Assembly (NCBI GenBank): GCA_036405135.1
Contig: DASWYF010000037.1
Coordinates: 90,016-154,015, forward strand
Length of the DNA: 64,000 nt
Reading direction: 5' to 3'
Source of the DNA: Verrucomicrobiia bacterium
GTDB lineage: Bacteria > Verrucomicrobiota > Verrucomicrobiia > Limisphaerales > JAEYXS01
Shown piece after piece: positions 1 to 64,000 of the stretch. The notes beneath the pieces were generated by a model that worked only from the letters and a program-made list of their open reading frames with translations, had not been told where the DNA came from and searched no databases. The stretch's first letter is position 1. Every line of letters begins with the position of its first letter. The translations under genes were made by a program, and so were the position numbers.

Positions 1-40
1 ATGACGCGGGTGTGAAAAAAGAGGAGGCGATGGCGACGGC

Positions 41-796
41 ATGAGTGATTTTCCTCCAGCATTACAGGCGTATCTGGACGCGTTGACTGCCAAGCAGCAG
101 CGACTGGCCGGGATGCAGCCATTGCCGCCGGAGTTGGTCCGCAGCCTGGAGCATAAACTGCGCATCGAGCTGACGCATGCCTCCAATGCGATCGAGGGAA
201 ATACTCTGACGCTGCGGGAAACGCAGTTGCTGATCGATGAAGGGATCACGCCAGCGGGAAGCAAATCGCTGCGGGAGATCCATGAAGCGATCAATCACAA
301 CGAAGCGGTGAAGCTGCTCTACACGAAGGCGCAGCAAACGGAGCCGGTGAGCGAGCGTGATATTTTGGATTTGCACGCGGTGGTGTTGAAGAACATCGAT
401 GATAATTGGGCGGGACGTTATCGGAACATGCGCGTGTTTGTGACGGGCAGTCCGTTGATACCGCCGAATCCGCAGAAAGTGCCGACGCTGATGGCGGAGT
501 TCATCGAGTGGTTGGCAAAGGAAAAGGCGCATCCGGTGAAGCTGGCGGCAGATGCGCATTATCGATTAGCGAAGGTGCATCCCTTTGTGGATGGCAATGG
601 GCGCACGGCGCGATTGCTGATGAACCTGATCCTTTTGAAGCATCAGTATCCGCTGTCGGTGATCCAATCGGAGCGGCGGGCGGAATATATCACGGCGATG
701 GATGAAGGGGATCGTGGAAATTTTACACCGTTTTATCAGGTGATATTTCAAGCGGTAGAGCGTTCGCTGGATCTGTATCTGGGAACGGATGAATAG
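41..796 (+). CDS. Fic/DOC family protein (class II Fic, AMPylase-type)
   Basis: 251-aa ORF. It has the canonical Fic active-site motif HPFVDGNGRTARLL (HxFx[D/E]GNGRxxR). Upstream is an inhibitory-helix motif SNAIEG ([S/T]xxxE[G/N]). Confidence 0.9.
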   Translation: MSDFPPALQAYLDALTAKQQRLAGMQPLPPELVRSLEHKLRIELTHASNAIEGNTLTLRETQLLIDEGITPAGSKSLREIHEAINHNEAVKLLYTKAQQTEPVSERDILDLHAVVLKNIDDNWAGRYRNMRVFVTGSPLIPPNPQKVPTLMAEFIEWLAKEKAHPVKLAADAHYRLAKVHPFVDGNGRTARLLMNLILLKHQYPLSVIQSERRAEYITAMDEGDRGNFTPFYQVIFQAVERSLDLYLGTDE

Positions 797-802
797 AAGT
801 GC

Positions 803-1684
803 ATGAGTGACGAGATTCCAAAATTGCGCATGGCTTCGCCCAGAGAGGCGGATGAATTGGCGCATAATATCCAGCGTGAACAACGCGCGGTGCAACAGCA
901 GCGTGCGTATGAGCTGGAAGATTCGCTCGCGCCATTCCGCGTGGGTTCGGTGCCATATCTGAACGCGGTGCCGCTGACGCGGGGATTGGAAGACCAGATT
1001 GTGTTTGAGCCGCCTTCGAAGCTCGCGAAAATGTTGAAGTCGGGTGAGCTGGACGCGGCGTTGCTCAGCATCACGGAAGCGTTGTTGAACGATGGCTACG
1101 ACATTCTGGACAGTATGGGCATCGCCTCGCTGGGCGAGGTGTACAGCGTGGTGCTGGTGCACAAGGTGCCGCTGGAGCAGGTGAAGGAAATTTTCTTGGA
1201 CACGGCTTCCTGCACGAGCGTGAACTTGCTGAAGGTGTTGCTCGCGGAGAAGGGCTGGAAGCCGGAGTTGAAGCCGCTCGAGAGCTACGATGCGGCGAAG
1301 AATCACGATGCGGTGTTGCTCATCGGCAATGCGGCGATCGAGTTTCGTCGTGCGAATCCTGAGGCTGAAGTGTGGGATCTCGGCACCGCTTGGATGGAGC
1401 TGACGAACCTGCCGTTTGTGTATGCGGTGTGGGCGCTGCAACGCGGGCAGGAGAATCGCAAGCTCCGCCGACTTTTGCGTGAAGCGCGTGATTTCGGGCT
1501 GGACACGATGGATCACATCATCAGCAGTAACACGCTTTACGATCTCGATTTCCGGAAGGATTACCTCGGCTGGCATATCCATTATCACATGGGCAGCGAT
1601 GAGAAGCGCGGCATCGCGAAATTCATCGAGCTGCTGAACAAGCACGGGCTGGGGCCGACGTATCCGCCGAAGTATGTTTCATAG
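803..1684 (+). CDS. mqnA: Chorismate dehydratase MqnA (futalosine menaquinone pathway)
   Basis: 293-aa ORF with the MqnA-type signature FRVGSVPYLNAVPLTRGLE. It starts 6 nt after the Fic stop and overlaps the next gene, a radical-SAM Mqn protein. Confidence 0.75.
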   Translation: MSDEIPKLRMASPREADELAHNIQREQRAVQQQRAYELEDSLAPFRVGSVPYLNAVPLTRGLEDQIVFEPPSKLAKMLKSGELDAALLSITEALLNDGYDILDSMGIASLGEVYSVVLVHKVPLEQVKEIFLDTASCTSVNLLKVLLAEKGWKPELKPLESYDAAKNHDAVLLIGNAAIEFRRANPEAEVWDLGTAWMELTNLPFVYAVWALQRGQENRKLRRLLREARDFGLDTMDHIISSNTLYDLDFRKDYLGWHIHYHMGSDEKRGIAKFIELLNKHGLGPTYPPKYVS

Positions 1685-2903
1685 CATGATCTACGACGCG
1701 ACATTGGATGAGTTGTTGCAGAAGGTGTGGGATGGCGGGCGCATCGATGCCGTCGAAGCGCGCCGTCTGTATGCGTTGCCGCTGGAGGAACTCGGTGCGC
1801 TGGCGGATCGACGCAAGCAACTGGCGCGTGCGAAGGCGCATGGTGGCAAGGGTAACGACATCGTGACCTACATCGTGGATCGCAACGTGAACTATACGAA
1901 TGTCTGCAATGTGTATTGTAAGTTCTGCGCGTTCTGGCGGTCGGAGAAGGATGCGGATTCGTATGTCATCACGCTGGATGAGATGGATCGTAAGATCGAG
2001 GAGACCATCGCGCTCGGGGGGAATCAAATCCTCATGCAGGGCGGGCATCATCCGAAGCTCACGAAGCAATGGTATCTCGATCTGCTCTCACATATCCGCG
2101 CGAAGTATCCGGGCTTCAACGTGCATGGATTCAGTCCGAGCGAATTCATTGCGTTTCAAGAGTTTTTCAAAGAACCCGTCGAGCAATTGCTGAAAGATTT
2201 CACGGCGGCGGGGCTCGGCAGCTTGCCGGGTGGCGGTGGTGAAATCCTCGTGGATCGCGTGCGGAATCGCATCGCACCGTTGAAGGCGAACACGGGTGAG
2301 TGGATGGGCGTGATGGATAAGGCGCACGCGCTGGGCCTCGCGACTTCGGTCACGATGATGTTCGGTCATGTGGAGACGGTGGATGAACGCATCGAGCATC
2401 TCGAGGTCGTGCGCAGCCAGCAGGAGAAGTCTTTGTTGCGCTTGGGTGCACGGGGCACGCCGATCGAGCAAGCCGTGTGGTTCGCGGATCAAGTGGAGCA
2501 GGGGAAGCTAAACGGTGGCGCGTTCACGGCGTTCATCTGCTGGACGTTCCAGCCGGAGAACGCGGTGTTGAAGGCGCCGACGGTCGGCTCGCATGAGTAT
2601 TTGCGCATGCAGGCGCTGGCGCGGATTTACTTGGATAACATTCCGAGCATCCAGAGTTCCTGGGTCACGCAGGGGCAGGAGATCGGGCAGATCGCGCTGA
2701 AGTATGGTGCGAATGATCTCGGCAGCATCATGATTGAGGAGAACGTGGTGAGCGCGGCGGGGACGACGTTCCGCATGGGCGTGGCGGATATGCAGCGGCT
2801 GATCAAGGATTTGGGGTATGAGCCGAAGCAGAGAGATAATTGGTATCGATTGGTGGAGCCGAAGGTGGAAACCAATGTGCTGCCGGATTCCAGCCGGCAG
2901 TAA
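1674..2903 (+). CDS. Radical SAM menaquinone biosynthesis enzyme, MqnC/MqnE (CofH-like) family
   Basis: 409-aa ORF with a radical-SAM cysteine triad in NYTNVCNVYCKFCAFWR. Overall layout matches the MqnC/MqnE family. MqnC and MqnE cannot be separated by eye. Confidence 0.8.
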   Translation: MFHSMIYDATLDELLQKVWDGGRIDAVEARRLYALPLEELGALADRRKQLARAKAHGGKGNDIVTYIVDRNVNYTNVCNVYCKFCAFWRSEKDADSYVITLDEMDRKIEETIALGGNQILMQGGHHPKLTKQWYLDLLSHIRAKYPGFNVHGFSPSEFIAFQEFFKEPVEQLLKDFTAAGLGSLPGGGGEILVDRVRNRIAPLKANTGEWMGVMDKAHALGLATSVTMMFGHVETVDERIEHLEVVRSQQEKSLLRLGARGTPIEQAVWFADQVEQGKLNGGAFTAFICWTFQPENAVLKAPTVGSHEYLRMQALARIYLDNIPSIQSSWVTQGQEIGQIALKYGANDLGSIMIEENVVSAAGTTFRMGVADMQRLIKDLGYEPKQRDNWYRLVEPKVETNVLPDSSRQ

Positions 2904-3129
2904 GGGGGCTATCGTTTGCAAAGCTCGTGTGTGAGTAGAAAGCGAGTTTGTTTTGCCGCCAGGGTAAGGGGAGAAAAGGTTGTTGGCTTCGTCGTGAGCG
3001 CTTGAACTGCCGGCTGGAAGCCGGCAGCACGGGGCGGTGGGATTCGTCGGTGCCCCACTATTGACGGGAGAGGAAGCGCGGCCTAGCTTCGGGACGTTCC
3101 GGGGAGCCAACCAGCTTCGCCTGCAATGC

Positions 3130-3225
3130 GAGTTCAGGCGGATGCTAAAGGCTGAGAGTTCAGTGCGGGTGCACTGGAGACCCTTTGAACCTGATCCGGG
3201 TAATGCCGGCGAAGGGATGGCGGTC
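3130..3225 (+). promoter_or_regulatory. TPP (THI-box) riboswitch upstream of thiC
   Basis: Contains GGCTGAGAG (3150-3158) and GACCCTTTGAACCTGATCCGGGTAATGCCGGCGAAGGGA (3179-3217), both matching the conserved THI-element core. It lies ~120 nt upstream of the thiC start. Outer boundaries are approximate. Confidence 0.85.
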
Positions 3226-3310
3226 GCAGTGCGACTTCCCACCTTCACCTCATCCCGGTCCAAGTCAGCATGAATGTGTATATGCGTGTAGGCGCTGGCT
3301 GACTGGCTGA

Positions 3311-5308
<1,998 letters not shown>

Positions 5309-5340
5309 GAGTGGCGTGTCGCGCCGAAGCCTTAGTGTAG

Positions 5341-5377
5341 GCGGAAGAAGGGCTCAGAAGTTTATTCGAAGGCGTGA
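5341..5377 (+). repeat. Displaced copy 2 of the thiC 3-prime coding end
   Basis: 5348-5377 reads KGSEVYSKA-stop, against KGAEVYSKA-stop at the true thiC end (5279-5308). My hand alignment gives 21 of 27 nt identical. There is possible further similarity back to 5341 if one indel is allowed. Confidence 0.7.
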
Positions 5378-5411
5378 TAGATTTTAGACGCGTTGGGCGC
5401 GTCATCGGCTA

Positions 5412-5951
5412 ATGCTCAACGAACTTGATATTGTACGCGATGTTTCCATCCGCCTTGAGCGGGGAGGCATCGCTTTCATGCTTACGGGTTCGATGGCGAT
5501 GAACTACTACGCCCAGCCGCGCATGACTCGTGATATCGATGTCGTGGTGGCGCTCGCTCCGGGGGATGTAGAGGGTATCATCAAGGCCTTCTCGTCGGAC
5601 TATTATGTCTCGCGGGATGCTGTGATGAGTTCCATCCAGAATCATTCCATGTTCAATCTGATCCATCTGGAAAGCGTCATCAAGGTGGACTGTATTGTTC
5701 GCAAGGATATCGCTTACCGGCAGATGGAGTTTGGCCGCCGTCAGCGCATCCAGATCGAAGATTTTTTCACATGGATCGTGAGCAAGGAAGACCTCATCAT
5801 CTCCAAATTATTTTGGGCCAAGGATTCTCATTCTGAGCAGCAGTTGCGAGATGTGAAGAATCTCGTGGATACAGGCTTTGATGCGGCCTATATCCAGCAC
5901 TGGACGCAAGAGTTGGGAGTGGCTAGCTTATGGGAGCAATGCAAACCATGA
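5412..5951 (+). CDS. Minimal nucleotidyltransferase-fold protein (function unknown)
   Basis: 179-aa ORF. It has the GS...DxD pattern typical of the pol-beta NTase fold (FMLTGSMAMNYY ... TRDIDVVV). Its stop overlaps the next start in an ATGA. Confidence 0.55.
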   Translation: MLNELDIVRDVSIRLERGGIAFMLTGSMAMNYYAQPRMTRDIDVVVALAPGDVEGIIKAFSSDYYVSRDAVMSSIQNHSMFNLIHLESVIKVDCIVRKDIAYRQMEFGRRQRIQIEDFFTWIVSKEDLIISKLFWAKDSHSEQQLRDVKNLVDTGFDAAYIQHWTQELGVASLWEQCKP

Positions 5952-6166
5952 GTGACACGCCTCCGGAGATCGCTGAGATGGTTCGTGCCCGGCTCATGGC
6001 GCGCTCTGGTGCGGAACGCTTCCGCATGGGAGCGGATATGTTCGTAGCGGCCCGCCGGATGGTATTGGCCTCCTTGCCTGCGGATATCACTGCTGAGGAG
6101 CGCAAGCGGTTGCTTTTCGAGCGGATTTATGGAGAGCCGTTTCCTATGGCGATTAGGCTTGGGTGA
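5948..6166 (+). CDS. Small hypothetical protein coupled to the NTase-fold gene
   Basis: 72-aa ORF starting at the ATG of an ATGA overlap with the upstream stop (5948-5951). No recognisable motif, so coding status is uncertain. Confidence 0.35.
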   Translation: MSDTPPEIAEMVRARLMARSGAERFRMGADMFVAARRMVLASLPADITAEERKRLLFERIYGEPFPMAIRLG

Positions 6167-6214
6167 TGAGAGACACGAAACTAACAACCCAAAACTCGAA
6201 AACCTGCGCTAGCG

Positions 6215-6256
6215 GAGTTTGTAGAGAAGGGCGCGGAGGTTTGTTTGAAAGCGTGA
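6215..6256 (+). repeat. Displaced copy 3 of the thiC 3-prime coding end (probable native end)
   Basis: Reads [13 protein letters not shown]-stop, against [13 protein letters not shown]-stop at 5267-5308. My hand count is 28 of 42 nt and 11 of 13 aa identical. Mismatches are mostly at third codon positions. It uses G/C-ending codons like the body of thiC. Confidence 0.75.
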
Positions 6257-6296
6257 CATATCCGAGTGTTGCGCTCTACTATTTGACCAACCATCT

Positions 6297-7361
6297 ATGA
6301 AGACACGCACGCATCTAGCAGTTACACTAAATCAGAATAATCGGAAGTTCTTTCTGACAATGCTTCCCGCTCGGGATTTGGTTCAAATCAGCTATGCATC
6401 AGTGCGAAATCGTGACAAAGAAGAGGGGGCTGTCCAAAGAATTCTTAACCCTCGTCGTATCGACAGTGTAAAGGACTTCACATTAAAAGGTGGCGACTAT
6501 CCAAACTGTATAATTCTTAATTGGGTTGATACTCACGATAAATTGAAAATAACGGGCAATAAAATCACTGTTCCTCTTAAAGACCGGGCTGCTCAAATAA
6601 TTGATGGGCAACATCGAGTTGAAGGGATACGAGCGGCAATTAAAGCGAAACAATCAATTGGCGATTTGGAAGTTCCAGTGGCCTTTTATCAGAATCTCTC
6701 TACGCAAGAATGTGCCGATATTTTCCTTTCGATTAATACTGAACAGAAACCCGTTGCACGAAGCTTGGTTTATGACCTTTATGATGTTGCAAGCGATCAT
6801 GTTGTCGATCCAGCAGCAGTGCGTGCACGTGATATAGCCGAACAGTTGAATGATCAGAAGGAATCGCCATTCAATGGTTTGATTCGCCTTCCAAACACAG
6901 AGGTAAAGAAGGGGCGGGTAGCTGGAAAGCAAAGCAACGGCGTCGACTTGTCCACAGTCGTTACCGCTCTCAAGCCCCTTGTGGAAGACAAGGGAGTCTT
7001 TGAACAGGTCGGAATAATCGAACTTCAAATGCAGGCGTCTGCTTTGCTCAATTTCTTTGAAGTGTTGAAGGGGTGGTATGCTGGTCTTTGGTCCGACAAA
7101 GACAACGTGTTTCTGACCGCTGCCGGATTCTCGGGCGCAGTCGACTTTTTCAAGAACAGGCTCGTTCCTTATTGTAATTCAAAAGGCTCTTTTGAGTTCA
7201 AAACTATCAATGAAGCGCTTGATTTGGATTCGCATGCAGTCATTCTTAGGTCGCATCTCAAAGGTCTCCAGGGTCGAGCTGCACTGCGTGCAGTGTCGGA
7301 GATGTTAACTGAGCGTTTTAATCCTAAAATTGCAGCAGGTGCAAAAAAATTGAAGTTTTAG
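6297..7361 (+). CDS. DGQHR-domain protein (DndB-like, ParB/Srx superfamily)
   Basis: 354-aa ORF with the family-defining motif IIDGQHRVEGI (DGQHR at 6602-6616). It lies in a low-GC islet: one 60-nt spot count at 6301-6360 gave 24 of 60 G+C. Confidence 0.8.
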   Translation: MKTRTHLAVTLNQNNRKFFLTMLPARDLVQISYASVRNRDKEEGAVQRILNPRRIDSVKDFTLKGGDYPNCIILNWVDTHDKLKITGNKITVPLKDRAAQIIDGQHRVEGIRAAIKAKQSIGDLEVPVAFYQNLSTQECADIFLSINTEQKPVARSLVYDLYDVASDHVVDPAAVRARDIAEQLNDQKESPFNGLIRLPNTEVKKGRVAGKQSNGVDLSTVVTALKPLVEDKGVFEQVGIIELQMQASALLNFFEVLKGWYAGLWSDKDNVFLTAAGFSGAVDFFKNRLVPYCNSKGSFEFKTINEALDLDSHAVILRSHLKGLQGRAALRAVSEMLTERFNPKIAAGAKKLKF

Positions 7362-7368
7362 CGCTTGT

Positions 7369-8148
7369 ATGCCCAAAGGAGATGCATATGTCTCAAGACT
7401 CCTGCCGGTGGGGATTTCAAAGGCAGACATTCGCCTAAGAGTGATTACTCCAGTTGAGGCAGTGACTTTAGAGAGAGCGCTACTTGAAGATGCTGTAGAC
7501 CTTTACTATTCGGCTTGGGTTAGTTTTATGGATGCGTTGCGTGGCATTCAGTCGGAATGCGGCACTTGGGCTACAGTGAAGTTATACTATTCCGCATTTT
7601 ATACACTTCGCTCTGCGCTAGCGCTTGGGAAAATATGCGCTTTTCACGTGGGCCATTCATCCTTTTCGGTGAAGGCGATCGCTGGTCAAACTCCGAGTTC
7701 ATGCACTGATAGAGGAACTCATAAAAGTGTCCTGAATACTTTCAATCGCGAGTATCCCGGACACGCTCTGGTTTCCCAACAAATCGATTTGCAGAATGCT
7801 TTAGATTGGTTGGTTGATAAACGAGAGGCGGCTAATTACCAGCAAGCGAGATTTAGCGAGCCTGAATTTTCTCCTGAATTTGACTTTGTGAATAGGCAAG
7901 GGTTACGCAAGACGTTGGGGACATATCTTTCTGACACATCACTTCTCTATGTGTTCGATCCTGATCATGCGATCGTCGCCTACCCGCTTCGCGCGCTCCA
8001 GATGATAGGCGATCAGATGCTTGCGGCAGCTATTCCTATGGCTTTGTCGCCAGAAGAAGAATCTTTTCTCAAATCAAAAGCTTCAGACAAGGTGGGCAAC
8101 TTGACGGCGTTAGTTAGTGAAATGAAACGCTTGAGGCTCCTTAGCTAG
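7369..8148 (+). CDS. Hypothetical helical protein partnered with the DGQHR gene (possibly HEPN-like)
   Basis: 259-aa ORF, 7 nt downstream of the DGQHR gene and with the same low-GC composition. No firm motif. The weak HEPN-like impression rests on helical segments and KREAANYQ, which is not a canonical Rx4-6H. Confidence 0.6.
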   Translation: MPKGDAYVSRLLPVGISKADIRLRVITPVEAVTLERALLEDAVDLYYSAWVSFMDALRGIQSECGTWATVKLYYSAFYTLRSALALGKICAFHVGHSSFSVKAIAGQTPSSCTDRGTHKSVLNTFNREYPGHALVSQQIDLQNALDWLVDKREAANYQQARFSEPEFSPEFDFVNRQGLRKTLGTYLSDTSLLYVFDPDHAIVAYPLRALQMIGDQMLAAAIPMALSPEEESFLKSKASDKVGNLTALVSEMKRLRLLS

Positions 8149-8375
8149 TTTTGCTATACAATATGGCATGTAAGAGGCCTGAAAGACGACTTCTGTTAGA
8201 GCAAACTTGTGGCTTTAACCTAACTCTTTCCACGAGGCGGGTACTATGGTTGTTGAATCCGTTCCCAACATTTAACGACTATCGTTTGAAAAGGTCAGCC
8301 TAGCGCAACTCCGCTCTACCAATGTTGGAGGTTGAGGGCAGCCGCTTCTTTGAATTTCGTGCGTCTTTTGCCTTA

Positions 8376-9863
8376 CTACTCCGTTGCTGCTGGGCGAAAC
8401 CGTTCTGCAATCTTATCCACACCACCGCGCTTACCTTCAACGGGTTGAAAGGTGGAGTTAGTGGCGTTCCATCCAATTTGGGTGGGGTAGGGGTAGAGGG
8501 GCATTTCCCAGGTGGGTTTGCCGTTTTCGGCGTGTTTGCCGGTTAGGGCGAAGGGGGCTTTGCCGGTTTCGCGCCAGGCGCGGACGGCTTCGAGGAGGTT
8601 GGGCGGTTGATTGATGCCCGGGCCGCCGCCGTGGGCCAGACCCGGGACGACGTAGAAGCGGAAGAAGGACTGCACTTTTTCCAGTCCACCGCACTGGCCG
8701 ATCACGCGCTCGTAATAATCAATGGAGGCGTGGTAGGGCACGACGGAATCCGCAGTGCCGAGGGTCATAATGAGCTTGCCACCGCGTTTCTCGAAGGCGC
8801 GCAGGTCAGAATTCTCTGCGTTCAGATAGGGCGCGAGCTTCGCCGTGTAGGTGTCGATGTCCGCCCCGAAATTGATCTCCTGCAGATTCTTCTCCGCGCC
8901 GAAAACCCAGTTGAAGAGATACAGGTGCCCGTGCGACAGCTCGATGGAACTGCCGAGCGGGATGCCATTGAAGATGCGTTCACCGGTCACGGCATGGCGC
9001 GGTCCATCGAAGAGTTTGCGCAGCGCGTCGGCGTGTTCATCGGTGAGTGTCTTATCCTTTTTTCGCGCCAAGGCGATGACGGCCTCGATGTCCTTCGCAT
9101 CGCAACGTGGATCGGAGACGAACTTGCCTGCGGCGATCGGGATTTCCCGCGAGGCCATGTATTCATTCGCCGCCGCCATGATGTTGGCATCCTGCGACTT
9201 CGTGAAGGGGCACTTCTTCAATATCTGATCGTTCCACAGGAAGTAAGCGTGCAACGGCGTGCGGCAGTGCGCCGCGACGGCCGCCGCGATGCCATCGTAA
9301 TCTTCGGGATAACGCTGCGCCTCCTGCAACGCTTGCTGACCACCCGTGGAGCCGCCGCTGAAATACGAGAACTCCGGCGCCTTCCCGTAATGCGCCCGCA
9401 CGATCTGCTTGGCCGCCACCGTCATGAGATGCGTGGCGCGATAGCCGAAATCCTTCCACACCTCCGGATTGCCCACGCCCGAGAGCGCATTCGGCGCCGT
9501 GCCCATATCCGTGGTGGCGACGGCGTAACCTTGGGCACTCGCGCTCGCGAGCCCACCGGGATTGATCTTTCCCGCCGCACCGCCGTTGCCCAGGCCGAGG
9601 AAGCGCGCATTCCATTTCTCCGCATCCGGCAGCCAGACCTCCACCTGAATATTCGAGCCTTTCGCCGGTTTGAGCGTCAGCTTCACGATCGTGCGTGTGC
9701 CCGAGGGATCGCGTTCCACGCTGGTGATTGTCGCGGTGTCGATCTTCAGCGCGCGTAATGCGGCTGATTTATCTGCGCTGCTTTGCGTCGTCGCCGTCTG
9801 GCCGGAGACGGAAAAGCAACTGAGCAGCAACGCGAGCGCGAGGGAGGAAATCTTTCTGTTCAT
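8376..9863 (-). CDS. Tannase/feruloyl esterase family alpha/beta hydrolase, secreted
   Basis: 495-aa ORF with an N-terminal signal peptide (MNRKISSLALALLLSCFSVSG) and a nucleophile-elbow region FSGGSTGGQQ typical of the tannase/feruloyl esterase family. Confidence 0.75.
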   Translation of the reverse strand: MNRKISSLALALLLSCFSVSGQTATTQSSADKSAALRALKIDTATITSVERDPSGTRTIVKLTLKPAKGSNIQVEVWLPDAEKWNARFLGLGNGGAAGKINPGGLASASAQGYAVATTDMGTAPNALSGVGNPEVWKDFGYRATHLMTVAAKQIVRAHYGKAPEFSYFSGGSTGGQQALQEAQRYPEDYDGIAAAVAAHCRTPLHAYFLWNDQILKKCPFTKSQDANIMAAANEYMASREIPIAAGKFVSDPRCDAKDIEAVIALARKKDKTLTDEHADALRKLFDGPRHAVTGERIFNGIPLGSSIELSHGHLYLFNWVFGAEKNLQEINFGADIDTYTAKLAPYLNAENSDLRAFEKRGGKLIMTLGTADSVVPYHASIDYYERVIGQCGGLEKVQSFFRFYVVPGLAHGGGPGINQPPNLLEAVRAWRETGKAPFALTGKHAENGKPTWEMPLYPYPTQIGWNATNSTFQPVEGKRGGVDKIAERFRPAATE

Positions 9864-10008
9864 GGGAATGTGCTAGTGCGGGGATGGTAAGCAGGGCAGG
9901 GCGGGGCGTCGATGGTACACTCTGGCGCGTTGCCGCTATGGGCCAAGCCATGGGGACGTGAAAGCATAGCGAGGACAGCAGCCGTTTGCCGTGGCCCTTG
10001 AACGCTTT

Positions 10009-10461
10009 TCAAACTTTCAACCGCCCTTCATCCACATCGATGAACTCAAACATCGTCTGCACTGTCCCAGCAGGCAGACCGATCTCCTCAAGGCGTTCGT
10101 TCAAGCGTTGCGTCCCCGCATCCCGCCAGCCGCGCTTGCTCATGAAGGCATTCCATATCTCGATATCTTCGTCGGAGGGCTTGCGTCCGGTCTGGAACAC
10201 CCACTCCAACACCTGCTCGTCACTACCACCCTTCAGCACCTCCGCCTCCAGCACGTGGTAGTCGATGCCTAGAAAACGGCAGCACCGAGCATCAAACGTC
10301 ATGGCTGACGCCTTGCCACGCATCGCCTGCCATTCATCCGGTAATTTGCCTGCAGCTGCGAGACGCATTTTGTCCAGCATACGCCCGAAATAAACCAGGC
10401 CCTTCACTTGGTCGGATGGGCTCCTAAGCCCCGGAATGATCGTCGGATATGGTTTAGCCAT
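10009..10461 (-). CDS. DUF5069-like protein
   Basis: 150-aa ORF. Its N-terminal GLRSPSDQVKGLVYFGRMLDKMR resembles the DUF5069 family as I recall it. Confidence 0.55.
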   Translation of the reverse strand: MAKPYPTIIPGLRSPSDQVKGLVYFGRMLDKMRLAAAGKLPDEWQAMRGKASAMTFDARCCRFLGIDYHVLEAEVLKGGSDEQVLEWVFQTGRKPSDEDIEIWNAFMSKRGWRDAGTQRLNERLEEIGLPAGTVQTMFEFIDVDEGRLKV

Positions 10462-10519
10462 GAGAGCCGGAATAAAGCACGTTACAATTCAATTCGCAAG
10501 CCGTGGCATCTGGAGTAAT

Positions 10520-10741
10520 ATGTCCGCAGTGAAACGATTCTTCGATCCCAACATCGAGACGAAAGGCCGCGTGATGCGGGCCGTGACTGCCCTGAGCCTC
10601 TTTATCGCCTCCGGTGTCGCTTTCTACCGTTCGACTGCGTGGCTGGGAATCGTCTTGGGCTTGATTGGCATCTTCGTCACCGTTGAGGCAATCCGTGGCT
10701 GGTGTTTCCTGCGCGCTTGCGGCATCAAGACCAAACTTTGA
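10520..10741 (+). CDS. DUF2892 (YgaP-like) small membrane protein
   Basis: I prefer the ATG at 10520 (MSAVKRFF) over the upstream alternative start. It has two hydrophobic segments and a C-terminal GWCFLRACG motif typical of DUF2892. Confidence 0.6.
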   Translation: MSAVKRFFDPNIETKGRVMRAVTALSLFIASGVAFYRSTAWLGIVLGLIGIFVTVEAIRGWCFLRACGIKTKL

Positions 10742-10818
10742 TTCAATACTCTGTTCTATCTCCGCAGTCAGGTTAAGACCTACCACGCCAATGGGGCCGA
10801 TGTGTGGAACATTTTTCC

Positions 10819-11355
10819 ATGAATTCTATCGGCGAGAACCAGACGGAAGAACATCACCAGGACCTCCGGGGCCAAGACGCTGTCGGCAAGATTCGTGAAC
10901 TGGTGGATAAAGCCAAATCCTGCTTCTTCTGCACTGCTGCCAGCACAATTAATTCCATAGGTGCCCGACCAATGGCCGTGCAGGAAGTAGATGATGACGG
11001 CAACGTGTGGTTCCTGAGTGCGGAAGACAGCCATAAGAATGAGGAATTGGCACGCAATCCGCATGTGCGCCTCTATTTCCAAGGATCGCCTTACACAGAT
11101 TTCATGATCCTCGAGGGCAACGCCACGGCGTCACATGACAAGGCACGCATCCAAGACCTTTGGAACCCAACCATGAAAACGTGGTTCACCGAGGGGCAGA
11201 ATGATCCGCGCATCAGCATCATCAAATTCGAACCGTATGAGGGCTATTATTGGGATACCAAACACGGCATGGCCGTCGCCGGTATTAAAATGATTATTGG
11301 CGCTGCGATCGGGAAAACCCTGGATGATTCTGTGGAAGGTAAGCTGAAAGTGTAG
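10819..11355 (+). CDS. Pyridoxamine 5-prime-phosphate oxidase family / general stress protein 26-like
   Basis: ORF taken from the ATG at 10819. FCTAASTINSIGARPMAVQEVDDDGNVWFLS matches the PNPOx-like general stress protein family. Confidence 0.7.
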   Translation: MNSIGENQTEEHHQDLRGQDAVGKIRELVDKAKSCFFCTAASTINSIGARPMAVQEVDDDGNVWFLSAEDSHKNEELARNPHVRLYFQGSPYTDFMILEGNATASHDKARIQDLWNPTMKTWFTEGQNDPRISIIKFEPYEGYYWDTKHGMAVAGIKMIIGAAIGKTLDDSVEGKLKV

Positions 11356-11387
11356 TGATCAAAGCTGCTGATATTTTTGAGGCTTGG

Positions 11388-11933
11388 CTATTTCTCAGCC
11401 ACTCGTCCTAACTCCGCCAGCTTGAGCACCGTATTCCAATTCCGCGCCGTGTTCACCACTCCGATCCATTTATCGAACTTCTCCGCCATCTTGCTTCGGC
11501 CAAACCCGTGCGGTGTATGCAGAAACGCCACATCGCCCACAATCTCGATCTCCTCCCCCTTCACCGCACACGCACGAATCCGCTCCACATCTTCCTTCTT
11601 CGGCGCGCTCTCCAGTAACGCCGCATGCACTGACGTCGGCGCTTCCGCTGCATGCTTCGCAAACGGATTACACACGATCAAATCATCCCACTCCGCGAGT
11701 GTCGGTGCGAAGATCGCCTTGTCGAAATCGAATTCCTTGCGGCAGATGTCTGCGATGGTGGAGATGACCTGTTTGCGGCTCAGTCGGCTGCGGACGATGG
11801 CGTTGCCACTATTGATATAAGTAGCCACGTTTTCAAAACCCGCATCCGTAAGTTTCTCGCGCAACTGCTGGACGGGTAATTGCGTCTTCCCACCCACGCC
11901 CCGAAACAGGATGAGGTAAACCGTGCGCTTCAT
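11388..11933 (-). CDS. DUF1697 domain protein
   Basis: Start placed at the internal ATG (MKRTVYLILFRGVGGKTQL...). The longer ORF would overlap the upstream gene. The motif LFRGVGG...LTDAGFENVATYINSGN is typical of DUF1697. Confidence 0.75.
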   Translation of the reverse strand: MKRTVYLILFRGVGGKTQLPVQQLREKLTDAGFENVATYINSGNAIVRSRLSRKQVISTIADICRKEFDFDKAIFAPTLAEWDDLIVCNPFAKHAAEAPTSVHAALLESAPKKEDVERIRACAVKGEEIEIVGDVAFLHTPHGFGRSKMAEKFDKWIGVVNTARNWNTVLKLAELGRVAEK

Positions 11934-11953
11934 CGCTTGAAGATGTCCCGCTT

Positions 11954-13348
<1,395 letters not shown>

Positions 13349-13366
13349 GGTGCTTCTATAAGTATC

Positions 13367-15310
13367 TTACTGCAACCGGCGCTGAGTGAAAGGGTAACTT
13401 GTGACAATTTCCGCGATGACCGTCTGCATCCGGTAACCATCCTTTTCAACGGCCTCCATTATCTTATCCACCACGATCTCATCATACCCTTCGATCTGGC
13501 GGCACAAGGCATAAGCCATCAATTTCGAAGTCAGATTCCGCGCGAGATCATCCTTCCGATCCGCGATGAATACCTTCAATTCCTTCGGCTTGGTGAAACG
13601 CTTCCCGCCCGGCAACTCACCACCGGCATCAATCGGCCCACCGCTATCATCCTTATCCCGCCAGCGTCCAATGGCATCGAAGTTCTCCAATCCAAATCCG
13701 ATCGGATCGAGGATTTTGTGGCAATTCGCGCATGAGGCGTCCTTCCGATGCAACTCCGTGCGCTGCCGCAACGTCATGCTCTCGATTTTCTTCGCATCCT
13801 GTTTTTCTAATGACGGCACATTCGGCGGCGCAGGCGGCACATGCTCGCCCAGCACTTGTTCGAGCACCCATACACCGCGCAGCACCGGGCTGGTGCGGTT
13901 CGGGAACGACGTCGTCGCCAGCACACCCGGCATGCCGAGGATGCCACCGCGATTCGCATCTGTGAGCTTCACCTTGCGCATCTCGGGCCCCGTGACGCTC
14001 TTCTCCATCCCATACACCGTCGCGAGGGTGGCGTTCAGATACGTGTAATCACTGTCCACGAAATTCACCACGCTGCGATTCTCCCGCACGATGCTCTCGA
14101 AGAACAGGCGCGCCTCATCATACATCGCCGTGCGCATCGCGGGCGTCATCTGCGGGAACTTCGCCGCATCAAACGTCTTGTCCGCCAAGGCACCCAAGCC
14201 GAGCCACTGCGCGCCGAACCCATCGAACAACGCACGTGAACGCTGATCCGCCAACATGCGTTTCACTTGCGCCTTGAGTATCTCCGGCTCGTGAAGTTTC
14301 TTACCATCCGCGAGCGCGGACAGCTCGGCATCCGGCATCGTCGCCCAGATCAGATACGAGAGACGCGAAGCCAGTTGATAATCATCCAGCGGCACGATCT
14401 TGGTCCCCTTCTCCACTTCGCTCGCGGGCGTGATGAAGAGGAATTGCGGCGAAACCAAAATGCCCTTCAGCATCAGCCCGAGCGATGCCTGATAGGAAAA
14501 CTTGTTCTCCCGCCCGAGCGCGAACACCTGCATCAGCACATCCAATTCCGCCTCCGTAGGCGGACGCCGATACGCACTCCGCGCCAATGATCGAGCGACG
14601 TTCCGCGCCGCTTCTTTTTCACCTTTCGTCGAAGGTGTCTTGCCAAAGAGCCGCTTCTGCAACGCCGTTGGAGCTTTGCCATCCGGCGCAAGAATCTGTT
14701 CCAGCACCTTGTTCGCGATGCCGAGATATTGCTCCGATTGCAGCGGAGACAATGTATTCAGATAACCCGCGCCGAACACCTCATCCGGCAGCTCATGCGC
14801 GATGGACGCATCCACGCCGAAGAGATCGCGCAGCGTGTTCCCATATTCCATCTTCGTCAGGCGACGGATCACGAATTCACCGGGATCTTTCGGGCTGAGA
14901 TACTTGACCTGATTGATCCCGGCCAAAAACCTCTGACGCTCCTCCTCAGTCGGCTGCTTGTCCTCGTCCTCCGGCGGCATGTCATGCGTCTTTACACTCC
15001 CGACCGATTGTTTCCAGCGGACGACCGAAGCAGGGTCACCCGGATTCTTGAGGGCGAACTCGAGGTTGATCCCACCCCTTTGCCGCTTGATGCCGTGGCA
15101 TTTGGCGCAGTAGTTCCTGATGAACAGATCGACATCATCCTTGAAAACCTTTTTGGCCTCCGCCTGCAACGCCGCAAAGTCCTTGTCTTCCACCACCGCC
15201 GGAGCCGCCCCTGACGCCGCGCCATGGCAAGGCGCAACCATGGCCAAGGCCATCGCGAAAAGAGCCATCGCCTTCACACCCGTCCTAAAAACACTGGACA
15301 TTCTCATCAT
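13367..15310 (-). CDS. DUF1592/DUF1588/DUF1585-family secreted protein with cytochrome-c-like CxxCH motifs
   Basis: 647-aa ORF with a signal peptide. It has CAKCHG near the N-terminus and [26 protein letters not shown] near the C-terminus, characteristic of the planctomycete PSCyt/PSD domain set. Confidence 0.8.
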
Positions 15311-15470
15311 TGGAAGCCCGCACTATCAGGAATATTCAAGGGATGCTCAATCATTATTCGGGGACTCATGATCAAGGTGCTGAGTCTCGTTTGGGGATTG
15401 CCGACGAGGCCGATATCCATTACCGTTTTTGGCGATCTATCACCCTATAAGGCGTTGCTACGCGTATCTC

Positions 15471-16787
15471 ATGAAAAAAGTTTCCATCAACCCATCTGCC
15501 AACAGCGCCATCACAAAATTGACCTCTCGCCGCTCTTTCCTCAAAACCTCCGGCTTGGCGCTCGGTGCGCTCAGCATCCAGGGAATCGCCCAGACGACCA
15601 AGCCCCAGAAAACCGTCTTACTGCATTGCGGTTGGGCGACGAAGAACATCGGCGATGTCGGCCACACACCGGGCACTTTGCGCTTCCTGGAGCAGCATCT
15701 GCCGCAGGTGAAGGTCATCCTCTGGGCCGCCAATACCAACGCGCAAGTGGACGCCATGCTCATGAAGCGCTTCCCCAAGCTGGAGATCGTGAAGGGTTCG
15801 CTTTCCGAAAAAGACGGTCCGGTCCAGCAGGCGGTCAACCGCGCCGATTTCTTCCTTCGGGGTCCCGGCATGGGACAGGACACCACGTTCATGGCCTACT
15901 GCCGCAAGATCGGCAAACCTTGGGGTCTGCAAGGCCAGTCCTATTTCCCGGACATGGTCACGGGTCCCAAGGGAGCGGATAACATCGCCCTCCTGAATAG
16001 CGCCGCTTACATCTATTGCCGCGACTCCAAGACGCTCAAGATGCTCAAGGAAGTTGGAGTAAAGCCGCCCGTACTCGAATTCGGTCCGGATGGCTGCTTC
16101 GGCATCGACGTGCGCGATGAGGAGAAAGCGCTTGCGCGGATGAAGAAGCATGGTTTGGAACCGAAGAAATTTATTACCCTCCAGCTCCGCACGCATACGC
16201 CCAGCAGCCCAGGCGTGGATGACAAGCGGCCGCAGAAACTTAATCCGTTGAATCCGACGCCGGAAAATATCGCCGACGACAAGCGCCGCGCGAAAGTCTA
16301 TCAGGATCTCATCGCCATGTGGGTCAAGGAAACGGGCTGGAAAGTGGTCATCGCACCAGAGGTCTTCAAGGAGATGGAGTATAACAAAAAGTTCGTCTAT
16401 GACCCGCTGCCGGACAACTTGAAGAAGCACGTGGTGAACTTGGACGATTTCTGGGCTGTTGATGAGGCGTGCTCATTCTATGCGCGCGCTCACACAGTGA
16501 TCTGCCATGAGCCGCACACGCCGATCATGGCGCTGGCAATGGGCACTCCCATGATGCACACCTTCTCCGAGTTCCACTCGCCGAAATGCTGGATGTTCAA
16601 GGATATCGGCTTGGAGGGATGGGCACCTGAATTCGACAGCACGCCAGCGACGAAAATGTTCGAGATACTCATGGGAATACATAAGGACTACCCGGCGGCG
16701 CAGGCTCAGGTGAAGCAGGCCATGGCATACGTGGAAGAGAGGTCAGCGGCGCAAATGAAGGTGTTGAAGAAGGTCATCGGTGCGTGA
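15471..16787 (+). CDS. Polysaccharide pyruvyl transferase-like protein with Tat-type leader
   Basis: ATG at 15471 (MKKVSIN...SRRSFLKTSGLALGA). WATKNIGDVGHTPG resembles the NxGD motif of pyruvyl transferases. The family call is tentative. Confidence 0.5.
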   Translation: MKKVSINPSANSAITKLTSRRSFLKTSGLALGALSIQGIAQTTKPQKTVLLHCGWATKNIGDVGHTPGTLRFLEQHLPQVKVILWAANTNAQVDAMLMKRFPKLEIVKGSLSEKDGPVQQAVNRADFFLRGPGMGQDTTFMAYCRKIGKPWGLQGQSYFPDMVTGPKGADNIALLNSAAYIYCRDSKTLKMLKEVGVKPPVLEFGPDGCFGIDVRDEEKALARMKKHGLEPKKFITLQLRTHTPSSPGVDDKRPQKLNPLNPTPENIADDKRRAKVYQDLIAMWVKETGWKVVIAPEVFKEMEYNKKFVYDPLPDNLKKHVVNLDDFWAVDEACSFYARAHTVICHEPHTPIMALAMGTPMMHTFSEFHSPKCWMFKDIGLEGWAPEFDSTPATKMFEILMGIHKDYPAAQAQVKQAMAYVEERSAAQMKVLKKVIGA

Positions 16788-16838
16788 AAGCAAACTGACG
16801 TCAGAAGAATACTCTGAAAGTAAAGTTCAGCCAACTGA

Positions 16839-16980
16839 TGGAGGCGAGGGGCTGAATTGCTCGAGAACCCATGCATTCAGAAGAAAAACCGGGAAACCGA
16901 ATTTTTCCAAGGAATCAAGCTGTATCTCATCTAATCCTCCTTAATCAGGTTTCAGAAATTTGATGCACGTTTTGGGGCGC
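16839..16980 (+). repeat. Intergenic repeat family, copy A
   Basis: It has a tRNA-3-prime-end-like core TGGAGGCGAGGGGCTGAATTG (16839-16859). GGAATCAAGCTG starts at 16911, followed by TAATC motifs and a degenerate tandem TTTGATGCACGTTTTGGGGCGC (16959-16980). By eye it aligns along its length with copy D. Confidence 0.75.
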
Positions 16981-17118
16981 ATTCACCGGGCCAGCTCTGA
17001 TATTTTAGAGCGGCTAAAAAAATGATGTTGCCGGGTGGAGTGAGGATTTTTTGGGTTCTGACGAAACTTTGGCGAGGAGCAGGGTTGGCAATCGATCATT
17101 CCATAAGTGTAGGCAATC

Positions 17119-20100
17119 TCACATCAGTATTTCATCCACCTTGGTCGCCTTTCGGAAGCGTGCTGCTGGCGAGTTGTGGCTGGCAAGCTCAGCAAAATGC
17201 GCTTCGCCACACTTGATCTTAGCGCTTTCTTTGTCGCGAAGGTCATCAGTGAAGAGGCTGCTCTTGGTTTCAACTACCAAATAAAGCCGTTCTGTGCCGT
17301 CTCTATCCACTAGGATTGCCCAGTCCGGGTTGTAGGGACCCAGAGGTGTGGGAACTTTGAACCAACTTGGGAGCTTGGCGTAAACCTTGATAGCTTCGTT
17401 TTTTTCCAACTGCTCCGCGAAATTGCGCTCGGTATCGGATTGGTAGATGACCTGTTCGTGGACGCTCTTGCCAGCATCAATCATGGACTTCAGATATCCG
17501 GTCAGTTCTTCGGTCTCGAAAAGTTGCTGGGCGTAGTATTCCTCGGCTCCGATACGCTGGTATTTGATGCCGTCCACCAGTGCCATACGCTTACTGCGGT
17601 TGATGATTTCGGCGGCCAGTTCGATGAACTGTTGGGGATTGCGTTTGAAATCATCAAGCCGCCCGCTGTTCACGAGGATGCGATGGATGCTTCGACGAGT
17701 AAGCGAGGTTTTGTCCTGGAGATCGGTAAGGATGTCCGGCAACTCGATGTCGCCTTCGTCGAGGGTCACCGGGGCCGAGGTGGCCGTCTCCTTCGTGTCC
17801 ACGCCCGAACGTCCGATGGCGAGGTCGGCTTTACGCCATTGCAGACGGGTCTTGGCGATCAGGAAATTCGGATCTTTCAAAGCCTTAATGCAGGTCGTCA
17901 GCAAGGCTTCGTTGTCGAACTGCACGCGGTAGGTGGTTTTATGTTTGATACGATCCCACAATGCTTTGAACTCCGCTCCTTGCAGCACCGCCTGACGAGT
18001 CTTCACCTGCTTGCGCTCGTCGGCGTTCTTTATCTCCAGGCGTCCGGCCAGCTTGCGTAGGATTTCCTTCACCTGCGGCAGATGATCTGTGAATGGTTCC
18101 GGCAAGGTTAGTGTCCCGTTCTTGAGGGCCGTGCGCAGGGCGTCCTGTATTTTGCCTTGAGCGTTGACGAGGCCGGTGGTTCTTAGATGTTCCCACAGGA
18201 CTTTCGATTGGTCAAAACCCAGGGGCGCGGGCTGGCCGTCGGCTCCTGTGACGGTAATGCCGGCAAATTGATGCGTTTCCACGATCCCGAAACGGATGCC
18301 CGTCTCTTCCTCGATTTCTTTCTGGAGGCTCTCGGCGAACTGTTCGTAGCTCTCGGTCGCGATGACTGTCAACGTGTTGACCTCGAACCCGCGTAAGCGT
18401 TCGCCTTGCTGGTTCACGCAAAGACGCAGGCCGCGTCCAATGGTCTGGCGACGTTGCTGTTCGGAGGACATCTCACGCAGGGCGCAGATCTGGAAGACGT
18501 TCGGATTGTCCCAGCCCTCGCGCAGGGCGGAGTGGGAAAAGATGAACTTTAGCGGCGTCTCGAAGCTCAGGAGCTTCTCTTTGTCCCGCATGATGAGGCT
18601 GTAGGTGTCGTCGTCGGCTGCTGTGGTGCCCTTGGTGTCTTTCAATACTTCTACTGTCTTTGACCCAATTTTCTTCTTATCGACCGAAAAATACCCATTG
18701 TGAACCTCCTCAGCAGAGGTTTTCATATCCACCTCCTTGAAAAGACTTTGGTAGTCGGGGTGCTTCGCTAGCCGGCGGTATTCCTCTTCAAAGATGCGGG
18801 CGTAGTCACCCTTCACCGGGTTGCCTTCGGCATCGTATTGCCGGTATTTCTCCACGGAATCGATGAAGAACAGGCTCAAAACCTTTATGCCTTGCGGCGC
18901 GAGGCGCTTTTCCTTGTCGAGGTGCTCCTTGATGGTGCGGTGGATCATCTGGCGTTGCACCGTCAGCGGTTCTACGTCGCCGTAGGCTTGGCCAGGGCGA
19001 AGGTATTGTTCACCTCCCGGATAGCGCAGTTCGAGAAACTCATCACCTTTGGCTACTCGGATTTCGCCCACCCGGCAGTCGTGATACACAGGCCGGCCCG
19101 TGGTCATTTCCAGATTATCTCCATCCTGCACAATCACTTCTTTGCGTGTTACGCCAGTTTTTGCCTGCGTATCCAGCTCCACTTTCGCGGTGATAACGCC
19201 TTTCTTGTTGCTGACCGACAGCAAGCGCACATACGGCTTGTTGTGTCCGCCTTCCACCGAGGCAGCGGCCACCTCGATCTGCTTCACCAGCTTGCGCTCG
19301 TAAGCGTCCACCGCATCGAGTTTAAAAATCATGTGATGCGCCTCGCGCGGCGTCGCGGAGTAGCGCAGGTTGCAGAGCGGGTTCATACGCTCCATGGCCT
19401 TTTTGCCTTTGCCGTCCAGGCCGCCTTCGACGCTTTGCGGCTCATCCACGATGAGGATAGGACGCGTGGCCCGGATCAAGTCGATGGGTTTTTCGCCGCC
19501 GGTCTTCTCGCTGGGGCGATACATCACGTTCTTCGATTTCTCGCGGCGGGCCGCTTCGTCTGCTTCCTCGGACTGCGCGGCCTGTTCGTCGCCGAACTTG
19601 TTGATGGCGCCGACGGTCATCACCATGATCTGGATCTGTGGACTGGTGGCAAAGTTGCGCACCTGTCCCAGCTTCGCCGAGTCATACAGGAAAAAGTCGA
19701 ACGGCACGCCCGCATAGAGCGCCTTGAGGTGTTCCGCCGCCGTCTCGATGGTGTGATACACGCCCTCTTTGATCGCCACCGAGGGAACCACGATGACGAA
19801 CTTGGTGAAGCCATAGCGTTTGTTCAGCTCAAAGACGGTGCGCAGATAGACGTAGGTCTTCCCGGTGCCGGTCTCCATCTCCACGGTGAAATCGCCCGAG
19901 GCGAGCGAGGCCGAGGGCGCAAGGCCGTGGCGGAGCTGGATGGCATGCAGGTTCGCTAACAGCTCATCATCCAGCAGGGTCAGCCGGTTGCCGATGCCCA
20001 GATCATTTTCGGCAAAGGCCATGCGGGCCTGAGCGTCAGCTCCGTCCCGAGTTACGGTGAACTCCGTGCGGCACATCTCCTGGCCGCGGAAGAGATCGCA

Positions 20101-20190
20101 GACCGCTTCGATGGCTTGGATCTGGTAGTCGAGGTTGGGCTCGAAGTGCAGTTTCATGGTGGTCACTTCCAGAGGGTATGATTGCGCCAA
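17119..20190 (-). CDS. res: Type III restriction enzyme Res subunit (helicase-nuclease)
   Basis: 1023-aa ORF. It has a Walker A motif METGTGKTYVY and a DEAH-like motif ILIVDEPQSV. The C-terminal PD-(D/E)xK-like segment is YNPDWAILV...LYLVVETKSS. It is co-oriented with a Mod-type methylase. Confidence 0.9.
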   Translation of the reverse strand: MAQSYPLEVTTMKLHFEPNLDYQIQAIEAVCDLFRGQEMCRTEFTVTRDGADAQARMAFAENDLGIGNRLTLLDDELLANLHAIQLRHGLAPSASLASGDFTVEMETGTGKTYVYLRTVFELNKRYGFTKFVIVVPSVAIKEGVYHTIETAAEHLKALYAGVPFDFFLYDSAKLGQVRNFATSPQIQIMVMTVGAINKFGDEQAAQSEEADEAARREKSKNVMYRPSEKTGGEKPIDLIRATRPILIVDEPQSVEGGLDGKGKKAMERMNPLCNLRYSATPREAHHMIFKLDAVDAYERKLVKQIEVAAASVEGGHNKPYVRLLSVSNKKGVITAKVELDTQAKTGVTRKEVIVQDGDNLEMTTGRPVYHDCRVGEIRVAKGDEFLELRYPGGEQYLRPGQAYGDVEPLTVQRQMIHRTIKEHLDKEKRLAPQGIKVLSLFFIDSVEKYRQYDAEGNPVKGDYARIFEEEYRRLAKHPDYQSLFKEVDMKTSAEEVHNGYFSVDKKKIGSKTVEVLKDTKGTTAADDDTYSLIMRDKEKLLSFETPLKFIFSHSALREGWDNPNVFQICALREMSSEQQRRQTIGRGLRLCVNQQGERLRGFEVNTLTVIATESYEQFAESLQKEIEEETGIRFGIVETHQFAGITVTGADGQPAPLGFDQSKVLWEHLRTTGLVNAQGKIQDALRTALKNGTLTLPEPFTDHLPQVKEILRKLAGRLEIKNADERKQVKTRQAVLQGAEFKALWDRIKHKTTYRVQFDNEALLTTCIKALKDPNFLIAKTRLQWRKADLAIGRSGVDTKETATSAPVTLDEGDIELPDILTDLQDKTSLTRRSIHRILVNSGRLDDFKRNPQQFIELAAEIINRSKRMALVDGIKYQRIGAEEYYAQQLFETEELTGYLKSMIDAGKSVHEQVIYQSDTERNFAEQLEKNEAIKVYAKLPSWFKVPTPLGPYNPDWAILVDRDGTERLYLVVETKSSLFTDDLRDKESAKIKCGEAHFAELASHNSPAARFRKATKVDEILM

Positions 20191-21137
20191 TCGGGCGGCA
20201 GGCCCATTTCGGCAAGCGGGATTTCAGGAAATTCGTCGAACAAGGCGAAGAGCCGGGTGCGCCATCTGGTGGTGGTGCTTACCTTGCCCAGCCAGAAATG
20301 GCAGACGGTCAGCATCAGTCCCACGCGGTCATTGGCGAAACCTGGTTGAACATGCCAGTCGGGATTCTTTCTTTTACCTGGCACGGATGGCTTCACGCCG
20401 AATACACGATTCCAGATACGGGCGTGATGCGCACAGGCATTGCGCAGCGTGAAGATGGCTTTTGTCCATGACAGCAATTGCTCGTCCGTGAACTGGTAGT
20501 TTGCCGCCACCTGTTTGATCAGGGACCGGTCAATTCCATAGGCGAGCTGCATTACGGTCTCACATGTCATGAGCTCACAGGCCATCCAGAGGGGCAGATA
20601 TTTGTGATCGGTACCGTAATTTATGTCGAAGTGTTTTACGAAAGCATCGCTTGAACGACGTTTTTCGTTGGAGAGCTTGCCCAGCCAAAGCTGGTATTCA
20701 GTCCTTTCCAGTCCCTTTAGACTCACCAGGGATTTCAAATTCCGCAAGCAACGTGACCAGAGCGCCTTTTTTTTGAACCCGGGAAGATTCCCCTCATTGA
20801 GGTACCCAAACGGGCCATGCACACGGACAAAGGTGAAAACGATTTGGGTTCGCACCGAAACTTCAATCCGCTCGATGGCGTCCAGCAGCAACATCCGCAG
20901 ACGCCGGTCAAAATTGTATCGCCGCCAAACGAGGTTAAAGTCGGTGCCGGGATGGAAAGTGTCGGTGGGTTTTCCGGCGCTGTCTCGAATCCGGAAAGGG
21001 TATAAGTAACCGCTCAGCCGGTAGTAATTCACCGCCTTGAGCCGGGCAATCAGCTCGTCACGATTGGCGACCAATCCCCTTTTTAGAAGCAGATCGGCTT
21101 GGTCTTCGAGTGAAAGCGCGTGCTTGGCATAAATCAT
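20163..21137 (-). CDS. Abi_2 (AbiD/AbiF-like) abortive infection family protein
   Basis: 324-aa ORF with the Abi_2-type N-terminus (LLKRGL...LKAVNYYRLSGYLYPF). There is a good Shine-Dalgarno sequence (AAGGTGG) upstream. Its 3-prime end overlaps the res start by 28 nt. Confidence 0.8.
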   Translation of the reverse strand: MIYAKHALSLEDQADLLLKRGLVANRDELIARLKAVNYYRLSGYLYPFRIRDSAGKPTDTFHPGTDFNLVWRRYNFDRRLRMLLLDAIERIEVSVRTQIVFTFVRVHGPFGYLNEGNLPGFKKKALWSRCLRNLKSLVSLKGLERTEYQLWLGKLSNEKRRSSDAFVKHFDINYGTDHKYLPLWMACELMTCETVMQLAYGIDRSLIKQVAANYQFTDEQLLSWTKAIFTLRNACAHHARIWNRVFGVKPSVPGKRKNPDWHVQPGFANDRVGLMLTVCHFWLGKVSTTTRWRTRLFALFDEFPEIPLAEMGLPPDWRNHTLWK

Positions 21138-21174
21138 TCGCTGCCACCTTTCATGGAAAGCGTCGAATCAGGGC

Positions 21175-21217
21175 AAAAAAAGAGCCGCCGAATTGCGCAT
21201 GCAAGCAGAGGCGCGGC
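21175..21217 (-). terminator. Terminator-like hairpin plus T7 run between mod and abi
   Basis: On the minus strand, GCCGC...(inner TTGC-ATGC-GCAA)...GCGGC is followed by TCTTTTTTT. The plus-strand A7 is at 21175-21181. It lies in the 217-nt mod-abi gap. Confidence 0.4.
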
Positions 21218-21354
21218 AGCTATGATGTAGATACATTGCCTTGTCACTGGCCACTCGTCAATACCTGATCCAATCACGCAACGCATGTTCTCAAGGGTTG
21301 TTTCCTGAGTGTTTTCCGGGATTCCCCTAAGTATCTTGTTGGCAGTCAGTTGCA

Positions 21355-23283
21355 TCAAAGGCTGCGAACATTGCCCAAGCCGTATTGCTGGAGGATGGCG
21401 GCGAGGTTGGTTTTGGCCACGTCGTTGGCGAAGGCGCTGTCGCGGAAGACGACGGTGGTTTCGCCCGCGGGTTTCAGCTCTTTGTGCCAGGCCACGAGGC
21501 CGAGGGCCAGCGGCTCCACTTCGGCTTGCGGGATGGATTTGGAAAGGCAGACGAGCAAGGTGCCCGCGCCGATGCTGTGGACTTCGTGGGTGCCGATTTT
21601 GCGCGTCTCGATGGGCACGCAGAGGTCGAGGCCGAGCTTGAGGAGCAGTTCGAACAGGATGTCCTGCTCGGTGCGGTTGGTCTTGAGGTGCTCCACGGAG
21701 GCTTCGAGGCTCTCGGCGAGGTTCGCGCGGTTCGGGTCCCACTCGCGGATGTTCGTGGAATCCAGCTTGAAGACGCGGAAGCCGAGATCGCCAGCGAACA
21801 GCGAGTTCTCGTCTTTGATTTTCTTCCCAGCACGGCGCAGGCGCTCCCGCGTTATGTGGGCGATGGTTGGGTAGTCCTTTCGCTCAGTGGGCTCGGGTAA
21901 CTGGACCAAAATGTATTTTCGATTGCCGTTGTCCAACAAGTTTTGATTTAGAACTGCGTGCGCCGTTGTGGCGCTTCCACCAAAGAAATCCAAGACGATA
22001 TTCTCTTCATCGGGGATCGTACCAAGGCTCAGAATTTTCGAGATTAAACGAGTGGGCTTCGGTGTTTGAAAAATATCTGGCGCATCCGGAAACAGAGTTT
22101 GAATTTCTTTTTTTGCTTCGTCGTTGTGTCCCGTTTCGCTCCACAACCAAATCGTCTGCGCAACCACCCCTTCCACGTCACTCAAGAAGCGTTTGTATGC
22201 AGGAACCAAATTTGTGCCGTCAACGCCCCACCAAACGCGCTTATCTTTGCAGTTCTGCTCGTGTTTTTCTTTGCTGTATCGCCAAACAGCTGACTTATTC
22301 GGCCAGATCACGTCACCAGTGTTTGGTTGAATGATGGAGTAGTAAAGATTAGGGCGCTCTTCTGACGTCTTGTTACATTTGTAATTATCAGCACGCCACA
22401 ATCCGCGAGGGTCGTTATCTGGGTTCTTGTAAGCCGCGTTCGTTTTTTCACTTCTTTCCTCACGTGATAGAATTGCCTCCAACTTTCCATTCTGCCCAGT
22501 TGGCCTCAGCTTCGCGTAAACTAGCAGGTAGTCATGCGATGGAGAGAAATCGATTGTGTCGTTAGCTGGTGCGTATTTTTTCTGCCACGTAATACATCCC
22601 AAGAAGTTTTCTTCACCCAATATCTCGCTGCACAGCTTTTGCAGATTATCTATTTCATTGTCGTCGATGCTAATAAAAATCACTCCATCATCCCGCAAAA
22701 GATTTCTCGCCAGCTTGAGCCGCGGATACATCATGTTGAGCCAGTCGGTGTGGAAGCGGCCGGAGGCCTCGGTGTTGGACGAGAGTTTCTGGCCGCCTTC
22801 GCCAGTCTGGCCGGTGATTTCCAGGTAGTTCTTGATGTTGTCCTGAAAGTTGTCGGGATAGACAAAGTCCTTGCCGGTGTTGTAAGGCGGATCAATGTAG
22901 ATGAGCTTCACCTTCCCGGCGTAGGATTTCTGGAGGAGCTTGAGCACTTCCAGATTGTCCCCCTCGATCATGAGGTTCTGGGTGGTGTCCCAATCCACGC
23001 TATCCTCCGGGCAGGGCCGCAATGTGCCGGTAGAGGGCGTGAGGGCGAGCTGGCGGGCACGGCGTTTGCCATGCCAGTTCAGGCCGTATTTCTCCTCCGC
23101 TTCGGTCACGGTCCGGTCCCCCACAAGCTGCTTCATTACATCAAGATTCACCGCCACGCCCTCCGGCCCCTCGGTGAGCAACTCAGGGAACAGGGCCTTG
23201 AGCGCAGCCAGGTTCTCAGCCACCAAATCAGGCGACTTGGTCTCAGGATCGTTCACGGTCAGTTTCTGCATCGGCATGAACAT
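21355..23283 (-). CDS. mod: Type III Mod-like site-specific DNA methyltransferase (N6A/N4C, beta class)
   Basis: 642-aa ORF. The catalytic motif LIYIDPPYNTGKDF precedes the SAM-binding motif DFFGGSATTAHAV. Confidence 0.9.
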   Translation of the reverse strand: MFMPMQKLTVNDPETKSPDLVAENLAALKALFPELLTEGPEGVAVNLDVMKQLVGDRTVTEAEEKYGLNWHGKRRARQLALTPSTGTLRPCPEDSVDWDTTQNLMIEGDNLEVLKLLQKSYAGKVKLIYIDPPYNTGKDFVYPDNFQDNIKNYLEITGQTGEGGQKLSSNTEASGRFHTDWLNMMYPRLKLARNLLRDDGVIFISIDDNEIDNLQKLCSEILGEENFLGCITWQKKYAPANDTIDFSPSHDYLLVYAKLRPTGQNGKLEAILSREERSEKTNAAYKNPDNDPRGLWRADNYKCNKTSEERPNLYYSIIQPNTGDVIWPNKSAVWRYSKEKHEQNCKDKRVWWGVDGTNLVPAYKRFLSDVEGVVAQTIWLWSETGHNDEAKKEIQTLFPDAPDIFQTPKPTRLISKILSLGTIPDEENIVLDFFGGSATTAHAVLNQNLLDNGNRKYILVQLPEPTERKDYPTIAHITRERLRRAGKKIKDENSLFAGDLGFRVFKLDSTNIREWDPNRANLAESLEASVEHLKTNRTEQDILFELLLKLGLDLCVPIETRKIGTHEVHSIGAGTLLVCLSKSIPQAEVEPLALGLVAWHKELKPAGETTVVFRDSAFANDVAKTNLAAILQQYGLGNVRSL

Positions 23284-23315
23284 AAAGTAGGAAGAAAAAC
23301 TGATTTAGGCGAGAT

Positions 23316-25067
23316 TTAGCCCCCATTATTTTCATCGTCTGTGTCCTCCTCTTCCTCATCGAGGTCGGGCATGGTATCGGTGTCCACTTGCTGCGGATTG
23401 GGCATAGGCCAAACTTCCAGGGCTGTGTCAGCCAAACGTTCACCGCGCTGCACAATCGTTTCTTCATTCCAGGTTTCGAGCTGGCCAAGGCCCTGATTAA
23501 GTCGAAGAGGGCTTTGTGCAAATCCACCCGGTAAATCGCGCTTGGTGAGAAACGGGTGATCCCGATACTCGGAATTGTAACCAGTCAGTGTTAGGTTACC
23601 TAGAGTATGCAGCCATTTATCCTGCACAGTCTGCCAATCGGGGCCGAGAGCGGCGATCCACTCGGGTTTAAGCACTTTATTCTGCGGCAAGATATGTTCA
23701 ATCGTGAGTCCTTCAATGGATACAGGCTCCTTGCGATCATAATTCTCGAAGCGTTTGAGGATGAACCGCAAGGGACGTAAACTGTACAGATGGTTGCGGC
23801 AGAGAGCATGGCGGAATTCAGCATCATCCGGAAACCTTGCCCTGCCTGAAAGGCTTGTGAAACGGGCTTGTATGGCGTCTAAGTAATTATCCTTAACAAG
23901 GTTTTGCGCAAACGCAGCAAAGGTTTTGTTGAGAACGTTGGTTGGGACGCCACAGACGGCACGGCGCAGCACGAAATTCTCAATCAATCGGACGGAGGAC
24001 AGCATGTCGACTCGGGACAGCTGACCCTTACTATAATCATGGTACAATTCCAGAAGCAGTGGGTAAGCCACGTCGACCTTGAGTTCACCAAGATCGGCAA
24101 AGGCGGCAGCAAGGGCCGGATCTTTCTCCTGCCCCAAAGCCATGGCGGCATAGTGGCCGGCATGGGCATAGATATCTGCCAGCACCTGCTCAACGCCAGC
24201 AGCCTGTTCAGCGAGATAGGCTTTGAACTCATTGTAGACCGCGCTGATTCTGGGGATTTTACGTGTTTTTAAAGTCAGATAATGGCGCATGAATCCATCA
24301 AACGCTTGCCGATATGCCTCTTGTCCAAAGCGCTCTTCAATAGGACGCCAATAGCTTTGATAGAGCCGGGTCTGTTCGTGAGGTATTTGCCCCATGAGGA
24401 CGAAGTTGCGGATGAGATCGGCCTGGCTAAGCGCTAGGCCAGTCGAATTCATGCTCTCAAAGATAAGCTGAGGGTTGTCTTGCCCACGTTGCAAGGCGAC
24501 TTCAACTATCATCAATTTGGCAAGACCACGGCACAGATTCCGAAGGCCTTTTCCATCCAAACCGCCTATTTGACGGGTAAAATATTCAAAATTTTCCATG
24601 ACGCGTATGGACTTAGCGTCTGGAATCGGTTGCTGGCCAGTGAGAGCCAGCATCGTCGTCTTATCAGTTTGGGTAAGTATGAGTTTATGGCGGCGCTCAC
24701 CCGTTTCCTCGGGATCGAGCAAATAGTAGTTTCGGATTTTGCGTGCCGTGAAGCCATCCTCGGGCTCTTCTTCTCCAATGGTACGTGCCAAAGCTTCAAG
24801 CAAAATTGTTGCAGTGGTTACGCGCTGTTGTCCGTCAATGATCAGGAGTGCTGAAGGATTTCCCACGGTCTGTAAATCGGCCTCGACATAAACTATCGAG
24901 CCGATGAAATGAGCATTCACCTGAGGCAGTGAACCAACGCGAAGAATATCATTCCAAAGCTGTTCACAGTTTTGGAGCGACCATGAATAGGTGCGCTGGT
25001 AAATTGGAATGGTGAGCTGTGGCGAACTACGGAGGAATTTTAGCAATGGTAGAGCTTCGGCTTTCAT
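23316..25067 (-). CDS. GmrSD-like type IV restriction protein (DUF262 + DUF1524)
   Basis: 583-aa ORF. The N-terminal DUF262 motifs are IPIYQRTYSW and IIDGQQRVTT. The C-terminal HNH-like DUF1524 motifs are IEHILPQN and HTLGNLTLTGYN. Confidence 0.85.
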   Translation of the reverse strand: MKAEALPLLKFLRSSPQLTIPIYQRTYSWSLQNCEQLWNDILRVGSLPQVNAHFIGSIVYVEADLQTVGNPSALLIIDGQQRVTTATILLEALARTIGEEEPEDGFTARKIRNYYLLDPEETGERRHKLILTQTDKTTMLALTGQQPIPDAKSIRVMENFEYFTRQIGGLDGKGLRNLCRGLAKLMIVEVALQRGQDNPQLIFESMNSTGLALSQADLIRNFVLMGQIPHEQTRLYQSYWRPIEERFGQEAYRQAFDGFMRHYLTLKTRKIPRISAVYNEFKAYLAEQAAGVEQVLADIYAHAGHYAAMALGQEKDPALAAAFADLGELKVDVAYPLLLELYHDYSKGQLSRVDMLSSVRLIENFVLRRAVCGVPTNVLNKTFAAFAQNLVKDNYLDAIQARFTSLSGRARFPDDAEFRHALCRNHLYSLRPLRFILKRFENYDRKEPVSIEGLTIEHILPQNKVLKPEWIAALGPDWQTVQDKWLHTLGNLTLTGYNSEYRDHPFLTKRDLPGGFAQSPLRLNQGLGQLETWNEETIVQRGERLADTALEVWPMPNPQQVDTDTMPDLDEEEEDTDDENNGG

Positions 25068-25816
25068 AGTGATTTTAACAGCAACTGCATTTGAGATTCT
25101 AGACGGTTCACGGTCAGGTTTATTTCCACGCGACGGTTAAGCTGCTTTTCCTTATCGGCTTGGGCGCGGAGATTGGTGATTTCACGGCTGAGGCGTTGAA
25201 ACTCAGCTAACGCTACGCGACGACTCTCGGCAGCAGCAGGATCAAGAGCAGGCGTGAATTTTCCGGTTTGGCTGGCGGCAGCATATGTCTCAAAGGCCTC
25301 GATCCAGCCCTGATAGAAAGCATGGAGGTGCTGGCGGGGCTGAGTGGAGATGTTAAGGGCAGTCAGAAACGCAGAAGTGGTGGGAGTGTTTTCCGGTAGG
25401 TCTGCGGTGGTAAGCGGGCCATCGAGCACCGTCTGCCCGGATTGGCCCTGCGACCATCGCAAGTGAGCCAGAGAGAGCGTCAAACCAGCGGCCTGAGAAA
25501 CAATGAGAAAGAGTGGGTACGGGATGGAGCGATGGATCAATTCGGAAAGTCGGGCAGCTTTGGCCCCCTCGCGAAGGGTAAGCGAGAGCACGGCGATCTC
25601 CAGATATTCGCGGGTATCATCACGGTAGGTGGGCACGCCGATGGTGGCTGGCTTGAGTGCGGCGATCCAGAGCAGCTCTTCAATGCCTTCATTGATCTGG
25701 CGCTTGTCCGCAGCCGTGGGCGCTCCGTTTTCCACGAGATGCTTTTTGGGCACACGCTGATGCACGAGGGCATCGGCGGGAAGCTGCAGGGCGGCTATGA
25801 CGGTGTCTTGGGGCAT
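25064..25816 (-). CDS. DUF4391 domain protein
   Basis: 250-aa ORF. Sequence pattern (LEIAVLSLTL...IHRSIPYPLFLIV) and position between an SNF2 helicase and a methylase are both typical of DUF4391. It overlaps the next gene by 4 nt. Confidence 0.7.
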   Translation of the reverse strand: MPQDTVIAALQLPADALVHQRVPKKHLVENGAPTAADKRQINEGIEELLWIAALKPATIGVPTYRDDTREYLEIAVLSLTLREGAKAARLSELIHRSIPYPLFLIVSQAAGLTLSLAHLRWSQGQSGQTVLDGPLTTADLPENTPTTSAFLTALNISTQPRQHLHAFYQGWIEAFETYAAASQTGKFTPALDPAAAESRRVALAEFQRLSREITNLRAQADKEKQLNRRVEINLTVNRLESQMQLLLKSL

Positions 25817-25819
25817 GGA

Positions 25820-28800
25820 TTACGAATTTCCCTCAATCGCCTGAACGCAGGCTTCACGAAAACCGCAATCGCGGCAGCGTCTCGTCCGTCGGTCAAGCAT
25901 CTCCCGGTTTCCGAAGCAGCCAGGACGGGGCAGGTCCTGTCCGGATTGTGGCGTGAGTCGACACGCTGACCATTTGAGCCACCCTCCTGCGGTTTGCATA
26001 AGTCTCGCCAAATGTTGAGTGGCCGTGCCGGCTGATTCGATACCCAACCCCAAGACATGCAATGCGGGGCCTAACGCTCCCAGGAATCCGACTGCGCCAA
26101 CAACAAAAACCGCAAATTCAGCCCAGAAGCACCCATCACCATCACCCGAGTGAACTACGTCGATCTGTACTCCGTCAGGTTTCTTGACGGACCCCAGGAT
26201 TTGACTGAGAGCATTGATTGTTTCCTGAATCGCATCTTGTTTATCCTTTTGTGAAAATGAGGCCTTGTCCGGCTTCTCAAACTTGAATGTGAAATTCGCC
26301 AGTTCCAGACGGGTGTTGTTGTGAGCGGAGCCAGATGTTGCGGGAAGGATCACGAGGGAGGCGACGACTTCGAAGTCGTTGATGCCGGCGAACTCTCCTT
26401 TGATGGCATGGGTGCCGCCAGGTGTGAAAAGGCTGGCGATGGCGCGTTCCTCCTTTTTCCCGATGACAGAAGTGACTGCCGCAGAGAGGAGCTTGCGGGC
26501 CTGGGACATATCCGCGCCGTGCCGGGTGGCTTTATCAAAGCGGGCATTGGCTTCTGCGTCTGGCAGATCGCGCCCGACTGATATTCGTTTAAGCCGATCA
26601 AGCACCGTTTTGGCCTGGGTGAAGGGCAGCAGCACTGTGCCATCATCTCCCACGTGGACGAGGTAATGAGGGGCGAGCGGATAACCCGGTTCAAATGATT
26701 TCGTGGCCGCTTCACCTTCTGCGCGAAGGCAGAATACAATGCCTGGCGGGATTCCAGTTTCCGGCGAGGTGGTGACGGAAAAAGTGCCCAAAGGAAGGGT
26801 CTCGAGTTTGCCGGGGTGAGTTTTGAGATAATGTGCGAGATCAATCCGAAAATCGGTCAGCGTGAGGTCAGCTATCGAGACACCGCTAGACAGATCTTCC
26901 AGATCGATTACGGCGTCCTGGAGTTTGAGGAGCTGGGTGCGGCGGTATTCCAGATCGTTCATCTGGTTGCCTGAATGTTGCTCAATCAGGTTTTCCTCGC
27001 CGGTGGCAGAAATATCGAGGAGGACCATTCGACCGGAAACGCGCTGTTCCAGATTGATATACTCTTCCAGCTCAATATTTGGCCAGAAATTGACCAGCTG
27101 GATGCTCTTGTTCGGAGAGCCGATACGGTCGATACGGCCAAAGCGTTGGATGATCCGGACGGGATTCCAATGAATGTCGTAGTTGATGAGGAAATCGCAG
27201 TCTTGGAGATTTTGGCCTTCGCTGATGCAATCGGTAGCGATAAGGAGGTCAACATCCCCCTCGGCAGTGACATCATCAGGGCGTTCCTTGGAACGGGGAG
27301 AAAAAGCCGTGAGAATGCTTGCCAAATCCTTCCGCAGGTTTGGAAGTGTGGTCTGGTTTCGACCCGCGCCAGTGACTAACGCTGAGTGCAAGCCGAGTTC
27401 TGACTTCGCCCAGCCGGCCAGTTCCTCATAGAGGTATTGGGCGGTATCGGCAAAGGCGGTGAAAACGATCACCTTGCGATTACCGGGATTTAACGGCTGG
27501 CGGACTTTTTGGGTTATAACGCCACGCAAGGTTTCAAGTTTCGCATCGCGAGCAGCACCAACTTGATGTGCAGCAGAATACAGAGTGGCGAGGCGGTTGC
27601 GGTCCTCGATGAGGTCCTGCCTCCAGCGGACCAGATCGATATCCTGCACCAATACTTTGACTTTTCGGCCGACCAGCAGGCTTTCGAAAGCAGGGTCATC
27701 GATTTCGAGGTCTTCGATGTCAATCTCCTCCACCGCTTCCTCATGCGCTTCGATTTTTTCCAGTGTGGCCTCAACATCTGCCAGCTGGCGCCTTACCGTG
27801 AGGGCGAACGATGGCACCGCACTTTCCATGCGTTTGAGCACATTGACTCGGATGAGGTGGATGAGGCTCTCTTCACGGTCAACTTGACGGAAGAAGCTCT
27901 CACCGCCACGGATTTGGGTGCTGTATTTCGCATCGTAAGCAGCCTGTTTGTGGGGCAAGACGTAGCGAAGGGGCGCATAAGCAGCCAAGGTGAGTCGCCG
28001 AATCTCGTTGTTGATCTCACGGATGGAGCGAAATTCCCCCGCGCGGTCCACATCCGGCTTGTAGTTGATCGGTTTGAGACGCTCTGGGAATGTGCCGGTT
28101 TCAGTCGTCCCGTAGTATTTTTCGATATGTTTGCGGGAGCGGGCTATCGTAAGCAAATCAAGCAATTTGAAGTAATCGAACCCAAGCATTTCAATAAGCC
28201 TGGATGGTGTGCGTTCATTTTCCCCAGAAGCCAGCCAGCGGTTGAATTGAAGTTGGGCCTTCCGGACAGTGGACTCGATGCTGCTGATACCTTGATCAAA
28301 CAGGGCCGTGTCGTCGCCCTCAGTAACGAACGCAATCTGGTTCTTTAGGTCGGCGAGGCGGTTGTTAACCGGAGTGGCCGAGAGCATGAGGACACGGGTC
28401 TTCACCCCTTCCTTGATAATACGACGCATGAGGCGGTCGTAGCGTGTCTCGCGGTCTTTTAAGGAGGCTTTATTGCGGAAGTTGTGCGACTCATCTATGA
28501 CGACAAGGTCGTAGTTGCCCCAGTTTACGTGTGAGAGTTCGATATCACCGGATTTACCGCCGTCCCTGGAAAGATCGGTATGGTTGAGAACATCATAATT
28601 GAATCGATCGGACGCTAGGATGTTTCGGCGATCATTCGCCTTGTAGAGCGTCCAGTTATCCCGCAGACGCTTTGGCACCAAGACGAGCACTCGGTCATTC
28701 CTCAGTTCGTAGTATTTGATGATGGCAAGTGCTTCAAACGTCTTACCCAGACCAACGCTGTCAGCAATGATGCAACCGCCAAGTCGCTCAAGTTTGTCTA

Positions 28801-29524
28801 TTGCCCCAATGACGCCGTCACGCTGAAACTTGAAGAGTTTCTTCCATACTACCGTGTTACGGATGCCGGTCGCCGATTTGACTATCTTGTCTTCATCAAG
28901 TTCGTTCCCCCGATCTTTGAAGATATGGAACAGAATCAGAGCATAAACTTGGGAAGGCTCGCGTTTCGCGCTTATCTCGTCGAGGAGACTCAATAAGGCT
29001 GTTTTTCCTTCCGGAGTGGCCTTGATGGAGTTCCACATTTTGGAAAACCAACCGGCAAGTAATTGGGATTCTTGAGCAGACTCTGTAGCCTGGATGAGGC
29101 TAAACTCGTTACTGGGAGTGACGCCGAGGCCTTCGGTAGTGATCGAGCAGTTTCCGCTGATGACTTTCACAGGCATGCCCTGCGAGTCGTTTGCCACCAG
29201 AATAGCTTGTGGTAACGGAGCCGGAGCAACTTTTATGTCAGCACGTGCGCGCAACCACTCGGCGAATTCGCGGGCAAGTTTATGGGCGTTAAGTTGATTG
29301 CGAAAGCCACGGTCAGCTTCAGCGCCGAGTAATGGTTGGTGCTCAGATAGTGACGGCGAAATTATAATGCGTGCGCGGGAAAGTTGGTCCAGAAGATCGC
29401 GCATCTCACCAAAACCAAAAAGAGACAGATCAGGCGATGCAACATCGAGATTTCCACCTTTCTCGAAACTGGAACGTAGTTCTGTGATGACACGGTCAGT
29501 GCCTTGGTTTTTAACGATTTTCAT
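25820..29524 (-). CDS. SNF2-family helicase-related protein with N-terminal accessory region and unusual C-terminal tail
   Basis: 1234-aa ORF. SNF2 motifs seen are DSVGLGKTFEAL, VIDESHNFRN, LMLSATPVNN, ATDCISEGQNLQDC and NPVRIIQRFGRIDRIGS. The last ~100 aa are hydrophobic then Cys-rich. Confidence 0.9.
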   Translation of the reverse strand: MKIVKNQGTDRVITELRSSFEKGGNLDVASPDLSLFGFGEMRDLLDQLSRARIIISPSLSEHQPLLGAEADRGFRNQLNAHKLAREFAEWLRARADIKVAPAPLPQAILVANDSQGMPVKVISGNCSITTEGLGVTPSNEFSLIQATESAQESQLLAGWFSKMWNSIKATPEGKTALLSLLDEISAKREPSQVYALILFHIFKDRGNELDEDKIVKSATGIRNTVVWKKLFKFQRDGVIGAIDKLERLGGCIIADSVGLGKTFEALAIIKYYELRNDRVLVLVPKRLRDNWTLYKANDRRNILASDRFNYDVLNHTDLSRDGGKSGDIELSHVNWGNYDLVVIDESHNFRNKASLKDRETRYDRLMRRIIKEGVKTRVLMLSATPVNNRLADLKNQIAFVTEGDDTALFDQGISSIESTVRKAQLQFNRWLASGENERTPSRLIEMLGFDYFKLLDLLTIARSRKHIEKYYGTTETGTFPERLKPINYKPDVDRAGEFRSIREINNEIRRLTLAAYAPLRYVLPHKQAAYDAKYSTQIRGGESFFRQVDREESLIHLIRVNVLKRMESAVPSFALTVRRQLADVEATLEKIEAHEEAVEEIDIEDLEIDDPAFESLLVGRKVKVLVQDIDLVRWRQDLIEDRNRLATLYSAAHQVGAARDAKLETLRGVITQKVRQPLNPGNRKVIVFTAFADTAQYLYEELAGWAKSELGLHSALVTGAGRNQTTLPNLRKDLASILTAFSPRSKERPDDVTAEGDVDLLIATDCISEGQNLQDCDFLINYDIHWNPVRIIQRFGRIDRIGSPNKSIQLVNFWPNIELEEYINLEQRVSGRMVLLDISATGEENLIEQHSGNQMNDLEYRRTQLLKLQDAVIDLEDLSSGVSIADLTLTDFRIDLAHYLKTHPGKLETLPLGTFSVTTSPETGIPPGIVFCLRAEGEAATKSFEPGYPLAPHYLVHVGDDGTVLLPFTQAKTVLDRLKRISVGRDLPDAEANARFDKATRHGADMSQARKLLSAAVTSVIGKKEERAIASLFTPGGTHAIKGEFAGINDFEVVASLVILPATSGSAHNNTRLELANFTFKFEKPDKASFSQKDKQDAIQETINALSQILGSVKKPDGVQIDVVHSGDGDGCFWAEFAVFVVGAVGFLGALGPALHVLGLGIESAGTATQHLARLMQTAGGWLKWSACRLTPQSGQDLPRPGCFGNREMLDRRTRRCRDCGFREACVQAIEGNS

Positions 29525-30153
29525 TGTGTTAAATTGGAATAAAGAGCGGAATGTCAGGAGTCTGCTTGCAAACCTCTAATAGCAGCAATGCATAATACAT
29601 CTCAGGCGGATTCCTCAATCCGAGTGCTTGCTGGAAACACTGGATGCTTTCGGACTTCGAGTGTCATTCCTGCAGTAGCCTGTTGGCTAGGTTTGGCCCT
29701 GAATCCGTTTTCTGCTGTAACGCTTTCCATGGCGATAATCCTTTCCTGATTCTGATAGCATCCTCCTTGGGTACAACAAGCCTAGATTCTATTGATGCGC
29801 AGGGGGGGGCGCGTTGGCTCAAATTAAAAGACACCGCAGGTGGAAAGTGAGGTTGAGAGAAGCAGGCGTTGAGTCAAAGTGGTTGTTACCCGCGAGGGAC
29901 AACGAAATGAGTGAACAAATCCGGAAGAAAGTGATGAGACGCCAATGACCTGACGTTCACGCTTTGAAAACTCAAGTTTCACCGCAAATCACTACTGTCC
30001 CGATCTTAACTGGACAGCATTGAAAATAGAGAATAATTGTAATGGTTGTTTTTTCTATTTCATTTACCGCCCATGCGATCAGTTTGTTTCACCTTTTGAA
30101 CAGAATCTGAAACTACTGTGATTTGAGCGACGGATATCGGGAGTTTCAGTGAC

Positions 30154-30369
30154 TCAATGGGTTTCAGGAGCAGTCAGGAACTTTTCTCGATTGCGCTCAT
30201 ACTCGCTCAATGGCGGCACTTTGACTTTCGCCCGTTTGGCGTAAGCGCGGTTCATGGCTTTGCTGTTGTGGCCCAAAACTTCCTGTGCGAACCGTTCTGG
30301 AATCCCGGCGAAACAGGCGCGTTCGGCCCAGGCGTAACGGTATCAATGAAGCGTGACCCCTTTGATGAT
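30154..30369 (-). pseudogene. Tyrosine recombinase (integrase) C-terminal remnant
   Basis: My minus-strand translation gives IIKGVTLH-stop-YRYAWAERACFAGIPERFAQEVLGHNSKAMNRAYAK.... This carries the HxxR and LGH...Y catalytic-region pattern with an in-frame stop inside HxxR. The N-terminal ~300 codons are absent. Confidence 0.7.
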
Positions 30370-30872
30370 TCATCCAGGAAGATCAGCCTGGCCGGATCCC
30401 AGCCCGTCTGTTGCTGGCGCCACTGGCGGCGCGCCCGGACGACGTCAGGCCGGTCTGGCTCGCTGGCGCGGAGCGTCTTTTTTTATATGTCAGCCCCATT
30501 TTCGCCAGCGTCACGTTGATGGCCTGCAAGGAAAACCTGAGCCCGGTGGCGGTCCGCAGTTCCTGCAGTGTCAAATCGTTCTTTTTGGCCAGCAAGGCGC
30601 GCAGGTGGCTGCGGTGACTGGCGACAATGGTCGGCTTGCGCCCGGAAAACCGATGCCGCGGAGCGATATCCCCCGTCTGCCGCCGCTGCCGGAGGAGTTT
30701 TTTGACCAGCCCCAGCGACACCCGGAAGCGGTGCGCTATCTCAGGCCGGGTGCCTTCCTCATCGTCATAGGCGGCCAGAATGCGCTCACGCAGATCAACA
30801 GATGTCGTTCGCATGAACCATGCTTACCACAACCTTCCAGTATTGGTTACAGTTTTAATTGAAATGCTCTAA
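30370..30872 (-). mobile_element. Truncated IS630-family element (5-prime part only)
   Basis: The HTH N-terminus (MRTTSVDLRERILAAYDDEEG...) runs to an A7 tract. Past the tract, the -1 frame reads LRASEPDRPDVVRARRQWRQQQTGWDPARLIFLDES and stops at the first DDE aspartate. The leader before the ATG resembles that of the complete IS at 50647. Boundaries are approximate. Confidence 0.7.
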
Positions 30873-30879
30873 ACCTCTA

Positions 30880-30975
30880 CAAATGGGGCGCATGGTTTCA
30901 CGAGGAATCAAGTGGTATCTGAGCTGATCCGGCTTAATCTCGGTTAATCAATTTGGTGCACCTTTTGGTGCGCGC
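30880..30975 (+). repeat. Intergenic repeat family, copy B (left part shortened)
   Basis: GGAATCAAGTGGTATCTGAGCTGATCCGGCTTAATCTCGGTTAATCAA is followed by the tandem TTTGGTGCACCTTTTGGTGCGC (30952-30973). It aligns with copies A and D. Confidence 0.7.
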
Positions 30976-31007
30976 GACCTTATTCAGGATTTTCACCAAT
31001 ATCATGC

Positions 31008-32216
31008 CTAATCCAAGCAGAGACTTGTATGATTGCTGTTGAGGCTTGGCTGCACAGTGGGAATAGCAGGTTTAGCGCAGGAGTCGATTGGGTAATCATG
31101 AGGGATTGAATGGCACTTCGGGAAGGTCAGCTTAAATTCTGCTCCACCTCCTAGAGCATTTGTCACTGAGATACTGCCTTGATGCTCATCCATCGCCAGT
31201 TTGCAAAAAGCTAGGCCGATGCCATATCCGTGTTTTCCCTTGCGCTGGCCTGCTCCCATACTAAACAGATTGAATATCTGTTGTTGGTATTCGGGTGAGA
31301 TTCCTGGCCCGTGATCTCGGACGGTGATTTGGATATGGTCAGGATTTTGTTCCAAGGAGATATCAATGGAAGATGGTCCTTGGGAATGCTTGATTGCATT
31401 GAGGATGAGGTTTTCCAGACAGCGTTCCAAAATCATCTGATCGCATTCGGCTAAAATATTGGAGTCGGATGGGGCGAAGATGAGATTGATCCCGGAGGCA
31501 GTCGCTATCGACCGGTGTGAAGAAATCAAGCGGTTCACCAAAGGCACCAAGTTCTGCTGTTTGATCTCGAGTTGTAAGCCTTCCCGGTCGTTTAGAGCGA
31601 TCATGAGCATGTCGTTCACCATGCTGGCGATCCGGTCACACTCAAAATTTAAAGTCTTGGTGTAACGTGCAATGTCTCCGGCTTCGAGAAGGTTTTCCTG
31701 AAGGAGGGCTGTGAAACCGCGGAAGATGGTCAATGGACCGCGGATGTCATGCACGACCATGCTGATGAGTTCTTGCCGTTTCTGCATTTCGTGATGCTTG
31801 CTGAGAAAGGCCAGTCTCAGTCTGGCGGCACCCTGAACTCTGGCCCGTAGCTCGTGCAGGCGAAAAGGCTTGGTCACGAAATCGGTAGCCCCGGCTGCCA
31901 GACCATCTACGATGACATCTTCCGAATTCAAGGCAGACATCAAGATCACTGGTACGGGCACTATGGGTTTTTGTGCGCAGATTTTTTTACAAGCTTCCAA
32001 TCCGGTCATACCCGGCATCATGACGTCCAATAGAACGAGGTCGATATTCCCTTCGGCGTAGATTTTCAGTGCTGCTTGAGCATTGTCTGCGTGAACCAAT
32101 CTGTATGGGCCATAGCCCAAGATGGCCTCGATACTTACATGGACGGTAGGTTCATCATCGACGACCAGAATTTGTGTCGTTGCTTGGGTTTGGCCGGGTG
32201 TGCTCATGTCATTCAT
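31008..32216 (-). CDS. Response-regulator receiver fused to histidine kinase (REC-HisKA-HATPase)
   Basis: 402-aa ORF. The REC segment is ILVVDDEPTV...DLVLLDVMMPGMTG. The H-box is MVVHDIRGPL, followed by the ATPase G-boxes. Confidence 0.85.
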   Translation of the reverse strand: MNDMSTPGQTQATTQILVVDDEPTVHVSIEAILGYGPYRLVHADNAQAALKIYAEGNIDLVLLDVMMPGMTGLEACKKICAQKPIVPVPVILMSALNSEDVIVDGLAAGATDFVTKPFRLHELRARVQGAARLRLAFLSKHHEMQKRQELISMVVHDIRGPLTIFRGFTALLQENLLEAGDIARYTKTLNFECDRIASMVNDMLMIALNDREGLQLEIKQQNLVPLVNRLISSHRSIATASGINLIFAPSDSNILAECDQMILERCLENLILNAIKHSQGPSSIDISLEQNPDHIQITVRDHGPGISPEYQQQIFNLFSMGAGQRKGKHGYGIGLAFCKLAMDEHQGSISVTNALGGGAEFKLTFPKCHSIPHDYPIDSCAKPAIPTVQPSLNSNHTSLCLD

Positions 32217-32389
32217 CGCAGTTCAGAATTTCTTTTTCCGCCTATAATTTCGTCGCAATCGGCCGAATGAACAAGCGATGAACCGTCTGCGAGTGTCACA
32301 GAGGTGTAAAAAGGATGCCGTATCGACTGCAGCCAAGTAATGGTACAATAGCTCCAAAGTATTTGGAGATTCAAACCGGCTAAGCGACC

Positions 32390-35300
32390 TCAGGCCTTGC
32401 GACTTTCTGACTGGGCGCAAATCTTTCCGATGAGTTCGGAGAGCGCTTTCAGTTTTACCGGTTTCGACAAGTAATCATCACAACCGGCACGCAAGCAGCG
32501 TTCTTTGTCGCCGGGCATGGCCAAGGCGGTAAGCGCTATGATATGGACATGATTTACCGCAGGATCCTGGTGTTGGCGGATGATCTCCGTTGCTTCCAGA
32601 CCGTCCATCTTGGGCATCTGTATATCCATCAAGACGACATCAGGATAATATTTTTCCACGCTCGTCACCGCTTCCTCACCGTTGACGGCTACACGGATGT
32701 CATAGCCACGAGCTTCGAGGTAACATTTCACTGCTTCGACATTTACCGGGTTGTCGTCGGCAATAAGCACCAAAGGTTTCTTTGCTGAGGTGGCGGCTTT
32801 GCTGGCAAGCGCATGGGGAGTCGAAAGCGGAAGGGCTTTCGGTGATGCTTTCTTGGCGGCGTTGGGTTCCTTCCATGGTATTTCGACAAAGAACTTACTG
32901 CCGACACCAACCTCACTGGTGACTCCTACACATCCACCATGCAGCTCGGCGAGCTGTCTCACAAGGGCGAGACCAAGGCCTGTGCCGTTGTATTGACGTG
33001 AAAGCTTCGAGTCGAGCTGGACAAAGGGCTGGAAGAGTTTGCTGAGCTGCGAGGGACTGATGCCGATGCCTGAATCCTCCACTTCGATCCGTAGAATTTC
33101 ATTTTCTGCATCGCCCTGGATACGCAGCCATACACGACCGTCGTTCGGCGTGAATTTGACCGCGTTGCTTAGCAAGTTCACCAGCATCTGTTTGATCCGG
33201 CGGGCATCCACGCGCACGATTATGTCTTGCGGGTCTTGTACGAAAGTGAGGGTCTGGTTTTTCTTGGCCATCATCTCTTTGACCAGCCGCGTGCTGGCCG
33301 AGCAAAGATCGGAGATGGGGTAGTTTGCCAGTTGCAGCGTCAATTGGCCGGATTCAATTTTGGCCAGATCAAGGATGTCATTGATGAGTTCCAGCAGATG
33401 GCGACCGCTTTCTTCGATTGATTTGAGATACTTGGACTGACGTTCCGAGAGTTGTCCGTAAACTCCTTCCAGCAAGACTTCTGACAGGCTGAGAATGCCG
33501 GTCAAGGGGGTGCGCAGTTCATGGCTCATGCTGGCGAGAAATTCATCCTTCATCCGGCCAGCTTTTTCGAGTTGGGCAATGGCCAGTGCGAGTTCTTCAC
33601 TGCGCTCACGCAAATTGCGTTCATTCGTTTTGGTCAGTGTGATGTCCTGCGCTGTTCCAGCAACACGGATCACTTTGCCGCCATCCTCTTCCACACATTC
33701 CGCGCGCAGAATTACCCAGCAACTGCCGCCATCAGGGCGCAATATTTCCGCCTCGAAAGAGAACTGCTCGCCGATGCCGGGAAGATTGGTCATGGCCATC
33801 TGGAATCTCACCCAGCTCTGCGCAGTGAATAGCGGACGCTGTTTCGAGGGTGGAGGAACTGTCCACGAAAGTTCGCGCCCTGCCATCTCATACAGTTCGG
33901 GACTCCACGTGACGCAGTCCTCAATGATGTTCCATTCCCATGAAGCCAGCTTGGCTATCCGTTGAGCGGAGCGGAGGCGGCGTTCGTTTTCAGACAGAGC
34001 GGTAAGGATCTGGATCTGATGCGAAATGTCTGCCCGGGTGCCCACGATGCGCAGGGCATGGCCTTGCTCGTTTCGTTGCATGACCTTGCCTTTGTCTCGG
34101 ATCCATAGATAGGTGCCATCTTTTCGCAAGACCCGATGCTCTGCTTCATATACGCACGTTTCCCCACGCAGATGCTTTTCCAATTTGAGTTTGGCTTCTT
34201 GCCGGTCATCAGGATGAATTGTGTCAATCAGCAAGTCAGGAGTCTTCGGGTGCTCTCCGTTTTCAAATCCGGTGATCTGCTCGAATCGAGGGCTTAAGTA
34301 GAACTGATTTGTCGGGAGATCCCAGTCCCACACGCCTTTATCGCTACCATCGAGAGCGAACTTCCAGCGCTGCTCGGCGGCTTGCAGCATTTGCTCGGTT
34401 TCTACCAACTGCGAGATGTCTCGTCCTTCAACAACCAGATACTGGATGCTTCCATTTACACCCTTCAGGGGTTTGGCGGAGAAATCGATATCCACCAAGA
34501 TGCCTTCCAAGTTCTTGATGCGTAATTTTTCACGAACCATTTCTCCACCTGCTGCACGGGTTATGCCGGCTCTGACCTTGGCAGATTCCAAGGGGGCGTC
34601 AGCCAGCCAATCGGTTTCCCAAAACGGTTTACCAAGTTCATCCTCTGCTTTTCGCGCAATGAAATCGAGCGCTGGCTGATTGGCTTCAAGAACCAAACCG
34701 GAAGGATCCAGCAGGCTCATCAGCTGGAAGGTGCCATTGAAGACGGCCTGATAACGCTGCTCCCGTTCCTCTTTGGCCTTGCGCTCTGTCTGAACGAGCG
34801 AGAGCAGGTCCGTATGCGCTTCATGCGCGCAGATGTAATGCCCAAGCATTTCTGCCGCTAATTGCAGAAGCTCCAGATCAGCCGCCACCCATTCGCGGTG
34901 TTCTGATATCGAATCATAGCCGATAAATCCTTTGAGCCCGGCAGACGAACAGATCGGGACCACCGCCAGAGCCTTGATCTTTTGGGGTTCCAAGATGGCC
35001 CGCTCGGCATCAGCTTCTGGCGGCAGATCATCGAGTGTACGCAACAGGATATGGCGGCCTTGGTGCATTTGGGCCATCCACCAGGGAAATATATCGGTGG
35101 GTAGTTCTTGGAGATTTTTTATCTGCGGTTTGACCCCCGGCTGACACCACTCGGCGGTATTACTCATGTGGAAAGAGTCCTTGGTCAACTCGAACAGATA
35201 AACGCGGTCAGCATTGGTCGCTTCACCAAGCTGTGAAAGAAAGGGTTCTACCAGTTCCCGCGGTGATCGCTGATGCTCTCGCAAACATTGGCGCATCAGA

Positions 35301-35869
35301 TTGGTTAGGATGTGCTCAAGCTGTATCCGGCGACGCAATTGTATGCTATCAACCGGTTCCACCCTTTGGGCGACATGATCGGGTGTGAGTTGTACGATGG
35401 CGTAGGCTCCGAACCGCAACGCGTCTTTGTCTGCTTCACTCCATGTCCTTGGCCGGGTCTGACCGGTCAGGATGGCGCCGACTGTTTCACCTGTTCCATT
35501 CACTACAGGTGAGGCCAGGTAAGAATTTCTGGTAGGCACCTCGATAGAGTTGTCTGCTTCGTTAACGTTCTGGCAGTTGACGTCGTGGTACTCGACGGGG
35601 CGACTTTCTAAGATGGAATCCCGAGCCATCGCAGCTTCAAAGCTCAACCGTTCGGCCAGTCTCCAGACGATCGTGCGCCCGGATGCCGTGATCTCGACCA
35701 GTCTGTCGATATCGGAGATGAAGTAAGACAAGTAGTCGGCATGCACCAACCTCCTCAATTGATCGCAGAGTCCGCCCAGATCATCACGGCCCATGGTTCG
35801 TGATGGAGTTTGATTGACGCCGTTTGTTGGCTGATCGAGCGTTTTCGCGGTCATAGGGCTACTGGTCAA
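32390..35869 (-). CDS. Hybrid sensor histidine kinase (GAF/PAS repeats, HisKA, HATPase, C-terminal REC)
   Basis: 1159-aa ORF. The H-box is FLASMSHELRTPLTGIL and the G2 box is GTGLGLALVRQLAELHGG. The C-terminal REC is LIADDNPVN...VLMDIQMPKMDG. It overlaps the upstream kinase gene by 4 nt. Confidence 0.9.
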   Translation of the reverse strand: MTSSPMTAKTLDQPTNGVNQTPSRTMGRDDLGGLCDQLRRLVHADYLSYFISDIDRLVEITASGRTIVWRLAERLSFEAAMARDSILESRPVEYHDVNCQNVNEADNSIEVPTRNSYLASPVVNGTGETVGAILTGQTRPRTWSEADKDALRFGAYAIVQLTPDHVAQRVEPVDSIQLRRRIQLEHILTNLMRQCLREHQRSPRELVEPFLSQLGEATNADRVYLFELTKDSFHMSNTAEWCQPGVKPQIKNLQELPTDIFPWWMAQMHQGRHILLRTLDDLPPEADAERAILEPQKIKALAVVPICSSAGLKGFIGYDSISEHREWVAADLELLQLAAEMLGHYICAHEAHTDLLSLVQTERKAKEEREQRYQAVFNGTFQLMSLLDPSGLVLEANQPALDFIARKAEDELGKPFWETDWLADAPLESAKVRAGITRAAGGEMVREKLRIKNLEGILVDIDFSAKPLKGVNGSIQYLVVEGRDISQLVETEQMLQAAEQRWKFALDGSDKGVWDWDLPTNQFYLSPRFEQITGFENGEHPKTPDLLIDTIHPDDRQEAKLKLEKHLRGETCVYEAEHRVLRKDGTYLWIRDKGKVMQRNEQGHALRIVGTRADISHQIQILTALSENERRLRSAQRIAKLASWEWNIIEDCVTWSPELYEMAGRELSWTVPPPSKQRPLFTAQSWVRFQMAMTNLPGIGEQFSFEAEILRPDGGSCWVILRAECVEEDGGKVIRVAGTAQDITLTKTNERNLRERSEELALAIAQLEKAGRMKDEFLASMSHELRTPLTGILSLSEVLLEGVYGQLSERQSKYLKSIEESGRHLLELINDILDLAKIESGQLTLQLANYPISDLCSASTRLVKEMMAKKNQTLTFVQDPQDIIVRVDARRIKQMLVNLLSNAVKFTPNDGRVWLRIQGDAENEILRIEVEDSGIGISPSQLSKLFQPFVQLDSKLSRQYNGTGLGLALVRQLAELHGGCVGVTSEVGVGSKFFVEIPWKEPNAAKKASPKALPLSTPHALASKAATSAKKPLVLIADDNPVNVEAVKCYLEARGYDIRVAVNGEEAVTSVEKYYPDVVLMDIQMPKMDGLEATEIIRQHQDPAVNHVHIIALTALAMPGDKERCLRAGCDDYLSKPVKLKALSELIGKICAQSESRKA

Positions 35870-38430
35870 GAATAGGTGCGCAGAGCTTTGATTTCGGCGG
35901 ACTTGGTTCTCCCGTCCACCGTGTCCTTGGCCGGACGTTTTTGCAATGGAATGTAAACGGTGAATTTGCTGCCCTTGCCCGGCTCGCTATCCACCAGGAT
36001 CCTTCCACCGTGCTGCTCAACCAGACCGCGCACCAAGGCAAGCCCCAGACCGGTGCCGTCGTATTGGCGTGAAAGTCCGCTATCAAGCTGGACGAACGGC
36101 TTGAAGAGTCGCGAACGTTTGCTGACATCAATTCCAATCCCGTTGTCACTGACTTCGAAGACCACCGAGTCATGGATGCGATGGCTGCTAAGCTGAACCT
36201 GTCCCTTTATATGGGTGAACTTGACGGCATTGCCCAGCAGATTTACCAACACCTGCTTGATGCGGCGAGGATCGGCCCAGATCTTCATTTCACCGATGTC
36301 TGAAACAAATTGCAGGTCCTGCTGTTTCTTGACGGCCGATGGGCGGATGAGACGCAGACTGGATTCGCAGAGCGATTCGACATCGCACCATTCGCAATCC
36401 AGTGCGTTTCCGCCGGATTCAATCTTGGCCAGATCAAGGATGTCATTGATCAATTCGAGCAAGTGATCGCCGCTCTCGAACACTTGGTTCATATATTTGA
36501 GCTGTTGTTCGTTGAGCGGACCGAAATCCTGTTCGGTCAGGATCTCGGTAAGCGTCAGCATGTTGTTGAGCGGTGTGCGCAGCTCATGACTCATTGCAGC
36601 GAGGAACTCGTCGCGCGATTGCAGTGCTTTTTGAAGATTGCTGTTCAACCCGGCCAGTTCTTCGCGCTGACGCACCAGCTCCATGCTGGCTTGCAGTCGT
36701 TCGGTTACATCCGTCTGAATTGAGACGAAATTGATGACTTTGCCATTAATGTCTTTCACCGGGGATATATCGACCTCCGCCCAATACTTCTCACCGAGTT
36801 TGGAGTAGTTGAGGATCTCGACGCGGATCTGTTCCTGGGCAGCGATGGCTTTTCGCATCTGCGCGACGGTTCCGAGATCTGTTTCCGGACCTTGTAGGAA
36901 CTGCCCGGGCTTTTTGCCTTTCACTTCATCCAAGGTCCAACCGGTGCGGCGTTCGAATGCCTGGTTGACCCATTCGATTGCTCCCTCTGGGGAGCAGATG
37001 ATGACAAAGTTGCTGGTTTGAGAAGCGACGTATGAAAGCCGTTGGAGTGCAAGGCCGGCAGCTTCGAGTTGAAGGGTGCGCTCGGTGACGCGTCGTTCCA
37101 GTTCTTGGTTGAACATGGCAGCTTGTTTGGCGGCTACTTCTCGGGCAGTGACATCCCGGAGGCAACAGACCCGGCCGTAACTACGGCCATCAACGTACTG
37201 CGGCTTGGAGTAACGCTCCAGGCATCTCCCATCCTTTAAATGAATCACTTCGAAGCGTTCGGTCTCCGGTTGCTCGTACAGGCAGTTGACGCTGCTTTTG
37301 AACGCATCGGGGTTCTCAGTCTGGCTGGCAATATGTGCGAAAATCTTTTCGCTATCCCCGCTGACCATCAAACCGTCACCCAGATTCCAGATGGTCAGGA
37401 AATTGCGGTTGTAGTTTAGGATTCCCCCTTTGGGATCGGTCACAAGAATGCCGTCAGCGGTGGATTCCAGCGTGGCATTCAGGGTGGATAGTGATTGCTT
37501 AAAGCGCAGACGCAGACGCCGTTCAAAGACATAAGCCATGGACAGCAGGGTGATCACCACGATGGCCGGGATGGCTACTTTCAGGATATGCATCAGACTG
37601 GGAGTTCGTGGCTCCAGAATTCCGAACCATTTTTCGTATAAGGAATCGTAAATGCCTTTGGCTTTCACCAAGGCGAGACCTTCATTGATCTTGGCGAGGA
37701 GCTCGGTATTTCCCGGGGTGTCCTTTTTTACTGCGAACGCGAATTTTTGGAAAAATTCAAGCTGTTGATCCAGCGCATGCACATTGGAGATTTTGTGTTC
37801 CCGAAGTTCATTGAGGCCCACCAGTTTTCCCACCAGCATCGCATCTCCGGTGTCCTTGGAGAGCAATTGCAGGCCGCTTTCCACGTCATCCACGGTGATG
37901 AGATTCGTCCAGCCGCGAGCCAAGGCGTAGTCATGAGCCAGATCACGGTTCAGGACGATGAGTTTTTTGCCAGGGAAATCGGCCTCGCTTTTGATCCGGC
38001 TGTCCTTGCGGACGAAGATGCCGCCATGCATCGTGACGTGTGGAACGGCAAAGCTGCTGAACTCTTTACGGGCATCAGATTCAGCCAGGTTGATCATCAC
38101 ATCGATGTTTCCCTCTTGGAAGCCAACCAACACCTCGTGGAAAGGAGCCACCTTGATCTCGTAAGGCAGCCCCGCTTCTTTGGCGACAGCTTTCCAAAGC
38201 TCAACCGTGAAGCCGTCCGCGGTATGATCCGATTTGGTGAGCGAGAAGGGCGGGTAGGAGAGCTCGCAGCCGACAACCAATTTACGCGGTGACAGGCTAT
38301 TCGTGATTACAGCGGCTTGTACATGAGCCACGGCAAATAGGGTCAAAAGCAGACTGATAACGCTCAGCCAGCCTTGCTGACGAAGTGTTGGGCGCAGGGA
38401 TATATTTCGCATAACGCTTAGTGTTTGCAT
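35866..38430 (-). CDS. Sensor histidine kinase with periplasmic solute-binding (SBP_bac_3-like) domain and PAS domains
   Basis: 854-aa ORF. After the signal/TM segment comes an amino-acid-binding-protein-like N-terminus. The H-box is FLAAMSHELRTPLNNML, followed by a HATPase region. Confidence 0.85.
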   Translation of the reverse strand: MQTLSVMRNISLRPTLRQQGWLSVISLLLTLFAVAHVQAAVITNSLSPRKLVVGCELSYPPFSLTKSDHTADGFTVELWKAVAKEAGLPYEIKVAPFHEVLVGFQEGNIDVMINLAESDARKEFSSFAVPHVTMHGGIFVRKDSRIKSEADFPGKKLIVLNRDLAHDYALARGWTNLITVDDVESGLQLLSKDTGDAMLVGKLVGLNELREHKISNVHALDQQLEFFQKFAFAVKKDTPGNTELLAKINEGLALVKAKGIYDSLYEKWFGILEPRTPSLMHILKVAIPAIVVITLLSMAYVFERRLRLRFKQSLSTLNATLESTADGILVTDPKGGILNYNRNFLTIWNLGDGLMVSGDSEKIFAHIASQTENPDAFKSSVNCLYEQPETERFEVIHLKDGRCLERYSKPQYVDGRSYGRVCCLRDVTAREVAAKQAAMFNQELERRVTERTLQLEAAGLALQRLSYVASQTSNFVIICSPEGAIEWVNQAFERRTGWTLDEVKGKKPGQFLQGPETDLGTVAQMRKAIAAQEQIRVEILNYSKLGEKYWAEVDISPVKDINGKVINFVSIQTDVTERLQASMELVRQREELAGLNSNLQKALQSRDEFLAAMSHELRTPLNNMLTLTEILTEQDFGPLNEQQLKYMNQVFESGDHLLELINDILDLAKIESGGNALDCEWCDVESLCESSLRLIRPSAVKKQQDLQFVSDIGEMKIWADPRRIKQVLVNLLGNAVKFTHIKGQVQLSSHRIHDSVVFEVSDNGIGIDVSKRSRLFKPFVQLDSGLSRQYDGTGLGLALVRGLVEQHGGRILVDSEPGKGSKFTVYIPLQKRPAKDTVDGRTKSAEIKALRTYS

Positions 38431-38557
38431 CGGTCAAATGCCGAATATTCTTTAAAACAGAATACGGCCGTATCTTGACCGAGCGTAGCCCGGAAGTGTC
38501 ATGAGAAGGTAAAAACTGGCAGGGAGAATTTGCGCCAGCAGGGTGAATCGGCAGGAG

Positions 38558-39295
38558 CTATATCTCAGGAGAAAGTTCGGCCACCGAGGGGACGCGTACG
38601 ATGAGGTAGCCCAGGTTGCGTTTGGTTTCTATCGTAACCTCCTTTCCGGCAATGGATTCCAGCTTTTTCCTCAGAGAGACGACGTAATTGTCCACCGTGC
38701 GTGAATTGGGCAGGTTGTTGAAGCCCCAAACCGAGGCCAGCATGCGGTCACGGTTTACTGGCACCCCTTCGTTGAGGAGTAGTAACTTCAGAATTCCCGC
38801 TTCTTTGGGATTCAACTCGACCTCATGTCCTTCGCTGGACAAGCGAGCATTGGCGGGGTCAAAGGTAGCTTTGCCCAATTGATAGTTCGCGGTGCTTTGT
38901 TGCTCTTTTTGGCGCCTTCTAAGGAGGGCTTCCAGTTTGGCTTGCAGTAAACGTAGCGGAAGCGGCTTGGTCCAATAGTCATCTGCCCCGACCTGCAAGC
39001 CGCCTACTTGGCTGTCTAAATCATTTTTTGCTGTTAGCAGTACAATCGGCGTTTGGTTGCCCAGGTCGCGCAGTTGTTTGCAGATGTCAGCACCGCTGCG
39101 ACGCGGCAATATCCAATCCACCAAGATCATGTCCGGCAAATTGTTCAACGCGCTCTGCAGGCCGGATTCGCCATCGGATGCTTCCAATACGAGGTAACCG
39201 AGATTGGTCAGATAATCCCGGACGGCCATCATCTGGACCGGGTCATCCTCAATCAGCAAGATGCGCTTCTTGGTTAAGGGCTGCATGTACGCCAT
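38558..39295 (-). CDS. OmpR-family response regulator
   Basis: 245-aa ORF. The REC segment is ILLIEDDPVQ...ILVDWILPRRSG. The C-terminal winged-helix segment is RTVDNYVVSLRKKLE...LGYLI. Confidence 0.9.
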   Translation of the reverse strand: MAYMQPLTKKRILLIEDDPVQMMAVRDYLTNLGYLVLEASDGESGLQSALNNLPDMILVDWILPRRSGADICKQLRDLGNQTPIVLLTAKNDLDSQVGGLQVGADDYWTKPLPLRLLQAKLEALLRRRQKEQQSTANYQLGKATFDPANARLSSEGHEVELNPKEAGILKLLLLNEGVPVNRDRMLASVWGFNNLPNSRTVDNYVVSLRKKLESIAGKEVTIETKRNLGYLIVRVPSVAELSPEI

Positions 39296-39423
39296 AAATT
39301 TCTATTTCCTTATATCGGCAGCCGTAAAGGGAAACTTTTGACAAATCTGTGACCATTCTGAGGTTTCCTAATCGGCCTAATCATCCGTTAGTAGAGTTGA
39401 GGCGGGGAATCCGCCAAGATGAC

Positions 39424-41043
39424 ATGAATACTTACGCTGAAAGCCCGTTGACAGAGAGAACTGAAGGACGCTCGATTTGTGATGGAGCCAGTTTGTGCGA
39501 TGGCGTCAACCAACATTCCGAGATCGGGAATGATACATCCATTCTGTTCATCCCGAAGATACTGTTGATCGACGATGAACCGGTGATACATGAGGTCATC
39601 GAATCAATCTTATACCGGGAGGGGTATGAATTGCATCTGGCCAGTGATGGCATCACCGGTGCGGAAAAAGCCAAGAGCCTTCAGCCCGATGTCATTTTGC
39701 TGGATGTGATGCTGCCCGGCATGGACGGGTATGAGGTGTGTCGAAACTTGCGACGCTCACCGGAACTGGCCGCCATCCCGGTGGTGATGATGAGCGCACT
39801 CTGTGACCGTAAATCCCGGTTGGCCGGGCTGGAGGCGGGAGCTGATGAATTCCTCGAAAAACCGATCGACAGTCTGGAATTGAAGATACGGCTGCGAACC
39901 TTGACGCGTCTAAACCGTTTCCGGGTGCTCAAAGATCAGCGTGAACTCATGAACTGGATGGTTGAGGGCATGGCTGATGGCGTGGTGATCCAGTTCGCTG
40001 ATGGGCACCTGCACTATGCCAATGAAGCAGCCCGGCATTGGCTGTTTCTAGATGCAGAGGAAGAACTAGGGGAGGAGCGGTTGCCTGAATTGCGGGACCG
40101 TCACTACCGGTGCAAAGGCATGCTGGAAGAACAGCAAGCCAGTTATGAAGAGCAATGGGTGTGTCCGGAGTCACCTACGGCACCGGAGTATGTTCTCGAG
40201 GTGCGCTGGCGATACGCCGAGATGAATGGTCAGCGCATCAAAGTAGGGCTGATGCGTGATGTGACAGAAATGATTGCCTTTGGCCGGATGAGCATGGTTT
40301 TTCAAAACCTGGTCTCTCACAAATTGCGGACTCCGTTGAACATCCTTAATGGGGCCTTTCAAGTGATGCAGATGGAGATCCCCGAAGTCGCCCAATGTGA
40401 ATGGGGACGCATGGCTGGGGGAGCCATCGAGAGTCTGATTGATTTGAACGACTCATTGCTGAGGTTCGTAGATCCCAACTTGCGGCAAAATTTCACCGGA
40501 CTTTATGAGGTTTCCAAAATTGAAAGTTGTCTGCAGCGGATAACTACGCAACTACGTCTGCTCCAAACACCCGAACTTCGGGTGGATTCTACCGCTATGT
40601 CTCAGGCGCTGCCGCTTAATGAAACAGGAGTGGAATTGCTGCTCCTGATCCTTATTTCCAATGCGATGAAGTTTCATCCCAAAGGCGATCCCAGAATCAC
40701 GCTGAGCATTAGCCAATCCGAAGCTTCAGATCTGATGATCAGAGTGTGTGATGACGGAATGCACCTGAGCGCAAAGCAGCTCAAATCGGTTGCCCGTCCA
40801 TTCTTTCAGGCGGAGAAATATTTTACTGGAAACGTAAATGGCTGGGGGCTGGGTCTCTCTTTGGTGAAGGAGTTGATGGATGCTTTCTCCGGGTCGTTTA
40901 CGCTCGCAAACCGTAAGGATCAGCATGGTATCGAAGCTACCATAACACTGCCCGGGAGTCCTCAGGTTCAAATTCCGTCGCGAAATTGTTCTTTGCCTGT
41001 TGCCAACTTGGTTCATGCCCAAGAGTTGTTGATCAAGTGGTAG
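39424..41043 (+). CDS. Response-regulator receiver fused to histidine-kinase-like domain
   Basis: I prefer the ATG at 39424 over the upstream GTG. The REC segment is ILLIDDEPVIHE...ILLDVMLPGMDG. It has a variant H-box LVSHKLRTPLNIL and the ATPase motif NGWGLGLSLVKEL. Confidence 0.8.
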   Translation: MNTYAESPLTERTEGRSICDGASLCDGVNQHSEIGNDTSILFIPKILLIDDEPVIHEVIESILYREGYELHLASDGITGAEKAKSLQPDVILLDVMLPGMDGYEVCRNLRRSPELAAIPVVMMSALCDRKSRLAGLEAGADEFLEKPIDSLELKIRLRTLTRLNRFRVLKDQRELMNWMVEGMADGVVIQFADGHLHYANEAARHWLFLDAEEELGEERLPELRDRHYRCKGMLEEQQASYEEQWVCPESPTAPEYVLEVRWRYAEMNGQRIKVGLMRDVTEMIAFGRMSMVFQNLVSHKLRTPLNILNGAFQVMQMEIPEVAQCEWGRMAGGAIESLIDLNDSLLRFVDPNLRQNFTGLYEVSKIESCLQRITTQLRLLQTPELRVDSTAMSQALPLNETGVELLLLILISNAMKFHPKGDPRITLSISQSEASDLMIRVCDDGMHLSAKQLKSVARPFFQAEKYFTGNVNGWGLGLSLVKELMDAFSGSFTLANRKDQHGIEATITLPGSPQVQIPSRNCSLPVANLVHAQELLIKW

Positions 41044-41132
41044 TATGCTTCAAACAACCCACTATAAAAACGACTATGATTAAAACCAACGCTTTGGATT
41101 TAGCGAGTAAAGACCAGTAGCTCGAAGCAGTA

Positions 41133-41160
41133 ACGGACCAATAAAATTGGTGTCCGTTTT
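41133..41160 (+). terminator. Candidate intrinsic terminator after the 39424-41043 gene
   Basis: ACGGACCAA-TAAAA-TTGGTGTCCGT forms a 6-bp plus 3-bp stem with a 2-nt bulge, followed by TTTT. It lies ~90 nt after the stop codon. It overlaps the first TTGGTG motif of repeat copy C. Confidence 0.35.
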
Positions 41161-41330
41161 GGTGTCTGTCGAGGCTCTTGGGGCAGCTAACCCTTGCTGC
41201 GCAAGCTATTGGATTTGGAGGCGAGGCCGGAATCGGCTGCCTTTAAGACAGATCAACGCGAATCCGGACGTATCTATCCGAATCCGATCGTAGATACTTG
41301 GTATGGGTGTTGGTATTCGTAAGATGCCTG
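41144..41330 (+). repeat. Intergenic repeat family, copy C (diverged, rearranged)
   Basis: TTGGTGTCCGTTTTGGTGTC lies at 41147-41166 and the tRNA-3-prime-like core TGGAGGCGAGGCCGGAATCG at 41216-41235. A TATC/AATCCG motif region follows, then TTGGTATGGGTGTTGGTAT at 41298-41316. Confidence 0.6.
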
Positions 41331-41372
41331 CTGTCTATATTCTAATCCGATCAGACCTGTTTTGACATTTAA

Positions 41373-42779
41373 TCAGGCAATCAGTTCTGGAATTGGCCGA
41401 CCATGGTCCACGATCGGCGTTGGCCGCCCGTTGAAATCATTGATGGCGACTTTCGAGGAATCGATGCCGAGATGATGGTAGATGGTTGCGAGGAAGTCGC
41501 CGGGACCGCAAGGACGTTCAGTGACGTCTTCTGCGCGCTTATCGGTTGCTCCGATGACGCGCCCCGTCTTGATTCCGCCACCCGCCCAGATATTGGAGAA
41601 TGCGCGCGGCCAGTGGTCGCGGCCAGGTTGCAGAATGCCAGCAGCGGCGCTGGCGTCTCCAGCACCGGTACTGCGATCGAAATTGATTTTTGGCGTGCGG
41701 CCAAACTCACCCGTGACGACCACCAATACACGTTTGTCCAACCCTCGAGCATAGATATCCTCAATGAGGGCTGAGACAGCTTGATCGTAGTTGCCCATGC
41801 GGAAACGCAAGGCTTCAAAGACGTGATGATTTACGGCGTGATCGTCCCAATTCTGCACCCGGCCGCAGAGAGGCCCGCTCAGGCTGCTGGTCACGATGTC
41901 CACACCGGCTTCCACCAAACGGCGGGCGAGCAGCAACTGCTGGCCCCAGCGATTCCGTCCGTAGCGATCACGGGTGCGGGTATCTTCCTTGCTGAGATCA
42001 AAAGCATCGCGGGCTTTTGGGTTGGTGAGCATCGTCGCAGCTTGGGCTTCAAATTCATCCAAGGCTCCCAATTCACCTTCACGGTCAAAGGCGCGTTCCA
42101 TGCGGTCCAAACTCTTGCGCAAGGCCACGCGGTCACTAAGCCGTTTTGCTTCGGCGGTGTCTGATAGACCAATGTTCGGTACCTGGAAGTTGGGGCGACT
42201 CGGGTCATCTTGCACCGCGAACGGAGAGAAGGCATCGCCCAGATAGGCTGGACCATTGTATTCCAGTGGAGGATTTACGCCAACGTAGTTGGGTAGGGGA
42301 TTGGTGCGTTTCGCGCCCTTGCTGCGGAGGTAATTGGCCACTGACATCCAATCAGGCAGCCGGGGCTTCGGTTTATCACGCTCATCCGAATCGCCGGAGA
42401 GCATCTGCATGGAGCCAGCCGGATGTCCGCCCGCCTTCTGATTCATCGAGCGCAAGACCGTGAACTTGTCCGCAATCTTTGCCTGCAAGGGCATCAGCTC
42501 AGTGAAGTGCGTTCCGGGAATTTTCGTCGGTATGGTCTTGAACGGCCCCCGATACTCGCTGCCGATATCCGGCTTCGGATCATATGAGTCGATATGCGAC
42601 AGACCACCTGGTAACCAAACCATGATCACGGCCGTTTTCTTGTGGTCGGCCAGCTTGGCGCTCTCTGCCTGAAGACGCAGCACGGCGGGCAAACTCAACG
42701 TCGCGAAACCGGCCAAGCCGACGCGCATGAAGCTGCGGCGGCTCAGTGGGCCCGGGCAAGGTATGATCGATGATGGCAT
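41373..42779 (-). CDS. DUF1501 domain protein (Tat-exported)
   Basis: 468-aa ORF with a Tat-type leader (LSRRSFMRVGLAGFATLSL) and DUF1501-like body. It is the last gene of a four-gene minus-strand operon. Confidence 0.85.
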   Translation of the reverse strand: MPSSIIPCPGPLSRRSFMRVGLAGFATLSLPAVLRLQAESAKLADHKKTAVIMVWLPGGLSHIDSYDPKPDIGSEYRGPFKTIPTKIPGTHFTELMPLQAKIADKFTVLRSMNQKAGGHPAGSMQMLSGDSDERDKPKPRLPDWMSVANYLRSKGAKRTNPLPNYVGVNPPLEYNGPAYLGDAFSPFAVQDDPSRPNFQVPNIGLSDTAEAKRLSDRVALRKSLDRMERAFDREGELGALDEFEAQAATMLTNPKARDAFDLSKEDTRTRDRYGRNRWGQQLLLARRLVEAGVDIVTSSLSGPLCGRVQNWDDHAVNHHVFEALRFRMGNYDQAVSALIEDIYARGLDKRVLVVVTGEFGRTPKINFDRSTGAGDASAAAGILQPGRDHWPRAFSNIWAGGGIKTGRVIGATDKRAEDVTERPCGPGDFLATIYHHLGIDSSKVAINDFNGRPTPIVDHGRPIPELIA

Positions 42780-42835
42780 AAGCTGTAAGTTTTTAGATGG
42801 CGGCGATCAATTCGATAGTCGGTGATAAACAGTTT

Positions 42836-45652
42836 TCATTTTTGTTGGGCGCCGAACACGGCGAGTTCTTTGCCGTTTGTCCCATCCCAGACGCGTAACA
42901 CACTGTCTTCGCCGCCCCCGATGATGACACTGGCATCGGCGGTGCTGGCGGCGGCTTGCATGAAATCAGGCAGTTTCGTGATGGCGTGAATTTCGCGGCC
43001 ATCATCATTGATGATGCGGACTCGGTTATCACCCGCAGAAGTGATCAATTGGTTGGACGCACCGATGAACTGGAGCGAGGTCACTTCCTTGCTCCAGCCT
43101 TCGATCTTCTTCTTCCGCTCGCCGGTGGTCATATCCCAAGCGATCACCACGCCATCAGCCCCGGCGCTGGCTAGTACCCGGCCATCTGCCCGGAAGGTGA
43201 CACCCATGACATGGTGGGTGTGACCCTCGAAAAGGTTCACTTGCTCGCCAGTAGTGATATCGGTGACTCGAGCGATCTTATCTGCCCCGCCTGAGGCCAG
43301 CAGGGTGCCGTCCGGGGAGAAGTCCAAGCTTAACACGCTATCTGCGTGGCGTTCTTTCCAAGTCTTGATGACTTTGCCCTTGGCGACATCGAATAGAATA
43401 ACATCCCCGGCGCGAGAAGGGTCGCCACCACCAGTAGCCAAGGTTTTACCATCCGGACTGAACCTCACTGCATTCACGCGATCGGCGAATAACGCGTGGT
43501 CCCTGCCTTGGCCGAGAACACGCTCGAGTGACCAGTGTGGCTTGGTGCCAGTCGTCAGAATGGCGCCATCAGCCAGAGTGGCGATGAATGATCCGTTGCT
43601 GCCTCTAGCCAATGAGGCAGCGCTGCTGATAGGACCGGTAATTTCTTCGATTGGGATTCCGGAAGCTACCGCCCAGACTTCCACTTTACCATCGTCGAAA
43701 GCCACTGCGACTCGTTGATTATCCTCAGAAAATGCCAGGGAAAGCGGTTTTGCAGTTGGTTTGCTCAAGGACTGCTTGGCGGCAGCAAGGTCAGCGGTTG
43801 CTTTGTCCAATACTTGCTTGGAGGCTTCGACTGCCGCTTTGGCGGTTTCTAAAACTATCTGGTTTTTGGCTTTGGTATCTGTGATGCGAGCGACATCGTT
43901 CTCAGCGTCTTTCAAGTTGCTCTCGGCGGCTGAGACGCCCGCGATAGCAGAGTTCTCCGCCATGATCACCGGTGCGAGTTTTTCCTGGGCGTCTTTAAGC
44001 TGTTTTTCCAAGGCGGCATCGGCTTTACCTTCAGGAGCTTTGGCGATGAGGGCCAAGACTTCATCCACTACTTTTTGCGCGGCGGCTTTTGCTTCTTCAG
44101 CAGGCTTAACAGCCTTGGCTTTTTCAGGCACCACTTTCTTCATCGTTTCGATGGTCGCATTGGCTTTCTTGAGAAGTTCATCCAGTGCTTTATTCTGCGC
44201 CTCGATGCGGGCGATTTCTCCCTTATGGAAAGTTTGCTCCAGAGTTTGCGCGGCAACTGTCCAATCTAGTGACGAAATCTGCTGTTCAGCGCTTAGACGC
44301 TCTTTTAATTCGATCAGTTGTTTGCCCGTCTCGATATCCCAGATGCGTATTAACCCGTCAGCACTACTGGTGGCCAGCTGTTTGCCATCGTAAGACAGGG
44401 CGATATTCAATACCCCCGGTGCGGAAAGCTCTTTCCCCACCGCGCCTTTGCTGATGCTCCAGAATCGCACTTTGCCATCCTCGCTGGCAGTGGCGAATTG
44501 GTCGGAAGTCGGTCCACTGATCACGGTAGTAACTTTGCTGACGGCATCTTTAAATTCTTTGTCCAACACGAGCTCTGCATCACGTGATGTGGGGACGGAC
44601 CATAGCCGAATGGTTTTATCATCGCCGCCGGTTATCAATGACAGGCTGTCGGTAGACCATTCCAAGACTTTAAGACCAGCTACGTCGGTCTTGGAGGTGA
44701 GCATTTTGCCGGACTTCAAAGTCCAGACACTTAGCACGGCGTCGTTGCCCCAGACTGCGGCCTTGGTGCCATCCGGGGAGATGCTCAACAGCTTGATGCC
44801 GGATTTGTTGACGTTGCTGATGCGCTTGATGGACTTGCCTTTGATGGCATCCAAAACAACAAGGCCACCTTTTTCATTGGCCCCGATAATTTTTGTGCCG
44901 TCGCGGCTGATGATGGTTGATTGCAGGCCGAGCTTGGCATTCGCCGGTCTTAGAGACCCAACCACCTTTTCTTCCCGCCAGATTTTCACTTCGCGGAAAC
45001 TTCCAGAGGCGAGTCGCGTGCCATCGGGGCTGAAGGCAAGCGACTGCACTTGGGCTTGATGCGCGGTGCCGGATTTCAGCGACTCGTCCAGTATCTGTGA
45101 TACGAATTGCCGCGTAGCCAGATCGTATAGGAAAAGATTGTTGGAGCGGCCACAGACAGCGTAGCGACCGTCTTTCGTCATCGCAGCGCTGTAAATGGGA
45201 TAGTTGCCACCCGTCAGTGCCTGAAAGACGACCTGTCGCTCTTGCTGGACAGAACTTTTCGCTCCCTGATCGATCCATGACTTCAGCAAGGAAATCTCGG
45301 CAGAAGTCAGTTTTACTGCACCTGACTTGTTGTTTGCCGGGGGCATCTCCATGTCTTTCTGATGGAGAGAGGCTTGAACGATGAGGCTTTCCCGACTTTT
45401 GCCTGGAACGATGGCGGGGCCGGAATCGCCGCCTTTGCGCATGGATTCCGGTGACTCCATATCCAAACCTGCTTTGGTCGTCGTCTTGTTATGGCAGGCC
45501 AGACAGTTGGCTTTCAGGAAGGGAAAAACGTCCCGGTAATAATCGACATTTGCAGCGGAGACCGAAAGAGCAGGCAGCAGACAAAGACCGACAGTAAGCA
45601 CGGAATGCTTCAGCCAGCGGAGTCCTTTGCTATGTTCGGCTTTGGTCGTCAT
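42836..45652 (-). CDS. Secreted PSCyt1-type cytochrome-c-motif protein with WD40 repeats and central coiled coil
   Basis: 938-aa ORF with a signal peptide and the motif FLKANCLACHN. It carries many WD-like repeats and has a central Ala/Lys/Glu-rich segment. It overlaps the upstream gene by 4 nt. Confidence 0.8.
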   Translation of the reverse strand: MTTKAEHSKGLRWLKHSVLTVGLCLLPALSVSAANVDYYRDVFPFLKANCLACHNKTTTKAGLDMESPESMRKGGDSGPAIVPGKSRESLIVQASLHQKDMEMPPANNKSGAVKLTSAEISLLKSWIDQGAKSSVQQERQVVFQALTGGNYPIYSAAMTKDGRYAVCGRSNNLFLYDLATRQFVSQILDESLKSGTAHQAQVQSLAFSPDGTRLASGSFREVKIWREEKVVGSLRPANAKLGLQSTIISRDGTKIIGANEKGGLVVLDAIKGKSIKRISNVNKSGIKLLSISPDGTKAAVWGNDAVLSVWTLKSGKMLTSKTDVAGLKVLEWSTDSLSLITGGDDKTIRLWSVPTSRDAELVLDKEFKDAVSKVTTVISGPTSDQFATASEDGKVRFWSISKGAVGKELSAPGVLNIALSYDGKQLATSSADGLIRIWDIETGKQLIELKERLSAEQQISSLDWTVAAQTLEQTFHKGEIARIEAQNKALDELLKKANATIETMKKVVPEKAKAVKPAEEAKAAAQKVVDEVLALIAKAPEGKADAALEKQLKDAQEKLAPVIMAENSAIAGVSAAESNLKDAENDVARITDTKAKNQIVLETAKAAVEASKQVLDKATADLAAAKQSLSKPTAKPLSLAFSEDNQRVAVAFDDGKVEVWAVASGIPIEEITGPISSAASLARGSNGSFIATLADGAILTTGTKPHWSLERVLGQGRDHALFADRVNAVRFSPDGKTLATGGGDPSRAGDVILFDVAKGKVIKTWKERHADSVLSLDFSPDGTLLASGGADKIARVTDITTGEQVNLFEGHTHHVMGVTFRADGRVLASAGADGVVIAWDMTTGERKKKIEGWSKEVTSLQFIGASNQLITSAGDNRVRIINDDGREIHAITKLPDFMQAAASTADASVIIGGGEDSVLRVWDGTNGKELAVFGAQQK

Positions 45653-47928
45653 TTTTTCGGAGTCACGGCTGCCGTCGTAGTGGGAGTGCCTTTGATAGAA
45701 ATACGGATCGGCTCGGAGACGATGATATCCACAGTGTCCTGAGGTGTCGCCGCATTGGTGACGGTCTTCATCCGTTTGGCAGCCTCAGCCTTGGCGGCCT
45801 CAGCTTGCTTTTGCTTTTCTGCGGCGATCTTTGCTGCATTGGCAGCTTCCGATTTCTTGTCGGTCGGTGCATTGGCGGCTTCTTCGGCCAGTTTCTTGGC
45901 CATCTCAGCCAAGGTTGTGGCCTCTTGTGCTGTTTTCTTCTGGGCGAGTTCAGCTTCTGCCACTGCGCCAGGATTATAGCGATAGCGACTCACCGCACTG
46001 CCATAGAAGGCGATGGTATATTCGCCAGCTGGGATTTTTAGCGCGCCCAAATCGAGTGATGCCTCGTGAGTGCCGGCTTTGAGAGGGATATCGAACTCCT
46101 TCACCTTTTCAAAACCTGAGCCATAGGCGCGCAGCCCAATGCCAGTCCCGGTGAACTCATCGCGCCATGTCAGCTTCAAGGGGATCTTCAGCACATCATT
46201 CGGGTTGGCTTCATAGACTTTGTTCGCACTGGCAGTGATGGTCACGGGCGCACCCTCAGAATCGCTGACGGAGACGGGCAGATCTGCCATAAGCCGGGGG
46301 CTGGGTATCTCCTGCTTCGCATCACGGACCGGCCATTCCATCGAGGCGACCCGGCAAGGGTGAGTGACTGTGTTGCCATTGATGATGGCACGACCAAATA
46401 TCTTAGCCACGGAGTGAGCTGCCTTGGCATCGCTGGCAGCACTGATGATCATGTGGCCATAGGATTTGCCTTTCGCGATCTTAAGACCACTGGCACTGAC
46501 GCCGGAGGGAAGACCTTCCATCGACAGTTCGATTTCGCCATCGAAACCATCTCGGCGGATCACCACAACTTCCATGGCCATGCTAGCCCCCGCCCGCAGA
46601 GCGACCGGCTTGGAGAGCGCGGCGCGATCACCATTACGCAAAGTCATATGCACAGCCCAAGCTGCCAGCGTGAAATCTGGCGCAGCCTGCCGGACGATCA
46701 AACGGTAAACATTGTCAGGCTCATTACGGGTGCCACCAAACAAGTCGCGAACTTGCAGACGGTAGGTGCCGTCTTCCTTGATTTCGAATTTACCGAGTAC
46801 ATCGGGCGATCCTGCATCGTAAGGCGGACCATCATAGGAATAGCCGTTGCTGGAAACCTTCATCGGGCTGGCGATGTCATTCAGTTCGGCGATGTCTGTA
46901 AGCGTTTCTTTTTCACCTTCCTTAGTGACCCGCTGGACCAGCACAAACGCATCTGTGTTCAACCCCAGTCGTTCAGAGGCCACTTCCACCCACCAAGTCT
47001 CGCCTTTTTTGGCGGTGAACTCATAGGTGTCCACATCGGCAGCAGGGTAAAAACTGCCCGCGATATCGCAGGGGAGGGTGATCCTCTGCGCTTGGATTTG
47101 TTGGTTGTTAGGTTCTGTTTCTTTCGTTTGCGCAGAGGCTGCCAGATTTGTCGGAGGCCATGACATGGAACTCACCATGGGGGTGGTCGGTTGACGCGCA
47201 ATCGGTTCATCCCCGGGGGCCGTCACCAAGGCGAGCCGATAGAAATGCTCTGGTCCGCCAGAAAAAGTGAGTCCGTGGACTTTTACCAAGTAAGTGCCAT
47301 CGGCGGTGGGGGTGAAATACAGCACTCCGCCTGTGCGGTTCAGCACGATGTCGCGGCCTTGCGCGTCAGCGATGATGACTACCGGCGTGAGCTTGGAGTC
47401 GATCCCCACAGCGGCACAATCCACTGCGATGCGCTGGCCCTTCACGCCTGAGAAAGAATAATAATCCACCGCGCGCTTGGTCATGGTGGCGTTGCAAATT
47501 GAGTTAACCGGCAACTTCATGGCGGTCTCTACCGAAGTGTTCGCTTTCTCGCGGGTCTGTTCTGGGAGATGGCTCGTCGAGAAGGCTCGGGCTGATGAGA
47601 TGCCGAGCCGGGAAATCACGCGCGCATCGTAGACCCCGACGGGCGCATCGGGTGCGATGGTCACCAGAAACTTGTTCTCCACCGGCTTGCCATCGGGGCC
47701 GATCACCGGCTTGGCCATTATCTTGGGAGTGGAGAATTGCAACTCGCTGATATTCTCGATGCTTTCGCCCGTGATCTGGACTTCCACGCTTGAACCGATC
47801 TGGCCGCCCATGGGCATCACCGTCAGCAGTCGTGGAGCAGGCAGGCAAACTTGTTGGGCGACCACGGCAGTAGACGGCATTAGGGCTAGCAACCCTAGCG
47901 CAAGCTTTATGGCGGATTTAGCGGTCAT
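45649..47928 (-). CDS. Secreted protein with pre-peptidase C-terminal (PPC)-like domains and Ala/Lys-rich C-terminal coil
   Basis: 759-aa ORF with a signal peptide. ETEPNNQQIQAQRITLPCDIAGSFYPAADVDTYEF resembles a PPC domain. The overall function is unknown. Confidence 0.7.
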   Translation of the reverse strand: MTAKSAIKLALGLLALMPSTAVVAQQVCLPAPRLLTVMPMGGQIGSSVEVQITGESIENISELQFSTPKIMAKPVIGPDGKPVENKFLVTIAPDAPVGVYDARVISRLGISSARAFSTSHLPEQTREKANTSVETAMKLPVNSICNATMTKRAVDYYSFSGVKGQRIAVDCAAVGIDSKLTPVVIIADAQGRDIVLNRTGGVLYFTPTADGTYLVKVHGLTFSGGPEHFYRLALVTAPGDEPIARQPTTPMVSSMSWPPTNLAASAQTKETEPNNQQIQAQRITLPCDIAGSFYPAADVDTYEFTAKKGETWWVEVASERLGLNTDAFVLVQRVTKEGEKETLTDIAELNDIASPMKVSSNGYSYDGPPYDAGSPDVLGKFEIKEDGTYRLQVRDLFGGTRNEPDNVYRLIVRQAAPDFTLAAWAVHMTLRNGDRAALSKPVALRAGASMAMEVVVIRRDGFDGEIELSMEGLPSGVSASGLKIAKGKSYGHMIISAASDAKAAHSVAKIFGRAIINGNTVTHPCRVASMEWPVRDAKQEIPSPRLMADLPVSVSDSEGAPVTITASANKVYEANPNDVLKIPLKLTWRDEFTGTGIGLRAYGSGFEKVKEFDIPLKAGTHEASLDLGALKIPAGEYTIAFYGSAVSRYRYNPGAVAEAELAQKKTAQEATTLAEMAKKLAEEAANAPTDKKSEAANAAKIAAEKQKQAEAAKAEAAKRMKTVTNAATPQDTVDIIVSEPIRISIKGTPTTTAAVTPKK

Positions 47929-47930
47929 GG

Positions 47931-50258
47931 TCAGTGGTTGTAGAGGAATTCCTTTGTATTGATGATCGCCCAGAGCAAGTCTTCGTAGCCTTGACGTATG
48001 GCCCGCTGTGAGTCTAGAGGTTTGCCTTGGGCATCGGTGCGAGGTTGGTTTAGATAGTTTTCTGCGATGTGGACTTCTTCGGGGGCAGGCTCGCGTGAGA
48101 AAGCGGCCAGATAGATTTCCCGGATGCGTTGCGATTCTGGTTTATCTTCCTTCACCAATCGCTCGGCGCGGCCATTGCTGGCGGTAAGCTTGGCTTTCAC
48201 ATCGGACGCATTCATGAGATGCAGACTTTGGGCAAGGCTGGAGGTCTGAACGCGTTCACACTCACAAACACTCTCACCCTCGGGACGCCCAAAGACTTTC
48301 AGGAAGGGGGATGCGCGGTTGTAGCTATTGTCCGGTAAGGAGATGGCGCGTGTGCCGGGGGGCAGGTCGGCAAAGTCGGACTTTGCTCCGGTAAGCTGAT
48401 CGATGGCATCCAGCAAAACTTCCGCCTGCATCCGCTTCGGATAGTAGTGGGAAAAATTTTGGTTATCGATGGCGTTGTGCTCGTTAGGGAAGGCGCTGAG
48501 TTGGTAAGTCTGGCTTTGCGTGATGGCTCGAATGACGGCTTTTAGGTCAAAACCACTCTCTATGAAATGCTGAGCCAAAGCGTCGAGCAATTCGGGATTG
48601 GTCGGGGGATTGGTGTCGCGGATATCATCCTCCGGTTCGATAAGCCCGCGTTTGAAGAAATGTTTCCAGTAACGGTTCACCAAGGATTTGGCGAAGAAAG
48701 GGTTGGATTTTTCGCTCATCCAATCCGCCAGTTTCAGGCGCGGATCTTCGTCGGGTGGTATATCAAGTGTGGGTTGACCCAAACCAGCAGGCTTAACGGG
48801 CAGATGGGTTTTCTTGTTCTCAGTTTGGGCGATGCCGCGCTTGTGATAGATGAGATCTTCGTCGGCAATGGCTGTCGGTTTGCGACCCACCTGACTGAAG
48901 AAAGCTGAAAGACTGTAGTAGTCCTGCTGGCTCCATCGCTCGAAGGGGTGATGGTGGCATTGGGCGCATTGCATGCGAACACCCAAGAAAAGTTGAGCGA
49001 CATCCTCCAGCTGCTGGGTGGGTTCTTTCACGCGCTTATACCAGGCCACCGCCGGATTCGCGACGATGGTGCCAGTGGCCCCGAGAATCTGGCGCACAAT
49101 CTCATCGTAGCGTTTGTTCGCCAGCAGGCTGTCGCGCATCCAGGCATGGAAGGCAAAGTTTGCCGTGATGTCCGCTTTGTCATCCCGCTTGTTCTTAAGC
49201 AGCGCGGTCCATTTGTTGGCGAAGTAATCGGCGTAATCAGGACTGTTGAGCAATGCCTCGATGGCGAGATCGCGCTTATTCGATTCCTTGCTGGCCAGGA
49301 AGGATTGGGTTTCCTCAGTGGTAGGCAGTCGCCCGGCGATGTCCAAAGAGACACGACGTAGAAAGGTGGCATCATCGCAAACCGGGGAAGGGGGGATGCC
49401 GATTTGCTTCAGGTTGGCGAAGACATATTGATCAATAAAGTTCTTGGCTGTCGGTAAGCGGTCTACCGGTGCGCCGAGCGGGATGGAAACGCTGGCCACT
49501 GACACTTTACCCGCATAACGCACCATCACGGCGACATAGCCTGGAATATCGGATGTCTTGATCAAGCCCTCCTCACTGGTCTCTGCCATGCTCTTGTCGT
49601 TTGGCTCATAAAGTGCCAAGTGGGTGACATTGCGATCACTGCCATCTGAGTAACGAGCAATTACCTTGAGCTGCTGCTCAGTCTTCGCCTTCATCGAGAG
49701 CCGGTTGGGGGAGACTTCTATGCTGACTAACTGAGGATCATTGGTGGAGCCGTAGGGCAGGCCCTGAGCGATCCAGTTGACGATAGTGCGGTAGCCTTCG
49801 GAATCCGGATCGAGCTTCTTGCCGCCACCGTGGGGGACGATATTTGCCGCCTTCAGCAGAAAAAGGCTTTGCTCCGGAGCTGGCCGAAATATGCGCCTGC
49901 CTTTGCCTTCCTTGACGATGTGCTCGTAATCCTCCTCAGGTTCGAACCCCAACAATGAAAGCCTGAAACCGCGCTGGCCGGTCACAGCCTTGGCGTGACA
50001 CCCACCGGAATTACAGCTGGATTTGGTCAGGATCGGAACGACATCGTTCACGAAATTTAGCGGACGAGAGGCTTCGGAGGCGAATCCGACCACTGCAGAG
50101 CCGAACATTGCCATCAAGGCAATACAGGCCGTTCGCAATAGTGGCGGCTTGGGGTCCATGCTTTGATGCATTGACGCTGAAAACGGCGTTTTCCTCAAAT
50201 TATTTTTCGGATGCCCACGAACGGTTTTAAGGGGATAATTGGTTCTTATATACTGCAA
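47931..50258 (-). CDS. DUF1549/DUF1553 (PSCyt2/PSD1) protein
   Basis: 775-aa ORF. It has the motif GVRMQCAQCHHHPFERW, the DUF1549 then DUF1553 order, and a hydrophobic leader. The true start may be an internal Met. Confidence 0.85.
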   Translation of the reverse strand: MQYIRTNYPLKTVRGHPKNNLRKTPFSASMHQSMDPKPPLLRTACIALMAMFGSAVVGFASEASRPLNFVNDVVPILTKSSCNSGGCHAKAVTGQRGFRLSLLGFEPEEDYEHIVKEGKGRRIFRPAPEQSLFLLKAANIVPHGGGKKLDPDSEGYRTIVNWIAQGLPYGSTNDPQLVSIEVSPNRLSMKAKTEQQLKVIARYSDGSDRNVTHLALYEPNDKSMAETSEEGLIKTSDIPGYVAVMVRYAGKVSVASVSIPLGAPVDRLPTAKNFIDQYVFANLKQIGIPPSPVCDDATFLRRVSLDIAGRLPTTEETQSFLASKESNKRDLAIEALLNSPDYADYFANKWTALLKNKRDDKADITANFAFHAWMRDSLLANKRYDEIVRQILGATGTIVANPAVAWYKRVKEPTQQLEDVAQLFLGVRMQCAQCHHHPFERWSQQDYYSLSAFFSQVGRKPTAIADEDLIYHKRGIAQTENKKTHLPVKPAGLGQPTLDIPPDEDPRLKLADWMSEKSNPFFAKSLVNRYWKHFFKRGLIEPEDDIRDTNPPTNPELLDALAQHFIESGFDLKAVIRAITQSQTYQLSAFPNEHNAIDNQNFSHYYPKRMQAEVLLDAIDQLTGAKSDFADLPPGTRAISLPDNSYNRASPFLKVFGRPEGESVCECERVQTSSLAQSLHLMNASDVKAKLTASNGRAERLVKEDKPESQRIREIYLAAFSREPAPEEVHIAENYLNQPRTDAQGKPLDSQRAIRQGYEDLLWAIINTKEFLYNH

Positions 50259-50489
50259 CGATACGACAGAGAAATTGAGGCTAGGAACAGTCTGCCTGAA
50301 TCAATTTACCAAAAAGCACAGACTGCTTCCGGGGATAAGAAAATTACAAAGAAGAGGGGGATTGGCTGAGCGCGAAGCAAGGTTAAAGCTTAGTCTGACG
50401 TCGTGTTGGGGCATAAAGACGGATGTCCATCTTGGTGTCCTTTGGAAGGCTCTTGCCTCCTAAACCGTTGCTGCACACGCAGTTGGAAT

Positions 50490-50625
50490 TGGGGGCGAGG
50501 GTCGGAATCGCTCGAAAACCCAAGTTTTCAAACGAAAAGTCGCACTTTTCTCCAAGGAATCAAGCTGCATCTGATCTAATCCGACTTAATCCGGCTTAAG
50601 CATTTTGGTGCACGTTTTGGTGCAC
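50490..50625 (+). repeat. Intergenic repeat family, copy D (best preserved)
   Basis: The core TGGGGGCGAGGGTCGGAATCG lies at 50490-50510. GGAATCAAGCTGCATCTGATCTAATCCGACTTAATCCGG starts at 50556. A perfect tandem TTTTGGTGCACGTTTTGGTGCAC lies at 50603-50625. Confidence 0.8.
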
Positions 50626-50646
50626 ATACAAAGTTTGCGTGCTTTA

Positions 50647-51777
50647 TACCAATTCTAGTTTGGAATTGCACTATTTGGCAGCTTGGTAAAGTTAGGGTTC
50701 ATGCCGAAAAGATATCGTCTGAACCGGCCGGATTTGGCGGCGGCGGTGAAGACGGCCTTGGTTGGGTGCCCGGACGCGGTCGCGCAGCGGCGCTTGTTGA
50801 CGATGCGTTTAGCCGCCAGCGGCCAGTTCAGCGCGGCGGAGCTCGCGGAGCAGGTGGGCATCAGCCGCCGTCAGTTTTTCCACTGGGTCAAAGCGTTCAA
50901 GGCCGGTGGTGTGGCCGGTTTGCTCGCGCGCAGACATAGCGGTGGGGCTCCGCCGCAGATCACGGGCAAAGCCCTGGCCGAACTTAAGGAAGGCTTGCAG
51001 ACGGGTGGCTGGAAGCGGGCCAAGGAGATCCAACACTGGCTCCAAAAGCAGCACCGCAAGAAGCTCACGCTCAAAGGGGTATACTACTGGCTGGGAAAAT
51101 TGGGCGGAGTCTTGAAGGTGCCGCGCAAGACTCACGCGCTCAAAGACGCGGCCGTCAGCGTACACTTCCAGCAGACGCTGTGCGACAGGCTCAGGAACCT
51201 GAACGTGGCTGGTGGCAGGCCGGTCCGCCTGTGGGTGGCCGATGAACACCGCTATGGCCTGATCCCCGTGGTGCGCAAATGCTGGACTTTGCGCGGCCCA
51301 CGGCTCCGTATCAGACCAAATACGAGTGGGGCTATCTTTACAGTGCGCTGGAGGTTGACGGCGAGAACGCCGCCGAGTTTGCCTGCCTGCCCGGAGTAAG
51401 CCTGACATTGAGCCATTTGTTTCTGGAACGCGTGGCTGCCCGCGACCCCCAAGCCGAGCACGTGGTGATCTGGGATCAGGCGGGCTTTCACCCGCAGCCA
51501 CACCTCCATAGCCTGCCGGGGCGGGTCCACCTGCTGCCCCTGCCACCCTACAGTCCGGAGTTGAACCCGGTGGAAATCATCGGCGATGTGATCAAGGACC
51601 GGATCGCCAACACCTTATGGCCCACCCTGGAAACCCTGGAAGCCGCCTTGGGCGAAGAACTCCTGCCCATCTATCAAAACCCCGAACGCGTCCGGAGCCT
51701 CGTTTCACACCCTTGGCTCATCGATCAGGTAAACGCTTCCGAACGGTGAATAGTGCAGTTTCATGCTAGAACTGGTA
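50647..51777 (+). mobile_element. IS630-family insertion sequence, structurally complete
   Basis: The terminal inverted repeats are TACCAATTCTAGTTTGGAATTGCACTATT (left) and the reverse complement TACCAGTTCTAGCATGAAACTGCACTATT (right). My hand count is 24 of 29 matching. The element is flanked by TA on both sides (50645-50646 and 51778-51779), the IS630/Tc1 target duplication. Confidence 0.85.
50701..51749 (+). CDS. IS630-family DDE transposase, split over two frames
   Basis: The HTH part runs from the ATG at 50701 to ...RKCWTLRG. The DDE part continues in the -1 frame as PTAPYQTKYEWGYLY...VIWDQAGFH...SPELNPVE. The frame change is near 51290-51300 and no obvious slippery heptamer is present. 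Confidence 0.8.
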
Positions 51778-51993
51778 TAACTCTTCCTCTGGCCCGAAAA
51801 AGCGAAGTCACGTCACATACAAACAGCCATTATGATTAAGCACGCATTAGGAACTGCGTTTGCTAGTCCATATTATCGGAAATCTTGAAGGTGAATGTGA
51901 TCAAGATGAATAGGTAGCGGATCAAAGCCCCGCCGGCCTAAAAGTCAGCAGGGCTCTGAAATTAGTTTTCCGATATTTAGCGATTACCAGACG

Positions 51994-54900
51994 CTACGGT
52001 TGGGTGATGGTCACATGGAAGAACGCCTTGGGAGTCGCAGCGACTGACGTGTTGATACGCACCGTCACCTGCTCCAGATTACCCCCCAGATCTACCGGTG
52101 GCATGACGGTCTTGGACAGTGTGTTCTGCATGGTCACATCGGAGGCGGCGGTGACTACAATCGTGATACCCGTCGCGAGTTTGTTGCGCTGATAGCGAAC
52201 GGCGGGATAGTCCGTGCCGTCATCATTCACGATGACCAAGACAGGCCAACTGAAGGATGCATCGTTGTCCGGCACCGTGCCGAAAGCAAACTCTCCGATG
52301 TTGCTCAATCCATCCTCATCGCCGTCATCAGCCGGACCATTTTGCCCAGCTGTCAGTGAGGACCCGGCGATGAAAGTGGCGAAATCAAGGCCTGCCGGAG
52401 CAGCCACCTCATCACCGTTCAGATAAAGCAGGTAGTTGACCGTCTCTCCGTTGAAGCTGGCTCCGCTGGCTCCGACGAGGATCTTACCATCGATACCGAT
52501 GTGGAAAGATTGAGCCCCACCAGAATTGAACCCGGTGCCCAGAGTGAACGTGGCATCTACAGAACCATTCCCATTGAGACGCACGAATCCACGCGCTGAG
52601 GAGGAACCAAAGGTGCTGAAGGAACCACCCACCAAAATACGGCCATTGGCCTGGACGGCGATCCCATAGACACCATCCGTTACCACGCCCACGGAGGCGG
52701 CAAAACTCGCGTTCACCGTGCCCGTGTACGAAAGCTTCACCAAGTTACCATAACCGATACCGTTCAGATTGGACAGGAATTGGCCAGCAACCAGCAATTC
52801 GTTGTCATGCGTTACCGCCAGATGCTCCACGCTGCCGCTGAAGTTGGCGGTAAATCCAGCATCGCGCACGCCAGACGAGGAGATGATGGCCAATCCTTGT
52901 GAGGTACCAAGCGTGAATGAACCCGCGATGGCATAACGGCCATCGGGCAGAACCTTCACATCATAGACAAACGGGGAACCACTATTGAAAGGCGCAAAGG
53001 ATGTATCCACGGTGCCGTTAGCATTGATGCGAGCCAGACCGCGGATGTTGTTCCCATTCACCGTGTCAAATGCCCCGGCCACCAGATACTGTCCATTGGA
53101 TAGTCGCTGGACATCATAGATGTTCGGGGAGCCACCGAAATACTTGAAACCACCGCCCAGATTCGCAGCGAAGGTAGCATCGATGGTGCCGTCCAGATTC
53201 AGACGGGCAAGACCGTATGCGGTTTGCCCGGCGATGAAGTTGAAATTGCCGCCCACCACGATAGTGCTGGAAGAGCCGCCGGAAACGATTGCACTTACCC
53301 CAGCGGATGGAGCCGGATTGAAGGAGGCATCAACGGTGCCGTCCAGATTCAGCAAGGCCATCCGGGAGCGAGAGGTATTGTTTCCAGTAGCACCAGCGGA
53401 AGTGAAACTGTTACCACTGATGATCACACGTCCGTCTTCCAGGCCAAAGACAGTATTGAGCGTGCTGTTCGCACCCGCTGTAATCGGGAAACCGGATACG
53501 GAACCGGCTGGCGGCACGATCACGTTCACAGCGACAGGATCACTCTCCACAAAGCCCTCATCATTGGTGATGACCACAGTGTAACTACCGGAGTTATCCG
53601 GACTGCTGGGAGAGATAGTGAGGGTGGCGCCGTTCTCTGAAGGCAAGTCATCCCCGTTCTTTTTCCACTGATAAGTAAGCGTGGGCAAACCGACAGCATC
53701 CACTTTCAGGGTGATGCTATTGGGGGCGAAATACAGACCACCCACCGGCTGTTTCAGGATGACGGGCGCATCCAACACGATCAACCGCGTTTCGTTGCTG
53801 GTTTTGTTGCCAGAATCGTTGGATATCACCACCGTGTAGTTGCCGTCATTCGCCGCACTGACGTTGTTCAGGGTGAGAGTGGCGGTGTTGACACCACTGA
53901 TATTCGCATCATAGGCAAGGTCATCCCCATTTTTCTGCCATTGGTAGGAGATTGCCGAGGTACCAGTCGCATAGGCGGTGAACTGGACTGTGGTAGCCGG
54001 ATCAACGATCACCAGTGACGGCTGTGACACCACAAAAGCCAACCCAACCGGGGTGCCATGCAATATGGCGAAGTTGGATACATCAACTCCGCCGAACTTT
54101 TGGAAGGAACCACCAAGATAGATAGTGCCATCGGCAGCTAGCCGGACAATTTCCGAACGGCGGCCATTTCCCTCGATGCCGGGGCCTTGATTAAACGTGG
54201 TGTCGATCACACCATTGGCCAGCACCTTGACCAGACCGGCCCCTGCGCCACCAAAGAATATGAAATCACCTGCGGCCAAGATGGAACCGTCCTCCTGGAT
54301 GGCGATGGATGAAACACGCTGACTGCTTGTGGAGCCAAACACCGTCGCATTGGGGGCAAATGCCGTATCAAGTGTGCCGTCCAGATTGAAGCGGCACAAT
54401 GAGGACTGCGGTGTGCTGTTGACGGCGGTAAAGCTGCCGCCAACCAGCAATCTTCCATCGGCCTGAAACTCTACTGCACCGACGCTGTTATCCAGGTTCG
54501 GCAGGGCAAAACCGTTGACGCGGGTGCCGTCTTGGTTCAACAGGAACAATTGTCCGTTACTCCCGGCATATTGTGTGGTTCCACCAATCGCGATTTTACC
54601 TGTCGGGCTGATGGCACAAGTGGTGACACTTGCGAATTGCGGGGCGAGAGAAACAAATGAGGTGTCCACTGAGCCATCGGGATTCAAGATGGCAATGGCC
54701 CGTGTGCCAGTCACTCCACCGATGGAGGTGAAACCGCCCGCCACAAGGATGCGTCCATCCGGGAACAGATCCACATCATTGACCGTATTATCCACCGTAC
54801 CCAAGTTGGCGATGAAAGCCGTATCCAAGGTAAGATTGGCGTTATAGCGCACCAAGCGTGTCACCGTAGTGCTGCTGATCGAGGTGAACTGACCGGCTAC

Positions 54901-57900
54901 CAGAATCTTGCCATCAGGCTGACGCACCATGTCATAGATGACATTGTTGGCAGCGGCGTTGAAGGGATCCAAAGACCCGTCCGCGTTGAAGATACCCATG
55001 TAGGCACGAGAACTGGTGGAATTGTTTTTGTCCCGCAGGCTGGTAAAGCCACCGGCAATAATGATCCGACCATCCGGCATGAAATCGACGGCCCGTATGT
55101 CTTGATTGCCTGCTCCAGCCGCGAGCGGGAATCCCGCCGGATCATTCCCAGATGGTAGCTCCACAACGGAAATGGTCGCTGTCGCACTGGTTACATCATC
55201 ACCACCACTCGATGCCACGACGTAGTAATCACCTGCGTCAGTCAGTGTCGGATTACTGATAGTAAGAAAAGGCTGGTTCCCACCGACCGGGCTTTCATTG
55301 TGATACCATTGATACGAGAAGGGCGACGGACCGGTAAAAGCTGCCTTGAGGGTGAAAGGAACACCCACGAAACGGACACCGGATTGAGGAGATTCCACCA
55401 GCGTCAGGTCTGCGTAAACGGACAAGCTTGCTGCACGGCTTTCCAAGCTGGCCCCTCCAACGGACACAGTCACTGAGTAGACATCACTGTCAGCCGGTTC
55501 GGCATTGGCGATGGAGAGCGTGGCAGTGTTTGCTCCGGAGATGTCGCCGCCGTTCGACAGCGGCGAGCCGTTCTTCTTCCACTGGTAGGTGATCGTGCCA
55601 ATAGTGGATTCCGCAATCACATTGAATTGCGCGGTCGCTCCGGCATTAGCCTTGGTGGCATAAGGATGACGACGGATGGCCAAGGGGACATCGTCTCCGT
55701 AAAGACGCACCAAACGGTTGGCAGTGCTGCCTTTATATTGGGTGAAGTTACCGCCCACCCAAAGGCGTCCGTTGGGTTCCACGACGATGCGGTTGACATC
55801 CGCATTGAAACCGGTGCCGAGATTTATCGTTGTATCCAGGGTGCCATCGGGGTTGAGCCGGGCGAAGCGACTATGCGCACTGCTGAAAGTGGTGAAAGCA
55901 CCACCGGCTACCTGTTTGCCATTCGGTTGCACGGCCACCGTATTCACGTTGCCATTCACCGTAGAGCCAGGGAAGAAGGCACTTTTCAACTTGCGAGATG
56001 AATCCAGCAAAGCAATACGCTGACGCGTCGAGGGTGAAGTGAAGGAACCGCCAGCTAAGATATCACCATTGGCAAGGATGTTGATCGCATACACCGCACT
56101 ACCCGTATCTGCGGAAGCGAACGAGTCCTTGGCACCGTTGCTGAGCAAGCGGGCCAGATAGCTGGCTCCCCCATCATAGGAGGTAAATGTGCCCGCAATC
56201 AGGATGGTTCCATCCGTCTGGGCTTCCACTTGATAGATCGCCCCACCGCGGCTGCGGGATATGAAAGTCGGATCGATGGCTCCATCCGGATTTAGGCGTA
56301 CAATGCCTTGGGTGCCCGGCTGACCAGAGATGTAAGTGAAGTCACCACTCAACAGAATGCGGCCGGAAACATCCAAGGATACATCGCGCACGAGATCGTT
56401 TGCTCCCGATCCCAAGCTGGCCGCAAAGGCCAGATCTACCGAGTAATCTGTATTGAGGCGGACGATATTGGAAACATTGACGCCACCAAACTGGTTAAAT
56501 TTGCCGACAATCAGGATTTTCCCGTCTGGTTGAATCAAGATGTCATGCACGGTGGTTCCAGCAGTTGTTCCGGTCTGCTGCGTAAAGGAGCCATCCAAGC
56601 TGCCATTTGCACTTACCAAGGCGATCCGGGAACTGGGCGAAGTGAAATCGCCGCCCACCAGGGCTCGGCCATCTCCGAGCGGAGCGATCGCCCGGATCTG
56701 GTTGTTAAAGGAGGCAGCTAAAAAACTGCCATCCAATGCTGTCGGAGAGGGCACTACATCCAATACCGCCGGGTTGGAAGGAGTCGTGCCTTTAGTGTTG
56801 GTCACCTCGACCGTATAAGAATCCTCGTTGGCAAAGGTGACTGAACTGATGGTGTATGTGGCAGCAGTAGCCGTAGGGATTGTGAAGCCGTTTTTCTTCC
56901 ACTGGTAAGTCATCGCCAAGGGACTCTTGGCCACCACACTGAAGGTCACCGGCACAAACTCAGGGATAGTCTGCGAAGCCGGATGAACCAGAATGCGTGG
57001 TTTGGAATCCGTGTCCAAAATGGTAATCGTCACTACATCTGGCGTACCTAACTGGGCAAGGTTGGTAGGGTTGGACAAGGTGACTTGGATGGTTTCATCC
57101 GACTCGGTGATCGTGTCATCGTTAATAGTCAGGCTGAAGGTCTTGGGGCCAATCTCGCCATCAACCCAGTTCAAAACCCCACTGCTCAATGTGTAATCAC
57201 TGCCAGCGGCGGCGGAACCGCCCGTGACTGCATACGTCGCCGATACCGCCCCACGGCTGCCTGCCAGCCTGTTGACAGTAACATTTACAGTCCCATCGGC
57301 TTCGCTGAATTCTATCTGTGCAGAATCAAACTGGATGCTGCCTGCCCCTCCCAAGAGGCGGGCGATTCCATTTCGGACATTCCCGTTGAATTGCGAAAAA
57401 TCACCCAATACATAGGTCAATCCATGTTCATTCTGGGTGATGACCCGGATGGAATTATTGGCTCCTGAGCCAACATAAAAACTTGGATCGGCAGTACCGT
57501 CCGGTTTTAGGCCGATGATACGGCTGGCACTGGCTCCGTTGAAAAAGGTGAAGAATCCACCGACAATCAAACGTCCGTCCGGCTGCACATGGATGGAGCT
57601 GACTGCATTGTCGAATCCGGTGCCGGTGTTGAATGTGGAATCGAGAGTCCCGTCTGGTAAGAAGCGGGCGATACGGGAAACGCTCTCACCATTGTAGGAG
57701 GTAAATGAACCACCGACGATAATACCGCCGTCTCTGGCCAAGACCATCGTGCCGATCGAGTTGCTCAGCTTCTCGACGATATTGAAAGAGGTATCAAAAG
57801 TGCCATCTGCATTGAAGCGGTAGATATAGCCACCACCACTGCCGCCGGAAACATAGCGGGAGGCGAGAAACTTGCCGCCGTCCAGCGGAATAAGATGCTG

Positions 57901-60312
57901 GAGTGTCCCCCCGAGATTGATCGCGAAACTGCTGTCCAAAGTTCCATCTGGGAGACGGCGTTGGATGCTGCCATTGGAAAATGAAACGATGATGCTGTCA
58001 TCACTTCGGATGAATGCGCTATACGCGATATCATTGCTGCTGGTCGGAGTCGTGCTATTGAAGGTCGTATCCAAGCTGCCATCGGCGTTTAGTCGGGCGA
58101 GTTTGCGTGCGTTCGTGCCATTGATGGAATTGAACTGACCGACGATGAGGAACTTGCCTGCATGCGTCGAAGTGCTCGGATAAGGGATGATCTTAAACAC
58201 CGTCCGACTGTCTGTGCCCGTGGTGATATTAGGCCATCCAGTGTCCAAGCTGCCATCTGCAGCCAACCGCGCCAAACCGAAAGGCACAGAACTGCCTCCC
58301 AGTGAATTGAAACCGCCCGCGAGATACAGTTTCCCATCGGGTGCCAGGTAGGTTCCGCTGATAAAGCTGGAACCCGCAAAAGTGGTCGGATTGGGATAGA
58401 CGGTATCCAATGTGCCCGGAGGGATCACGACCTCCAGTTCGGCGATGGAGCTGATTTGGAAACCGTTGTCATTGGTCACTTTTACGCGGTATTCGCCGGA
58501 ATGCTGAGTAGTGGCCGCACTGCGCGTGTAAGTGGGACCGGTCGCTCCGGGAATATCCTCACCAGCGAACTGCCATTGATAAGTGACCGGCAGCACGCTG
58601 CTGACATTGACACGGAAAGTATAAGAGAGCGTTTGATACACCTGACCTCCAATAGGCTGTCCCGTGATCACTGGGGCCGAATCATCATCCAGAATGGTGA
58701 CCGTAGCAGTTGCTGGATTGCCCAAGCTGGCACCGCCACCCGGACTGGAAAGCGCCACCGTGAAATTCTCCCCCCCCTCATTGCTGGAGTCATTGTTCAA
58801 GCTGATAGTGATCGTCTTGGGGGTGCTGTCATTGGCCGACCAGTTCAAGGTCCCGGAGTTGGCTGAGTAATCCGAGGCGGCGGTGGCTGAACCATTGGCG
58901 GTGGCAAAATTCACAGATACCGGGCTGGAGATATCCCCCAAGCGAACAACATTCAGCGTGATAGTTCCGCCATTTTCCGCAGCTGAGTAAGTGGCCGTCT
59001 GAAAACGGATAGTAGCCGGTCCGGTAAAGACATCGTTTTGCAGTCGCACCAGATTGCTGTGGGCAAGGTAATTGATGTTCGTAAACCAGCCACCGGCCAT
59101 CAGCTTGCCATCCGGAGTGGGGGCAAGGGCATACACATGAGTGAGGTAGCCATCCCCACGGGGAGCATAAGGAGCCGTGACGAAATTTTCATCCAATGTG
59201 CCATCCAGATTTAGCCGGGCCAAGGAACCACGGGAAATGCCGTTGACCTCCGTGAAGATGCCAGCAATGAGCAGTTTGCCATCAACCTGCTGGATGATCT
59301 CACCACCCACCCAGCCATCGGTGTTGGCGTTGAAGGATGAATCGAGTGATCCGTCAGAATTAAGACGGGCGAGATACCGGTCTGGAGTTTCCGCATTTGC
59401 ATCATGGTCAATAAAACCGCCAAGCAAAATCTTGCCATCATGCTGGACGGTCACCTGATTGATACGGCCGGCTGCTTTGATCGGCGGCAGGAAGGTGGTA
59501 TCCACCGTGCCGTCCGGGTTCAGGCGCACAATATTTGGCACTGAGTAACTGCCCCAGCTGATAAATGAGCCAGTAACGACTATCTTACCATCCGGTTGCA
59601 CAGCAACGGCATCCACCGAACTGTTGACCTCTGGTCGGGCAAAAGTCGAAAACGTGTTGTCAAAATTGCCATTCCCGTCCAAGCGGCCAAAATTGCGGGA
59701 CCCTGTGCCGTTGATCGAACCAAATCCACCGCCGATAAGTATCTTGCCATCAGCCTGCACTGCGATGTCATTCACGTAACGCAAACCACTGGAAAAGCCG
59801 ATACCACTACCCACGGTGCCAAAGCTTTGATCCAAAATACCGTTTGCATTAACCCGTGCGATTCCGATGACAGCGGTACCATTGTATTCCGTAAAATCGC
59901 CCGCAATGAGAATCTTACCGTCGGGCAACAGTACAATTGAGTTCAATTCGCTATTAGGGCCGGCACCCACATTTGTCATAAAGTCCGTATCTAGCGTGCC
60001 GTCAGTATTTACGCGGGCGAAGCGAGGAGCCGCTATTCCGTCATAGGTAAGAAAAACACCCCCAATGAGGGTTTTGCCATCTGGTTGGACCGCTAGATCA
60101 TTGATCGCCCCTGTGCTATTGCCCTGGCTACCCGCACCAATGTCGAACGTCACATCCACATCCCCTGGAGCGGCCATCAAATCGAACCTAAAAAGCATCA
60201 ACCCAAGTAGCAATCCCAAGCAAACTTTCACGCCGAATTTCCGGCCCAAGTCGCTGTTATTGTGGTTTGAACGTTTCGTTTTCGGCGAAGTGCAGCTTAA
60301 GACGTACAGCAT
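51994..60312 (-). CDS. Giant secreted delta-60-repeat / Calx-beta / Ig-like domain protein
   Basis: 2772-aa ORF with an N-terminal hydrophobic leader. It contains dozens of DGKILVGG...LARLN.DGSLDTSF units (delta-60 repeat pattern). There are at least two Calx-beta-like modules (ANGSATAASDY...TITISLNNDSSNEGGENFTVAL). YQW..NG Ig-like modules are also present. Confidence 0.85.
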   Translation of the reverse strand: MLYVLSCTSPKTKRSNHNNSDLGRKFGVKVCLGLLLGLMLFRFDLMAAPGDVDVTFDIGAGSQGNSTGAINDLAVQPDGKTLIGGVFLTYDGIAAPRFARVNTDGTLDTDFMTNVGAGPNSELNSIVLLPDGKILIAGDFTEYNGTAVIGIARVNANGILDQSFGTVGSGIGFSSGLRYVNDIAVQADGKILIGGGFGSINGTGSRNFGRLDGNGNFDNTFSTFARPEVNSSVDAVAVQPDGKIVVTGSFISWGSYSVPNIVRLNPDGTVDTTFLPPIKAAGRINQVTVQHDGKILLGGFIDHDANAETPDRYLARLNSDGSLDSSFNANTDGWVGGEIIQQVDGKLLIAGIFTEVNGISRGSLARLNLDGTLDENFVTAPYAPRGDGYLTHVYALAPTPDGKLMAGGWFTNINYLAHSNLVRLQNDVFTGPATIRFQTATYSAAENGGTITLNVVRLGDISSPVSVNFATANGSATAASDYSANSGTLNWSANDSTPKTITISLNNDSSNEGGENFTVALSSPGGGASLGNPATATVTILDDDSAPVITGQPIGGQVYQTLSYTFRVNVSSVLPVTYQWQFAGEDIPGATGPTYTRSAATTQHSGEYRVKVTNDNGFQISSIAELEVVIPPGTLDTVYPNPTTFAGSSFISGTYLAPDGKLYLAGGFNSLGGSSVPFGLARLAADGSLDTGWPNITTGTDSRTVFKIIPYPSTSTHAGKFLIVGQFNSINGTNARKLARLNADGSLDTTFNSTTPTSSNDIAYSAFIRSDDSIIVSFSNGSIQRRLPDGTLDSSFAINLGGTLQHLIPLDGGKFLASRYVSGGSGGGYIYRFNADGTFDTSFNIVEKLSNSIGTMVLARDGGIIVGGSFTSYNGESVSRIARFLPDGTLDSTFNTGTGFDNAVSSIHVQPDGRLIVGGFFTFFNGASASRIIGLKPDGTADPSFYVGSGANNSIRVITQNEHGLTYVLGDFSQFNGNVRNGIARLLGGAGSIQFDSAQIEFSEADGTVNVTVNRLAGSRGAVSATYAVTGGSAAAGSDYTLSSGVLNWVDGEIGPKTFSLTINDDTITESDETIQVTLSNPTNLAQLGTPDVVTITILDTDSKPRILVHPASQTIPEFVPVTFSVVAKSPLAMTYQWKKNGFTIPTATAATYTISSVTFANEDSYTVEVTNTKGTTPSNPAVLDVVPSPTALDGSFLAASFNNQIRAIAPLGDGRALVGGDFTSPSSRIALVSANGSLDGSFTQQTGTTAGTTVHDILIQPDGKILIVGKFNQFGGVNVSNIVRLNTDYSVDLAFAASLGSGANDLVRDVSLDVSGRILLSGDFTYISGQPGTQGIVRLNPDGAIDPTFISRSRGGAIYQVEAQTDGTILIAGTFTSYDGGASYLARLLSNGAKDSFASADTGSAVYAINILANGDILAGGSFTSPSTRQRIALLDSSRKLKSAFFPGSTVNGNVNTVAVQPNGKQVAGGAFTTFSSAHSRFARLNPDGTLDTTINLGTGFNADVNRIVVEPNGRLWVGGNFTQYKGSTANRLVRLYGDDVPLAIRRHPYATKANAGATAQFNVIAESTIGTITYQWKKNGSPLSNGGDISGANTATLSIANAEPADSDVYSVTVSVGGASLESRAASLSVYADLTLVESPQSGVRFVGVPFTLKAAFTGPSPFSYQWYHNESPVGGNQPFLTISNPTLTDAGDYYVVASSGGDDVTSATATISVVELPSGNDPAGFPLAAGAGNQDIRAVDFMPDGRIIIAGGFTSLRDKNNSTSSRAYMGIFNADGSLDPFNAAANNVIYDMVRQPDGKILVAGQFTSISSTTVTRLVRYNANLTLDTAFIANLGTVDNTVNDVDLFPDGRILVAGGFTSIGGVTGTRAIAILNPDGSVDTSFVSLAPQFASVTTCAISPTGKIAIGGTTQYAGSNGQLFLLNQDGTRVNGFALPNLDNSVGAVEFQADGRLLVGGSFTAVNSTPQSSLCRFNLDGTLDTAFAPNATVFGSTSSQRVSSIAIQEDGSILAAGDFIFFGGAGAGLVKVLANGVIDTTFNQGPGIEGNGRRSEIVRLAADGTIYLGGSFQKFGGVDVSNFAILHGTPVGLAFVVSQPSLVIVDPATTVQFTAYATGTSAISYQWQKNGDDLAYDANISGVNTATLTLNNVSAANDGNYTVVISNDSGNKTSNETRLIVLDAPVILKQPVGGLYFAPNSITLKVDAVGLPTLTYQWKKNGDDLPSENGATLTISPSSPDNSGSYTVVITNDEGFVESDPVAVNVIVPPAGSVSGFPITAGANSTLNTVFGLEDGRVIISGNSFTSAGATGNNTSRSRMALLNLDGTVDASFNPAPSAGVSAIVSGGSSSTIVVGGNFNFIAGQTAYGLARLNLDGTIDATFAANLGGGFKYFGGSPNIYDVQRLSNGQYLVAGAFDTVNGNNIRGLARINANGTVDTSFAPFNSGSPFVYDVKVLPDGRYAIAGSFTLGTSQGLAIISSSGVRDAGFTANFSGSVEHLAVTHDNELLVAGQFLSNLNGIGYGNLVKLSYTGTVNASFAASVGVVTDGVYGIAVQANGRILVGGSFSTFGSSSARGFVRLNGNGSVDATFTLGTGFNSGGAQSFHIGIDGKILVGASGASFNGETVNYLLYLNGDEVAAPAGLDFATFIAGSSLTAGQNGPADDGDEDGLSNIGEFAFGTVPDNDASFSWPVLVIVNDDGTDYPAVRYQRNKLATGITIVVTAASDVTMQNTLSKTVMPPVDLGGNLEQVTVRINTSVAATPKAFFHVTITQP

Positions 60313-61558
60313 GACGATGTCCGGTAATATTAGTTAATCTATCTTTTGACTGTCCAAATTAATGGCATTCTAAGCACAAAGGAGGCCATCCTTACAATTC
60401 CTTAACATATTTTCAAACACCCTATCTATCATTACCGAAGCATGCCAATTTTTAAGGCATTGAACATCTGAAAGCTTCTCAGAACTGAGAAAATGCACGG
60501 CATTCATAATCTAAACTCATCCTTTGTAGAAAAATTACTTACCACCGTCAGGGAAGGCTGAAGCAAAGAGATATCCGTATATCCGGCACTTCTTCAGCAA
60601 GCCTCAATAAGGAATTCCATGACAAGCTCATGGCAAACCGCACCCAAGTTACGGACGATTATTCCTAAAGTAGTGGATGTGCCAACGAGCCAATCCATTC
60701 ATTTTTATTGAGGCATCTCTTAGAAGTTGGCCAACAATCTGGGTAGTTGCGTGCATCAGTAAGCTCGCAGATGGTAAGTAGCCTTGCTTGCGAATGAGCC
60801 GACGATGCTCAGTGATGGTTGCTGAAGCCTTGAGAACAAATTGATCGCAGGCCTCCGGAAAAACTCGCGGAAGCCCCGTTTCCTCTTGGCACCTTTCGAC
60901 AAATTCAACGATTTACCACTGTCGCCCGGTCAATACTTCAGAAAAGCGTATATTCAGACGCTTTTCTTCCAGTCGCAGACAACAAATGGAAGTTTTTAGA
61001 ACTCAAAATGCAATGAGACGCCAGATCAACACATCGACAACCAAGGTCGTCCGCTATGAGTACAATCCTAATCATGGATACGCCTTCATCCAACTTTTGC
61101 CTTGATTAACCAGCCACGACGATGACGTACGGAACGACAATGAAAGTCTTAGGAAGATTGCGTTGTTTAGGGTGGCCCAAAAACAAAGGGTGAATAAATT
61201 TCAAAAGCCCCAGTTTTGTTGTTACTTCTTGGGAGAAATTGAGCCAACTGTTGAAGTTGAAGGAATGAAGCAGGTCAAGGGGATAGAACCAGCAATTGCT
61301 CTTCGTGAAATTTCTCAACCATTTGTTGCTAAGAATTTTATGAAATATTAATTTTTATGCTGTTCGAATGTTCACGCATAATCACGAAATAACTTTGTCT
61401 CTAATTGCCACAAAAACTGGCGGGCTCTTCTTTACCCAAAATCAGCCTGTTTGCCGTTTGAAAATCGGGATGCGTTTAGAATTGGTGTTGCTGGACGAAC
61501 GCATGAACTTTTAACTACCAGCAGAGTTGAGTGACTCAACCAGAGGCCGGTGTTCGGG

Positions 61559-64000
61559 TCATGGCGGTAACAGAAGTGATCGATAGAAGAGACCATTGAA
61601 GTTGGTGGCTTGTGGATCCACAACTTGGAATGTGCCGGTTGCATTGAATACGTTCGTAATGACACTCCAGTCGATAAAATCGGTGGAAACTTCTATAGCG
61701 TACGTCCGTCCCGGCGTTGCCTGCATCATGAACTGGAATCCATTATCACTGGCGTAGTGAATTTGGCCGGGAATTGCAGTAGGTATTTGCCCCGATACGA
61801 TGATGGTGAATGTCTGGGTGGCAGTGAGGGATGGCAAACCATCATCTTTGACTTCGATTGTGACCTGGTTGGTGGTGAACCCTTCGTAAATTTCTGGAGT
61901 CCACGAAAACTCTCCACTGTAAGAACCTAATATAGAGTTCGCCGGCCCAGTCAGCAGGCGGTATTGCAGTATTTGGGGAGGACTGTCGGCGTCAGTGGCC
62001 GTAATGGTCAATTGTAACGGCAGGTTTACTGCAATGACTTGATCGGCGATAGCTGTGAATTGTGGCGAGCGGTTGGATTGAACAGTCAAAGCTACGCTTA
62101 CGCTCTCCAGTTCACCTGCTGGATTGCTAATCATCACTTTATAGGTGCCCTGATCGATTGGTTTGGCGATGTCAATCAGATGAGATGCACCGCGGGCTCC
62201 TGCAATCGGGACACCGTCGTGATACCACTGGTATCGTAGTTCCTCACCATTGGCTGTCACAGAAAGCTCGACAGGTCGTCCAGCCAATACATTGGTTGCC
62301 TTAGGTTGATCAATGATTACTGGGGGCACGCCGACACTGACGGTAGCGACGGAGCTGGTGACAGAGTTAAATGGAGAGGTGACAATCACGGAGTAACCAC
62401 CAGCATAGTTGGCCGCGTAGACAGATTGATTGGCTCCAGGAATGACAATACTGTTGCTTAACCACTGATAAGTGAGACCGGCCTCTTCAGGAGTAGGTTG
62501 CAGATTTGCGTCTTGAATCTGAGCAGATGCGATCACTTTTAGTTGGGCGGCTCCGGTTATTGGCAGGAGCTGGTCTACGGGGTGTTCAATGATCTGCAAT
62601 GTTCCGTTCAGCAAGGCTATCTTGTTGGTGTATTGCACTGGGGTCACATCAGTCGTGCAAAGATTGATGTTATAAGTGACTCCGTTTGTGATGGGTACCA
62701 CCAGCCGGCACTGGCCTGGAACAGAATTGGTGATCGCTTTAAGGATGGTAAAGCTGGCCAAGCTTCCTGCTGTCGGAGCTGAGACCACCAAGGCGTATGC
62801 TGAAGAATTGGCTGTGCTATCGATTAACAAATAGCCATTTTGCTGTGGCTTGAGGAAGATGTTATCGGTTGCATTCCAGATGATTCCGCCCTGCACCTCA
62901 CCGGGATCCGAGCCGGAGCGTGAGTTATTGTAGATCAAATTGATAGGCGACCCAAAACTCAGGTTCACTACAGGGACTGTCATCAGTCCGACCGGTTTTT
63001 TGGCAGGCAAACTGGCCAAAGCAAACCGTCCGTCTGAAGGAACTGTCAAGGAGGCGCCATTGAACGCAGTTCCGAACACCTGATTGATGATGTCATTGGT
63101 GGTGACAAGCAAATCTTTGATCTTATCCTTGGCCACGATGTCGGGATGGTTGCTGATCTGGATGCTTGCGGGCTCGCTCCAATTGGTACGGGTGCCAATC
63201 CATACGGCGACATTATAAACGCCGACATCCTCCAATCCGATATTCTCCAGAACCAGTTCATCGCGGTTTGCATTTGCCACGGCTATTCCGTTTTTGAACC
63301 ACTGATAATTTGGCGTGACCCGGCTGACTGCTTGCACTTGCAAAGGTACGCGCGCACCTTCGGCCACAGTGCGACTGGCTGGCTGAGCGGTGATACGGGG
63401 TAATTCGTCATCAGAAGGCTCCAATTGCCAGCTTAGAATGATATGCCCTTGGGCACCTACGAGACCGTCCACAGCGAAGTAGTAATCTTCCCCGGCAGCA
63501 GCGGAAAAGGCCAACGCACTGGTGTAATAGCCGCCGCTGTCCTCGTCACTGGCGATACGCGTCAGAGCGGCTACCGAAGAGCCCGTGTAAACGGCGAGCA
63601 ATGTATCAAACCCACTGCCCAAGGTGCTGAGAGTGACGATACCTGACACCGGTGCCCGCCAGTGCAGCCAGACGGAGTTAGTGCCTGGTTTGTCCGCATG
63701 GAATGGTTCACCTGGCTGGCGGGTTGCACCCTCGTTCCAAGCCAACCCCGTGCGGCTGGCATCCGTATAGAGAGGGCCAGGGAAATCGTCAGCCATAGGC
63801 AGGATGAAGCCGGCTGTGTTGTTCGTCGCGATCACTGGAACGAGGATGCTGGTGTTCGCGCCGTAGGGGGAGCGGATGGCCACTGAGTAGGACCCGCTGT
63901 TTGTGGGATAAGCGTTGGTGAGTGTCAGAGTGGCATTCGTGGCTCCAGTGATATTCACCCCATTCAACCGCCATTGATACGTGATGGCTCCAATTCCATG
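61559..64000 (-). CDS. Large Ig-like/cadherin-like repeat surface protein, 5-prime partial
   Basis: The reading frame stays open to the window edge; the codons upstream of the listed start read [14 protein letters not shown]. It has repeated YQW..NG..I.GA modules. The listed start is a TTG and probably internal. Confidence 0.75.

Follow-up and report, generated by a model that had tools for sequence, protein, structure and literature searches.

The four direct copies of a composite repeat in this DNA are probably decayed att junctions of a tyrosine integrase that targets the stretch from the T-loop to the 3′ end of a tRNA-Cys gene on the minus strand. This reading explains the layout of 34 kb of the window (the whole stretch of 64 kb analysed here), in which a single tRNA-Cys attachment site would have gathered three stacked units, namely the defence island, the signalling cluster and the PSCyt operon. 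For a phylum that has been little studied, it also supplies exact limits of genome plasticity that can be tested. A preliminary description of this DNA had preferred a tandem build-up of islands at a single tRNA att site, and the tRNA end, the breakpoint, the integrases and the block limits support that view. The following features are referred to below, where copies are named A to D, blocks E1 to E3, and loci compared with the window carry L numbers.

16839..16859, minus strand: core of copy A, a degenerate version of the last 21 nt of tRNA-Cys (CAATTCAGCCCCTCGCCTCCA, 3 mismatches)
16860..16985, minus strand: P arm of copy A, with a degenerate tandem at 16958-16980, the motifs GGATTAG and GATTAAG, and a GGAATCAAGCTG box (nhmmer, E 7e-30)
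16986..30153, minus strand: block E3, a defence island with type III Res and Mod, AbiD, a GmrSD-like protein, DUF4391 and an SNF2 helicase (Pfam, PADLOC)
30154..30340, minus strand: C-terminal remnant of a tyrosine integrase, ~60 aa, with an HxxR-like and a catalytic Tyr region (translation, PF00589)
30383..30871, minus strand: IS630-family fragment, the N-terminal HTH part of the transposase, with the IS end at ~30871
30872..30978, minus strand: copy B, P arm only, with the tandem ATTTGGTGCAC-C-TTTTGGTGCGC at 30951-30973 (nhmmer, E 5e-31)
30979..41140, no strand assigned: block E2, a two-component cluster with hybrid kinases and an OmpR-type regulator, without integrase (Pfam)
41141..41215, minus strand: P′ arm of copy C, with the tandem TTGGTGTCC-G-TTTTGGTGTC, a short hairpin and a CACCAA pair at 12-nt spacing (nhmmer P′ profile, E 6e-23)
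41216..41235, minus strand: core of copy C, CGATTCCGGCC-TCGCCTCCA, with 1 mismatch and 1 deletion relative to the tRNA end
41236..41372, minus strand: diverged P arm of copy C, with GGATTAG, GGATTCG and ACCAACACCCATACCAAG; it begins directly after the DUF1501 stop and is kept in L011
41373..50414, minus strand: block E1, an operon with PSCyt2/PSD1, PPC, PSCyt1-WD40 and DUF1501, without integrase
50415..50489, minus strand: P′ arm of copy D, with TTGGTGTCC at 50432-50440 and the hairpin CTGCACACGCAG (nhmmer)
50490..50510, minus strand: core of copy D, CGATTCCGACCCTCGCCCCCA, with 1 mismatch relative to the tRNA 3′ end of L011
50511..50630, minus strand: P arm of copy D, with the perfect tandem TTTTGGTGCAC-G-TTTTGGTGCAC at 50603-50625, CTAATCC, CTTAATCC and a GGAATCAAGCTG box
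50644..51780, plus strand: IS630-family element ~14 nt beyond the arm of copy D; it has 32-nt terminal inverted repeats and a TA duplication, and its transposase is frameshifted

The preliminary description had placed the four copies at these sites, all in one orientation and each intergenic, and this was confirmed by blastn (E 1e-8 to 1e-26). Copy A aligns with copy D at 76.9% identity over 147 nt (E 1e-26), and copies B and C align with copy D at 82.6% over 69 nt (E 3e-15) and 75.3% over 89 nt (E 1e-8), respectively. A repeat search grouped 16902-16985, 30895-30978 and 50547-50630 into one family (D4) with 70-83% identity. Arms are 77-83% identical to each other; the cores have 1-3 mismatches and are not mutually identical. 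We compared matches in the window to the numbers expected. The sequence GGAATCAAGCTGTATCT with up to three mismatches matched three times (0.16 expected), and CACCAA pairs at 12-nt spacing are found only in B, C and D (3 versus 0.04 expected). With up to three mismatches, the 21-nt core matched only A and D (0.00 expected); the match in C needs one deletion to be allowed. The single motif TTTTGGTGCAC is not enriched (20 matches with up to two mismatches versus 21 expected), and only its tandem pairs are special. Searches with nhmmer profiles revealed no additional arm or P′ copies in the 64-kb window.

On the minus strand, up to three modules make up a copy, namely a P arm, a core and a P′ arm, and a full site of ~215-230 nt has the look of an attP. 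The P arm contains two GTGCACCAAAA sites that lie 12 nt apart and ~100-112 nt before the core, together with two GGATTA(A/G) motifs at -82 and -72. The core comprises 21 nt (CGATTCCGACCCTCGCCTCCA), and the P′ arm carries GGACACCAAAA sites ~72-83 nt past it. The CACCAA pairs of the window, 12 nt apart, stand at -112/-100 (P) and +71/+83 (P′). We presume that the GTGCACCAAAA pairs are arm-type sites to which the integrase would bind and that the GGATTA(A/G) motifs are sites for accessory factors; strand exchange would then fall in the core, the last 21 nt of the tRNA. At locus L033, CTTCAGT repeats occur 12 nt apart at -141/-129/-117, and its P′ side has an exact CTTCAGT at +83 and the near copy TTTCAGT 12 nt earlier. 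Judged from these sequences, arm geometry appears to co-vary with the locus, with the same spacing and a different motif in L033.

The modules are unevenly distributed, as D and C read P-core-P′, A reads P-core and B is a P arm only. The parts that had been listed as shared by every copy do exist, but no tRNA-like core was found in B, and A lacks the left-hand 75 nt that are common to C and D. In C, the listed GGAATCAAG, TAATC and tandem are present as a diverged version, and a clean tandem (TTGGTGTCC-G-TTTTGGTGTC at 41147-41166) lies on the opposite side of the core. The limits of two copies also had to be extended: D reaches further left, to ~50415, and C reaches right to the DUF1501 stop at 41373. 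To the left of A, towards a pyruvyl-transferase gene, the DNA is unrelated to the other copies, and we thus read A as a terminal P-core-B′ junction.

Another function that could be assigned to intergenic repeats is that of a cis-regulatory element or a small-RNA gene, i.e. a promoter, a terminator or a structured RNA; this is almost certainly not the case here. Although the plus strand of copy D folds well (-76.7 kcal/mol, z -4.45) and several G-U pairs would make this fold strand-specific, copy A folds no better than shuffled sequences on either strand (z 0.16 and 0.32). Furthermore, across five sequences the hairpin formed by P′ and core shows 0 compensatory pairs, its covariation term is positive, and there are no Rfam matches; a structured RNA was rejected on these grounds. 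The arrangement GGAAT-N16-TAATC may bear a vague resemblance to ECF-type promoters. However, the copies have no common placement with respect to genes: A and C are each enclosed by convergent gene ends, B follows a stop codon, and D stands upstream of a divergent pair at a distance of over 260 nt. Two further candidates were discarded. Readings of the TTGGTGCAC tandem as sigma-54 or sigma-70 sites were rejected by hand, since the spacing does not fit and that strand has no genes further downstream. An integron cassette array with attC sites was rejected because the blocks are multi-operon units of 9-14 kb and the repeat is ~215-230 nt long, with a tRNA core and no covarying structure.

The origin of the core can be seen in L011, a locus whose DUF1501 protein is 98% identical. 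Here, the D site continues as CGTCGG TTCGATT CCGAC CCTCGCC T CCA, which is a canonical T-stem and T-loop followed by the acceptor strand, the discriminator U and CCA. This tRNA lies at the contig end and is visible as its last 29 nt only; the core corresponds to the final 21 nt of this fragment, which occupies the site orthologous to D. The pairs G1:C72, G2:C71 and C3:G70 and the base U73 agree with the known identity elements of tRNA-Cys. In viral contigs, an exact scan for the 25-nt tRNA end gave 0 matches and a relaxed pattern gave matches. The TTCGANTCCNNNCCTCGCCTCCA scan of these contigs returned seven matches, two of which are intact tRNA-Cys(GCA) genes. Three others are, on our reading of the sequences, tRNA-Cys 3′ halves with a GCA anticodon loop; ARAGORN calls no tRNA at these sites. 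Thus, wherever the 3′ signature was found in an intact tRNA of the viral contigs, this tRNA is tRNA-Cys(GCA).

In addition, eight junctions in four genomes (A, C and D of the window, C of L011, one each in L007 and L034, and two in L033) all leave the tRNA at GGTT|CGATTCC, and the sequences upstream of this point are of at least four kinds. The claim that the core represents a tRNA 3′ end therefore holds, based on the T-arm and acceptor end in L011, the tRNA-Cys(GCA) signature and the common break in the T-loop. No intact tRNA was detected in the 64-kb window, and the target tRNA-Cys gene is predicted to lie beyond 64 kb on the minus strand. The sole contig with the 2772-aa protein stops at window position ~64,300.

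The common breakpoint also bears on the idea that the copies are relics of duplicated tRNA-Cys genes with their flanks, or that homologous recombination or rearrangement formed the junctions without an integrase. Such an origin would fit the poor general synteny among strains, the loci L008 and L009 that keep the PSCyt operon without any att part, the dead integrase as the only one present, and the differences between the cores. However, duplication would leave longer or variable tRNA fragments, whereas each copy, across four genomes and beside different partners, retains just the final 20-21 nt, with the break at an identical nucleotide. To either side of the core, the arm motifs keep fixed distances, and they change with the locus (the window versus L033), and an integrase fragment is found directly beside the core in L033 and L034 and next to B. 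We thus regard relics as unlikely.

The integrase remnant beside B matches positions 127-169 of the 172 in PF00589 (E 9.5e-5), with a score that, for this fragment, is under the gathering cut-off. Its upstream part is cut off by the IS630 fragment, and the window contains no intact integrase. In L034, the core, a P′ arm (72% identical to that of D) and the start of an ORF follow each other within 200 nt, and the C-terminal piece of this ORF is a homologous integrase fragment. In L033, two cores that lie 10.5 kb apart enclose a homologous integrase fragment and a restriction-helicase gene. For the integrase fragment of L038, neither a core nor a tRNA was found nearby. L007 and L034 likewise contain the P′ arm of D, which in L011 has its orthologue in the DNA that follows the tRNA downstream. 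The gene content given in the preliminary description agrees with ours: A and B enclose a defence island with a dead integrase beside B (Pfam, PADLOC, PF00589), B and C a two-component cluster, and C and D the PSCyt operon (Pfam). Taken together, core, arm motif and spacing provide a candidate attP anatomy for an uncharacterised Verrucomicrobial integrase family.

The repeats might instead be a dispersed non-autonomous repeat of the MITE-like or REP-like type that resides in spacers, with the tRNA stretch being part of a tRNA-derived SINE-like element. We consider this very improbable, even though the copies lie between genes, are short, have a higher AT content than the surrounding DNA and are truncated to varying degrees, and IS630 adjoins two of them. 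The copy ends differ among copies and show no terminal inverted repeats or target duplications. An inverted-repeat search near B and D detected the terminal inverted repeats of IS630, a weaker pair flanking that IS and one unrelated pair. Moreover, the copies have a single orientation and form the exact borders of functionally coherent blocks, their modular pattern (P-core-P′, P-core and P) and single T-loop breakpoint fit site-specific recombination and not transposition, and the same core adjoins homologous integrase fragments in other genomes. We also scanned 185,579 genomes and 241 million metagenome records with GGAATCAAGNNGNATCTNNNCTNATC, a pattern of 20 specified bases that fits A, B and D; this resulted in only chance-like matches, two in the genome contigs and one in the metagenome contigs, two collections that do not include the source genome. 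Exact records of the window DUF1501 protein and of P0001 were not found. A MITE or regulatory repeat, which had been proposed as an alternative, hence finds no support in terminal inverted repeats, in a fixed position relative to gene starts or in copies within the collections.

The IS630 elements that had been described beside B and D are indeed present and are unrelated to each other at the DNA level. The possibility that the repeat is an IS630 end was rejected, as the terminal inverted repeats lie outside the repeat and the two IS have no DNA similarity. The element at 50644..51780 is a passenger outside the repeat. At B, an IS630-associated deletion would account for the loss of the core, of the P′ arm and of most of the E3 integrase gene including its N-terminus; B is reduced to a P arm because the IS630 fragment took the place of the core.

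According to the tandem integration at tRNA-Cys that we favour, each successive element would have entered either the tRNA or an att copy that was already in place. The array would then read: tRNA-Cys (beyond 64 kb), E0, D, E1 with the PSCyt operon, C, E2 with the two-component cluster, B, E3 with the defence island, A and the chromosome. Successive integration would explain why the internal junctions C and D read P-core-P′, and the distal end A would read P-core-chromosome. E1 is bounded by D and C and E2 by C and B, such that both have att on either side and no integration or transfer genes, as in a CIME, with mobilisation only putative. Neither block encodes recombinase or relaxase domains (Pfam), and we observed no mobility genes and no GC anomaly in E1, E2 and the visible part of E0. 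As they lack an integrase, E1 and E2 resemble att-flanked passengers such as cis-mobilizable elements. The cores and arms have drifted, and the array is thus probably old and largely fixed; movement at present would need either an integrase supplied in trans or homologous recombination from one repeat to another. What we infer here is the order in which the elements integrated and the current activity or inactivity of the array.

When comparing the window to L011, we find that E1 is 90.2% identical over 9266 nt (50510 to 41252) and that homology resumes at the C core, while the DNA flanking E1 is unrelated. The homology of E1 between the two strains ends at the two cores. The PSCyt operon is present without copy C in L004-L007 and without any att part in L008 and L009. 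This pattern suggests that the operon may be an old chromosomal neighbour of the tRNA and not imported cargo. For E2 and E3, no clean empty site was recovered at the loci of pyruvyl-transferase orthologues; the relative with a 94% identical pyruvyl-transferase shares that gene alone and has no tRNA and no core. Synteny among these Verrucomicrobiae strains is generally poor. The HXXSHH/PSD pair to the left of A was considered as an ancestral neighbour of DUF1501, as in L008, and rejected, since the proteins are paralogues with 29-35% identity. Three de novo contigs stop inside or beside the repeats (L007, L011, and L010/L037 near B), which is expected of repeated DNA. The repeats thus explain why short-read assemblies of these strains break at these points.

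Operon-sized blocks without integrase, for instance the PSCyt/DUF1501 operon or the two-component cluster, could, more speculatively, be exchangeable 'mega-cassettes', each with a full attP-like site as its frame, that a tRNA-Cys-specific integrase would move in trans. We put this forward as a rather doubtful extension. If it were true, the tRNA-Cys locus of these Verrucomicrobiae would act much like an integron, as a platform on which ordinary operons for metabolism and regulation are exchanged. The 9.3-kb PSCyt block is conserved from core to core in two strains whose neighbouring DNA is unrelated, which is compatible with such exchange and equally with vertical descent and insertions on either side.

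The mechanism proposed here is not new, as the stacking of islands at integrase sites is a well-known route of bacterial genome growth. In lambda-type attP sites, a core is flanked by P and P′ arms with sites for the integrase (arm-type) and for accessory factors. The repeats described here are similar in being composites of ~215-230 nt with a central core and short motifs of the same orientation at fixed distances in both arms. They differ in that the arm sites are predicted only, the arm-binding N-terminal domain of the integrase being missing from the window, and in that the core is a tRNA 3′ end whereas the lambda-type core is an intergenic site.

Tandems of ICEs, IMEs and CIMEs have been described at tRNA genes, for instance ICESt1/ICESt3-CIME in Streptococcus thermophilus and IME tandems at tRNA-Lys (PMC5704250). 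As in the window, direct repeats of the target 3′ end separate the elements, internal junctions are flanked by arms on both sides, units without integration genes keep both att sites, and decayed integrases and IS insertions occur (PMC5704250). In contrast, our case stems from an uncultured Verrucomicrobiae MAG with tRNA-Cys as the target and no conjugation or mobilisation genes visible in the window. Its passenger blocks are ordinary-looking operons (PSCyt/DUF1501 and two-component), for which excision and cis-mobilisation are only putative.

In Dehalococcoides, many islands are arranged in tandem downstream of one small-RNA gene, ssrA, with direct repeats of its 3′ end of ~20 bp, and several units without integration modules were proposed to be CIMEs (PMC3146451). 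The insertion point in the T-loop and additional conserved sequence around each repeat are common to both systems (PMC3146451). There, a serine recombinase (DsiB) acts together with tmRNA as the target (PMC3146451), whereas here we find a tyrosine recombinase remnant (PF00589) and tRNA-Cys, with conserved flanks of more than 100 nt on both sides and tandem arm-type repeats. Lastly, the part of the Klebsiella pneumoniae study drawn on here describes asparagine tDNA as hotspots where different islands integrate (PMC4891358); compared to that part, host, tRNA and cargo differ in the array presented here.

The window contains four copies of a repeat (A, B, C and D), all of them intergenic and in the same orientation, as the preliminary description had stated. 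A repeat search of the window placed 16902-16985, 30895-30978 and 50547-50630 in a single family with 70-83% identity. With blastn, A, B and C aligned to D with 76.9% identity over 147 nt (E 1e-26), 82.6% over 69 nt (E 3e-15) and 75.3% over 89 nt (E 1e-8), respectively. Together with the gene map, these alignments confirm the copies, with some refinements. Diagnostic sub-motifs of the repeat are much commoner in the window than in shuffled sequence, and nhmmer profiles built from the copies found no further copy in the 64 kb. The repeat is modular, which becomes evident when it is read on the minus strand. The claim of a composite repeat thus stands for the number of copies but not for parts shared by every copy, as A lacks the P' arm and B consists of the P arm only.

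Modules of the complete site and copies in the window
P arm, ~120 nt: GTGCACCAAAA in duplicate with 12-nt spacing (-112 and -100, counted from the core); GGATTA(A/G) at -82 and again at -72; a CAGCTTGATTCC box
Core, 21 nt: CGATTCCGACCCTCGCCTCCA
P' arm, ~75 nt: a short hairpin; GGACACCAA(AA) sites between +71 and +83
Copy D, 50415-50630, minus-strand reading: P arm, core, P' arm
Copy C, 41141-41372, minus-strand reading: P arm (diverged), core, P' arm
Copy B, 30872-30978: P arm only
Copy A, 16839-16985, minus-strand reading: P arm, core, then unrelated DNA

The sites in the P' arm are oriented like those in the P arm. Pairs of CACCAA at exactly 12-nt spacing occur three times in the window (in B, C and D) versus 0.04 expected, and the single 11-mer is not enriched in the window. 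We consider TTTTGGTGCAC and TTGGTGTCC candidate binding sequences for the integrase family to which the remnant at 30154-30340 belongs. Within 50432-50516 of the window (and also in C, in the related-strain contigs L011 and L007, and in L034, a carrier of an integrase homologue), 13 nt of the P' arm form an imperfect inverted repeat with the core, GGCTCTTGCCTCC versus GGGGGCGAGGGTC, and all mismatches are G-T compatible on the plus strand. This inverted repeat is partly conserved in the five sequences, without compensatory changes, and might for example offer an extra core-type site. That the repeats act as a regulatory element or RNA is unsupported: D folds unusually well (z -4.45), but A does not, the conserved hairpin lacks compensatory changes, and the position relative to genes is inconsistent. 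No Rfam family was found in the window.

ARAGORN detected no tRNA in the window. The decisive comparison for the origin of the core is L011, whose DUF1501 protein is 98% and whose DNA is 90% identical to the window. At the position of D, L011 continues from the P' arm into TGGAGGCGAGGGTCGGAATCGAACCGACG, where the contig ends. The reverse complement, CGTCGG TTCGATT CCGAC CCTCGCC T CCA, reads as a textbook T-stem, T-loop, acceptor strand, discriminator and CCA, whereas D has no more of this than CGATTCCGACCCTCGCCCCCA, beyond which the P arm takes over. Scanning viral contigs for the acceptor signature yielded two intact tRNA-Cys(GCA) genes and three matches resembling the 3' half of tRNA-Cys, GCA anticodon loop included, at which ARAGORN calls no tRNA. 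The signature includes G2:C71, C3:G70 and U73, the classical identity elements of tRNA-Cys. Because of the tRNA end in L011, the signature matches and these identity elements, the core is the 3' end of tRNA-Cys, in line with the earlier suggestion of a tRNA-3'-like core.

A common breakpoint, between GGTT and CGATTCC, at which the sequence departs from that of the tRNA, is found in A, C and D of the window, in C of L011, in D of L007, once in L034 and twice in L033; the sequences upstream of it are of at least four kinds. Homologues of the integrase remnant led independently to L033 and L034. In L034, a P' arm with 72% identity to that of D comes after the core, and ~110 nt past this arm an ORF begins whose C-terminal piece is a homologous integrase fragment. 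L033 has two cores (8961-8981 and 19508-19530) at a distance of 10.5 kb; between them lie a homologous integrase fragment and the gene of a type I-like restriction helicase. This is a second, independent island with the same tRNA-Cys core at its borders. The integrases of both contigs look fragmented because of many frameshifts, probably long-read errors. In the arms of L033, CTTCAGT replaces CACCAA at near-equal distances and with the same 12-nt period: it lies at -141, -129 and -117 in the P arm and, as an exact copy, at +83 in the P' arm, with the near copy TTTCAGT 12 nt earlier. A fixed geometry with a locus-specific motif is how arm-type integrase sites look, and we infer binding from this likeness.

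A MITE-like repeat, which had been proposed as an alternative, or a REP-like one is unlikely: the copies have neither terminal inverted repeats nor target duplications, they are truncated by module, share one orientation and one breakpoint, are associated with an integrase, and have no copies in the public collections scanned. Nor would the single breakpoint and the arm geometry be accounted for if the copies were pseudo-tRNA relics or had arisen by homologous rearrangement alone.

Separately, seven near-identical low-GC proviruses (L021:219-290; L018, L019, L024, L026, L027 and L028) carry ATTTTGGTGCACATTTTGGTGCAC, with nearly the motif and 12-nt period of copy D. A tRNA-Arg(CCT) precedes the site by 98 nt. 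The site also directly adjoins the stop codon of a 393-aa tyrosine integrase, whose gene contains inverted GTGCACC...GTGCACCAAA copies in its 3' end. The likeness is either coincidence or an arm-binding specificity common across phyla.

Close relatives of the window were gathered via the DUF1501 protein adjoining C; among them, L010 and L037 belong to the window's own strain. L011 matches the window with 90.2% identity over 9266 nt, from 50510 (D core) to 41252, and homology resumes over the C core after a 33-nt indel. The flanks are unrelated, with a tRNA (L011) versus the P arm (window) on the D side and an adhesin-like gene (L011) versus the P' arm and two-component cluster (window) on the C side. 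Thus, the PSCyt block would be a core-to-core unit. In L004-L007 (DUF1501 97-98% identical), copy C is absent and the operon borders immediately on a mandelate-racemase-family gene. Upstream of the operon, L007 retains the P' arm and core with another arm type, and an IS5-like element occupies this place in L004. In L008 and L009 (93% protein identity), att (attachment site) parts are absent. Because the operon occurs in these relatives without copy C or without att parts, it may have long stood next to the tRNA and been enclosed by att copies later, instead of having been brought in as cargo. No empty site for the two-component cluster or the defence island was found in the relatives compared. 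Short-read contigs assembled independently from related strains have ends within or beside att repeats or the tRNA (L007:1-130, L011:1-30, ends of L010 and L037); the repeats therefore break assemblies.

Between A and B lies a defence island (type III Res, Mod, AbiD, a GmrSD-like protein, DUF4391 and an SNF2 helicase). At ~30871, the end of an IS630-family fragment (the HTH part of a transposase) adjoins the arm of B, and behind it a minus-strand tyrosine-recombinase gene survives as its last ~60 codons (...YRYAWAER...GHNSKAMNRAYAK), which match PF00589 positions 127-169 (E 9.5e-5). The description of a defence island with a dead integrase beside B thus proved correct. Because the IS630 end cuts in at the arm and the integrase C-terminus remains behind it, an IS-associated deletion has removed the core and P' arm from B along with most of the integrase gene. 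This gene would have pointed away from B and into the island.

The IS630-family element beside D (50644-51780) is bounded by 32-nt terminal inverted repeats of 84% complementarity and a TA target duplication, and its transposase is split over two frames (50683-51399 and 51279-51749). It lies ~14 nt outside the arm, whereas the element at B cuts into the site; the two have no DNA similarity to each other. Two cases cannot show a target preference, and junction DNA may simply be a safe place for IS elements. L004 and L005 come from one strain; there, an IS5-like transposase (L004:1558-2400) takes the place of the D junction, upstream of the PSCyt2 gene, as another insertion at this spot.

Some further observations concern the surroundings of the array. 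A pyruvyl-transferase-family gene (15429-16787) has ~80% protein identity across Verrucomicrobiota and Planctomycetota; DNA homology with a 94% relative (L035) begins and ends almost exactly at the gene ends, which looks like a single gene moving horizontally or in very fluid contexts. Left of the array, a DndB-family (DNA-sulfur-modification-associated) gene (6297-7361) in a lower-GC patch (~47% GC at 6-8 kb) may mark another small defence islet. An AT-rich stretch of 1.2 kb (60312-61559, ~45-49% GC, no ORF >100 aa) between giant repeat-rich surface-protein genes (2772 aa and >900 aa) may be decayed DNA or another junction.

We propose that a tyrosine integrase recombined attP sites of elements with the T-loop-to-3'-end of tRNA-Cys and, later, with att copies already in place. 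The outcome would be the array E0-D-E1-C-E2-B-E3-A, where E0 lies beyond D, E1 is the PSCyt block, E2 the two-component cluster and E3 the defence island. Internal junctions would read P-core-P' and the distal junction A P-core-chromosome. The intact tRNA is predicted beyond the 64 kb on the minus strand, as a tRNA-Cys(GCA) with the 3' end GGTTCGATTCCGACCCTCGCCTCCA. Tandem accretion at a single tRNA att site, as suggested previously, is supported by the shared breakpoint, the tRNA core, the integrase association and the core-bounded homology. E1 and E2 contain no recombinases, the integrase of E3 is dead, and cores and arms have drifted between copies. The array is probably old, and probably mobile only via a trans-acting integrase or homologous recombination between the 80-150-nt repeats.

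The phenomenon is well known, and the array is a new instance of it, from Verrucomicrobiae and with tRNA-Cys as the site. Published cases include ICEs or IMEs accreted together with decayed elements and cis-mobilizable elements (CIMEs) (PMC5704250), and the tandem ssrA islands of Dehalococcoides (PMC3146451). The array described here resembles both cases, with E1 and E2 being without recombinases, as CIMEs are.
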